This document shows positions 1-64,000 of a stretch of 64,000 nucleotides of DNA, in pieces. Source of the stretch: Narcine bancroftii. Lineage: Eukaryota. The stretch's first letter is position 1. Each line of letters opens with the position of its first letter. The stretch spans positions 242,110,001-242,174,000 of the forward strand of contig NC_091470.1 in the NCBI RefSeq assembly GCF_036971445.1, in the 5' to 3' direction. The notes under the pieces are model-generated. The model did not search any database and was not told the DNA's origin. It was given only the letters and a program-made list of their open reading frames with translations. Position numbers and translations under genes: made by a program.

Positions 1-1215
1 TCGGTAAGGACAATGTTGTGGCTGACACCATCTCTTGACCCACCATCCAAACCTTGTCCCCGTGGCTGGACTACTCTCAACTGGCGCAGACATATAAAGA
101 AGATGTGGAAATGCAGGCTTTACGCACAACCATCATTGACCTCCACTTTAAGGACATCAGCCTTCAGGGCAGCTCTGACACACGACTCTGCGATGTTTCC
201 ACTGGCTCACCACGTCCAGTTGTACCACAGCAATAGAGGTATCCACAACCTCAGCCACCCGTCCATAAAGACCATCACCCGCATGGTGGCAGAGAGGTTC
301 ATGTGGCATGGCCTGAGGAAGCGTTGCCCAACTGGCCCACAATTGCACCCAGTGGCACCGACACATCAAGATCCCTGTCCATCAGTTTGACCCTCCAAAA
401 AGGTGGTTTGAGCATATACATGCTGACATTGTGGGCCCGCTACCTGTCTTTTGGGCGCCCGGTACCTGCTAATGGTGGTAGACTGCACCACAAGATGGCC
501 ATAAGCCATCCTGTTAAAAGACACTTCCACTGATTCCTGTGCCAGGGCACTGCTCACGCATTGGATTGCAAGGTTTGGGATACCAGCTCATATTACCACT
601 GACGGGGCACAGTTTACATCGGCACTGTGGTCACTGCAACTTTCCCAGCCAGGAAGCTGCACCACAACCTCGCCTACCATCTACAATCCAATGGCCTGGG
701 CGAACATTTCAACCGCCACCTGAAGTTAGCTCTCATGGCCCGTTTAACCAGCCCCAGCTGGATGGATAAGCTCCCCTGCATCCTCCTAGGCATCTGAACT
801 CCACCCAATGAGGACCTGCAGACATACTCCGTGGAAATGGTGTATGGCACCCCCATTAATCCTGCCAAGTGAATTCTTCCCACCGTACCAAGACCCAGAT
901 GCCGAGGGGAGAACAGCATTGCAGAAACAATGGGACAAGTTTGCCTCCTTCGCACCCCCCTCCCCCACATCATGGGCGCTGGCCTGCATTCATTTCTCAG
1001 GTCTTAATAACTGTTGACTTTGTTTTTTGTCTGCTGTGGACTTCATTTCCACCCCCCTCCAATGTCCCTATGAGGGACCATACAAAGTCCTGTGCAAAAC
1101 TTTCATGCTGGACATTGGGGGTAGAGAGGAACTGCTTGCAGCCAACCGGCTGAAGCTTGCACATTTTGACCTCAGCCAGCTGGTCATGCCAGCACAACCA
1201 AAGCGCCAGGGATGA
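1..1215 (+). mobile_element. Degenerate Ty3/Gypsy pol fragment (end of RNase H, integrase zinc finger, core and GPY/F region)
   Basis: Frameshifted pieces GKDNVVAD, IHNLSHPSIKTITRMVAERFMWHGL, WIARFG and PLQCPYEGPYKVL. No LTR follows; it abuts an L1 directly. Confidence 0.85.
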
Positions 1216-1227
1216 CCTCGCAAAGGT

Positions 1228-3866
1228 CTAATTAGCAGCAATATTATCTGCAGAATAACATTTTTAACAAATCCAGATTGATCTAAATGAATTAAATTTG
1301 GTAAATATTTAGCCAATCTATTTGCTAAAACTTTAGCTACAATTTTATAATCAACATTTAATAATGAAATTGGTCTATAAGATTCAGTCTTTAACAAATC
1401 TCTATCTTTCTGAGGTATTACTGCTATAATAGCATTAGAAAAAGACTCTGGTAAAGAATGGACTTCCACTGCCTGTTTCAATACCTCCATTAATGGAAGC
1501 ATTAACAAATCTTTAAATTTCTTATAAAATTCAGATGGAAAACCATCTTTACCTGGAGACTTACCATTTTAAATAGAATTAAGTGCATTAACCATAAATG
1601 GGGAATCCAAATCTTCCCAATCTTGGCAATTTAAAGAAGGAAGATGAACCAGATAAGAAATTATTCATCTTTATTTCATCATTATTAGATTGAGATGTAT
1701 ATAAATTAGCATAAAAATCTCTAAAAAGAATCATTTATATCTTGATATTTATAGGTAATTTTTGAATTTCTTTTAAAAGCATTAATACAGTGGTTCCCAA
1801 CCTTTTACTTCCCACTCACATACCACTTTAAGTATTCCTATGCCATAAATGTTCTGTGATTAGTAAGTGATTGCTCAAGGTGGTATGTGAGTAGGAAGGG
1901 AAGGTTGAGAATCACTGCTCTAGACCCAATTATTACTGAAATATTTTGCTTGAGAAAAATTGTCATTGGCCCATTTCCTTTGGAGTTATGAAACTGTGCA
2001 CATAACAAATCAATTTGGAATTGGTTTTCAAACTTTTTCTTTCCACCCACATACCACCTTAAGTAATCCTTTATTAATCACAGAACACTTATGGAATAGG
2101 GAATACTTAAAGTGGTATGTGAGTGGAAAGTAAAAGGTTGGGAACCATTGCATTAATAGAAGCCTGTTCTGTCTTCAATTGTCAAGCCAACACCTTATGA
2201 GCCTTCTCCCCCAATTCATAATATTTCTGTCTAGTTCTCTGTATTAACTTCTCTGTTATATAAATATGTATCAAATTATAATACATTTTCTTTTTTATTA
2301 AATATATATTTCTTTTCAGATGAATCTTTCTGCAAATCTTTCTCTAAATTCTCGATTTCTCCAATTTATCTACTTCTTTAAGATAGTCCTTAATTTTAGC
2401 AGAAATACTTATTATTTGACCTCTCAAATAAGATTCAAAAGCATCCCATAATATAAATTTATTATCAACTGGATCAGTATTTATATCTAAATATTCCTGA
2501 ATTTGATTTCTCATATAATTACAAAAATCAACATTTCTTAACAACGAAGGATTAAATCTCCATCTATAAACTGGGTTAATCTTTTCAGAGCCTAAACGTG
2601 AAATCAATAAAGGTGAATGATCTGATAGCCTTATATTCTGCAAGCATTATTTGTCCTTGTAATTGAGCCTAAATTAAGAAAAAAATCAATTCTAGAATAA
2701 GAATAAAATTAATAATCCTTTTCCTGAGGATTCAACCTTCTCCAAATATCAACTAAGTTCAAATCTTTCCTCAACGCTAAAATTCTTTTTGCAGTTTATG
2801 CTTTCGTTATTGATTTTTGAGGTTTGTCTAATAATGGATCTAAAGAACAATTATAATCACCACCAACTATCACATTTTCATATGCTTCTGCAAGATTAAG
2901 AAAGGAAACCTGAATAAATTTCTCATTTTCTATATTAGGTGCATAAATATTCATAAGAGACCAAAATTATGAATGAATTTGACAATTTATTAAAACAAAT
3001 CTTCCTGCAGAATAAGCAATAGTAGATTGGAATTTAAAAGGCAACTTCTTATTAATTAAAATAGCAACTCCTTTTGCTTTAGAATTAAAGGATGAAACTA
3101 TAACTTGACAAATCCATACCCTTTTTAATTTTTGACATTCTTTCTCAGTTAAAGGAGCCTCTTGTAAAAAAGCAATATCTACTCTCAAATTTTTAATAGA
3201 AACTAAGTTTCTTCCTCTTAGATTATTGAACCCATTCACATTATAAGTTAAAAAATTCAAATTATTCACCAACATATTATATATCTAAAAATACACAACC
3301 CTTGGCACCAGTCCCAGTAGGTCTCAGCTCCACAGCAGTTTTTAAAAGTAAATAATATCTCCTAAAAAAAAAACCCTCAAAAGACAAAAAGAAAAAAAAA
3401 TCCAAAAAAAGTATTGTCAAAAAAAACAGTACTACTTCCCTCTATTATACAGGACTTTGGAAGGAGAAGACAAAAAGTCCCCCCACCTTCCCGGACAGAA
3501 TATAAAAAAACGTATTTATAAGTCCCTTATGTTTGATAAGCTCCTTCAAGATCTTTATTCATTTGATCATCATCAATCTCAATCGATTCTCGATGCTCCA
3601 ACATTTGAGGTCCAACTCATGACATCTCTTGACTCAATTTAGATTGTTGATAAGGATAACTTTGATTGCCCTCTTATTTATTATTAGGCAATGAATTAGC
3701 AAACATCAAAGCTTCATCTTCATCAGTAAAAAACTGTGATTGAAATTCTCCATAAAAAACTTTTAAGTACAGGCAAATCTCTATCTTTGCCTTTTATCGA
3801 AAGGCAAATTTATATCCTTTTTTTCCATAAAACAGATTTTGCCGGATTAAATTTTTTCCTTCTCTT
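1228..3866 (-). mobile_element. Older L1-clade LINE (ORF1 C-terminus, APE endonuclease, start of RT); ORF1 resumes at about 10398-10470 beyond the nested L1
   Basis: Minus-strand ORFs FLTYNVNG..IAFLQE, LSDHSPL..WRFN and SYRPISLLNVDYKIVAKVLANRL. The ORF1 sequence (NADLNQTIVKRRKKFNPAKSVLWKKGYKF) is restored when 3880-10397 is removed. Confidence 0.9.
1788..2150. mobile_element. Non-autonomous hAT (Charlie-like) composite MITE
   Basis: Terminal inverted repeats CAGTGGTTCCCAACC..GGTTGGGAACCATTG; 8-bp TSD CATTAATA at 1780-1787 and 2151-2158. Confidence 0.92.
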
Positions 3867-3879
3867 AACAATGGTTTGA

Positions 3880-6800
3880 GAGGGCGTGGCAAGATGGCAT
3901 AGAGTCTAGACATGTAATCTCAACCTCTCTGGCCAGACTTTTAAATACCTGTTTTTTAACTCTTTGTTTACAAGTTTAAATTTTTTAAATTTTAATTTAA
4001 AGTATTAAGGAATTATTATGGCCACTAATGGTAAAAAGATTAAACCTCAAGTGCAGAAGAAGTTATATTTTCGAAGTGTTGAAGATTTGGGGCCTAGATG
4101 ACTTGATACAGCCCCAGGCTTAATCTTTTCATTGTCTAAACCCCAAAGACTGCCTGTGGGAGCTGAAAAAAAAATCCTATTACTCACCAAGTGAAGGATG
4201 GCACTGGAATTACCCGTTCTCTGGAAGAAGGTACATTTTCCCAAGAAGTGGACTCCGTTTTGGAAAGCTTTTTGATTTCAACAGAGGGAGCATGCAGGAA
4301 GAAGACTCCATTGTTGGAAATGCATCAGGTAGCATTTCAATCTGAAGAAATCGCTTTTCTTCATGATTTGATGAAAAAACAACGAGATGCGGGGGGGAGA
4401 CCTGCGGCGACTCCCTGAGAAAGTCGGGGTGCCGTCGCTGGGAGTCCAGACCTGCAGTAAAACTTTTAAAATGCCTTCTGTTGAGTTGCAGCAGGAGCTG
4501 CAGTTACCTTGTTCTGCCACAATGTCAGAGAGAGCAGAGCTGAGCTTTACAATTCACAGAGTATGCAATTAAATGCTATTGTTCAAGCTGATATAAAACC
4601 TTTGTTGACATCTCGAATGAATGAAATGGTTCAAATGAATGCTGGTATAAGTTCAGAATTAAATATGGTTAAGACACGTGTGGATGCATACTATGAAGAA
4701 TTAAAAAAATTTCAGACTGCTGTTTTAGACTGTAAACAACAAGTGACCTCTAACACAGAAAAAGTGTTGAAGGTGGAAAAATCAGTCATAGAACTAGGAG
4801 AACGTGAGAAGGAGCTAGAAAGAAAAATAGACTACTTGGAGAATTAAAGCAGAAGGAATAATGTGAAAATTGTTGGTTTGCCAGAAGGTATAGAAGGACA
4901 AGATCCTCTTCATTTCTTTAAAGACTGGATCCCGCAAATATTAGGGCAAGAATTTTTCTCTCAGGGATTGGTACTGGAAAGAGCCCATAGAGCTTTAAGA
5001 AGAATACCCTCAGCCGGTCAACCACCGAGACCGGTAATAATTCAATGTTTGAGTTATTTGGACAGGTCAGAGAGGCAATACTTCGACTTGCAGTGCAAAA
5101 TGCGAGACAACAACAAACCCCATTATTGATTCAGAATAGCAGAGTATTTCTTTTATCCTGATCTGAGTCAAGAGGTCATTCAACGTCGACGCCGATTCAA
5201 TCCGGTTAAAGAAGTTTTGTGGCGTAAATGTTATAAGTCTACTTTTCGCTACCCTGCAGTGTTGAAGATGTTTTATGGAGACTATCAATTTCAGTTTTTT
5301 GAAAATGATCGTGAAGCAATGATTTTTGCTGATTTATTGCCAGATATAAGAGGACAAAGATGTAGTCCACGATTATCCCCTAAAGAAAAATCTGGTTGTT
5401 CTAGAAATGGCAGAAATGGGAAAAATGGGAATGGAAAGAGTCTACCTCCTTCTGAAACGTGATCTCTGAGATTGGAATCTTCTGGATGAAAAGAAAAATT
5501 TTCTTATTTTTTTTGTTATTATGATATTTTGATGTTATTGATTATTTGGCTGGGGAGGGAGAGATTCGCATTAAGTCATCAGCCACTGGTGGGTGACCCA
5601 CAACCAATTTTTGTTTAGGGATTATTACCTTTTGGTAGTTTTTTTGGGGGGTGGGATTTTCTTTTATTTTTCTTTATTTTTTTTATTTTCAGTTTAGTTA
5701 GCTTTTAATTTGTGATTTTGTTTTCTCCTACTGGAGGGCCTATATACGTGGATTTGAGTTTTCATATAAAAATATTATTGGTATTTAGTAACAATAGTAG
5801 ATATCTCAAAGTTGAGGTTTGCTACTTTTAATGTTTTAATGAGGATTAAATAGTCCGATTAAGCATAAGCGAGTCTTGGCATATATTAAGAAAATGAAAA
5901 TTGATATTGCTTTTTTTACAAGAAACACATTTGAATGTGAAGGAAAGCATGAAATTAAAAAGGGACTGGATTGGGCATGTATATTCTTCTTCATTTAATT
6001 CTAGGGCTAAAGGTGTAGCAATTTTGATACATAAAAATTTATCTTTTGAATTACAATCAATGGAGGCAAAGGCAGGATGTATTCTTAAATTGAATTGTAA
6101 GATTTTTAGTGAATTTTGGACTTTACTTAATATTTATGCCCCAAATGCAGATGATGAAATATTTATTTCAGATGCATTTTTATGTTTGGGTCAGGCTAAT
6201 GATAATATTTTAGTTGGTGATGATTTTAATTGTGTTTTGGAACCTTTATTAGATAAATCTCCGAAGAAAGTTAAAAAATCCAAGGTGGCAATTCAGGTCC
6301 AAGCATTGATGAAAGATCTTAATTTAGTAGATATTTGTAGACATCTTAATCTGACAGAGAAAGATTTTTCCTTTTATTCATCTAGACATGAATCGTTTTC
6401 AAGGATTGACTTCTTTTTAGTATTGGCACATTTACAAGGGAAAATACAAGAGGAATATAAAAGTAGGGTGATTTCAGATCACTCCTTGTTATATTTTACA
6501 TATGCAACTTCTGAGAAAATTCAAATGGCTTATCGTTGGAGGTTTAATACAATGTTGTTAAAATATGGAATTTATTGATTTTTTGAAAAAACAAATTAAT
6601 TTTTTTTGAAAGAAACCTAATTCTGTTCAAAGTAAGTTTGTATTATGGGATGCTATGAAAGCCTATTTGAGAGGACAAATAATTAGTTATACTTCTAAAA
6701 TAAAAAATAATCGATTAAATCAGAGTCTTGAATTAGAGAAACAGATTGATGAGTTAGAAAAGGAATTTCAGAAAGATGCTACAGAAGATCAGAAAATAGA

Positions 6801-9800
6801 ATTATCTAGGTTGAAATTGGAATATAATACTTTGCAATCTTATCAATTTGAATGTGTGATTGATAGGACTAAACGGTATTACGAATGGGGAGAGAAAGCA
6901 CATAAGGTATTGGCGTGGCAATTAAAGAAAAAACAGCTTTTGAGGACTATTAATGCTGTTAGACGGAATTCTCTTATTACTTATAAACCTCGTGAGATTA
7001 ATAATGAATTTTATTCATTTTATAAAAAGTTATATACATCTGAAGGAAAACAAGAAACTGGATCGATTGATCTTTTTTTATCACAGTTGAATTTACCGAT
7101 ATTAGAGGATACAGATATACAGGAGTTAGAAGAACCATTTACTGATGCAGAAATTAAAATGGCTATGCTGGAAATGCCGAATGGTAAATCACCTGGTGAT
7201 GATGGATGTTTGGTTGAATTTTATAAAATTTTTTATGATGATTTATCTACAGTGTTTGGGGATGTATTATGTCAAGTTGGAGAACATTATGAATTACCTG
7301 AGTCCTGTTCTAGTGTTTTAATTACAGTAATTCCTAAAAAAAGATAGAGATCCTTTGAAAGTATCTTCATATAGACCAATTTCATTGTTAAATGTAGATT
7401 ATAAAATAATAGTTAAAATATTAGCAAATAGATTGGCTAAATTTTTACCCAAGTTGATTCATATTGATCAAACAGGTTTTATAAAGAATAGATATGCTTC
7501 AGATAACATTTTGCACTTGATTAGTTTGATTAATAGACAATCTTCAGATCACCCTATGGTGATATCCTTAGATGCAGAAAAAACATTTGATAGAGTTGAA
7601 TGGATTTCTTTGTTTAAAGTTTTGGAGAAATTTAACTTTGGTCCTTCTTTTATTGGTTGGATTAGGACTCTATATAGTAAACGAGTAGCTAGAATATTGA
7701 CGAATGGTTTGATTTTAGAATCTTTTAAGTTAACTCGATCAACTCGTCAAGGTTGTCCTTTATCACCAGCTTTGTTTGTGTTAGTGATTGAACCTTTAGC
7801 ACGGTTGATAAAACAAAATACACAGATACAAGGTATGAAGGTTTTAGATGAGGAGTATAAAATTAATTTATTTGCTGATGATGTATTGGTGTATTTAATA
7901 AACCTCACAAAGATAAGCGTATACAGAGCCGTTGTCATACCCACACTCCTGTTCGGCTCCGAATCATGGGTCCTCTACCGGCACCACCTACGGCTCCTAG
8001 AACGCTTCCACCAGCGTTGTCTCCGCTCCATCCTCAACATCCATTGGAGCGCTTTCATCCCTAACGTCGAAGTACTCGAGATGGCAGAGGTCGACAGCAT
8101 CGAGTCCACGCTGCTGAAGATCCAGCTGCGCTGGATGGGTCACGTCTCCAGAATGGAGGAACATCGCCTTCCCAAGATCGTGTTATATGGCGAGCTCTCC
8201 ACTGGCCACCGTGACAGAGGTGCACCAAAGAAAAGGTACAAGGACTGCCTAAAGAAATCTCTTGGTGCCTGACACATTGACCACCGCCAGTGGGCTGATA
8301 ACGCCTCAAACCGTGCATCTTGGCGCCTCACAGTTTGGCGGGCAGCAACCTCCTTTGAAGAAGACCGCAGAGCCCACCTCACTGACAAAAGGCAAAGGAG
8401 GAAAAACCCAACACCCAACCCCAACCAACCAATTTTCCCCTGCAACCGCTGCAACCGTGTCTGCCTGTCCCGCATCGGACTTGTCAGCCACAAACGAGCC
8501 TGCAGCTGACGTGGACTTTTTACCCCCTCCATAAATCTTCGTCCGCAAAGCCAAGCCAAAGAAGAAAAAAAAAGAAACCTAGCTCAGTCACTTTTGCACG
8601 AAGGAATGTTTAATACAATATGGATGTCTTTCTGGATATAAAGTTAATTGGGAAAAAAGTGAAATATTAGCAGTAAGTGAAGGAGATTATTCAGTTTATA
8701 AGAATATTATTAATTTGAAGTGGATTGATTGAATTAAATATTTGGGTATAATTTTGAATGTTAATTATCAATCTATATAAATTAAATTATGCTCTGTTAA
8801 TGAAAAAAATTAAAACTGATTTGATTAAATGGAAAGATTTACCTATTAATTTAATGGGTGGGATAAACACAATTAAGATGAATATCTTTCCGCGTATACA
8901 ATATTTGTTTCAATCTATTCCGTATTTACATGATAAAATTTTTTTTCGAGATTTGAATAAAATGGTTAGGGAGTTTTTATGGAGGGGTAAATTTTTGAGA
9001 GTAGCTTTGAATAAATTAACTTGGAAATATGAGTTAGGGGACTATGTTTACCACATTTTCAAAATTATTATGAAGCAGCCCAACTTAAATTTATTAGTTC
9101 ATTGATGGATTTGGTACGGCCTCCTAGTTGGTCTAAAATTGAGATGGCAAGTATTTCTGAATTTGAAATACATCAATTTTTGTTTAGATGGAATATAAAT
9201 TTGTTACAACAATATAATGTGCCTATACTAAAACATTTAATGAAGTTATGGATAAAGAAAAATAAAATGACAGGCTCTAGGGATAAATTATCGGTTTTGA
9301 CTCCGTTGTATAATAATCAACTTATTTCTTTTTCAATACATAATCAAAATTGGATTGGAGATTTAAAGGTGTGAAAAATTTGGAAGATTGTTTTAAAGAG
9401 CGTGTTTTTATCTTTTAATCAGATGAGGGAAGGTTTTGGTATTGATAAGAACTCTTTATTTCTTTATTATCAAATTTGATCTTTGGTAAAATGTATGTTT
9501 GGTAGAGATATGATTTTATCTAAAATGACTAAATTTTAGACTTCTTATGAAGGTACCAGAGAAGGGTTATATTTCATCTATGTATCAAATATTAAGGATG
9601 GTATGGATAAAAAGGGTTGGGATAGATCTAAAATTAAATGGGAAGTGGATATTGGTTTTATTTTTTCTAAAGATGATTGGTTAGATATCTGTTATGATAG
9701 TGTAACTAGATTGATAAATGCACGTTATGCAATGATTAATTACAATTTTTTACATCAATTATATTTGATACCTGAAAAATTTAAAAAATATGGTTTTCAT

Positions 9801-10384
9801 GAATCAGATTGGTGTTTTAGATGTGGTGATACGGTTGGAACTTTTTTCATCCTGTTTGGTTATGTATACACATACAATCTTTTTGGAAGAAAATTCAATC
9901 ATTTTTAGAATACCTGTATAAGATTAAAATAGTTTTAGATCCAACAGTATTTTTATTGGGTAGTTTGCAACCTCTGAAAGGTTTGGGATTAGATGTTCCA
10001 GCTTGCTTTTGTATATTAGCATTATCCGTAGCGAAAAAATGTATTGCTAGTAAGTTGAAAGATACAAATGAGATGAAATATTGTTTAATAATGGAAAAAA
10101 TTACCTATGTTTCACATGATAATTATAATTTTTTTATTAATAAGTGGCTGTTATACTCAGAATATTTACATTTCAATTTATATTGATTAGATTTTAATAT
10201 GTAGATTTAACTTTTTCTTTAATATTCTTTCTTTTTTCTTTTTTATGGCTCTCCTTTGGAGAGTTGGCTGAAGAGGGGTTCTTTTCTTTTCTTTTTTATA
10301 TAAAAAAAGTTCATGTTTATGTTTAATTGCTGCATATGTCATATATTATTTGTTTTTTGAACGAATAAATAAAGTTTAAAAAAA
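3880..10384 (+). mobile_element. Full-length, mutated L1 LINE (5'UTR, ORF1, ORF2 EN-RT-zinc finger, 3'UTR, poly-A)
   Basis: TSD AACAATGGTTTGA at 3867-3879 and 10385-10397, cut site TT|AACA. ORF1 (RRNNVKIVGLPEG, LERAHRAL); EN (FLQETHL, SDHS); RT (TRQGCPLSP, FADD); CFRC knuckle; AATAAA followed by an A-tail. Many stops and frameshifts. Confidence 0.95.
7906..8574 (+). mobile_element. 5'-truncated RTE-clade LINE (AviRTE-like) inserted in L1 ORF2
   Basis: Abrupt GC/CpG rise. Encodes YRAVVIPTLLFGSESW..QLRWMGHVSRM and a C-terminal CNRCNRVCLSRIGLVSHKRAC finger; A-rich tail; AAACCT duplicated at 7900-7905 and 8575-8580. Confidence 0.92.
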
Positions 10385-10507
10385 AACAATGGTTTGATTC
10401 AAATCTGCATTAAAAAAATTCCATTGCTCCAAAACATTAAAGGACCGTGTTATTTTCTTCTTCTGCAAGTCACCACAGAGTTCCTTTTTGTTTCCCTTAT
10501 TTCCCTT

Positions 10508-10782
10508 ATGTGGGTGGAAAGAAAAAGTTTGAAAACCACTGCTTTAATCATATCTAATTGACTCGTTTTGTGCACGGTTTCATAACTCCAAAGGAAATGA
10601 GCCAATAACAATTTTTCTCAAGCAAAATATTTTAGTTAAATTGGATCCAGAGCAGTGATTCTCAACCTTCCATCCCACTTACATACCACCTTAAGTAATC
10701 CCTTACCTATGACAGAGCACCTATCGCATAGGGACTACTTAAAGTGGTATGTGATTGGGAAGAAAAAGGTTGAGAACCACTG
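10508..10782. mobile_element. Truncated copy of the composite hAT MITE
   Basis: Same spacer and one intact hairpin arm ending GGTTGAGAACCACTG, as in 1788-2150 and 29258-29619. Confidence 0.85.
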
Positions 10783-10789
10783 ATCTAAC

Positions 10790-13700
10790 ATTTCTATGAA
10801 AATAGGAATCAATATATCTTTAAATTCTTTATAAAATTCAGATGGGAAACCATCTTCCCCTGGGGATTTATTACTTTATAATGAACTTAATGCTTCCTTC
10901 TAATTTTGTAAAGCATGCACTCAATTCTGCTTGCTCTTCCAAATTTAATCTAGGTAAATTTATTCTTGATAAATATCTGACTATTTTATTATCATATTTT
11001 AAGGACTCTGAGCTGTATAGTTTGGAATAAAAGCTTTATAAAGTTTAATTTATTTCTCGAGGTTTATAATTGATCATATTAAAATAATTTTTAATTGCAT
11101 TAATCATTCTTGAAGTCTGTTCCAATTTCAATTGCTATGCAAAGTACCTTATGTGCTCATTCACCTAATTCATAGTACCTCTGTTTAGTTCTTGTAATCA
11201 TTTTTTTTCCATTCTATAGGTTTGTAATGTATTATATTGAAGTTTTTATTAATTAGTTGCCTATGTTTATCTTTGGAACATCACTTCTGAAGCTATTTTT
11301 CCAAAAGCTTTATTTCTTGCTCCAATTGATCTACTTCTTTCCTAATTTTAGAGGTAAAACATAATTTGTTCTCTTAAGTTATCCCATATTACAAATTTAT
11401 TATTCACTGATTTCAAATGTGTGTTAAAAAAATAAGGGAACTTTTCTTCTTATAAAGTCGCAAAAGTGTTTTCTTTTGAATAAAATTGAATTCAATCTCC
11501 ATCTATATACCAATTTCTCTATACCTGGCATTACAAAAGTCATTATCAAAGGTGAGTGATCAGATAAAATTCTCATTTTGTATTCAACATCTAATATCCT
11601 GCTTTGTATTCGTGCAGATAACAAAAACAAATCAATTCTGGAATAAGAATTGCATCTATTTGGATCAAATAGTCTCTTTCTCTAGGATGACTTTTCCTGC
11701 ATACATCTATTGAATTCATATCCCTCATTTATACCAATGTAGCTTTTGCTGCTTTAGTTCTTACTACTGTAGTTCTATCCATAATTGGATCTAAACAAAA
11801 ATTAAAGTCTCCTCCTATCAAAATATTTTCAAGTACCTCTTCTAAGTTCAAAAAGGTTTCTTGAATAAATCTCTCATCATCTACATTTGGTGCATACAGG
11901 TTTAGAAGTGTCCATAATTTGAAAAATATTTGACAATATATCATCACATATCTCCCAGCAGGAAATGTTACTACATCTTTTTAATTGGAATATGCTTTTT
12001 CACTAAAATTGCCACTATTCTTGCCTTGGAATTAAAATAAGAAGCTACTACATGTCCAACCCAATCTCTATTTTACTTCAAATGTTCTTTTTCAGTTAAA
12101 TGAGTTTCTTGCAAAAAAAGAGCTCTATCTACTCTTGTGGCAGCGCACTCTCTCATGGCATACTGGCACCACTTTGTTCCACTGCGTGGTGGGGAAGCCA
12201 TGAGAAGAGGGTGCCATCAGGGGTCCTCCTTACCCTGTGGTTCCAGCCCAGCACGCGCTTCAGGCAGTTGTTGAGATGTCACCGATCATGCGGTGGCCAA
12301 CCTCACGCTGCCCTTAAAGGGGCACACACAGGATTTGAATTAAACAGTCATTAAGAGCATCCAAGGTATTTGCTGTAGCTCCACTCTCATCTTCTTAATG
12401 TATATTAATACTCTTTTCCTTTTCTTAGTTCTGTTTATCCCATTAACATTATAATTTATAGATTTAATGGTATTACTCATCTTAATAGATCATTAATTCC
12501 TCAGCTTTTGTCTGTGAACCTCCCTCCCACAACTCTTATCATTCTAAACCCAACGTGTTTGCATAAACCTCCTTGGCAATCCAGATAAAAAGAAAAAATA
12601 AAGAAAAATACAATTAAAAAATACTTATGACAAAGCTTGTAACTATATATAAACAAAATTAATCCTCCCCAATAGGTGTTATAATAATAAAATCCAACAC
12701 CACCTCCCTCTATTTTACGGGCTGTGACTGGAGTCACAGCTGCCCACATGATCCAGTAGAAGTCAGAACCTCATACCCTCCTCAAACTCCCTAGTACATT
12801 TTCCTTCCCTCCTTAAATCTTTCTGAAACATTTATTTTAAAAAACCCATAGACTAAACAAAGATAATAAAGATAAAGAAAAGGTATTTAGTATACAATAT
12901 TCTAAATTACTTTGCCTTATGAAAACTACCAAAGGAATTAAGTCCATCAAAGAAACAAAAACATCAACAAATCTTTTTACTCTTCATTCTTCCTGAATTG
13001 GCAGATTTTATGCAAAATCTTCAGCTTCCACAAAGCTCGAAAAGAACTTATTTTCTCCATCAGGTATGAAGATCTTCAAGGTTGCTGGATGGTGTAATAC
13101 AAACCGATATCCTTTCTCCCATAAAATCTTCTTTACCAGATTAAATTCTCTTCTTTTTAATAAATCGGTGCTTATATCAGCATAAAATAAAACTTTGGCC
13201 TCTTCACACTCAAGCAGGCCTCCTGTTAACCTTGCCTTCCTGCCTACCAAAGATGAAATCTTCTTACCTTGGTATTGAAGAAATTTAGTTAACACAGATC
13301 GTGGATTGAGTTGGAAGCAGTTTTCCTCTAAGAGTTGTATGTGCTGTTTCAATCTCTATAGGATGTTCAAAATATTCAGCCCCCAACATTTCAGGAAATC
13401 ATTCTGAAAAAAAGCCAATTAGGCCTTGTTTTTCTACATTTTTTTTTAAGACCCATTATCTTAATATTGTTTCTCCTACTGAAATTTCCCAGTATATCCA
13501 CCTTTTGCTGTAGCTTCTTATTCTCCATTGTTAAAACCATGGTAGTATCTTCCACTATAGTCATTCTGTCTTCCACATGTTGTATCACCAAATTCATAGT
13601 ACCTCTGTTTAGTTCTTGTAATCATTTTTTTTCTGTTCTATAGGTTTGTAATGTATTATATTGAAGTTTTTTTTATTCATTAGTTGCCTATGTTTATCTT

Positions 13701-14215
13701 TGGAACTTCACTTGTTGCATTTTTTCATTGAGCCTTCTAATTTGTCCAGTTTTTTCTTCATTTTATTAATTGCCTCCAAACTTTATTTATTTCTCCCTTT
13801 ACATTTGACAGTAATTCAATACTAGATATATCTTTAGCTTTACTTTTGGTTCTGCTTTTAACAATTTTAACTCTTTTTCATTACCTCTTCTTCCTGCTGC
13901 TGCTCTCCATCTTGGTCTCCATCCTCTTCGCTGCTAGATGCCTGTGAGCTGAGTCTTCTTCCTCCGATAGCATTGCTGAAGGCCCCCATTGTTTGCGCAT
14001 CTGCAGATCACTTCCGGTTCCTTCTTGGACCACTACTCTCCATCGCTACGGGAGAGCGACATCAAATGAAGGTCCCACAAGTGGATCACTCACCCGAGGA
14101 GCAGCTCGAATGGTAGCTCCCTGCTTCTCATCAACAGGAGGTGTCAAGTCTCTTCTTCTCTTCGCCTTGCGTCGGGCGCCAGGTAAGGCTGCAGTAGTAT
14201 TGTTTTGGAGACATG
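10790..14215 (-). mobile_element. Second degenerate L1 (GC-rich 5' region, ORF1, endonuclease, start of RT)
   Basis: Minus ORFs NFSRRNNIKIMGL, FYADISTDLLKRREFN..HPATLKIF, LNLYAPN..IGGDFN and ILSDHSPL. The 5' boundary is approximate. Confidence 0.85.
12136..12383 (+). mobile_element. Solo LTR (Gypsy-type)
   Basis: TG...CA termini, 4-bp TSD CTCT (12132-12135 and 12384-12387), internal ATTAAA. Removing it rejoins the L1 endonuclease motif YIKKMRVD..LQETHL. Confidence 0.8.
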
Positions 14216-14395
14216 TTTAAAGGTGTTGGAAATGTATTTAAATTTACTTCAGTAACTTTTAAATGTTCAGAACATTGCTTAGTTTAACTTTTTTTAAAGT
14301 TTTCCCAGGTTCCACCCTGGAGCATCAAGTGACATCCCAATAAAAAAATACAATGCCAAGGCTGTGGGTCGGACCTTGAACCCAGTAATTTGGGG

Positions 14396-14660
14396 CAGCA
14401 CATTGATGCAGTTAGTAAAGCTGCGGCCTCACAGCAACATAATTCAGACCTCCAGTGCTGTTTGTGTAAAATTTGGATATTCTCCCTCATTCCTTAAGTT
14501 TTCTCCAAGTGCTTGTAATTCCTTCAGTGCGTTAGTTGCTAGGTTGATTGGCCACTTTAACTTGCTCATGCTGGTAAAATGTGGTGGTTGATGTGGGAAG
14601 CATAAAACCGTGGTTGAATTTGTACAGGGTCTCTGGGCTGAAGGGTCTATCTGCCATCTC
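14396..14660 (+). mobile_element. Degenerate V-type tRNA-derived SINE
   Basis: Diverged match to the copies at 20477 and 54335, with a CR1-like tail GGGCTGAAGGGTCT. Boundaries approximate. Confidence 0.55.
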
Positions 14661-14734
14661 TCTTTGAAACGGTAACTGTTTACCTTCAACAGATTCTACC
14701 CCAGCTGCTGGGTGTTCAGCATTTTCACTAAAAA

Positions 14735-15081
14735 TAAATACAGTGCTGGAGGAACTCAGCAGCTAATGGTTTAATGAAAGCCAGAAATGTCAATAACCTC
14801 CAACTGGATGGCGTTAATTCTGTATCCTTGTCCCTTCTATCCAATTAACACATTTTGTTAGTTTTCATTCCTCCCCCATTGTTTGAATTCTGAGATTTCT
14901 TGCTTCTGATTTATTCCGCTTATTCCTTGAAGAGGGGCTGAGGCCCGAAAGTCAGCAATGAAAAGACTGGCTAAGTTGTTCCAGCATTTCCCTGTGTTTT
15001 TACTGCAATCACAGCATCTGCAAACTTTCATGTTTTGTCAAGATACATAACCAATGTTACGGGCTTGAGCCCTTCATCGAG
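14735..15081. mobile_element. Penelope-like terminal repeat remnants in both orientations
   Basis: GCTGGAGGAACTCAGCAG plus TTGAAGAGGGGCTGAGGCCCGAAA (+, 14927-14950) and CTCGATGAAGGGCTCAAGCCCGTAAC (-, within 15051-15081). The same motif set recurs across the window. Confidence 0.55.
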
Positions 15082-15188
15082 CAAAATGTAGGCAGGCGCC
15101 CGAACAAAAAGTGTTTGATGCTGGTTTTGTACGATTTGCCATGGACCATTTTTCCATTCTGTGATTCTGATGGGGGGGGGTTGATCGT

Positions 15189-15480
15189 GTGAGGCCACTG
15201 CGCGTGCGCAGAGTAATGCACTCCACGCCGGGCAGCGCCGGAGTGCGTGGCGGGATGCGCGATGACGCGTCACGGAGTGATGCTGTGTGCGTGGGCTACG
15301 CTGTGACGTTCGGTGCGGACCTAAAGTTTGGGCTGGATCCGGAGAGAAAGGATCGATTGGCGGATCCCGAACCCTGGGCCTTGCCGCGCCACAAGGTAAA
15401 AAGCGTTCGCTCAAACCGAAGGAGCCCACCCGAACACAACTCCACGACCCACGGAATAAAGCACGTCCGGAGCGCGGGTT
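15189..15480 (+). promoter_or_regulatory. CpG-island-like promoter candidate for acvr1l
   Basis: The only CpG-dense stretch upstream of the gene not attributable to a transposon. NRF1-like TGCGCGTGCGCA (15199-15210), palindrome TGACGCGTCA (15263-15272) and CRE half-site GTGACGT. Confidence 0.65.
15280..15395 (+). other. acvr1l: Putative non-coding first exon (start uncertain)
   Basis: Donor-like CAAG|GTAAAA at 15395/15396 inside the CpG island. The ATG-bearing exon has its own acceptor, so an upstream exon is needed. Confidence 0.45.
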
Positions 15481-16555
15481 GGAGAAGGGAGAGAAATGTT
15501 GAGATGGGGAGACGGCAGGGAGCGGCATCAGGGGGGAAAGAGTAGCGGCAGACGGGGAGGGAATGGAGGAGAGGGAATAGGGAGGGGGGACGGGGAGGGA
15601 ATGGTGAGGGGGGACGGGGAGGGAATGGTGAGGGGGGAATAGGGAGAGGGAGGGACAGGGAATAGGGGGAGAGAGGGACGGAGAGGGAAGGGGGGTGGTG
15701 GAGGGAATGCAGGGACGTATGGGAAGAGAGGAGGGAATGGGGAGAGGGGATGGCAATGGGGGTAGGGAGGGAAGGATGGGGAGGGAGAGAGGGGAATGGG
15801 GGAGGGAGGGATGGGGAATAGGGGAGATGGAGGGAATGTGGGGACATGGGTAGAGAGGAGGGAATGGGGAGAGGGGATGGGAAGGGAGGGAATGGGGACA
15901 AGAGGGGGTTGCAGAGGGAATAGGAGGGGAGGGAGGGAATGGGAGAGAGGGGGTAGGGAGGGAATGGGGAGAGAGGGAAGGAATAGAGAGGGGGACGGGG
16001 AAGAGCTGTTGCGGGATGAGGGGCGATGAAAGACTGGGGAGACATGAAAGAGGGAAGGAAGTGAATGGGGCTGGGGAGAGATGCAAGGGGGAAGAGGGAA
16101 TGAGCAGATGGATAGGATGGAAAGAGGGAGGAGGACAGTGGGTAGAGCGGGATGGGGAGCAAGAGTGGGACAGAGAGTGAAAGGGGAGTGGGGGAAGAAA
16201 TAGAGAGGGGTACGGGGAGGAGCTGTTGCGGGATGAGGGGCAATGAGAGACTGGGGAGACATGAAAGAGGGATGGAAGTGAATGGGGATGGGGAGAGATG
16301 CAAAGGGGAAGAGGGAATGAGCAGATGGATAGGATGGAAAGAGGGAGAAGGACAGTGGGTAGAGAGGGATGGGGAACAAGAGTGGGACAGGGAGTGAAAG
16401 GGGCTGGAGCAAGAAAGGGATGGGGCAATAGGGAGATGAATGGCAGGAATGAGAGGTGGGGAAGGGGGATGAGGCAGGGAATGGGGAGAAGGAGTTGAAC
16501 ATGGGGGGAGTGATGCAAAAGAGTGGGACAGGGAGTGAATCAGGAGAAAGACAGG
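15481..16555. repeat. About 1.1-kb polypurine (GGGAGAGG/GGGAATGG) low-complexity tract with a 217-bp tandem duplication
   Basis: The + strand is overwhelmingly G/A. GCTGTTGCGGGATGAGGGG starts at 16005 and 16222; GCAGATGGATAGG at 16104 and 16321. Confidence 0.9.
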
Positions 16556-17796
16556 TAAAACACAAAAATCTGCAGACACAGTGTGTGTGGAGAGATGTTG
16601 GATGAGGGGATAAATGGACATTCGGCTCAGATGGGGTTGAGTGTGAATTGCAACAATTGTAGGAATTGGAAACAAGTATTCATGGTGAGAGAGGAGATGT
16701 AAATGTTGTTGGACAGGAAAGAAAGAGGTTCCATGTTTTTGTTCATTGTATGATGTTCTGCATTAATAGTTTTTTTCAGTATTGTCTTTCCTGTTTTTAA
16801 GCTGTTTGTCTGTCATCCAGACGATGAACTAAAATATCAGATATTGAGGCAGATTTGTTTCTGTGACTTTTTTTGATTAAATGCTTTTCACCTGCATTGT
16901 CTTCTGTTTCTATTGAAAGGTCATCAATGTTAAAAAGTGACCGAATGTTTTGCTCCACAGATGTTGCCTGATCCAGTGTTTTCAGCATTTCATATTTTCA
17001 ACATCCACAGTATTTTACTTTGTTCCTGTGGGATTGTGCATGTTATGAATTTTAACATCACCAAACAGAGGAGATAAATGACTTCCTCTGATTGTGAATC
17101 AGTTTTGGTGCATGTAATTCTTTATCCAAGGATTGAAAAGAATCACTCATAGCATTGAAAACATTTTCAAAAATTAAAAAATAGGGATGGATTTAATATA
17201 ATTAGGACAAAACCTTGAGAAAGATGGCAATCATAGGGCATTGATTCAACATATTTTCTGAAAGACAACAGAAGACTCAACTATTGCTGCATCCTAAGTG
17301 TAGCTTAGATGAGGTACCCAGATGTTAGGGCAATAAAAGTGGATGGGTGCAGAAGACTGTGGGCCAATAGTATTTCCAGCACATTCATCCACATGGAGCA
17401 CTTGTTGCAGGTCATTAAAGCTGTTGTAAAAAGCAATATTGTGTTTATTTAACATGTAAGAGTTTTACCATGCATTGACTCTATACAAATACTAAAGGTC
17501 TGAAAGGTAAATTCTACCCTGTGTGTAGCTTCTGGATGATTCGAGTCATCCTCTTGAGCTAGGGTTTCCTTAATTTTCTGTTCTTAGTGACTCTTCCCCC
17601 CCCCCCCCGCCTCACTGCAGATCCTCCAAAACAAAAACATAAATGCTGAAAATCTGAACTATCTGAATATTTTTTTTTTATGGAGGGGTAATGTCCACGT
17701 GACTGTCCCCCCTTGCCTCACTGCGAAAATTCCTCACTGTGGATCCTCCAAAACAAAAACATAAAAGCTGAAAATCTGAACTATCTGAACAATTTT

Positions 17797-17982
17797 TTTT
17801 ATGGAGGGGTAATGTCCACGTCAGCTGCAGGCTCGTTTGTGGCTGACAAGTCTAATGCGGGACAGGCAGACACGGTTGCAGCGGTTGCAAGGGAAAATTG
17901 GTTGGCTGGGGTTGGGTTTTTCCTCTTTTGTCAGTGAGGTGGGCTTTGCGGTCTTCTTCAAAGGAGATTGCTGCCCACCGAA
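17797..17982 (-). mobile_element. Short 3' fragment of the same RTE family
   Basis: Reverse complement of about 8335-8535 (GCTGCAGGCTCGTTTGTGGCTGACAAGTC..). Confidence 0.85.
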
Positions 17983-19077
17983 CATAAACTACTGAACATA
18001 AACTACTGGAAATGCTATGGGGGGGGAATGGACTTGTGGGCTGCAAGGGCCTGTTTCCATGTTGTATGTCTAAACATAGCATACTCAAGGGTTAGACAGA
18101 AGGTGTAGAAAGATTAACAGAATTAACACTGAAGAAGGAACTGGGAAATAGGTGAAAGAAAGTTATTTTTTTTACGTGGTGAAGAAGGTGATGTTGAGTT
18201 GGATATTTGTGTGCAAGGGAATATTTGTGATTGGGTCAGGCTGGGAGTTGTTATCTGGTTAAATGGGTAGACATAACTTGGATGGAATTGCATTTCCTGT
18301 ACTAGTTGTTGCTAATAGCTGAGCTGAGTAACATGTCCAGTGGGATAGGCTGAACTAATGGAGAGAGAAAGATGATTTGCAGCAAAAATTGCCAGTTCTG
18401 ATACAGATAGCAAAAAATTGTTGCATTCAGAATTGAGTTTAGGAGGTTGAAAATTGTCCAGACAGAAAATTAGATTTGTTCTTCATCTTGCATTGGTTCA
18501 CCCAATGTGCATTTGATTTCTCCAATGTTTGGGGGAAAAAAAGGTCTAATTTTTTTTGACTGTTTGGTGATTTTTTTTTAGAAACAAACTTGGAAACAGT
18601 GCTGTATGAACAAAAAAAACATCAAGTCTGTAAATGGCAGTGATGAACCTGGACAGGCTCAAAGGCCGTTGACAAACCACATTCTGGGCTTGTTTCTGTT
18701 AGAAAGGGAGGAAATTGGTTTGTCATTCCAAGATGGTTAGCCAAGTTTGTATTAATTGTAAAAAAAATGTTTTAATATGTGTCCACCATGTAAGTTCTGT
18801 CACCTACTGATGAGATCAAATTACAAGAAGCATGGTAGTCTGAAGGAGGTTCTTTGTTTAAAACCTGTTATAGGATAGTTGCAAACTGATTTGGAACAGG
18901 GAGGTGGGGCTCTAGGTCTGTGTATTAAAAAATGTGCTGGTGTGCTTAAGAATGATATTAGTAAGCAGAAGTAGTAAGAGATGTTGTGGTGAGACATTTA
19001 GTGCATGGATGAACTACGATGTTATGACTAGTGTACTAAATATGTTGATAAGGCAATCTTTTTGGAATAAAGCAGAA

Positions 19078-19806
19078 AAACACGAAAGTCTGCAGACACC
19101 GTGATTGAAGTGAAAACATAATGCTGGAGAAACTTAGCAGGTCAAACAGCGTACAGGTGCTCCCTTACTTGTGATGGTCCGACTTATGAATTTTCAAAGT
19201 TATGATGATTTGAATTTGTTCTTTCAATTTTGACTTCCAATCTGATTCCACGCTTGCGATATGCGGTACGCTACTCTCACAGTGCTGGGTGGTGGCAACA
19301 TCGCGTGAGAGTATCGTACAGCATACTATTTCCCGATGCTGACTCAACCATGCTTGAAGTCTCTGTAGCGATCTCGCGAATAAGTGCACTGTAAACAACC
19401 CATCATGATCGTCATCAGACGAGAGTGAAATTGATGACCCTGTTGACTTAGCATCCTCGCCATCCAGCAATTAAGTTTAGTTCAATGCTTCAAACATTCT
19501 TCATGTCCACTGTGCTTTCAGCTGTGTACATTAATGGCTTTTTTTTCAGTGTGGAATAAAGGAATTCAAAATTTAACTATAAAAAATGGTAGGTGCAATA
19601 TTCTTTTTTGACATGATTTTTTTCAACTTACGATGGGTTTGCTGAAACGCAACCCCATCGTAAGTTGAGGAGCACCCTTTTTCAGCTTGAGCCCTTCATC
19701 AAGGTTGATAAAGGACTCAAGCCTGAAACGTTGGTTCTATATCTTTATCTTTTCTATATAAAGTACACTGACCTGCTGAGTTTCTCAATCATTGTGTTTT
19801 TACTTT
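19078..19806. mobile_element. Foldback of two inverted Penelope-like termini, interrupted by a Tigger MITE
   Basis: Arm 19108-19153 is complementary to 19764-19806. Central hairpin CTTGAGCCCTTCATCAA-GG-TTGATAAAGGACTCAAG. Confidence 0.6.
19154..19677. mobile_element. Tigger/pogo-family non-autonomous element
   Basis: TA|CAGGTGCTCCCTTACTTGTGATGG ... CCATCGTAAGTTGAGGAGCACC inverted termini; right end slightly clipped. Confidence 0.75.
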
Positions 19807-20476
19807 ATGGAGTACAGTTCTCTTTTGGCATGGTGTATTAAAGGAAAATTAACGTTGGAATTAAAATATGAATGATTTGGTCAAGTCCTTGTGGTAAAGT
19901 CCTCAGAGTTGAGCTCTTTTGTCGGTACCCTCAATTTCCAGTGAACTGTTTGAGTTATATATTCAGTGAGGCATGACCAATTTGCTTGAATATTTGAACT
20001 GTTTTTGAAGTGAACGCTAAAAATTAAGATACTTTATGAATAACTTGGTGTCTGTCATAAATTGTCTGCATTTCAGGAGTGCTTTTATTTATACAATTCG
20101 TGGTCTTAAATAGAAAGGATTTTTACTGATTTCGCTTGTCTTTTGATTTAGACTTTCAGCTGCAATAGAAATCAAATGTCACCATCTCTGAAATCGTGCA
20201 CTGCAGAAGGAGCCATTCGACCCATTGTCCCTGGGGTGGCTCTTAGCAAGAGCTTTGTACTTAGCTACTGTACTTGTGCATAGCTCTGGAAATTCTTCCT
20301 TCTCAAGTAAGTACCTGATCTTGGCATTTTCATTAATAAAAGTTCAGGACTTGTACAGGACATATAAAGAACACTTGTCTAGAAATTAATTTTAGGAGTG
20401 TTAATGATATCCGTGAGATATTAATACTGAATAGGATCCCCTCAAAACAAAAACTAGTATTAGCTTTAAAAAAAGG

Positions 20477-20700
20477 GGGGCGGCACAGGTTAGTGCAAAG
20501 CTATGACAGCACCGATGACCTAGGTTCAAATCTGGCGTTGTCTAAGGAGTTTGTATATGCTTCCTGTGTCTGTGGGTTTCCTCTGGGTGCTCAGGTTTCC
20601 TCACAGCTTTCAAAAACATACGGGAGCTGTAGCTTAATTAAGGTATTTGAGTGGCATGGGGTCCTAGGCTGGAAGGGCCTGTTAACACGTTGTATGTCTT
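20477..20700 (+). mobile_element. V-type tRNA-derived SINE (HE1-like)
   Basis: B-box GGTTCAAATC, V-domain GGGTTTCCTCTGGGTGCTCAGGTTTCCTC, CR1-type tail GGCTGGAAGGGCCTGTT. Confidence 0.8.
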
Positions 20701-22654
20701 ATTGTTTATTTTTAAAAATCCTCTTTGTCTAATAGATTTGTGATTTGTACCAGCATCATGGACTTAAAAAATAGTATTTGTGTGTCCTCTGACGAAATCA
20801 GGCTTAGTTGAATGCAGCTCCTAACAATTTTACTCTGCACCCATCTTAAACAGCCCTCAGCACTGCCGGACAGCAGCACATATGTTACAGCTGTCTTTGC
20901 AAGGGAAACTGCAGGAAAGAGGAGCAACTCTATATTTACTGAAAGAGATCAGACATTCTTCTAAGTGGTCATTGTTAATCAAAGTGTCTTGTGTAATAGA
21001 ACAGCCAACAGGTTTGCTAAAGGTGCGTGGAAGGGGCCTGCGAGAGGTAGTCACTAGCCGTCTTTGGGATTACATGTAGTGAGAATGCCCATTCATTTGA
21101 ACAGTGCAGAAATGAATGTCATGTCCTCATGAGATTTGTCAAGGTGAGCAGCAGTCAATTGGGAACCTCTGGCATTCATTCATGGATGTGTTGTGATCAG
21201 TGAAAGGGATGATGTGATGGATTGTTGTCCCTCACCCAGGCTCTCTGGGCTGACTTGGATGAACTATATTGGTTTTAAGGATTGGAGTCTGGAGGGGGTC
21301 ACTTTGTTTTGATTAAGAACTATGATTTACTTGGCTTCTCAGGAGAACGTTTCTTTATCAGCGATCCCTTGTTGCATGTCCTGTTACTTTCTCGCTCCTT
21401 CTGCTCTTTTGGGAAACGAGGCTAGTGGTAGGACTTAGTAGCTAACTTTGTTCTTAAACTTTGGCAGTTCTTCATCCAAGCCTTTAGTCCCCAAGTTTCC
21501 TGATCTGCATGCTACTTTTTCTCTGACACTTGCTGCTGGCCATGTTAAATCATGCAGCATATGACACACAACAGCATAGTTTCCTCACCTACTCCATGTA
21601 AACAGCTGGGTGCACCTGGATCATTGCAGGGACCAAAATTTCATTTTCAGAGTGAGTCATGATTTTGATAGCCATTCTTGTGATAATGTGGCTCTCAATA
21701 TAGCTGTTTAGCACCTGTCGAGGTACCCAAAAGTGTTGGAGATACTCAGAAGCTCATGCAGCATCCATAGAAGGTAAAAGGCAATGGATGTTTTAGGCCT
21801 GAACCCTTCTTCAGGAGGAAACCTTTCCCTTTGTTGAAATGGCCTATGTTGTTATTAGGCATTCTCATAGGCAGCAAAGCTTGCAGATCCCAGTGCCTGA
21901 GATGCCGTCTGCTTCTTGTATACCTCAGCAGTGGTGCAACTCATTGAGAGTAGCTTGCAAAGATTCAGTGGAAATAAAGTTGAGTTATTGTGATTTTGAA
22001 CCCATAGAGAGAGCAGTCTAGAAAGTATTCCCACAGAACAATGCACACTTTTGTGATAGCCTTGGAAAAGCTGACTTTGAAACACATTGTTCATCAGATG
22101 GATCCAGAAAGGATGTGATGTCCCCCAAGGTAGATGGGGTTATTTTCTTCAAGATTCCCAACTCGCCCTTTGTCGTTTATTGTTATATCAATTCTTATGA
22201 TAATGGGAAGCTACCAGTGATGTAACCACTAGGGCACTTTTATGAATATCTCAGCTGTTGAATGCTCAAAAAGAACGTTCCCTTTTCATTAAAGTGCACT
22301 TTGTCAATTGGAAGGTGTCAATTTTGAAGCTGCCCAGTCATGCCTCCTAATCTTAGAGAGTCCTTTTAGCAGATATGAAACCCATAAAGGGGCATACAGT
22401 TCTTCCAGTTGTCCTATGAACTGTTCAATGGCAGTTGTAGCTTGGATCCAGAATCTTGAGTTTATTGGAGAAAATATGCTGCACGCAACTGATACCAGGA
22501 CATCAGATGCAGCAACGTTAATTCTGCAGGGAGTCTCTGCTCCAATTTATCTTTTTTTCTTGGAAATAATTGATATCGCAATCTCTGACAGGTTAAGTAA
22601 TCTTTATGTTCAGTTTGTGCATTAAAAAACAAGTGCTAATTTATCTAATTTGTA

Positions 22655-23235
22655 AGTTTTTATTTGGAATATTTTTTTAAAATTCCATACATTTAATTGA
22701 TATATCACTATGCAATAAAATAAGTGTTCAAACTACAGAAATTTTCATTCATTGCAGATAATGTAGTATCTTGGATTGTTCAGAGTATCCCCCCCCCCCC
22801 CCCCCCAACAGACTGGAACTCAACAGATTTTATATGAACATTTTCATTTTAAGGAAGAAGGTTAACACAGGACAAAGAGGCTGGAAGAACATTTCGACAT
22901 ATTTATACCCAAAATTTGTGTATACGGGCTCCAAATTTGCAAAAATATAGGGAATTTTTTTTCTAAAGGGATACAGCTTTGGAGTTTTGCATTCCATCTT
23001 CCCACATCTATATATAAATCTGATTTCCAAGTCACTGCAATGCATTTCCTTGCTACTGTCAATGCTATTTTAACAAATTTTATTTGATATGTTGACAATT
23101 TTAATTTGGATGTTGTTCTTTTTGTTTCCCAATAGAAATAAATCTAGGTTTAATGGAAATAGTGTACCTGTAACTTGTCCTAAAAACTCGTAAATCCAGA
23201 AAGGTTTTCCACCTTAGGACATGACCAAGTTGAAT
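22655..23235 (-). mobile_element. 3' end fragment of an L1
   Basis: Minus ORF IALTVARKCIAVTWKS..CIPLEK, similar to the ORF2 C-terminus at 9956-10186; T-rich tail with TTTATT. Confidence 0.75.
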
Positions 23236-23582
23236 GCAAAAAAAGTATCTCTTCATTGATCTGATCTATCTGATTTCATCCTATTCAATTTCTGTGGTGT
23301 TAGTTTCTTATTTGTTAACAAGCAATTGTATTTGTCAGAATATCAACTTGAGCCCTGAAATGTTTAGTTGGAGGGGAGGGAAATCCTGTGTGTATTTAAA
23401 ATTAGATAAACTAGATAGACCAGAGTGCCATTAGCAAAAACATGGAACTTGACACCATGGCAACACAATGAATGAGGGACATTATTATTTAAGGGACTCC
23501 AAAAGAGAGTGGAAAGAACCTGTTTTAATAAGTCGGGAAGAATGTGAAATAACTACTTTTGTTTTTCAGCCACCTTTTCCTG

Positions 23583-23640
23583 ATGGCCACATGCAGCATT
23601 TTCATTCTGCTATTTCTGGTCTTTCAATGTGGAGCTGAAG
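23583..23640 (+). CDS. acvr1l: acvr1l coding exon 1: signal peptide (exon starts at 23570)
   Basis: Acceptor TTTTGTTTTTCAG|. Encodes hydrophobic MATCSIFILLFLVFQCGAE. Phase-1 donor AAG|GCAAGT joins the next exon as GAT (Asp). Confidence 0.78.
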
Positions 23641-23791
23641 GCAAGTTAAATACAAAATTAAGTAATCATTGCTTCCATTTTTTCCCCCACTGTGGGTTTG
23701 TCAAATGTGTACAAATTGTTATTTTTCCTGTTTTAAAAATGTTATATTTAGGCCATTGGACACATTAAATTGTAACTCACCAATATTGGTA

Positions 23792-24564
23792 CAGGTACAT
23801 AATCTTTTATCTGAAACTCTTGGGACCAGCCACTTTTTGGAATTTGGATTTTTTTTGGGTAATGGAATAATAGTAATGGTGGTACGTTAAGTAATTGCAC
23901 TGATTTCAGATTCATGCAAAACAAAGACAAACTCCAACTAGAGGGGTCCCTGGACCCGGGGCGGGGGGGGGGGGGGGGGGTGCGGAATATTCACGCTCAC
24001 TTTCAAAGTTCAGTTCTTCATGGAATTTTCTATTATGTTTCATAACAATCAAACCAGTCAGTGGTATTCGTTCACTTCTTCGTTGTCAAACCCACTCAAT
24101 CAGAACGTGATCAAGATCTGAGGTTTTTTTGCCCTATGCAATGTCTTCCTACTTTTCATTAGTTTCTGGTCATCACTATCACTATAAAACTTTAACAACT
24201 TATCTTTCTGCTTCTTTAAGTCATATATGGTGGTAGTTCCCACACCATAATCTTCAGTAAGATGCCGCACAGATACACCACGATCAAGCTTCTGCAATAA
24301 CTCTACTTTCTGCGCTATTGATAATAACAGATGGTTTCTTTTCTGCTTCTCTCCATTACCCGTAGGGGACTCTGCAGCTTTTTTTCACATTTTCAGTCTT
24401 CAAAGACTGAGCAGCAGAGGCACATCTGACTGGTAGGAGCACTGAGACACGGTGCTGGATGGGGGTGGGTTGCATTGGAGCCAAGCACGAGCTTTGGCGT
24501 GCAGACAACATCCATGGAAAAAATGTTTGGTTTTCAGAATTTTGGATGAAAGATTATGTACCTG
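23792..24564 (-). mobile_element. Internally deleted Tigger transposon retaining the N-terminal CENP-B/psq HTH coding region
   Basis: TIRs CAGGTACATAATCTTT(T/C)ATC with TA TSDs; minus ORF QKLDRGVSVRHLTEDYGVGTTTIYDLKKQKDKLLKF. Confidence 0.9.
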
Positions 24565-25124
24565 TATAAATGGGTATTCATGGATTGGCAGGGCCATTAA
24601 TTGGATGAAAGGGTCTGCCTTATGCTTTATGACCCCTACTTTAGCTTCAAGTAATCATCTCTATTTCTAGTTGCTGGTGTATTTATTTTTAATATGGCTT
24701 TGTGTGTGCCCTAACAATTATTTTTCTTTTCAATAGAATTCTCCCCTTTTGTGGAATGTTATTTTTTGTTAGTTTCTTACCAATGTTTGAAGGAAAAAAT
24801 GGGAAAATTCTGCAACAAAAAACCAATTGGGATAATAAAAATCTTCCCACAGCACTTTGGAGGGGGAAGGTGGGAGAAGAATACAAATAATATTGCTCAT
24901 CCTTCATCACCTTAAGGAAAGCAGAGACAACCATATTGCATTAAACTGGAGTCGTGTTGGGGCAGATCAGGTCTTTTCTATTGTGGACAATAAATGTAGA
25001 CCCATTTTCCAGCAAAATTTCATGGCCAACATGTTTTTCTGCTGAACTACATGTATCTAAATGTATTGAATTCATTTTCACAACTTGGGTGGGATTTGAA
25101 TCTCTGACCACTGAATTGCTGGTC

Positions 25125-25903
25125 AAATCACAAGATAGATTTGGCCTATCAAGTCTACTCCACTATGAGCTAAACCATTCTCATATATAGTTCCAATTTC
25201 CGGCCTTTTCCCCATATCCCTTGATACCTTGACTAATTAGATACCTATCAATCTCATCCAATGATCGGGCCTCCACAGCTGTAAGTGGTAAAGAATTCCA
25301 CAAATCCACGACCCTCTGACTAAAGAAATTTCTCCTCATTTCTGTTTTAAATGGGCACCCTCTAATTCTAAGACTGTACTGTCTTGTCCTGGGCTCACCC
25401 TCCAAGGGAAACAACGTATTCACTTCTTCTCTGTCCAATCCTTTCAGCATTCAAAAGGTTTCTGTGAAATCCCCTCATTCTTCTATACTCCAATGAATAA
25501 AGTGCAAGAGCCGATAAATGCTCCTTATATGTTAGATTTTGCATTCCAGGAATCATCCTTGTAAATCTTCTCTGAACTCTCTCCAACATCAGTCCATCCG
25601 TTCGAAGATAAGGGCCCGAAAACCACATGCAATATTCCAAATGAGGTCTCACCAGTGCCCCATAGAGACTCATCAACACCTCTTTACTCTTATACACTGT
25701 TCCTCTTGAAATGATTGCCAACATTTTCTTTAGTGCCATTCTAACCTGGTGGGTATCCTGCACGAGGACCCCCATGTCCCTATGCACTTCTGAATTTTGA
25801 ATTTTCAATTTTCTCCCCATCCAAATAATAATATGCCTGTTTATATCTTCTTCCAAAATGTACAATTGTACATTTCTCAATATTTAATCTCATCTGCCAT
25901 TTT
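25125..25903 (-). mobile_element. CR1 LINE 3' fragment
   Basis: LYGALVRPHLEYC, LERVQRRFTRMIPG, RRNFFSQRVVDLWNSLP. Confidence 0.88.
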
Positions 25904-26245
25904 GTTTACTGTGTCTTTTTACCCATTAATAAATTACCTAATTTCTTATGTGTGAAATTTGACTTTGTTAAAAATATAACAAAGTATTTCTTCTTCTGAA
26001 GTCCAAATGTCAATGGGACAACCAGTTTTACTGAGGATTTTATCAACTTGATGGCTGTGGAAACATTGACAAAAAAAAGATTAAATGGTGTGTTTTTGGC
26101 ATGGCTTATTGAGAGGACAAAAACAAAGTCACTTAAATAAATAAAAATCTCTCCAGAGCTAGTGTGGAACTATGCAAGATAACTGCATGTGGTCCCCAAA
26201 ATATTGCTTGTTTTGTATAAAGTGGTTTTGTCTCATTAAGTAATA

Positions 26246-26426
26246 CAAGCAAACCCCGCTTTATGAATACTCTACAAAAATTAGCTTGTACAAAGAAACC
26301 AGTGTTCGTTTTTTCCTTTTACGAACATTGCCTCCGATAGTAGTCAATGGGTCTTTGCTTTATGAATTTTCGGTTTACGAATGGTTTGTCAGGAATGCTC
26401 TACCTTCATGAAGCAGGGTATACTTG
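26246..26426. mobile_element. Tigger-like MITE
   Basis: TA|CAAGCAAACCCCGCTTTATGAA ... TTCATGAAGCAGGGTATACTTG imperfect TIRs. Confidence 0.6.
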
Positions 26427-26663
26427 AACAGGTGTTTTATTGGGATAATGTTGTTTGGTTAGGCTGACATTGGCAGGGAATGGTGGATTCATCAAAATAG
26501 TCCTTTCCCCAGTTGGGAAAATTGCCATTTATAGTAAGTGGCAATGTGGTAGGCTTTTACACTTTTTTAAAAAAATTGATAAATATGATTTTATGTTGAA
26601 TTTTAAAGATGCTTGTTATCTTTTGGGTGTTGTATAAATTGTAATTTTTTTGTATGTGCATAG

Positions 26664-26915
26664 ATAACGACAATCCAAGCCAGTTTCAATGTGTCTGTGA
26701 GGGTAATTCATGTGGGAGGCCTGTATGCTATGGCCAACCATGTTTTGCTTCAGTGATACAAAATGGAGAGGTTCCTGTGTACAGAAAAGGTTGCTTCAAT
26801 GATGACCAAAGTGGACTAATGTGCAAGACCCCACCCTCGGAAACACAAGTTGTGCAGTGTTGCAATGGAAATCTGTGCAATAGGAATATGACAGCAATGC
26901 CACTTCTTTCTCAAG
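26664..26915 (+). CDS. acvr1l: acvr1l coding exon 2: Cys-rich ligand-binding ectodomain
   Basis: TAG| acceptor and G|GTAAAA donor. Ten cysteines (CVCEG..CCNGNLCN) and the N-glycan sequon NMT. Confidence 0.95.
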
Positions 26916-28902
26916 GTAAAAAAAAATCATGAATTTTGGTGTGTGTACTTTCTTCTTAATTTTAACTGTGTTTTTGCATTATGTTTAAGCATCACTTAAT
27001 GTCCACAAAGTAGTAATTGCTGCACCAATATGTTAATAAAGAAAATGCATCCCTGAGTTGGGCTCCCATCTTGGTCAAGCCTTGAAGGAAATATGACATT
27101 CTTCGAATGGAAGAAAATAGCCAGTTTCCATTTTAAGGAATGGGATGTGTGCAACAAGTCCTGTAGGCTCACTACAAGAAACAATGTGCCCCCTTAAGTT
27201 TAGAAGGAGGGATTGAGACACAAATTAACCCACAGAGAAGTGCTCGAGAAGCCTGAAGGAAACCTGCAAATTCTTTCAAAAACTGTTTAAAAATAGATCT
27301 TATTCGTTAATTCTGCAATTTAAAATGTTCATCTGATCAAGATGTTGTAAGCGTCAATATAATTTTAAAATTATTGCTAATAGGATCTTCACACCAATTT
27401 TTGGAGAAGAAAGTTTGTGCAAAGTTATTCACTTTGAGTCACCTTTAAAACTGGTGATTTAAAAAAAAAATAGGTATTTTGTAAGCTCTTCATGCACAAT
27501 ATGTGATAGTTCAATCCCCAAAGAAATGTTTGAGTACTAAGTAACAACCGATGAAGGTCAAGCTGTACACAGGGGAAACAAAACATTATATTTAAATTCA
27601 AAATCCAGGAATGAAAAGGATATACAGAATGTATAAATAATGGGGTGGATTCTACGTGTGCTGTATAATAGAACGGCTTTGGTATTTTTGGTATTGATGC
27701 ACTGTTAATGAGTGGAGAAAAGTGAAATTGTGTTAGACATCAATCGCAGCTCCTAATGTTTGTGAAACTAGATTACAAAATGGACACCGATTTGTTAGAT
27801 TAGCTGTTAAATGTAACAAGAAAGTGGCAATTTTGAACGTGTGCGGTATAAACAGTCTAGACTACACTGTAAACATAGGATCTTTACTTCTGAGGTGGAG
27901 GTAATTAATCAATAAATAGGCTTTTTATAGACAGGAAAGATTTCCTTGGCCCTTTATTTTTTATTTTTCATATTAGCGTGTTGAAAGACCCCTAGAGCAC
28001 AAAAATAAGCCCTTCGGAATACAACAAATCATAAGGTTCCCAGTACTACTTCTCATCATGGACTTCCAATTATAATAACAGCCCCACCCCACAATCATCC
28101 AAAGCAAATTTTGGAGCCAATCTGCTCTGCATCCAAGGACCTGAAACTATGGGGGACTTTGACAAAATCCATGTTGATCGTCTGAAGTCCATTGTCAAGT
28201 GACTGCACTGTCCTTATCAATAGTCTTTGCTACTGCTCTGAAAAATTAAGTTCAATTAGTCAGGCAGATTTTATTGTTCATTCAGCTGGCAACTCAAAAG
28301 ATTTAATAATCTTGCAATTTAGAATATTGGTCACAAACTCCAAAATGCTGTCTCGCTGACATTTCAGGTATCTGTGTGGTTACATTCTCTAACATTAGGT
28401 CCAATATTGCCCTTTCTCTAGTGGGCCAATATATGTACTGGATGAGAATGTTCACAGGATGTATTTTAATAATTTCACCCCATCTGAGATTTTCAGTGGT
28501 TCAACTTCAAAGAGGGAGGAGCAAGAGTCCAAGGAATAATAGCAGTAGGAAACTTGACATTGAAGAAAATAGATGACACTTCAGCTGTAGAATGAATCCA
28601 AGCTGGTGTGGCGCTGGGGTGACATGGCATTTGGGAGGGAGGGCCAAACAGCTGAAGGTCATAGTTCACTTTGGCCCTGTCACCATTGGTCAAAGAAAAA
28701 TAAGGATATTCAGCATGAATTTTTGGGGGTGGGGGGGGGGTCTCGGTAGCAAATTAAAGAAAAGGTTGTAATACATGGGTTACTTCTGATGCCACATGCT
28801 GAGGCACAGGCCAGGTGAATGGCTAAATGGATAGTGTGGGGGAAGACCTTTAGCTGTGTGGATCGAATTTTGTTGAAGACAAATAGTTTTGAGGATTTGT
28901 AG

Positions 28903-30020
28903 AACATAAAACATTACTGCACAGTACAAGCCCTGCGGCTCTCAATGTTTTTCTGACCAATGGAAACCTACTCAACAAACAAATCTTCCCATTACCCTCT
29001 TTTTTGTATACATATGCCTGACTAAGAGTCTTTTAAAAGTCCCTACATCAGCCTTCACTACCACCCTTGGCAATGCATTCCAAGCACCCATTACTCTCTA
29101 TGTAAAAATAAAACTTGCTCTTGTCATCTCCACTAAACTTTCCTCCCCTCACCTTGTAAAGATGTCCTCTGGGATTTGGTACTCTGTCCAGGGAAAAAGG
29201 TGCCCGCTGTCCACCCTATCTATCCCTATGATAGATCTCTCATCCTTTGCTCTAAAGCAGTGGTTCTCAACCTCTCCACTCACATACCACTTTAAGTATT
29301 CCCTATGCCATAGGTGCTCTGTGATTAGTAAGGGATTGCTTAAGGTGGTATGTGAATGGAAAGAAAAAGTTTGAAAACCACTGTTTTAATCGTACCTAAC
29401 TGAATCGTTATGTGCATGGTTTCATAACTCCAAAGGGAATAGGCCACTGACCATTTTTCTCAAGCAAAATATTTCAGTGACAATTGGGTCTAGAGCGGTG
29501 ATTCTCAACTTTCCCTTCCCACTCACATACCACCTTAAGCAATCCCTTACTAATCACAGAGCGCTGATGGCATAGGGATTACTTAATGTGAATGGAAAGA
29601 AAAAGGTTGAGAGCCACTGCTCTAAAGAGAAAAGCACTTGCTCTATTAACTTTGCCTCATAAGACATGTTCTCTAATCCAGGTTTCATTCTGGTAAGTCT
29701 TCTCTGCACCCTCTCCATAACTTCCACATGCTTCTTGTAAAGAGGTTACCAGAATCAAACACAATATTTCAAGTGTGGTCTAACCAGAGTTTCAGAGAAC
29801 TGCAACATTATCTTTTGCTCAATCCCCCAGTGAATGAAGCCTTTTTAACTAACCTATCAACTTCCCCTGACAACCTTGAGAGATGTATGGATTCTTTCAC
29901 ACTGTTTAAAATCCTGCTATTAACCATGTATTCTGCCTTTTAAGTTTAACTTTCTAATGTGCATCACTTCACGCAGTGGATTGAACTCCAATTTTTACTT
30001 TTATGCCCAACTCCATATCC
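28903..30020 (-). mobile_element. Degenerate CR1 LINE 3' fragment (host of the hAT MITE)
   Basis: Similar to the CR1 copies at 47089 and 61446 (TTCCAAGCACCCATTACTCTCT, CAAGTGTGGTCTAACCAG). Confidence 0.7.
29258..29619. mobile_element. Composite hAT MITE, complete copy in opposite orientation to 1788-2150
   Basis: CAGTGGTTCTCAACC..GGTTGAGAGCCACTG; 8-bp TSD CTCTAAAG at 29250-29257 and 29620-29627. Confidence 0.92.
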
Positions 30021-30555
30021 TGTTGTTTAGTCCTTGCACCCACAAGAGACATTACTTTTGAAATAGAAACTTCCTCCACATGTAAAGAGGGATTCAATGG
30101 GGTAAAAAGGTTGGCATTATGGAAAATCACAATATGGACATCTTCCAGCAGCACAGTCCCGATGTAATGTGGAAATACTCAGTGCTAAACTTGATCCCAG
30201 AAACTTGTAGGTTTTATTGTAAGGGGGTGAATGTTCAGAATGGGGAAGTGTTATTGGACTGGGAAAAGGGAAGAACATGCCTGCAGTTCTGTGCACAATT
30301 TGGCCCAATTATTTAAAAAAGGATGTATTGACATTGGAGTAAATTCAAAAGAGATTAATCAATCCGTCCTTCTAACAAACCATTCCTTTCCTTCTCTGAT
30401 TTAGAGATCTATCTTTTTTAGGCCTCTTCCCCCCGCCCCCCCCCCGCCCCCCATCACGTCAGCATCTTTCTCTTTTTCTCTCCCTCTTGTACCAAATTAT
30501 TAATTCTTGCCTGTTAGCTTGTGTTCATTCCCCAACATTTTTATTTAGATGCCTG

Positions 30556-33500
30556 TGTAGAGGCAGCTACCCTGCTCCTGAAAGAACACACACAACCAGA
30601 CGGGTTGAGATCAGTGAGCAGACTAGTTTATTGCAGGCTGCTGGGCTGCACTTATACTCCCAGCCCGAACCTGGCTGAGAACCGCACTGATGTCACCCAG
30701 GCATCACGTGGTCCCCCAGCGCGGGCTTCTGAGCCCTGTGCTGGGAGGAAGGGAAAACCCCCGACGGTGCCATTTTGGCCAGCTGCCCCGCCGCATGGCT
30801 TATAAGTAGGGCCGGTTCGCCTACCAAGTCCAGGTATGCCCTGAGGTGAGAAAGTAGTTCGTGCGGCGACCGCTGGGGATTGTGAGGTGCATTGACGAAG
30901 GCACCAGGTAGTGCCAGCGGCGCACTGTAGACCAGCTCAGCTGATGATGCCTGCAGATCTTCCTTGGGAGTGGAGAGGATGCCCAGGAGCACCTAAGGCA
31001 GTTCGTCCACCCAGTTGGGACCGGTGAAGCGGGCTATGAGTGCCGACTTAAGGTGGCGGTGCAGACGTTTGACCAGTCCATTGGCCTGCAGGTGGTAGGC
31101 CATGGTGCAGTGTAGCTGGATCTCCAACCTGTTGGCGAGCTGTGCCCAGAGCACAGATGTGAACTGGATGCCCCGATCGCTAGTGAGGTGAGCCGGAACA
31201 CCGAACCGGGTGACCCAACTGCAACAGTGCTTGGAAGCAGGAGTCATTCGAGGCGTCTGGCATGGGGATCACCTCGGGCCAGCGAGTGGTACGGTCCACC
31301 ATCGTAAACAGGCAATGGTTGCCCCGGGAAACAGGTAGGGTCCCGACGATGTCCACGTGAATGTGGCTGAACCATTACCGGAAGTGCTCAAACTCCTGTA
31401 AGGGTTCTCTGGTGTGCCTGTGCACCTTGGATTTCTGGCAATGGGTGCATGTTCTGGCCCAGCCCACGATCTGCTTCTGCAGCCCATGCCATACAAACCA
31501 TTCTGCTACCATCCGGACCGTGGACCTGATGGACGGATGTGAAAGGTCGTGGATGTGACGGAAGACCTGCCTGCACCACTACTGGGGAACCACTGGTCAC
31601 GGGGTGCCCATGGAGATATCGCACAGGATGGTGCCTTCGCCGCTCGGAGTCGGGAGGTCTCAGAACCGCAGACTTGGTATGGCAGTCTTGAAGGCCCTCG
31701 TCTCCTCATCAGACTTCTGGTCCCGGGTGAGCTGGTCGAAGTCAAGGTCGGGCGTCAGCGCGCAGATCGCCAGTCGTGAGAGGGCATCAGCAACCACATT
31801 GTCCTTCCCCGTCTTGTGTCAAATGTCGGTGGTAAATTCCGACGTGAAAGAGAGGTGATGCTGCTGGTGGGCCGACCAGGGATCCTTTGCCATCGCGAGT
31901 GCCTGGGTGAGGGATTTGTGGTCAGCGAAGATGGTAAAAGTCCTCCTCTCCAAAAAAGAGCGGAAATGACGCACCACCAGGTACATGCCCAGTAACTCAC
32001 GGTCGAAGGTACTATACTTGCGTTCCGATGGGCGGAGCAGGCAGCTAAAGAATGCCAGCGGCTTCCAATGTCCATTCACCTGCTGCTTCACGACGGCACC
32101 GAAGGCTGTGACAGAGGCATCGACAGAGAGTGCCATATGGAGGTCGGTGTGCGGGTAGGCGAGCATGATGGCCTTCGTGAGGGCATCCTTGGTGACCTCG
32201 AAAGCGGTACAGGCTTCTGGGTTCCAAGTGAGCATTTTGTGCTTGGCTGCGATGAAGGCGAATAGTGGCTGCATGATGCACGCAGCTCCCGGGATGAAGC
32301 GGTTGTAAAAATTGACCATACCCACGAACTCCTGCAGCCCCTTGAGGCTGTCCGGGCGTGGGAACCTCCTGATAGAGGCGACCTTCGCAGCGGCGGGCGT
32401 AGCTCCTTTGGTAGTGATGGTATGACCCAGGAACTGCATGGACTCTTTCCCGATCTGGCACTTGGCCGGGTTGATGGTAAGGCCGAAGTCAGCCAGCCGG
32501 GAGAAAAGGGCGCGTTGGTGGGCCTTGTGTTGTGCCTGGTCCTTGTTGACAACAAGGATGTCGTCCAAATAAATAAAGATGAAATCCAAGTCCCTGCCCA
32601 CAGAGTCCATGAGGCGCTGGAAGGTCTGAGCGGCGTTCTTGAGCCCGAACGGTATGCGCAGGAATTTGAACAAGCCAAAGGGGGTGATGATGGCCATCTT
32701 GGGTATGTCCTCATGTTGCATTGGGATCTGGTGATAACAGCACACCAGGTCAACCTTGGAGAAAACCCTCGCACCGTGCAGGTTGGCCGTAAAGTATTGG
32801 ATGTGAGGGATGGGGTAACGGTTAGGAACTGTTGCCTCATTGAGCCGTCTGTAGTCTCCGCAGGGTCGCCAGGCGCCGGAGGCTTTCGGGGCCAGTTGCA
32901 GCCCACAGGCTGTCGGACCGCCAAATGATCCCCACTTTCAACAGGTGCGAAAACTCCTCCTTCGCCACCTGGAGCTTGTCAGGTGGGAGCCGGCGTGCCT
33001 TGGTGTGAACCAGTGGGCCCTGGGTGGGGATGTGGTGGAATACCCTATGGTGTGGCAAGGCAGTGGAGAACTGTGGCTTGAGGAGTGTCAGGAACTCATC
33101 CAGGATTCGCTGGAACTCATCTCTGGGCGTGCTGATCGTGGCATCTGCAGTTGCTCCTAGCGGGAGGCGTCGAGGCGAACGGCCTGGAAGGTACGGACGT
33201 CTACCAGATGCCTACCTCGAATGTCCACCAGAAACTTGTGTGCAAGGATGAAGTCTGCACCCAGGATGGTGGTCAGAAGGAACGAGGCAGTGAACCTCCA
33301 CACGAAATTTTGTTGGCCGATCTGGAACTGGACTGTCTTGTCTCCATACGTCCGGATTTCTGTTGCGTTGGCCGCACGGAGGGGAGGTCCACGGGGATGG
33401 TTCCTGGACTCGACGTTCGTGGCCTGGATGACGCTGATCTGGGCTCCAATGTCAACGAGGAACCGCCGGCCGCTGACGGAGTCCCGCAGGTAGAAGAGGC

Positions 33501-34904
33501 TCTGTCCTTGGCCAGTCGCCACAGCCATTAACAGCGACCGGCTTGATCGTTTCCCTGGAATGAGCAGGGCTGACAACACTTTTGAGCCTTGGCTCCCCAG
33601 CGCTGGTCAACTTTTACAACCGCTTCATCCCAGGAGCTGCGTGCATCATGCAGCCACTATTCGCCTTCATCTCAGCCAAGCACAAAATGCTCACTTGGAA
33701 CCCAGAAGCCTGTACCGCTTTCGAGGTCACCAAGGATGCCCTCGCGAAGGCCACCATGCTCGCCCACCCGCACACCGACCTCCATATGGCACTCTCATTT
33801 GATGCCTCTGTCACAGCCTTCGGTGCTGTTGTGAAGCAGTAGGTGAATGGACATTGGAAGCCGCTGGCATTCTTCAGCTGCCTGCTCCGCCTATCGGAAC
33901 GCAAGTATAGTACCTTCGACCGTGAGTTACTGGGCACCAGAGACCTGGAGCGGATGCTGTGGCCTTGATTATGCTCTTGGGGGCCCCTGCAGGGGCCAGA
34001 TACTCTACCACAGCGCTAGGGGCGGGCTTGACGTGGTCGTGCCCGTGCCTCGTGACCTGCTGGACCGCTGAGCCCTCCGTGAATCGTGCGAGCCATAGCT
34101 CTTGGGCCTTCTGGGCGACCTTTCTCGGCTCGGTGAAGCACTCCTGGACCAGCAGCAGCCAGATGTCCCCGGGCATATGCTCGAGAAAAATGTGCTCAAA
34201 GAGTAGGTAGTTGGTGTGATCACCCATGTGTGTGAGTATCTCGTCCATCAGCTCCATCGGGGGCCAGTACCCCAGGACGTCGAGGTGCAGCATCTGAGAG
34301 GCACGCTGGTGCCTGGATAGTCCAAGGGATCCAGTATGCACTTGCTTGATGGTCTCGTATTTGTCTTCGGCAGGAGGGTGCTGAGCGAGGTGCAGCACAC
34401 GTCTGGCGGTGGCCTGGTCAAGGGCAGCGACCACATGGTGGAATTTGGTCGTGTCCGACAAAATCTGGCGGAGGTGAAACTGAGCCTCCGTGTGGCCGAA
34501 CCAGGTCTCCGACTCCTGAACCCAGAATTCAGGCAGTTTCACGGCTATAGCGCTGATCCCAGGCTCGCTCATGATGGGTTCAAAGATGTTTGAACCAGTT
34601 GGGGTCACCAATTGTAGTGGCGGCTCCACTGCTCCTGCAATAACGCACACAAACAACCAGATGGGTTGAGCTCAGTGAGCAGACTAGTTTATTGCAGGCT
34701 GCTGTGCTGCACTTATATTCCCAGCCTGGACCTGGCTGAGAACCGTGCTGACGTCACCCGGGCATCACGTGGTCCCCCAGCGCAAGCTTCTGAGCCCCGT
34801 GCTGGGAGGAAGGGAAAATCTCCGATGGCGCCATTTTGGCCAGCTGCTCTGCTGTGTGGCTTACAAGCGGGGCCGGTTTGCCTGCCTAGTGGTGTGCCGC
34901 CACA
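30556..34904 (-). mobile_element. Ty3/Gypsy LTR retrotransposon (gag-PR-RT-RH-IN), defective
   Basis: TSD CCTG (30552-30555 and 34905-34908). 5' LTR 34613-34904; 3' LTR 30556-30825 clipped by a deletion. PBS TGGTGACCCC (34601-34610) matches the tRNA-Trp 3' end. VKLPEFW gag, FLVDIGAQIS protease, YLDD RT, integrase motifs. Confidence 0.95.
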
Positions 34905-35735
34905 CCTGCCTGATTTTCAGCACTCTTGAAGAAGGGCTTTTTTTTTAACTTTGTGGTTGTTGTTTTTCTCCAGCACTTCGGTGCACTTCACTTGGCTAAT
35001 TCCTGTGATGATGTCATTGACTTGTCACAAACATTCTTTGAAGTTTTGGGGAATGAGGGTCATCTTATTGAAAGATCCTTCAGGGGAAGAACAGGGTAGG
35101 TGTCAACTTGTTTCCATTAAATGAAGGAAGTGGACATTTATAAGACAGTGGACATTTAAAACTGGTGTGTTTGATTTTTCACAGAAGATGGTTATTTTTC
35201 TGGCATTTCTACCCCAGAAGGTTGTGGAGGCGAGATCATTGGGGAGATGAAAGGAGCAACATTTTTTTGAAAGATCAAAGAAATCTGGATGATGGGGAGC
35301 TGGCTCTAAAAAGGTGTCACCTGAAATTAATTTCCAATATTGCATTGAATTCAGGACAGTCTTGAGGGGCTAAGTGACACACACCTCCTATTTTGAGTAG
35401 CTTCCAATCAAGTTTAAGGGAAGTCCATTTTCCAGATCGGAGGTGGTGAGTTTATGGGAGCAAAATAGTTCCTGTGGAAAATAGGTGAAAGATTCAGAAA
35501 TATTTGATGAGTGGGTGATTAAGATTCTGTTTATAGGTCAGGCAAGTGGCCTACATGTTTTTTCTCAGTTGATCTTTGTCTCGGAATTGGAATCAAAGTT
35601 AATTGAAAAGGAGATGATGAGCCACAATTTGACTGAATGGGAGAGCAGGCGCTATAGAAAATTTTTCTCTTGTTCCTACCTTCTCTTGTCTAAATCCTAC
35701 CAACCAGAAACTGTCAGCTTTATTCGATTGTAGTA

Positions 35736-36066
35736 CAGTAAAAGTCCTAAAATCCGGATTGCTCAGGGACTGGATCCGTTCAGATTTTTGGATTCTCGAG
35801 CAATACTTTTAAAATTTAAGAATAATGGAGATGAACAGGGGCATATGATGGTTTATTAGCAAAACGTTTTTTTCATATGAAATACAAAGTATAAAACAAC
35901 CAAATAAATATTTATTTGTTAATTTCAACTACTTAAGTGCATCTGTGACACTTTGACATGCATGCACACAAAAGCCCCCTAAATTTAAAAAGTTTGATAG
36001 TTTTCAAGAAGTCTGGATCCTTGGCTGGTCCTGATTTCTGGCTTCTGGATTTTGGGACTTTTACCG
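35736..36066. mobile_element. Tigger-like MITE
   Basis: TA|CAGTAAAAGTCCTAAAATCC ... GGATTTTGGGACTTTTACCG|TA. Confidence 0.82.
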
Positions 36067-36403
36067 TACAATAATGAATACATTGGATACCTGTAGGAGA
36101 TTCAAATGCTAGTCTGTAAATCATATTGATTTGGGATTTTCATTTCACAGTAGATATGGTGACAAGCAACAATGGTATTGCTCCTTCTTCCTTCTCGTTG
36201 TCTTCCTGCACTGAATTTACATTTTACCTTTTGACAAAAATCTCATAAGGAGCTATTCTAAAATGCAGATAAAACATAAAAATGCACTGAGATCTCCTTG
36301 TTTGCATGTAATTGTGTGATTTTTTTTTTAAGCAAGAAAGTTATGAAAAATGTTCAAGCTGTCTGCAAATAGTGACAATGAACTGGATTTTTTTTTGTTT
36401 CAG

Positions 36404-36615
36404 CACCAAAAGGAGAGCCAATTGAGTACAGCGTGGAGACACTGATCATTTTTGTTGTTAGTACAATCGTAGTGCTGATAGTTTTGTCACTCGTTGCTGT
36501 ACTGGTTTGTCGCAAAATTCACCAAAATAGGATGGAAAGGTTGCATGCTCGTGATGCAGAAAACGGAGCAATTGATGGTCTAATAGCTTCTAATGTGGGA
36601 GATAGCACACTTGCG
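36404..36615 (+). CDS. acvr1l: acvr1l coding exon 3: transmembrane and juxtamembrane region
   Basis: TTTCAG| acceptor and |GTAATT donor. LIIFVVSTIVVLIVLSLVAVLVC followed by GAIDGLIASNVGDSTLA. Confidence 0.96.
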
Positions 36616-36705
36616 GTAATTAATTTTTACTGTGTTTTTAATTTTCTAAAATTGTATTAATATGAGTATATGTTGTAAAGGTTAGCGTGGATGATATTGA
36701 ATATA

Positions 36706-36909
36706 CAGTAAAACCGCTGGCATCCAACACCTGGTTGATGCTGGATAAATGTATTTTCCGGGCGCTTGCGATTGTGTGATTGGCCGACTAGCAGCGAGGT
36801 GTGCCAATTTTAAACTTAAGTTTTTTTTTTAACCTATTTTCCATAATTTCTTTTGCAGCTTGCCTGAGGCTGCTTGTTCCTTGAATTCTGGATTACAGGG
36901 GTTTTGCTG
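36706..36909. mobile_element. Tigger-like MITE
   Basis: TA|CAGTAAAACCGCTGGCATCC ... GGATTACAGGGGTTTTGCTG|TA. Confidence 0.72.
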
Positions 36910-37404
36910 TATAGCATATCATTTAAAAAGTTAGGTAGCTTCTATTTGCTTGTATGAGTGTTTACTATACTTGTAAAGATCATAAAATATAAAGTTTTTT
37001 ATATAAAAGAAAATTTTTGCTTTAATTGTACTCTCATTGATTGGCAGCTTAATAGAACATCTCCACAACTGCCAAATTTCAGTTTGTAATTAGATTACCT
37101 TAACAGTGTGACTAAATTTTTAACTTTGAGTAATAACATTCTTTCTCATTCCTGCGCTGTCTCGTTTTCCCTCCCCACTCTCTCTATGTATATAGAGATG
37201 ATCTAACATAATGATATTTAGAATTTTTCTTTTGAATGCATACCTCATGTGAAATTAAGGCCAAGATCATATCAGCCTTGTTATAGAATGACAGGAGGCT
37301 CATAGGACCATACATTCTCCTCTATCTTATTTACTTATGTTTCTAAGTCCAATTCACCAATGAACAGAACCTCCTGGGCATTTTTGTTCATTTATTATTC
37401 ATTG

Positions 37405-38030
37405 TTCAAATTTATTGTCAGAGTACCTATATGACATCACATACAACCGTGAGATTCTTTTTCCTGCTGGCCACGCAGAATTTCTATGTATCGGTAGTGT
37501 AAACTGTACTCACAAGTTAGATACAAATACAAGAGGGAAAATGTAAACAAACTGCAATACAGAGAAAAAAAAAATTCAGTCATGAATGATATGCAACGTA
37601 AGATCCTTAATTGAGTCTATTGTTTCGGACTTTGCTGGTGGAGGTGTTACAACCATTCCTGAACTTGGTGGCACACGTCTTGTGTCACCTATGCTTCTTT
37701 CCTGATGGCAGCTGCGAATAGAGAGTGTTTCATTGGGAATCCTTGATTATTGCTGCTGCTCTCTATGGTGGGAGACTTTTGACTGTGATGTACTGGGCTG
37801 TTTCCACTACCTTTTGCAGTCCTTTCCGTTCAGAGGTATTGATGCTCCCATGCCAAACTGTGATGCATCCGGTCAGCACACTTTCCACTACACACCTGTA
37901 GAAGTTTGCCAAGTTTCTGATGTCAAACCGAAACTCCTGAGGAAGTAGAGGCACTGACGTACTTTCTGCACAATGGCATTAGTATGTTGGGTCCTCCAAG
38001 ATGGTGACTCCCAGGAATTTAAATTTTCTC
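37405..38030 (-). mobile_element. Rex1/Babar-type LINE 3' fragment
   Basis: Minus ORF LANFYRCVVESVLTGCITVWHG..LQKVVETAQYIT. Confidence 0.78.
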
Positions 38031-38289
38031 ACCTCATTTTCCCCACTATATTAAAATGTGCAATACTGGATTAAGCTTTGTTGTATTGATTGTATTGTGT
38101 ACTACTTTTCCGAATACAAGCCAATTCAGCAAATTATACTTTAGTTCATTTTTTTCCCATGAATTTTAGAATTTACTGGAAACATAGTCAACTTCAAATC
38201 TGGATATCCAACTAACATTTTTAGCAGCCAAACTATTTTCAGAGTTCACTTAAGTGATCATCAATGGTTGACTGGACAGAATATGTTTT

Positions 38290-39190
38290 AAGTTTATTTG
38301 TCCAAAATACTTAGTGCAATGAGAGGGGCTCTTCTGTGAGCAGACTAACAGGTTATGTCTAACATTCATATAACCGACTAAGACCACAATTATAAAGTAT
38401 AGGATTGCAATGAAAAGAAAGATCAATGAGCATCAAGCAAGGACATCCTGACAACGCTTTTGTGGTATTCATTCAGGAGCCTGATGGCTGCAGGGAATAA
38501 ACTGTCTTTATGCCTGTTGGTGTTTGTTTTCATATTCTTAAGCCTTCTCCCTGATTGGATGTGCGTTGGAATGTGTGTTTTTCGGTATGTTGCCTGTTTT
38601 TCCAAGGGCAATAGAAGTAGATGGAGTCCATGGAGGGAAGGAAAATTTTTGCTATGTTCTGAACTGCATTTACTACCTTTTGAGCAGAACAGATCCCATA
38701 CCATGCATCCACCGAATATGCTTTCAATGGTGGACGTGTAGAAGTTGTTGGACATTGTTTAGAAAATTAATGAATTTCCCAAAGGTCAAGGCATTGGTGT
38801 GCTTTCTTGACTATCCATCCACATGTGTGCCCCAGGCAAGGCCATTGAAGATATTTATTCCTTAGAACTTGAAGCTATTGACTCTTTCAACTTCAATGCA
38901 ATTAACGTGGTCAGGGGTGTGGACTCTGCCCTCTTTCCTGAAGTCAGTGATGATCTTTCATCGTATTGATGTTGAGGGAGAGGTCGTTATCTTAGCTTTT
39001 GATCTCTTTCCTGTGTTCTCTCTTATGGTTTGTTATTCAGACCACTACTGTGGTGTCATTGGCGAATTTGGACCAGTAATTGGTTGTCGAGTTATGGGTG
39101 TCGAGATAGTACAGCAAGTGACTGAGTATACATCCTTGGGGACGGGCAGTGTTGGGAAAATAATTTGGTCAATGTGGCACTCTGACTTTT
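38290..39190 (-). mobile_element. Rex1/Babar-type LINE 3' fragment
   Basis: NFYTSTIESI and TNRHKDSLFPAAIRLLN. Confidence 0.72.
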
Positions 39191-42089
39191 GATTCTAGAT
39201 CTTGACACCATCAGATGTATCCATTGGAGATGAAATTTACATTATTGTTCCCACTATATTATAATTCCATTAATGGAGTAGTCGGAATAGTTAAATGCAG
39301 GGATGTAAACCATGTGCCTGATCCTGAATGAACAACTTGAATCCTGTTTAGAGATCCTTTAATTGCATTGGTGGTTCATTCTGAATTTTTGTCTAAGTTC
39401 TTTGAAAACAATGCGTAATTTTTTACAATATTTTCAGTCCTTTGCCATTGAAATGGGGTTTATGGAAAAAGGAAATCAAAATAAACTATGTTGATGATAT
39501 CTGCTTAGACCCTCAAATAGTCATCTAGCAGTTGCATCTCCCCCTCCAAGATGACTATTTCCAGATGAATTATAGAGGCATTGCACAATCCATTATAGGC
39601 TGGATTCGCTCAGTTCAAGTTAATAGTTATTTTGGTTGTGGAATGACTTTGCTCTGAGCATTTCTGAGTCTGACTGAACTTGTTCCTAAAGCATAACTGC
39701 TGCTAAAATTCAGTGCCTTCATTAATATGAGTCACATTTTCTGACTTTGAACAAAGACCAACAGCTCGGAACTATTAATTTGAAATTGGAAACTTTGGTG
39801 TAAGCCCATAAAAAGTTAGCTGGATGCACTTCATTTAGATGCTTTATTTGACTAATGTTTAAGTAAATAGAGTTCAGTATCAGAATTTATTGTCATGAAC
39901 AAGTCCTGAAATTCGTTGTTTTGCGGCAGCGTCCTAGTGTAAACATTCATATTATAACCATCTGACAACATGACTATAAAAAATTTAAATAATAGTGCAC
40001 GAAAAAGTTCTTCTGTGTACAAAAGACCACATTACTGCAGAGGCACCGAATGCAAGTCAAGATTAGGATTGTTTTCCCAGAAAAGGTGTTGCCACCAGGT
40101 TAATTCAAAAGTTGGTGTATGATCCACTGCTAGGATGAATATCTTGTGATCCATTCAATGTCGCACAGCCTAAGCCATGCCCTGTTCCTCCTTTGAGTGA
40201 TTCCAATGTCATTGACCCCATCTATAATCTCTGTAAATTGGAAGCAGTAGCTCTTCTGCAAATATACATTTTGGCCTCCACTATATTGATCGAAAAAGTC
40301 AAGCTGTTGATACCGGGAACAAACAAACAAAAGTGATTAGGGCTTTCGAGATGTGTAACTCTGGTGAAATGCGCTGTAGAGAGAGAATGGATTACAAATT
40401 TAGATTTGAAATTGAGTTTGTGTAGTAGTTGTATCAATTTTTATGACCAGAATATTCTTCATTTTCTAAGAAAATGCATCTGGTAAAATAGCTTCTATGG
40501 ACTTAATTAAGTCTCAGGTTCATCAGTTGAAAAATATTTGTATCTTTTATCAAGCTGGAAGGTCTGTGACCCTCAAAATTAATGAGTAACCAGATGTTGT
40601 CAATGGCCCTAGAATGTTGTGGAACTTGGAAGAAGTGGTGGTTGAGTTTCTGTGTCATATTTGTGCAGGATTGGAGATACTCTTTGTATGTTTTTAAAGG
40701 GCTCAAAGGATTTATTTAGAAAACTGGGTTTCAGGTATAATAAAGAATTCTACAATTTTGAATTCTCAGTGTCTTATGTGCTGGATGCTTTTCCCTCACC
40801 CTTGCTACTGGCTCTTTACATTCGATGCCCGTATTATCTTTTTATCTGGTCAGGTGAGATAGCCAAGTGCTAAATCTAGTCATAATTGAAGTAAAACTGA
40901 TTCCAGTCTTCTTTACTTTAATTAGAATTTAATTATAAACGTTTTATGCCTCATACACTTAGCATTATAAAACATTACTAAAATTCCTGCAAAATCAAAG
41001 CAGAGACACAAAAAGCTGCAGATTCTGGACTCTCAAACAAAAAAGAGCTGCTGGAGGAACTCGGTGGGTCAGATAGATTTGGACAACCTTTCAGGTCAAG
41101 ACCCAGCATCAGTCTATAGATGCTGCTTGACCTACTGAGTTCCTCTGGCAGCTATTTTGTTTTTGTTCCATCAAAATTAGCTGATTAAGATGCTGGATCA
41201 ATGATGTTAAATAACTTTCATCGCTTTATGGGAATAGCCTGATGATAAAGGAATGAGAACAAAGTTCACTTTTTTTCAGTATTCACAACTGATGTAGCCT
41301 GTAAGCTCCTCATTACAGTCTACTTAAAAGACTGGGTTTTTGAAGGATGTCAAGTGAGCAAATAGGTTTTGAGAAAGAGAGGAAATTTTGGGAGGGAGTT
41401 CCGTTTAGGTAATGGGCAAAGTAAGGAGTATGAAAGAGAGAACTGAGGAGCAAAGGTCTATCCTTTTACTTGATATCGATTCTGACAAACCTTAGAGTGG
41501 GTTGATTCTCTGGATATTAGCTCAGGGACTGAGACATTTTGACAGCAGTTGAACTGGTGGTAACCACTTTCATGCTAAATCTGTTGCTCCATCTGGACCA
41601 GTTAGGACCCAGGTCTTAAATGAAATATCATCCTTCACATTGACCTGAAAATGACTTTGAATTAACCACCAACACAGAGTGAGAGCCATCAAATCCAGAT
41701 CTACTAATCATAGTCCTTGTTGCTCTCCTCAGATTCTCTCTCCTCTTCCTTTACAAGTCCTTATTAAAGGAAAAAACTTTCTGTATGAATTAACAGTAAT
41801 TGAAACCAAGGTGTGTGATAACAGCGCACTTTTGATTTGATATTTGGAATTAGGAGATATCTGTAAGCCCAAAGATGGAGGAGTGCCAAGATCTGGTTTT
41901 GTTGCAGGTTACTTAAATGAGGAGCAAGCTCACAGGGAGGTATTCATTAAAGTATTTTATTTTTATGTATCTAATAATGCAATTAAAACTGCTTAACTTG
42001 GGAGTAAATTTATTTCATTCATCAGACTCCTCATTTGAACTATACTAATTATAGTTTTAATATTAATGTTTCATATTCTTCATTCTTAG

Positions 42090-42245
<156 letters not shown>

Positions 42246-42931
42246 TGAACATTACAATTTAACTTTTAGAAGTAGCCTTAAACAAGTTAGTTGGATGCAC
42301 TTTTCACGAGGAGATTTAGCAATGATATCCCTCGTTAGTGGCCAAAATCTTCACAAATTGATTTGGTTTCAGTCTTCACAGATTTGGCATGTGACAGATG
42401 AGAAAACTCTCCCTCTTGATTATTTAAGTGCTTTATTTGAGCTATTGCTTCCAAAGTGGGTTGCAGGAGCAGGAAATCTGATGGAAAAGTAAGAATAATT
42501 TTAAATCTGGCAAAAAGACCAAAACAACAGGTTTTAAGATCTGGAATTGGATTAATAAACCTAATATTTCTTTTAAAATTGCATTGATAATTTGTCCTTA
42601 ATTTTATACGTGTATAGGGTTAAAATTACAGTATATTAGCTGAGAGTGTACAGGAATTTCTAATATTGAGTGCTTAAAGATTTTGCTTTATATTGCAAGC
42701 TGGCCAAACATACAGCCTGAATGCTCATAGAAATGTCTGATCTTTGGTTAATATTTCCATCTTCCAAGAAACATTTAGGCTATTGGGAACATCCAAAAAC
42801 ATTGCATTGGAATGGAATTTGTGAATAGCTTTTGACACTGGAAAACTAAGTGTTGCAATGCAACAGTACAGGAACAGCATGTTGCAGACAAATGTTTACA
42901 TGATGGAGTAGCAATTCGTTCAAAGCAAGTT

Positions 42932-44760
42932 TGGAGAAAAACGACACGTTCACCAAAGCCTTGGAAAACGAGACTGAATTATTGCTCTGGCCGTTGTGCT
43001 TATATGGGCCCCTGATGCTGATGTCAGGGCCCCGTGTCATCAGACCGCTGGCCTGGGATAAGCCGGCGTTCCCGCCAGAGTTCCCACCTTCCCGTCGTGT
43101 GGAGGTCACCTGGGATGATGGCTGGTGTCACCCCCAGGTCCGTGCAATTGCTGCGTTCGTTGGCCATTTTGCGGGTCGCTACACGATATTTCCCATCCCA
43201 AAGAACCGGTGGCCTACCTCTGCATCAAGGGGGAGGAGTGGAGACCAGCTCATCACAGTCCAGATATGCCAATTTCAGATGGTCGACAGTAAAAGTCTCC
43301 TTACCACTGATGTCAAGGACAAAGGTGGAACCATTGTTCCTAACGACCTTGTAGGGCCCCTCGTAAGGTCATTGTAAGGGTGGTTTGTGAGTGCCCCTTC
43401 TCATGAATACGTACTGACAAGGCCTTGGGAATGCTACGTTTGTGCTGACTGTGTGGTGGGGGTTGTCACGGGACCAAGGACCCCAGTTCTTGGGTCACCG
43501 CGGGGTATTCCAAGCATTTATTAGGGGCCAGGAACTCCCCGGGGATGATTAAAGGTGCATTGTAGACCATCTCCATTGTTGAGGAATTGAAGTCCTCCTT
43601 CAGTGGGGTACAAATTCCCAACAGGACCCAAGGTGTTTCGTCCACCAAGTTGGGACCCTTGAGTCTGCCTTAAGGTGACTGTGGAAGCTCTCTACTAACC
43701 CGTTGGCCTGAGGGTGATACACTATGGTGTGGTGGAACTGTGTCACCAGAAAGTTAGCCAGCTCTGTCCAGAGGTGAATTGTGCCCTCTGTCCAAGGTTA
43801 GATGCTCTGGGACTCCGAATCGGGACATTCATGTGTCAAAGAGTGCCCTGGCGCAGGTTTCTATGGTGGTATCAGCCAGCGGGACCACATCAGGCCACCT
43901 TCTGGAGCAGTCAACCATGGTCAAAAGGTATCTCGCCCCACTATGTCAATGTGTACATGGCTGAACCTGTGCAGAGCCGGCTCAAAAGTCTGTCTGGGCA
44001 CTGTCATGTGAACCTGCACTTTGGAGGACTGACAGTTCGTGCAGGTCTTGGCCCACTGGCTGACCTGTTTGCGGAGGCCATGCCAGACAAACCTGCTGCC
44101 ACCATTTTGACCGTGGTGCAGATTTTGGGGTGCGTCATGTTGTGGATGGCCTCTAACCTGGTGCCTCCATGCAGCCGGAGCGATGGGGTGGGGGCTGCCG
44201 GTAGAAACATCACACAGCAGTGTCAGGTTACTTGGGTTGACGGGGATGTCCTCCACCCCGAGGCCGGAACTGGCTGTCCTAAATGCAGGGATCTCAGAGT
44301 CCTGATTGTTGCGCTTTGGCGAGGGCCATGTAGTCGACCCCTTGGGACAGGGCGCAGACCAACTCAATTGCAGGGTGTGATAGAGCATCGGCTGCCACAT
44401 TGCTTTTTCCCACGATGTGCTGTATGTACCTGGTAAATTTGGACACGTAGGACAAGTGTCTCTGTTGTCGGGCCAACCACAGGTCTGATACTTTATGGAA
44501 GGCGAAAGTCAGTGTCTTGATTGGTGAACACCCTGAATTGCCAGCCTTCCAAAAAGTAATGGAAATGTCTTACCGCCAGGTACGGCGCCAACAGCTCTCT
44601 GTCGAAAGTGCTGTATTTGAGCACTGGGAGGTGGAGGTGCCTACTGAAAAAGGCCAGGGGTTGCTACTGGCCATCGATGAGTTGTTTAAGCAGATCTTTC
44701 TAGAGCAGCTACCCGAGGATATTCGACTCTTGTTCACGGTGGAGGATTTCAGCGACCCAC
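42932..44760 (-). mobile_element. Truncated Gypsy element: 3' LTR, integrase and RNase H, ending in an inverted gag fragment
   Basis: LTR about 42932-43183 (TGTAGCGACC on the minus strand after a purine tract). ARQQRHLSYVSKFT, FSHVHIDIVG, PWVLLGI. A + strand piece LFKQIFLEQLPEDIRLL lies at about 44680-44760. Confidence 0.85.
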
Positions 44761-44920
44761 TGTTAATTTAAATTCCAGTGTAATTATGCTAGGCACCATG
44801 AAAAATGTGAGTTAAATTGACAGCATTACAACATTTTTAATTAAGGCTATTGTGCTTCGATTTCTATGTTCACCCAAGAAACTTGAAGAAAAACAAACAT
44901 TTCTTACCCCCATTATATGA

Positions 44921-45130
<210 letters not shown>

Positions 45131-46108
45131 TAATTTATGCAAACACCCTGCGAGTTCATATTATGTTTTATTGTTCAGTTCACGATCAGAATCGGAGAGG
45201 AGAAACCATTCTCCAGAATTCATGAAATAATATCCTTACCATATACTGATGCTGTAAATCACCCTCTTAAATGGTTTGAAACAAGAAAGTCTGGAGACGC
45301 CGTGATTGTAGTCAAGGTTGACAAAGGGCTTTGGCCTGAAACATTGGTTATATATTTTTGCCTCCTATGTATGCTGTGGGACCTACTGAGTTTCTCCAGC
45401 ACTTTTGTGTATTTACTCTTAAATTTGTTTTCTCTACTAAAATCTGGAAATACTGTAAAGTCAAAGGCATCTCTGAAGAGAGCCTGCAGTATATGCAAAT
45501 TTATTAATTCGGCAAACATCTGTGTGAATTAGGATTTCGGGCATTAACACCTAAGCTATGGTGAAAACCATCACAAAATAGTCGTCCGCCATTCACAACA
45601 ACAGTGCATTGTTAAACTGAAGAGAAATCCAAAGACAAGCACTAGTCATTGCCTGCTAGAGAACGAATGCTGGGGCATCATATTCTTGCGTGCCATTTGT
45701 AGTGGAAGGAATATTGTCCTACAGGACATGATGTTCACACATTCTGAACTCATGGTATCTCTATTCCATGCACAAATCATGTAAAACTTGGGGGCGCACT
45801 CTTCCCCACCACACTACTAAACAGCCCCCACCAAAAAAAAATCAGCTAAAAGTATCACTAAGGCATAAATCAGAAGGCACACCAGAATCACTGTTACAAG
45901 CAAGAAAAAGCAAAGCTGTAAATCATTTGTGAAAATCTACTATTTTAAAGAGAAGCAAAAGAGTAAATTTCAAAGTAGTAAAAACATAATCGTTCTTACA
46001 CTAAATTTCAATTCATCTTTCTCTCCGGTAAAACCAAAAGTCCCAGCCAATTTAATTACCAAGGTTGGCAAGTTTCCTTTAGGTTTGTGTAGAAGCTAAA
46101 AGAAACTA

Positions 46109-46853
46109 CAGGGGTGGTCCCTGACTTACAACCTTAATTGGGCTCAAAGGATCCGTCGTATCTCGGAATGAACGTAAATCAGAATTTGGCCCGCGCGCAT
46201 GGAATATTGAAGACTTAAAGCAAACTTTTTAATCAAATCTTTTTTTCGTTGTAGATTTTTGTTAGTCAGTGTTCTAGAATCCATAGCCTGGGGGTGCAGC
46301 CATCTTGATTTTTGTGTGCATGCGTGAGACATGGATTGGTGCATGTGCGGTTGGCTTGTGTATTGGAGTTCAGTTGGCTCATGCACAAGAGTTGAGGCAC
46401 AAATTCAAAGTTGTCAGGGTGCTTAACTCTCATGTGTGCGCCAACCAATCTCTAATACGTGAACCCACCGCTCATGCGCCAACCGAACTCCAACAGGCGA
46501 ACCCATCGTGCATGAGCCAACTGAACTCCCATGAGCGAAACCACCACGCATGTGCCAACCAAACTCCAATATAGGAACCTACAGTACATGCACCAACGAA
46601 CACCAATGCATAAACCCACTGTATGCGCTAACTGAAGACTCGTGCGTGTGCACAGGAATCAAGATGGCCGCGCCCAACCTATGGACCCTGAAATGCCGTC
46701 TAACAAGGTAAGTACACACATTTTGGCTCTTAGATGCCCTATATCCCTGTTATAGTTTGTCAAATACAACATAAGCTGTGTAAATTTTATATTTTTTCTT
46801 AAAAATACAATTTGGTCGTATGTGCGAATGGGTCGTTAGTCGAGGAGTGTCTG
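46109..46853. mobile_element. Tigger-like non-autonomous element with an internal palindromic repeat array
   Basis: TA|CAGGGGTGGTCCCTGACTTACAACC ... GGTCGTTAGTCGAGGAGTGTCTG|TA imperfect TIRs. Confidence 0.65.
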
Positions 46854-47088
46854 TAAAAGATTTTTTGCTAGATCTCTGATTACCATTTCGCATGTAAAAT
46901 CTGCTTCTCAATCTGGAGTTTTTTCTCATTTTAAATATCTTTCATCTGCATTTTGTATTGAAACTCTAATGGGCTTCTCAACATGCTTCTCAAAGCTTGA
47001 AATGGAAGGAATATAAATTAACTCAGAATTGATGAAAATACAAGTCTGCTTATCAAGAAATACTGCACAAGGAAAGGCTACAGCAGTA

Positions 47089-48060
47089 ACATAAACATAA
47101 CATAACAATTACAGCACGGAAACAGGCCATTAGGCCCTTCTAGTACCGAACCAAACACCCCTTTCTAGTCCCACCTCCCTGCACAATGCCCATAACCCTC
47201 CATCTTCTTCTCATCCATATACCTGTCCAACCTTTTCTTAAATAATACAATTGACTCCGCCGCCACTATTTCTCCCGGAAGATCATTCCACACGGCTACC
47301 ACTCTCTGAGTAAAGAAGTTCCCCCTCATGTTACCTCTAAACCTCTGCCCCTTAATTCTTAACTCATGTCCTCTTGTTTTAATCTTTCCTCCTCTTAACG
47401 GAAATAGTCTATCCACATCCACTCTGTCTATCCCTTTCATAATCTTAAATACTTCTATCAAATCCCCTCTCAACCTTCTACGCTCCAAAGAATAAAGACC
47501 TAATCTGTCCAATCTCTCCCTATACTCTAGATGCTTAAATCCAGGTAACATTCTGGCAAACCTTCTCTGCACTCTCTCCACTCTTGTTTATATCCTTCCT
47601 ATAATTAGGCGACCAGAACTGCACACAGAACTCCAAATTAGGCCGCACCAACGTCTTATACAATCTCAACATCACCTCCCAACTCCTATATTCCATGCAA
47701 TGATTGATAAAGGCCAGCATACTAAAAGCCTTCTTCACCACCCTATTCACGTGAGTTTCTACCTTCAGGGAACGATGTACCGTCACTCCTAAATCTTTCT
47801 GCTCTTCTGTATTCCTCAATGCTCTCCCATTTACCACGTATGTCCTATTCTGATTCTTCTTGCCAAAATGAAGCACCTCACACTTATCAGCATTAAATTC
47901 CATCTGCCATTTTTCAGCCCACTTTTCTAAGCAGCCCAAATCCCTCTGCAGTCCTTGAAAACCTTCTTTATTATCCACTATTCCACCTATCTTAGTATCG
48001 TCTGCATATTTACTAATCCAATTCACCACCCCATCATCTAGATCATTAATGTATATAACG
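47089..48060 (-). mobile_element. Young CR1 LINE 3' fragment
   Basis: IYINDLD..KYADDTK, LYKTLVRPNLEFC and NFFTQRVVAVWNDLP, with one frameshift; short-repeat tail. Confidence 0.93.
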
Positions 48061-48845
48061 ATATATATACCAGCACAAGGGCACAAAGAGATGTTAGGAT
48101 GGAGAGATAAACAACCTCCTTGTTTGCAGGCTTCAATTTTTGCAATAGCTCAAGTAGTTGAGCAAAAGCAAGCAGTGGTGCAAATTACCTGCCTAAACTT
48201 AGAGAAAGTTGACAAATAGTGGGAATATTAAATGTCAAGACATCAAATGGGTTAATGTTAATAATTATTATATTTAGGTCTAACAGGCATGAAAAAAATT
48301 TACCATGACAGATTACACATGGTAGTTTTTTTCTTTTTAAAATATTTTTATTGGTATTTAATATATAAACAATTGAACAATACAATGTGCAATACATTTA
48401 AAAATATAGGAAAAATATTTCGAATATGTACATAATTCAAAGGACCAACACACATTGGTAATAGTGTAAAATATAACATAAAACAAAAAGAAAAATCGAA
48501 ACCAACCCAAAAGAAAGAGAAAGGAAAAATGTTAAGTTCTTTTGAAATGAATTATAATTTTTTTAAAAAGGTATACAATTGTCTTTCTCTTCTCATTCTG
48601 TAAGAATTTTTATCAAAAGTTGTATTATTCATGGTTGAGCAAAGCCATCACCTGTTATCCAGTTAAAGAAAGAAAAAAAAATGCCTAAACCAATTTAAAA
48701 AGGACCCCCCCCCCCCCCCCTTTAGCCCAAAACCCCGACCACTAAGCAAAGTTAAGAAATGATATGTGGAAATCAAGTGACATCAACCTGGAACTCAACA
48801 GCATAAGCACCAAAGCTATAGTTAATTTTTGAATCTTTAGCATAT

Positions 48846-51800
48846 TGCAGTGGGCCGAGTGACAGCGCAGGTGGACGGGCCGAATCGCCGCAACAGTTCG
48901 CCATCCCAAGATGCCGCGGGCCCTCCTTCACTACTGAGAAGAAGCCAGCGGTTCACACCACGTGTGAGCTAAAGGAAACCCACTTCTGTGTGGCGCACCG
49001 CCGGCCGAGGAGTGATGCAGTGACGCGCTGATGTCACTTCTTGGCGCCAGCGCATACGTCATTGGAAGTGAGCATCCCCCACGGGGCAACACAGCGAATT
49101 GAAACATTAAAGTCAGTTTTTGGTTCACCCTCATACTGGACATCTCTTCATTTCGTAGCGCTGCCGCAGCATTTGCTAAGGTGGCGACCCCAATGGTTCC
49201 AATGACTTGGAACTTGCATTGAATGCATCAAAATACAAGAATCCACTACTACTACTACAGTTGCAAAGACTGCAACTGGCTGAGTCCCAGTTCCACTTCA
49301 GGGGAATCGTCTGAGAGAACACCAAATTCTGGCATGTCGTCAGTGCTTTGGATGCTGCTACTGCTGCCAAAGTAAGCTCCTTTGTGGAGAACCTGCCAAT
49401 GGAGCGCAAGTACGATCAGTTCTGGCGGTTCCTCCTCAACTCCCTAGAACTTCAGATCTTAAATATGCAGGGCCTAGGTGACAGGAATCCCTCCCAGCTC
49501 ATGCATGAGATGGTGGCCCTAGCAGATGGGCATACAGACTGTTTCCTCTTCGAGGCCCTGTTCCTCTCCCAGCGGCCAGTTTCCTCACTGTTTCAGACAT
49601 GGATTTCAGCGCCCCACACTTGGTAGCCAAGGAAGCAGACAGGCTCCTCCGTACCCCACTGCAGAGGTCCCTCCACGTGCAATCCGGCTACGCCATTGGC
49701 ACCACCATCACGACCAGCCCGCCGGAAACCCCAATAGTGGCTGCGGCACAGCAGCAACGCAACGGGTGCATAGAGAAGCACACCGCTGATGTGACTGAAA
49801 TGCCCGGTGCACCCCAACGTGCTCATACCCCACTACCAAACCTAACATGGCAACAGGAAACAGGCAAGCCAGCTGCCGATAGTGGTCTTAGCGGTTGGTG
49901 CCCTGAAAGGCCTACTCTACCTCAGAGACCAAAAGTCGAAGAGGGACTTCCAAGTTGGCACGAGCGCAGAAATCAGCCTCATCCCGCCAACGTATGTCAA
50001 GGCAGAATCAACCCCAAGAGCCTTCCCCTGCAAGCGGCCAATGGATCCTCCATCCTGAGCTACAGGACCCATCTGGTCACCATCCACATTGTGCACTCCC
50101 ATTAGAAGATTGTGTCTGCAATTACGGCCGTGGGACAGGCGCTTCTCGGAGCGGACTTCCTATGGGCACATGAACTGCTGGTGGACATGACAAGAAGCTG
50201 GTTAGTGAATGCTACCACATTCCAGTCTTTCCCCCTCACCCTGAGGCAACATTCCTTCCGACCATTAGCAATCCACGCCCTGGACCGAGATGAGTTCACC
50301 TGCCTACTGGCCAGGTACCCAGCCTCACTGGCCCCAAACCTCCATGACTCTAACCCGCCACATTGCATGGAGCTCCACATAGAGAATGCCAGGCCCCTAG
50401 TGCATGCACGGGCCCGGTGCCTCCCACAAGACAAGCTCCAACATGCCAAGGCCGAGTTCGCTGCCATGGAGGAGCTGGGGATTGTCCGCCGTTCAAACAG
50501 CCCCTGGGCCTTCCCACTCCACATGGTGCAGAAGAACTCTGGTGGTTGCCGCCCATGCGGCGACTACATTAGGGTGAACAATGTGACAGTCCCAGACAGG
50601 TACCCCATCTTGCACATCCAGGACTTTGCCATGAGGCTACAGGACTGGCATATTTTCTCCAAGGAGGACCTTGTCAAAGGATACCACCAGATCCCGGTAC
50701 ACCCCAGCAATATTCTGAAAATGGCAATCATCACACCCTTCAGCCTTTGAGTTCCTGCCGATGCCCTTTGGACTAAAAAACTGCTGCCCAGACATTCCTG
50801 CGACTGATGGATGTGGTCAGTAGGGACCTCAATTTTATCTTCGTCTATTTAGACAACATCCTTATTGGCAGGCCCGCCATCAGCACTCACAGGAAGCATC
50901 TGACCCTCCTGTTTGACAGTGCCAATTTGGCTCAGAGACAATAGACTTCTTGGGACACCGCATCACCCCAGAGGGAGCCACGCCACTGCCTGACAAGGTA
51001 GAAGCCATTCAAAATTTCTCCAATCCGAGCACGACCAAAGGCATGCAGGAGTTCATGGAGATGGTTAATGTTTACCAACCCTTCCTACTGGGAGCGGCCA
51101 CCCTCATGCAGCCCCTGTTCGTTCTCGTCAAACTCTGCCAAAAATGCTTCAGTGGACACTGGATGCCACAGAAGCTTTCCACGCCATGAAGGTGACACTG
51201 GCGCACCCTGACTCCACCTCCCCCCAGCCCTTACAACAGATGCAGTAGGCACAGTGCTGGAGCAATGAGCCTGGTGCCCCCTAGCCGCCTTCAGTAAGCA
51301 CCTTCGATTGCCAGAGCTAAAATACAGCACGTTCAACTGTGAACTGTTGTCCCTATACCTGGCGATACGGCATTTCTGGTACCACCTACACAGACCACAA
51401 ACCACTCACCTACGCACTCGGCAAGGTCCTGGACCCGTGGTCGGTGAGGCAACAGCAGCACCTCTCCTACATCTCAGAGTATGCCATGGACATTTGTCAC
51501 GTCACAGGCAAGTCCAACATGGTGGCCGACGGGCTGTCCAGACCCACGATCGCTGCAGCCTCAGGAGGGCTCGACATTGCTCAGCTTGCCAAGGACCAGA
51601 CGGAGGACGCAGACGACCAGGCCCACAGGATAGCCATCGCCAACCTGAAGGTCAGCGATTTCTTCCCCTCACCAGGAGGCCCGTCCCTGCTATGCGACAT
51701 CTCCACAGAGTTTCCCAGACCTATCCTACCTGTGACCTGGCGATGGAGAGTTTTCAACCAGATCCACGGCCTATCCCACCCTTCCATAAAGTCCACGGTC

Positions 51801-53128
51801 CACCTACTGTCCGACAAGTTCATGTGACGTGGCCTCCACTGAGACGTGACCCTGTGGGGCCGAACCTGTTTACAGTGTCTGCGTGCCAAGGTACACCAGC
51901 ACACGAAAGCCCCATTCCAGACTGTTGAGCTGGCGCAATGCCGGTTCAAGCATGTCCACGAAGACATGAGCCAGGAAATGTGGTAGTCGCGACGATTGAC
52001 TGTTTGACCTGCTGGCCGGAGGCAATACCTATACCTGTGTGGAATACAGAGAAGTGTGCGAGGGCTTTCCTATCCACCTGGGTTGCGCGCTTCGGAGTCC
52101 TGACCCACATCACCTTGGACTGAGGGGCACAGTTCACCTCCTCACTCTGGTCCAACCTGACTAAATTTTGCGGCAGTCAAGTACACCGCACCATGGCCTA
52201 CCACCCCCAAGCAAACAGCCTGGTTGAGCATTTCCATCGCCATCTGAAGGCTTCCTTGAAATCCAGCTGCATGGCCCAAACTAGGTGGATGAGCTCCCAT
52301 GGGTACTCCTAGGCATTCACATGGCACTGAAGGAGGACCTGCCAGCCTCGTTTGCAGAGATGGTATATGGTTTCCCACTCACCATTCCCGGGGACATCCA
52401 TTTCACCCCCCCAAAACCCCGGCCCACAGCCCAGTGCCTTAGACATCCTCCAGAGGTTGAGGGTGTAAGTGGGTGAATGGCTCCTCCACCACTGTCTTGA
52501 CATGGCTCGCTGCGCAGCTACATTCCCACTGACTTGCAGTCCACCCACTATGTTTTCATAAGGAGAGGTCAGCAAGGAACACCCCTACAGTGCCCGTAAG
52601 AAGGCCTGTTCAAGGTACTACAGAGAGACGATGTGTTTACACTGGACATCGGCAGCCAATAGGACAGATTCACATTCGACCACCTCAAAGCCACGCACCT
52701 CGACTCCGGACCCCCAGGTCGGATGCTCGGGGGGGCGGTGGCTATTCTGGGGGGCGGTGGCTATTCTGGGGGGCGGTGGCTATTCTGGGGGGCGGTGGCT
52801 ATTCTGGGGGGAGGTGTAGCGGGCCAAGCAACTGCGCGGGTGAATGGGCTGAATCGCTGCAACAGTCAGCCATCCCAAAATGGCGTGGGCCCTCATTCAC
52901 TACTGAGAATAAGCCCACGTGCGAGCTAAAGGAAACTCCCCGTTTCTGTGTCATGCACTGCCAGCTGAGGAGTGGCGCAGTGACATGCTGACATCACTCC
53001 TGGAAGCCGACGCATACATCTCCAGAAGAGGGCGTTCCCCATGGGGCAACGCAACAAATTCAAATAGTAAAATCAGTTTTTGGTTCACCCTCGGACTGTG
53101 TGGACGTCTCCTTGCAGCAGTTGCTACA
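48846..53128 (+). mobile_element. Ty3/Gypsy LTR retrotransposon, defective, with both LTRs
   Basis: TSD ATAT (48842-48845 and 53129-53132). LTRs 48846-49179 and 52815-53128; PBS-like TGGCGACCCC (49182-49191); G-rich PPT. LLGADFL, RPCGDY..PDRYP, YLDN and integrase motifs. Confidence 0.93.
52730..52811. repeat. Perfect 19-bp minisatellite (GGGGGGCGGTGGCTATTCT)x4 plus G6
   Basis: Units start at 52730, 52749, 52768 and 52787. Confidence 0.95.
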
Positions 53129-54334
53129 ATATTTTTTTCTAAACTTAGATAAGACCCATCATTTAGACATTGTGTGTGTGAAGGTGGAGTAATGTCTTTC
53201 CATTTAATCAGAATTGCACATCTGGCTATCAAGTAAAGCTAAAATTCAGCTTTGCGTTGGGTCAATAAGACTTCATCTTCTTGAAATGGTCTGAATAGAG
53301 CAATTAAAGGGCGAGGATTTGACCTTAAGAATCACTGATATGTTTGAAAAATATCTTTCAAAAATGTTTCTAAATTGGAGCAAATCCAGAACATGTGGAT
53401 CAAAGCATCAGCAATTTTGCATTTATCACATAGTGGATTTATATCTGAATAAAAATGAGATCATTTAACTTTGGACATATGTACTCTATCAACCACTTTA
53501 AATTGCAACAAACACCGTTGTGCACAAAAGGAGGTCGTATTAATCAAATTACATATAGAGTTCCAAACAACATCCAAAAATGATAGATTCAAATCTTGTT
53601 CCCAATCGTTCTTGATCTTAACTAGCAAAGCTATTCTTAAATATAGCAAGTTATTATAAATAATAGATATTCAACCTTTATGGGAAAGCTGTAAATCAAA
53701 AATATTTGCCTCAGGAATTCATGGAAAATCCGGGCTGTTTGAACAAAATGTATAATTTGTAAATATCTAAAAATAATGAGTTCTGCAAGTTCAATTTTAC
53801 TACCAATTGTTCAAGGGAAGCAAAATTGATTTGAATAAAAAGGTCTTTAAAAGCCCTATCTAATAAAGAAGGTTGGAAAAAATGATTAGATGTAATAGAG
53901 CTGGCAAGAAAAAAATTCTGAAATCTAAAGAACCTTCTGAATTGTGTCTATATTCTCAAATGGCAGTTTTTTCAGGTTAGAGAAAAATAATGTAAAGCTT
54001 TATTTGTATGGTGAAAAAGATGGAAAAATTACACAAAAAATGGTTAAAAGGTTTAAGTGAACAGTTTCTTCACTTCAGTTTTTGAAATTTCTAATTGCTC
54101 AGATATAAATTACATTGTAGTTTGTTCCAGTTAGTCAGTCTATTAAAAAAAATCTTAATGCTGTTTTCAGAATTATGGTCCGATTTACCATCATTGGTTG
54201 TTTTAAAAATGTGGACAATATGTAAAATAAAAAAAAATAAGAATGATAAAATATTATTTGGAATGATGAGTTTGTTTTGGAAATATCCAATTAATGCAAA
54301 CCAAAGAGGCAGGGAAAAGGTGTTTTAAACCCTA

Positions 54335-54550
54335 GGGGGTGGCAGAGTTAGCTGTACAGCGCCAGTGACTGAGGTTTGAATCTGGCACTGACTGTAAGGA
54401 GTTTGTACATTCCCCTGTGTCTGCTTGGGTTTCCTCCGGGGGCTCCAGTTTCCTCCTCCTCTTCCAAACGTACCAGGGTTGGTCAATGAGGTGTAATTGG
54501 GTAGCATGTGCTCGTGGGCCAAAAGGTCCTGTTAAAGTGCTGTATATCTA
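54335..54550 (+). mobile_element. V-type tRNA-derived SINE
   Basis: GGTTTGAATC B-box, GGGTTTCCTCCGGGGGCTCCAGTTTCCTCC V-domain, CR1-type tail. Confidence 0.8.
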
Positions 54551-54727
54551 AGTTAAAATAAATGAACAAGATGTGGTAACTTAGAATGCTTTGAACATAG
54601 CAGCTCACAAGGAGAAGCAATATATGTGGTGTATTTCTATGTTATTAATTTCCTCTTTATGCCTTAATGTCTTGTATCTTGTTTCATGTTCTTATTATTG
54701 ATAGTACATATTTTGATTTTGTTGAAG

Positions 54728-55003
54728 GTTTCATTGCTTCAGATATGACGTCGAGGAATTCTAGCACTCAACTATGGCTCATCACCCATTATCATGAAAA
54801 TGGTTCACTTTATGACTATTTACAACGTAACACTGTGGATACTGTAGTCTGTCTGAATTTTGCCTTATCTATAGCCAATGGTTTAGTGCACCTCCACAAT
54901 GAAATTTTTGGAACTGAGGGAAAACCTGCAATTGCTCACAGAGATTTGAAAAGCAAAAATATCTTAGTTAAAAAGAACCTGCATTGTTGCATTGCTGACC
55001 TAG
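54728..55003 (+). CDS. acvr1l: acvr1l coding exon 6: L45 loop and catalytic loop
   Basis: GAAG| acceptor and G|GTGAGT donor. [28 protein letters not shown]; ALK1/2-type L45 loop (SMAD1/5/8). Confidence 0.98.
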
Positions 55004-55092
55004 GTGAGTCCATAAAAGTGCCACATTATCAACACTTTTGAAGAAAGGGACTCTAAATGACAGTAACTATTCATCAGAATCTCTCTCTTTAG

Positions 55093-55290
55093 GGTTAGCA
55101 GTGATGCATTCACAGACCAATAATCAACTGGATGTTGGAAATAATCCTAAAGTGGGCACAAAACGTTATATGGCACCAGAAGTACTTGAGGAATCTATTC
55201 AGGTTGACTGCTTTGATGCTTACAAACGTGTGGACATTTGGGCATTTGGACTTGTATTGTGGGAAGTAACTAGAAGAACATTCAGTAATG
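55093..55290 (+). CDS. acvr1l: acvr1l coding exon 7: activation segment
   Basis: TTTAG| acceptor and G|GTAAGT donor. [29 protein letters not shown]. Confidence 0.98.
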
Positions 55291-55454
55291 GTAAGTATTA
55301 CTACAATAGATATCTTTTTTGGGGTATTTTTAATCAAATTGAATTTAAGAAAAGTAAATTACTAGAAAAATTTGTACAAATAATGCATTTTTTAATAATA
55401 TGTTTAACCTTTATATAGTATCCAAAAGTGCGGTATATAAAGTGCATTGATTCT

Positions 55455-56270
55455 AGAATGATTCCCATAGGCTGGAAGATAACAAGTATAACACTGCTGT
55501 TCGAGACCAGTTAACCTGATACCAATAGTGAAGGAAATGCTGCAATAAGTTCTTAAAGAATGATAACAGGACACACAAAATAAAAGTAGGAATGAGCAAC
55601 TATGAAAGAAAAATTACATTTCATGAACCTATCAGTTGCTTGAAGTTGTAATATAATAGATGAAGGAGAAGCAATATATGTGGTGTATTTAAGCTTTCAG
55701 AAGACCTTCAATAAGATATCACGCAAAAGGTTATACAGAATTGAAGTGCATGAATTGAGGATTGGTTAATGGACATAAAACTGTAGGAACTGTCGACAGG
55801 GAGACTGTGGCTAGTGGGGTGTTACAAAGATGAATTCCACAGCTGTTAACAATCTATGGATAAGGAGATGAAAATGCAATATATTCAATAGAATCCATGT
55901 AATTGGGGAGAACAAGGGGGTGGAAATAGTGTGATAGATATGAAGTGATTCACTTTGGCAGAAATGATAGAAAAATTATTTTTTTTAAATAGTAAAAAAT
56001 TAAAACACATAAATTAACATTAATCAGATACAAATGTAATTAGCATGATCTTTATTCCAAGAGGATTGACTACAAGAGTAAAGACATATTACTATTACAT
56101 TAGACTCTGAAAAGACCTGACCTGGAATATTTTTCGAGAGCGAGTGTCCCAACATGAAAAGTATACTTGTAATGGAATGAGTGCAACAATTTCTTGAATA
56201 TGGATGCACCTGATGTGAGAAATTAAGCAGGCGTAGCCTCTAGAATTTAGAAGAATGTGAGGTCATCTCA
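55455..56270 (+). mobile_element. Highly degenerate CR1 RT fragment
   Basis: IDEGEAIYVVYLSFQKTFNK resembles the CR1 motif VDVVYLDFQKAFDK; later SGVLQ-like sequence. Confidence 0.6.
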
Positions 56271-57189
56271 CATGGCTTGGCATGCCTGCTTTTTGTTCAT
56301 ACCTTGAAAGGATTGCATTGTGTAAGAACATTTACAAGGATGCGAACAAATGGGGAATGTCGAGATTATGGACCATGCAAGGCAAATGGGAATGGTTTCA
56401 TGTAGTGTTATGGTCAGCACATCCTATGCAGAAGAGTCTTCCTGTGCTGTACTGTTTTATGTTCTGGACATGCTGTACCTCCTGGAATATGGATCCGAAC
56501 ATGCAGTTGAAGCCTCACTGCCCATCTCTTTTTTTTTTAAAAAAAGTACATTAGATACCATGCAGTCTTTACCTGTGGCTAAAGATGATGCTACTGTCTC
56601 TGACAGAGCCACCACTTCCTTTCCACGTTCCAAGGAGGCACATGGTCATACCCTGGGGAGTTGTACACCATCATGCACTCCAAGACTGCCTACACTTTCC
56701 AACATTCTTGGGATGTCCCAGAGTTCTTCACTGACAGTTAATAAAAAATATAGTTATTTTGTCATGTAGAAAGTAATCGATTTGTACATGGGGAGTTCCC
56801 ACAATTAGAAAACTAGCAAAGCTGAAATGAGCTGTCATAGGAATGTGGTTGAGGGATAAATATCGGTGAGTACTCGAGCAATTGGTCGTAGAAACCCTTT
56901 CTCTGTTCGTTCTTATGCATTTTGTGAAGTCAATGACTGAAATGCTCACCTCATTTTCTCTGCATCCCAATATCAATTATAGCATCTCTGTTGTGGCCTT
57001 GATGAGATTAGCGACCAGTAATTCCATGCAGAGTGCAAATCTTTTTGGGATTTCTCTGCACTGTGCTGAACAAATCAGATGCTCAGTGGTTTTATAAAAA
57101 AAAACTATTTTTGGGCACAATTATGAGCATGTCATTCCTGAGGCTAGGGAAAATTGAGAAATTTGTGGATCATTGGGATCTCTTCTGAG

Positions 57190-59790
57190 CGAGGTCTGAC
57201 CTGTACAAAATGGACCGGAAAGGGACAAACATCCTGGTGTGCAAGTTTACTTGAGCTATTGGGGACAATTTAAACTAATTTGGCAGAGTGATAGGAACCA
57301 GAATGTGAGTGCAGAGGTGAAGGCGGAAAGAATGATGCAATGTGTTGTGGAAGAACAGACAGTGCAGGGAGCATAAATGTCGTGATTTGGAGAGTTTGAA
57401 ATGTGTTTGTTTGAATGCAAGACTTGTTCGGAATAACGGAGATGAACTTGTAGCTGTTATGGAGACTTGGCTGGTGGAAGGACATGATTGGCTGATGCAG
57501 GTACTGGGGTTTAGGTGTACTAAAAGGAATAGGATGGGAGGTAAGAGAGTGGTGGGGGGAGTAGCATTAGTGGACAGAGATAGTATCACGGCTATAGAAA
57601 TGGAGGATGCTCGAGAGACAGTGTCTACTGAGTCGGTGTAGGTGGGTCAGAAATAAGGGAGCAATCTCTATACTGGAAGTAATCTATAGGCTGCCAAGCA
57701 GCCCTCGGGACACTGAGGAACAGATTAGTAGGCAGATTTTGGAATGGTGCAGAAATTACAGGGTTGTTGTTGCAGGAGTCTTAAACTTCCCAAATATTAA
57801 CTGGCACCTCCTGACGCCAAAAGAGATAGGTGGGGCAGAATTTGTCAGGTGTGTCCAAGAAGGATTCCTGATACTGTATTTGGAACAGGCACACTGGATC
57901 TAGTGTTGGTTAATGAACCTGGTCAGGTGACAGACCTCTCAGTGGGGGAGCATTTCGGTGAGAATGACCAGAACTCCCTGTGGTTTAGCATGGCTATGGA
58001 CAAGGATAATAGCAGACAAAATGGGAAAGTATTTAATCGGGGAAGAGCTAATTATGATGGGATGAGGAAGAGCAAATTGGAAACAGGTGTTCATGGGAGA
58101 AAGCACAGAAGTAATGTGGAGAATGTTTGAAGACCATTTGCGCAGGATTCTGAATAGGTTTGTCCCACTGATACAGGGAAAAGATGGTAGGAAAAGGGAA
58201 TTGTGGTTGAGAAAACAGTTGCGGCAGCTGCTTAAGAGGAAGAAGGAAGCAGGCATTAAAGGAAGGTTCATGAAAATTGCATCATTGCCAGAAGGAGCTT
58301 AAGAAAACTCTTGGGAGAGCTCGAAGGGGGCATGGGAAGACCTTAGCAAGAAGGATTAAGGAAAACCCCAAGATGTGACGAACAGAAGGATGATGAGAGT
58401 GAAGATAGGGCTGCTTAAGCTTAAAGGAGGCAACATGTCCCTTGAGATTGGAAAGGTCCGAAATGAATAACTTTGCTTTATTAATTAGCAGAGAAAAGGA
58501 CCTTGATCAAGGTGAGGTCAGAATAAAAGCTTGTGTGGTTGTTAGGAAAGTGGTGGAGTTGACCTGAGGTGTTCAGAGCTGGAGGAGGTATCCCAAGGTG
58601 TCCGGATTGACAGAGTCATGGGCCCAGTTCAGGGATCATGAGAATGCATGTCCAGGATCGCTGAGGTCTCGTGGTGGATGATATCATGGCTTCAACCTTG
58701 TGATCTTCTGAAAAACATAACATTGGGGCTGGACAGGATATACCCCAGGTAGCTGTGGGAAGGGAGGAAAGAGATAGCTGGGGTGTTGGCTATGATCCTT
58801 GCATTCTCCTTGGCCCCAGGGCAGGTGCTGGAAGATTGGAGAATGGCAATTGTGGTCCCCTTTTTTCTTTAAAAACAAAAGGTAATAGTGAGAATCCTGG
58901 GAACTATAGAGTCTTTGTCAGTGGTGTGCAAACTATTGGAGAGGAATTTTAAGAGCAGGATTTATGAGAATTTGGAGGCGTACATTCTTGTCAGGGATTG
59001 TCAACATGAATTTATTAAGGGAGGAATGTGTGTCATGAGCCTAATTAGAAAATAGAACAGGAGTAGACAAACCGTGGCTCGCGAACCACATGCGATTCTT
59101 TGACATGAATGTGTGGCTTGCAGAGGTATTTGGCTGTGTAGTGTTAGTGGGTGTGGCTTGTGATTGCATGATTGTGGCACATGTGGCTGTGTTACGGGCA
59201 GTGGGATTAGCGGAGTGTAAGTGTGATCCAGGCTGCCTGCCCATCTGAGCTCCTGGCCGCACCCCCACCCCACCCAAGCTTACAATATCCTGGCCATAGA
59301 CTCTTATCTAGTCGAGAGGTCATTGCAACTCTATAAATTTCATGTATTGTGTCCAGTTCTTGATCACCTCATTTTAGGAAGGATGTGGAAGCCATGGAGA
59401 GGGTGCAGAGGAGATTTAGCAAGATGTTGCCTGGATTAGAAAATAAGCCATATGAGATAAGATTAGCAGAGCTAGAACATTTCTCTCTGGAGCAAAGAAG
59501 AATGAGAGGTGATTTCATAAAGGAATACATGATTCTGAAGGCAGAGATAAGCCAGACAGCCAGTGCCTTTTTCCCAGGTTGGGAATAACGAACACCAAAG
59601 GACATTTTACAGATTGAAGGGATGAAATTTTGGGAAGACATCAGGGGTAAGTTTTTTTTTTTGCACAGAGTTATGGATGTCTGGAATGCCTTGCTGGGAT
59701 GATGATGGAGGCTGAAACATTAGGAGCATTTAAGAGGCTCTTGGGCAGGCACATGAATGAAAGAAAAATAGAGGATTATAAGGTAGGAAG
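57190..59790 (+). mobile_element. Degenerate CR1 LINE (endonuclease, RT remnants, 3' end) with internal insertions
   Basis: LKCVCLNAR..VAVMETWL, IYRLP, LNFPNINW, LDLVLVN, NPGNYR, MERVQRRF. A hAT-like end is inserted near 59058. Confidence 0.82.
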
Positions 59791-60953
59791 GGTTTTGTTT
59801 TTTTGGTTGGTTGTAATTAATCGAAGATGGCAGTGCAGCTGTAGTCTGCAGCAGTATCTCCGGACCGAATGCAACAGGAACTCCCCCAAGTAGGCGCTGT
59901 GCACAATCTTTGAGCAGACGAGGATGGACATTGAAATTTGGGGAATGCGAAGCAAGAGCAGATCTCTGAAAGAGGCCACAAAGTGTACAGACTTGACTGC
60001 TGAGAGGCGGAGCTTCCATTGCAGACGATGGCTGAGGGGATTGAGGCTTCTGTTGGGACGATGTGGCCTTCAGTCTTTGGCGCCGGAGTTGACATTGCCT
60101 GTTGCTGGGGATCGTGGAGACTGTATGGCGGAGTTGTCCCGAGGTGTTCAGAGCAGCAGAGCTGGAGGAGGTGTCCAAATTGACAGAGTCATGGGCCAAG
60201 TTCAGGGATCCTGAGGATGCGTGTCCAGGATCGCTGAAATCTCGTAGTGGATGATGTCGTGGCTTCGATCTTGAGAGGTGGTGAACAGTGAGGTGGTTTC
60301 CCTTTAAAAAAAAATATTGCTGCCGTACAATTTAACATCCAGAGTCCAGCAGATACCGGTAAACCTGGTCTTGATAGCGGTGCGGTAGTAGCCCGCAGCA
60401 GTCTCTTTGGATTGGGTGAATGGTCTCTTCAATTGTGCTAGTGGACATTTAAAAAATCTAAAGACATATTTCGACCAGTCTATTCTGTAACTATTGCCCA
60501 GCCTCAGAAAATTAATGTATTGTGGCACTTTTTAAAAAAAAATACCTTTTAAGTAATTTGTGTGTAATTGGAGATGTGTGTGTAACAGAGAATGTTTAAT
60601 TTAATGATATTTCACTGTCCTGCGGGGGGATAGTGGTGGCTAAGGCCCAAGATGGCAGTGCAGCAGTCGCTCACAGAGGCCTCTTCGGGACGTGGTGCTT
60701 CTGTTCCTACGCTGTTTATAGTTGTTACGTAGCACCACGGGTTCAGGGAAACGTCTCTTTCTTAAAGCAACAAAAAGCCTATTTTCTGTGTAGGTCAGCA
60801 CAATATCAGGGGCTGGAGGGCCTGTACTGCGCTGTAGCTTTCTACGTTCCAATCAATTTAATCATTTCTGAATTGTCAGATTTATTGTGAATAATTTTAC
60901 ATTGTGAAATTTACATTTCATTTGCTTAGAATTCACGTTCTTTTTATTTGCAG

Positions 60954-61084
60954 GAATTGCAGAAGAATATAAACCTCCATTCTATGATCTGGTGCCGAAT
61001 GACCCTAGCTTTGAAGATATGCGAAAAATTGTGTGTGTGGAACAGCAAAGACCAAATATTCCTAACAGATGGTTCTCTGACCCT
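60954..61084 (+). CDS. acvr1l: acvr1l coding exon 8
   Basis: TTTGCAG| acceptor and |GTGAGT donor. [44 protein letters not shown]. Confidence 0.98.
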
Positions 61085-61445
61085 GTGAGTTCAATGCCCA
61101 TTGTTTTGAATAATAATTCAATTCCTAATTTCATTCCAAGGTATTTGGTTGTATTGCACTTGCAAAATGTTTAACAAATGCATTTGGTGCTTGTCTGTTC
61201 TTGTCTCTCTCTCTCTCGCTGTCCTCTCACACAACCTCTGCCTAAGACACTGATATGCACCATCTGGCTCTGCCCAAGGGAGCAGATAAAGAAGGGAAGA
61301 GTTTGGGACTACATGATTAAACTGTTGGATCGCCACAATGGTGGTTGATGAAGTGATAAAGAATTGAGTCAGAGAACTGGTGTGGGGGTGGGGGGGGGGG
61401 GGGTCAAAGTCAAGCATGAAGAGGAGAGGAGCCTGGGGTGCATTA

Positions 61446-62160
61446 GAAGCATAGAGCACTGCAGGGCAGAAAACAGACTCTTCAATAGTCTATATTGAAC
61501 TATTATTCTGCCTGGTCCCAATGACTTGCACTTTATACCAATCCCATCCATGTACCTATTCAAATTTTTCATGAATGCCAAAATTTGCACTTCAGCTGGT
61601 AATTCATTCCACCCTCTCGCCACTCTGCATTAAGGAGTTCACCCTAATGTTCCCTTTAACCATTTCGCCTTTCACCCTTAAACCATATCCTCTAGCTCTT
61701 GTCTCGCCTAACCTCAGTGGGAAAAGCCTCCTTACATTTACTCTATCTATACCCTCAAAATTTTGTATACCTCTATCAAATCTCCCCTTATTTTTCTATG
61801 CTCCAGGGAATAAAGTACTAACCTGTTTAATCTTTCCCTGTGACTCAGTTCCTCAAGTCCCAACAACATCCTTCTGCATTCTTTCAATCTTATTGATATC
61901 TTGTGACCAAAACTGCACAATATACTTCACATTTGGCCTCACCAATGTCTTGTACAACTTCACCATAACATCCCAATTCCTAGATCAGTACTTTGATTTC
62001 TGAAGGCTAACGTGCCAAAAGCTCCCTTCATGACCTCTACCTGTGACACCATTTTCATGGAATTAAATATCTGTATTCCCAGATCCCTCTGTTCTACTGC
62101 ACTCCTCAGCACCCTAATATTTACTATGTATATCCTATCTTGGTTAGTCTTTCCAAAGTG
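61446..62160 (-). mobile_element. CR1 LINE 3' fragment
   Basis: Collinear with 47089-47850; RVLRSAVEQRDLGIQI and WNELPAEV. Confidence 0.82.
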
Positions 62161-62736
62161 ATGAGAAAGAGTTACAGATTTCCATCCTTGTACAGATTTA
62201 CACAGGGATGTCAAACACAAGTTAACATAGTAGACCTGATTTGACATCCAAACACAAGACATGATAGAAATTATTTGGACTGCAGTGGAAAGAACCTGTC
62301 CATTTTGCCTTGCTTGAAAAGTGGATGCATTGGATATCAAATAAGATCTTGTAACTAATTTATGTCAATATTGTGATCACTTCTACTGAAGAACTTGAAA
62401 ATTGGAAATAATGCAATGTTTTTCTCTTTGGGATGAAATGAAGGAACAGGGATTGTCTTCCCAACTTCACAGCTAGTGTGGGACAGAGCAGCACCAATCC
62501 TGGCAACTCTTCTGCCTTCCTCTAAGTACTGGAGCTTGTGCACATGCTCCCTCTGCTTCATTTAAGTTGAGGGGACCTGGAACTATAAAGGTCGATGCAC
62601 AGAGCAACTGGAGCACAGTATCTTAAATTTCTGGATGGAGATGATGTGAAGAGCAAGACTGTGCAGAATACGAGAGACTGAATTTGAATTTAAAAACAAT
62701 TTGGTTGCATTATAACATTATTAATTTCTGTTTCAG

Positions 62737-62871
62737 ACCTTGTCTGCTCTGGCCAAGCTGATGAAGGAGTGTTGGTACCAGAACCCTTCTGCGCGGCTAA
62801 CTGCGTTACGTATCAAAAAGACTTTGGGGAAAATAAGCAACTCATTAGAGAAAGTGAAAAATGAGTACTAA
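62737..62871 (+). CDS. acvr1l: acvr1l last coding exon (C-terminal kinase lobe and stop)
   Basis: TTTCAG| acceptor. [44 protein letters not shown] then TAA at 62869-62871. Confidence 0.98.
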
Positions 62872-64000
62872 TATTTATCACTGTCAACAAATGAGATCTT
62901 TTGGCTACGATGAAGAGCAGATCTCAAACTGCCCATTATTCTGTCTTTACAGTTAAACGTATGGCAGTATCAGAGTGTCAGCAAGGGCACCATGGTTTTG
63001 TGGTAGGCCAATCTCTCAGCCATGGCTGTTCCTCTTGATACAAATAAAATCAGACAATGGTTGCATATTCATTGGCCGTACTCTAATTTGAGTTCTATTT
63101 GGAAGGGGAAGTTTTGCACTAATTTTTTTTTTGCATTGCTGTACAATTATCAAATAGGCTGCAATAGCTCTGACACGTGTATTTATATTCAGTCCGTAAA
63201 AATAGCATGCAGGTTTTCATTCTGAATAGCAAGACATTACAGCTTTATTACAGGAGACACTTAAACCATATAATGGTTATTGGACTTTAAATATAGAGCT
63301 ACAGTGGTCCTTCTGTTTTAATGTGAAAGGAGGACCTATTCACCAGCTAATAGTGGTGGTGCCTTGACACTTGAGATAGTTGTTTGAGGTTAAGTTACGC
63401 AAATGAGCACAGTAGTATGTGTATCATTTTAAAGCTAATGTTCATGCAGATTGTGTGTTTTGCCTTTGGTGCTGTATCCAAGATTTAAAATTATTTTTTA
63501 TATTTTCATCATTAGGAAGTTTTTTGAGTTACAGTTTAGAACTTGTTCTATTTCTTTTATACACAAATATGCCCAGAGACTTGAATGGCCCTCTGATTTT
63601 TCTTGTTCACTACAAGTAACAAAATTATAGTTTGTCTTCATGTAAGTGCTCAATTATTTAACTTAATCATGGTTAAAACACTCCTGCAATTTGTCTTCTT
63701 GAAAAATATTGACCATGGTAAGTAAAGGAAATGATTAATTTCCATCTTGTGCAAAGTGACAGCGCTAATAGGAAGGGACAAGAGTCCACAACCATTTCTT
63801 CCTTTTATAGATGATGGAAAATAAGGAAGGTAGTCATGAATACTTAAAGGAAAAAAATGATCTCATTGATGAGAACTGTTTCCCTGAAATACTGTAATCG
63901 AACACTGATCTGGTCTTCAATGTAATTGTATGCAGCCTGCTGTGTTGCCTTTATTATTGTGTTTTAATTTGTGCAATGGGGCTCACAGCACTCAATGTAT
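62872..64000 (+). other. acvr1l: Probable 3'UTR (end not determined)
   Basis: AT-rich sequence after the stop with no transposon recognised; AATAAA at 63043-63048; TTGCACTA at 63114-63121. Confidence 0.55.

What the first reader, a model, noticed from the sequence alone, without database searches (positions are those of the whole stretch)
11161..60276. Recurrent short-range copy-paste: several local templated insertions in one 64-kb window
Seen: four non-tandem duplications (28, ~125, ~150 and 333 bp; donors 1.0-2.4 kb away; direct and inverted; no poly-A or TSD), plus an inverted patch at 44677. They affect L1, Gypsy and CR1 DNA alike, which points to a host process rather than one element's enzyme. 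Inference: unusually frequent germline templated-insertion repair (Pol theta or MMBIR-like) in this lineage or locus. I cannot estimate the background rate by eye.
Basis: partly seen in the sequence, partly recalled or inferred. Interest (0 to 1): 0.7.

Follow-up and report, generated by a model that had tools for sequence, protein, structure and literature searches.

The report
Local copy-paste repair scars, electric ray
Four short pieces of DNA in an electric ray were copied from 1-2.3 kb away, likely during faulty DNA repair; this is a known kind of scar and is about as common elsewhere in this genome, and whether rays make such copies faster than mammals is untested.

Summary
All four duplications are real. 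Three interrupt a repeat whose other genome copies show the empty site, and the 28-mer occurs exactly twice in 3.3 Gb. The 333-bp inverted copy shares 11 rare letters with its neighbour, so it was copied locally, long after the Gypsy element inserted. The 44681-44758 patch is an inverted piece at a deletion; its donor is gone. These match published repair-mediated duplications (Pace 2009) and localized non-tandem duplications (Frith and Khan 2018). The locus is no hotspot: 4 in 64 kb against 37 in 700 kb elsewhere under the same filter (P=0.44). Genome-wide density is about 14-35 per Mb, peaking at 1-2 kb in both orientations. That far exceeds Pace's 0.08-0.65 per Mb, but Pace excluded repeat-derived donors, which these mostly are. 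Per substitution the excess over human is roughly tenfold, which a shark-like 17-fold slower point-mutation clock could explain. No like-for-like control genome was available, and polymerase theta is untested. The scan noted the same scars before in other windows of this genome.

The parts
11161..11286 (+).
   Evidence: 9 library copies run through it unbroken
13585..13713 (+). Acceptor 1: direct copy inserted in the same LINE, replacing about 3-7 bp; about 1-2 bp left and 3 bp (CTT) right microhomology, read by eye
   Evidence: Other copies resume after a 2-4 bp gap; empty sites; 121 of 126 aligned columns to donor, 78-89% for 12 of 14 other copies and 92-94% for two partial ones
30556..34890 (-). 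Gypsy-type LTR retroelement hosting event 2; LTRs 30556-30829 and 34613-34890 differ at 35 of 274 sites
   Evidence: Pfam RVT_1, RT_RNaseH and DUF7041
31986..32318 (+). Donor 2: RT/RNase H region of the Gypsy copy
33604..33936 (-). Acceptor 2: inverted 333-bp copy; 4-bp microhomology (TGGT) at the left join, 7-8 bp lost, one extra or changed base at the right join
   Evidence: Empty site in 19 of 19 copies examined; 95.8% to donor against at most 89% to others; 11 rare letters shared, 4 donor-only, 7 acceptor-only among 38 copies
44681..44758 (.). Inverted gag fragment at the truncation point of a second Gypsy-type element; donor region deleted, so local templating cannot be shown
   Evidence: Opposite-strand 79% match in 2 of 9 family loci; best match elsewhere in the window is weak
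54609..54636 (+). Acceptor 3 (inferred): exact 28-bp copy in an intron about 90 bp before a kinase exon
   Evidence: Exactly two copies genome-wide; one 2762-bp contig spans both copies in 3 runs of one sample; no empty site available
55663..55690 (+). Donor 3 (inferred): lies in a decayed CR1-like RT relic (motif recalled)
   Evidence: Translation
58551..58703 (+). Acceptor 4: older direct copy interrupting a different CR1-like element; net gain about 130-135 bp; 2-3 bp junction overlaps, uncertain with age
   Evidence: Empty sites in other copies; 82% to donor against 74-75% to 4 other copies; a 286-bp contig spans both joins
60126..60276 (+). Donor 4: native part of the CR1-like element at 59824-60730
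   Evidence: 4 other copies run through it
23583..62868 (+). Host gene, ACVR1-like (activin receptor type-1-like). Coding exons near 23583, 26618, 36400, 42090, 44972, 54727, 55093, 60953 and 62725. Events 2-4 and the patch are intronic; event 1 lies upstream of the first coding exon

Best explanation
The four pairs are local insertions copied from DNA 1.0-2.3 kb away, most likely made in the germ line when a broken DNA end primed on a few matching bases of a nearby template, copied 28-333 bases and rejoined. Shown: donor and acceptor roles for three events, small losses at the target, short junction overlaps, either orientation, and copying long after the host element inserted (event 2). Shown: the window's count is ordinary for this genome, about 14-35 per Mb with a 1-2 kb distance peak. 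Inferred: the pathway is microhomology-primed template switching (SDSA-like or MMBIR-like; a four-piece chain in another copy favours repeated switching). Inferred: the high density per Mb mostly reflects a slow point-mutation clock that keeps old copies recognisable, plus the stricter filters of earlier surveys.
For: Empty sites: 19 of 19 Gypsy copies, L1 copies, CR1-like host copies. Local donor: 11 shared rare letters for event 2; 28-mer unique to these two places. Background: 37 candidates in 14 blocks of 50 kb, 10 in 200 kb of flanks, 4 in the window, P=0.44. Pairs 250-3000 bp apart: 41 observed against 7.2 expected. Exact 25-mer pairs at 1-2 kb: 21 against 1.1, 10 of them direct. Six of 7 hand-picked block pairs held up in genome searches. 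Interrupted-repeat count: 5-6 events in about 352 kb, 14-17 per Mb, 95% CI 5-37. L182 holds a four-piece chain joined by CAA, CCTGG and CCTGC overlaps. Pace 2009 reports the same size, distance and junction features. The epaulette shark mutation rate is 17-fold below human.
Against: Event 1 shares only 1 minority letter with its donor, and two partial copies elsewhere reach 92-94%, so its local origin rests partly on proximity. Event 3 has no empty site. Junction overlaps of old events are read by eye and were not tested against chance. With stricter background rates (25-33 per Mb, hand-curated) the window's P falls to 0.08-0.16, so a mild local excess is not excluded. The 37 block candidates include LTR pairs, terminal inverted repeats and at least one element-internal repeat. 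The clock argument uses one shark species with a wide interval (1.4-14.1e-10), not a ray, and a recalled human SNV count. No enzyme was tested.
Confidence: 0.8

Rival explanations
1. This lineage truly makes local templated insertions more often per generation than other vertebrates, for example through heavier use of microhomology-primed repair.
For: 14-35 per Mb here against 0.08-0.65 per Mb of repeat DNA in ten vertebrates. About 2e-4 events per substitution against about 1-2e-6 from Pace's human-specific set and roughly 2-3e-5 from Frith and Khan's 61 events (the SNV denominator is recalled).
Against: All 5-6 interrupted-repeat events have repeat donors, which Pace excluded. Of the block events tested, none clearly passes Pace's filter: C9a lies in a segmental duplication and C24a showed no repeat match across either copy. 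A 17-fold slower clock covers a tenfold excess per substitution.
Confidence: 0.2
2. This locus (ACVR1-like introns) is a hotspot for templated insertion.
For: 4 events in 64 kb; P=0.08-0.18 under the strictest background rates.
Against: Same-filter expectation is 3.4 (P=0.44); blocks range from 0 to 7 per 50 kb and the flanks hold 10 in 200 kb.
Confidence: 0.05
3. The pairs come from the elements themselves: template jumps during reverse transcription, element-internal repeats, or independent insertions of the same family nearby.
For: All donors lie in retroelement DNA. One tested block candidate was an element-internal repeat. Event 1's donor is weakly distinguished from other copies.
Against: Event 2 carries 11 rare changes shared with its donor, so it was copied after that element had aged. 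Other copies lack the inserts. Event 4 sits in a different element from its donor. Pairs with no repeat match also occur. Family matches are flat with distance, while these peak at 1-2 kb.
Confidence: 0.07
4. Assembly artefacts.
For: Events 1 and 2 have no direct read-level check here; the runs are one sample that may be the assembly's source.
Against: Three pairs differ from their donors by 4-18%. Short-read contigs span events 3 and 4 with no other letters.
Confidence: 0.01

Closest known systems
Repair-mediated duplications (RDs), Pace, Sen, Batzer and Feschotte 2009, PMC2671141 (parts 1-6 of 8 read: all text up to the acknowledgments; supplements not opened)
   Same: Insertions of 50-619 bp copied from under 5 kb away, peak near 1.2 kb, interrupting repeats, with microhomology, small deletions or filler, no poly-A; some chimeric from two donors.
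   Different: Their pipeline kept only single-copy donors, so events 1, 2 and 4 would have been filtered out, and event 3 is below their 50-bp limit. No cartilaginous fish was surveyed. Their densities are stated minima.
Localized non-tandem duplications, Frith and Khan 2018, PMC5829575 (part 2 of 7 and passages read)
   Same: Same-strand and opposite-strand local copies, with or without deletion at the target; double and multiple copies; inversion in deletion, like the 44681 patch. MMBIR/FoSTeS suggested.
   Different: Recent variants in one human genome (61 non-tandem duplications), not accumulated events over 0-18% divergence.
Doublets, Thomas et al. 2004 (not held; known here from Pace's description and recall)
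   Same: Short exact local pairs; the 28-mer with exactly two copies about 1 kb apart fits.
   Different: Recalled to be mostly same-strand, whereas orientations are balanced at 1-2 kb here. I could not check their counts.
Polymerase theta templated insertions / SD-MMEJ (review PMC7407515, passages read)
   Same: Microhomology-primed copying at break junctions, sometimes from several templates, acting in germ lines.
   Different: The passages describe small insertions or templates close to the break (within 200 bp in rice); here 28-333 bp from 1-2.3 kb. No genetic test.

Membership tests
Repair-mediated duplication (Pace 2009) | Donor within 5 kb on the same chromosome, more than 50 bp from the acceptor | tested here: met
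   Spacers 1026-2298 bp
Repair-mediated duplication (Pace 2009) | Acceptor is an insertion with an identifiable empty site | tested here: met
   Events 1, 2 and 4 through other repeat copies; not available for event 3
Repair-mediated duplication (Pace 2009) | Microhomology, small deletion or filler; no poly-A tail | tested here: met
   Event 2: TGGT overlap and 7-8 bp lost; events 1 and 4: small losses and 1-3 bp overlaps read by eye
Repair-mediated duplication (Pace 2009) | Length 50-619 bp | tested here: met
   126, 333 and about 150 bp; event 3 (28 bp) falls below the limit
Repair-mediated duplication (Pace 2009) | Donor single-copy in the genome (an operational filter; the authors state it excludes real events) | tested here: not met
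   Donors 1, 2 and 4 are repeat DNA; only the 28-mer is two-copy
Repair-mediated duplication (Pace 2009) | Absence at the orthologous site in an outgroup | not testable with these tools
   No related genome is held
Doublet (Thomas 2004, definition recalled) | Exact match of 25-100 bp, two copies genome-wide, about 1 kb apart | tested here: met
   Event 3: 2 forward, 0 reverse matches in 3.33 Gb, starts 1054 bp apart
Polymerase theta-mediated end joining | Dependence on POLQ | not testable with these tools
   Needs mutants
Polymerase theta-mediated end joining | Small insertion templated from DNA next to the break | tested here: not met
   Templates lie 1.0-2.3 kb away and reach 333 bp; expectation from passages and recall
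MMBIR / serial template switching | Several templates chained by 2-5 bp microhomology | tested here: inconclusive
   Seen in another Gypsy copy, L182 (four pieces), not in the window's four events; SDSA with repeated invasion gives the same picture
Retrotransposition (target-primed insertion or transduction) | Poly-A tail and target-site duplication | tested here: not met
   None at the joins; target bases are lost rather than doubled

The most novel reading that the evidence does not exclude
The electric ray genome carries some 40,000-100,000 local repair copies, at least ten times the mammalian density under one pipeline, and part of the excess is a truly higher germ-line use of microhomology-primed template switching, not just a slow clock. 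Cartilaginous fish would then be the richest natural archive of this repair route and a steady source of short regulatory and exon-scale duplications.
Probability: 0.2. Interest if true: 0.6.

Novelty: new member of a known kind. Interest (0 to 1): 0.3.

Why it matters
The events themselves are ordinary. What this work adds is a measured background: the scars are genome-wide in this ray, at roughly one per 30-70 kb, with a 1-2 kb reach in both orientations. If that holds under a common pipeline, sharks and rays offer tens of thousands of datable junctions to study how germ-line breaks are patched. It also makes a clear question testable: do structural repair errors slow down with point mutations in slow-clock vertebrates, or run at their own rate? 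My rough figures suggest similar per-generation rates in ray and human. I found no report of such duplications in cartilaginous fish in the searches, nor in the passages of the Squalomix preprint; subscription papers are mostly not covered.

Tried and rejected
Target-site duplication around a kinase retrocopy for the 28-bp pair: rejected, because the enclosed DNA is two spliced exons of an intact ACVR1-like gene. Window pairs 30556/34613 and 48846/52815 were set aside as LTR pairs (the first shown, the second inferred), 17610/17732 as near-tandem, and hairpin repeats near 1781, 10650 and 29250 as element-internal. Contigs laid on the Gypsy element were too fragmented to show its junctions; the 330-bp skips at depth about 300 are most likely other family copies. 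The fourth run (X5, another organism, 0.06 word share) gave no usable orthologous cover. Two of 16 blocks (C17, C27) were pure satellite and were dropped before counting; two scripts timed out, apparently on them. The shared-rare-letter test was weak for event 1 and rests on 4 copies for event 4. Twelve of 15 interruptions examined in three other families were not local copies; most match repeats elsewhere. Thomas 2004 and one other paper id were not held. The interspersed-duplication count in the supplements of PMC12350158 was not found; its unseen Table 17 bears on the human comparison. No second vertebrate genome could be run through my detector.

Full report
Setting. The window is G000:C5:242110001-242174000 of a 3.33-Gb genome. 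It holds an ACVR1-like gene whose exon at 54730-55002 is identical to a protein NCBI names for the electric ray Narcine bancroftii; nine coding exons map between 23583 and 62868.

Observation. Self-alignment finds all four pairs at the stated places, with unrelated flanks.

Event 2 (333 bp, inverted). All 19 other copies of the Gypsy family examined show the empty site. The insert begins with a 4-bp overlap (TGGT) and replaces 7-8 bp. It is 95.8% identical to the donor 1.3 kb away and at most 89% to any other copy. Among 38 copies, 11 rare letters are shared by donor and acceptor, 4 are donor-only and 7 acceptor-only. The copy was therefore made from this element after it had aged, which excludes its own reverse transcription.

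Event 1 (126 bp, direct). Other copies resume after a gap of a few bases at 13585, so that is the acceptor. It matches the donor at 121 of 126 columns, against 78-89% for 12 of 14 other copies and 92-94% for two partial ones; only one minority letter is shared. Local origin is likely but less firmly shown.

Event 4 (about 150 bp, direct, 82%). The copy at 58551 interrupts one CR1-like element, while 60126 is native to another. The acceptor is 74-75% like 4 other copies of the donor family.

Event 3 (28 bp). The 28-mer occurs exactly twice in the genome. The copy at 55663 lies in a decayed RT relic, so it is the inferred donor. There is no empty site to read.

Patch. 44681-44758 is an inverted gag fragment at the point where a second Gypsy-type element breaks off; its donor is not in the window. 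It is an inversion in a deletion.

Read support. Contigs from three runs of one sample span both 28-bp copies (54426-57188) and both joins of event 4 (58496-58781) with no other letters. That sample may be the assembly's source.

Is the locus special? I fetched 200 kb of flanks and 16 blocks of 50 kb at round coordinates that I chose, on 14 large contigs. Two were pure satellite and were dropped. One filter (25-700 bp, at least 80% identical, spacer 50-5000 bp, better than any non-local hit in the sample) gave 4 in the window, 10 in the flanks and 37 in 700 kb, 0-7 per block. The window's expectation is 3.4, P=0.44. The 37 include LTR and inverted-terminal pairs; with my hand-curated 25-33 per Mb, P is 0.08-0.16. 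The locus claim fails.

How dense is the genome? Pairs 250-3000 bp apart (at least 85%, at least 25 bp) number 41 against 7.2 expected from between-block matches in 0.964 Mb including the window, and the excess is gone by 20 kb. Exact 25-mer pairs give 21 against 1.1 at 1-2 kb, 10 of them direct; fragments of one event may count twice. Seven hand-picked block pairs were checked by genome search: two showed empty sites, one interrupts a repeat and is low-copy, three matched nowhere else among scored candidates, and one was element-internal. A second estimate used interrupted repeats. Three of 38 Gypsy copies carry a local copy in the element (L182, L206, and L183, where it replaces the end). 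Of 15 interruptions picked by eye from the tables of three other families, 2 are clear local copies and 1 is probable. Together that is 5-6 in about 352 kb, or 14-17 per Mb (95% CI 5-37), probably an undercount because searches favour unbroken copies.

Comparison with what is known. Pace et al. 2009 described this class: mean 162 bp, maximum 619, peak near 1.2 kb, microhomology, deletions and filler, no poly-A, at 0.62 per Mb of repeat DNA in human, 0.19 in zebrafish and 0.08 in chicken. They kept only single-copy donors and call their count a minimum. All my interrupted-repeat events have repeat donors, so the 20- to 50-fold gap to human is not like for like. Frith and Khan found 61 non-tandem duplications in one human genome. 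Divided by a recalled 2-3 million derived SNVs, that is 2-3e-5 per substitution, against about 2e-4 here (divergences assumed at 6-10% per lineage). The epaulette shark's mutation rate is 7e-10 per generation, 17-fold below human (passages read). Applied to the ray, both species come to about 1-3e-13 events per base per generation. This is rough inference, but it shows that no special repair activity is needed. From Schloissnig et al. 2025 (PMC12350158, passages) I take only that human inverted duplications have a median of 284 bp and mostly 1-15 bp microhomology.

Mechanism. Shown: insertion with small loss, short overlaps, both orientations, 1-2 kb reach, no dependence on element type, and one four-template chain joined by CAA, CCTGG and CCTGC. 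Inferred: a free 3' end primes on nearby DNA, copies, releases and rejoins. SDSA with ectopic invasion and MMBIR-like switching both fit. Classical polymerase theta insertions are described as small and recalled as templated close to the break, so they fit less well; this was not tested.

Earlier notes of this scan report the same scars, five per window, elsewhere in this genome and single cases in other genomes. They agree with my reading, which I had reached before looking, and gave the lead to Frith and Khan. They are not independent support.

Verdict. Real, known in kind, and ordinary for this genome. The open point is whether cartilaginous fish differ from mammals per generation or only per substitution. 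Interest 0.3.

Noticed in passing
L182:2036-2664 (G000:C9 near 168.46 Mb): A 630-bp insertion in a Gypsy LTR built from four local pieces (three direct, one inverted; donors 0.65-2.6 kb away; 89-97% identity) joined by 3-5 bp overlaps. A near-identical arrangement appears on contig C106.
   Followed up: partly
window 23583-62868 (+): ACVR1-like gene with nine coding exons mapped; the exon at 54730-55002 is 100% identical to a protein NCBI names for Narcine bancroftii and 97-98% to shark and chimaera proteins.
   Followed up: yes
window about 12135-12380: A second insertion (about 245 bp, GC-rich) in the same L1-type element, with no local donor found by exact words of 13 or more within 30 kb; perhaps a solo LTR or small element.
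   Followed up: partly
window 17610-17821: Near-tandem duplication (91 bp, 93%, 31-bp spacer) at the end of a LINE 3' fragment, next to a 14-bp tandem pair at 17980-18008.
   Followed up: no
window 15487-16491: G-rich low-complexity tract with a 217-bp two-copy tandem repeat at 93%.
   Followed up: no
G000:C17:70.00-70.05 Mb and C27:40.00-40.05 Mb (L120-L124, L145-L149): Both 50-kb blocks are wholly tandem repeat, possibly centromeric satellite.
   Followed up: no
L106:784-3085 (G000:C11 near 60.01 Mb): Two inverted local copies (105 bp at 97%, 182 bp at 87%) lie 18 bp apart at one site and matched no other scored place in the genome.
   Followed up: partly
G000:C9:200004560-200005310 and C9:199842833-199843548: A local copy pair that is itself repeated 161 kb away at about 90%, so it likely predates a segmental duplication.
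   Followed up: partly
L212:3448-3682: A short in-place inversion with deletion inside another Gypsy copy.
   Followed up: no
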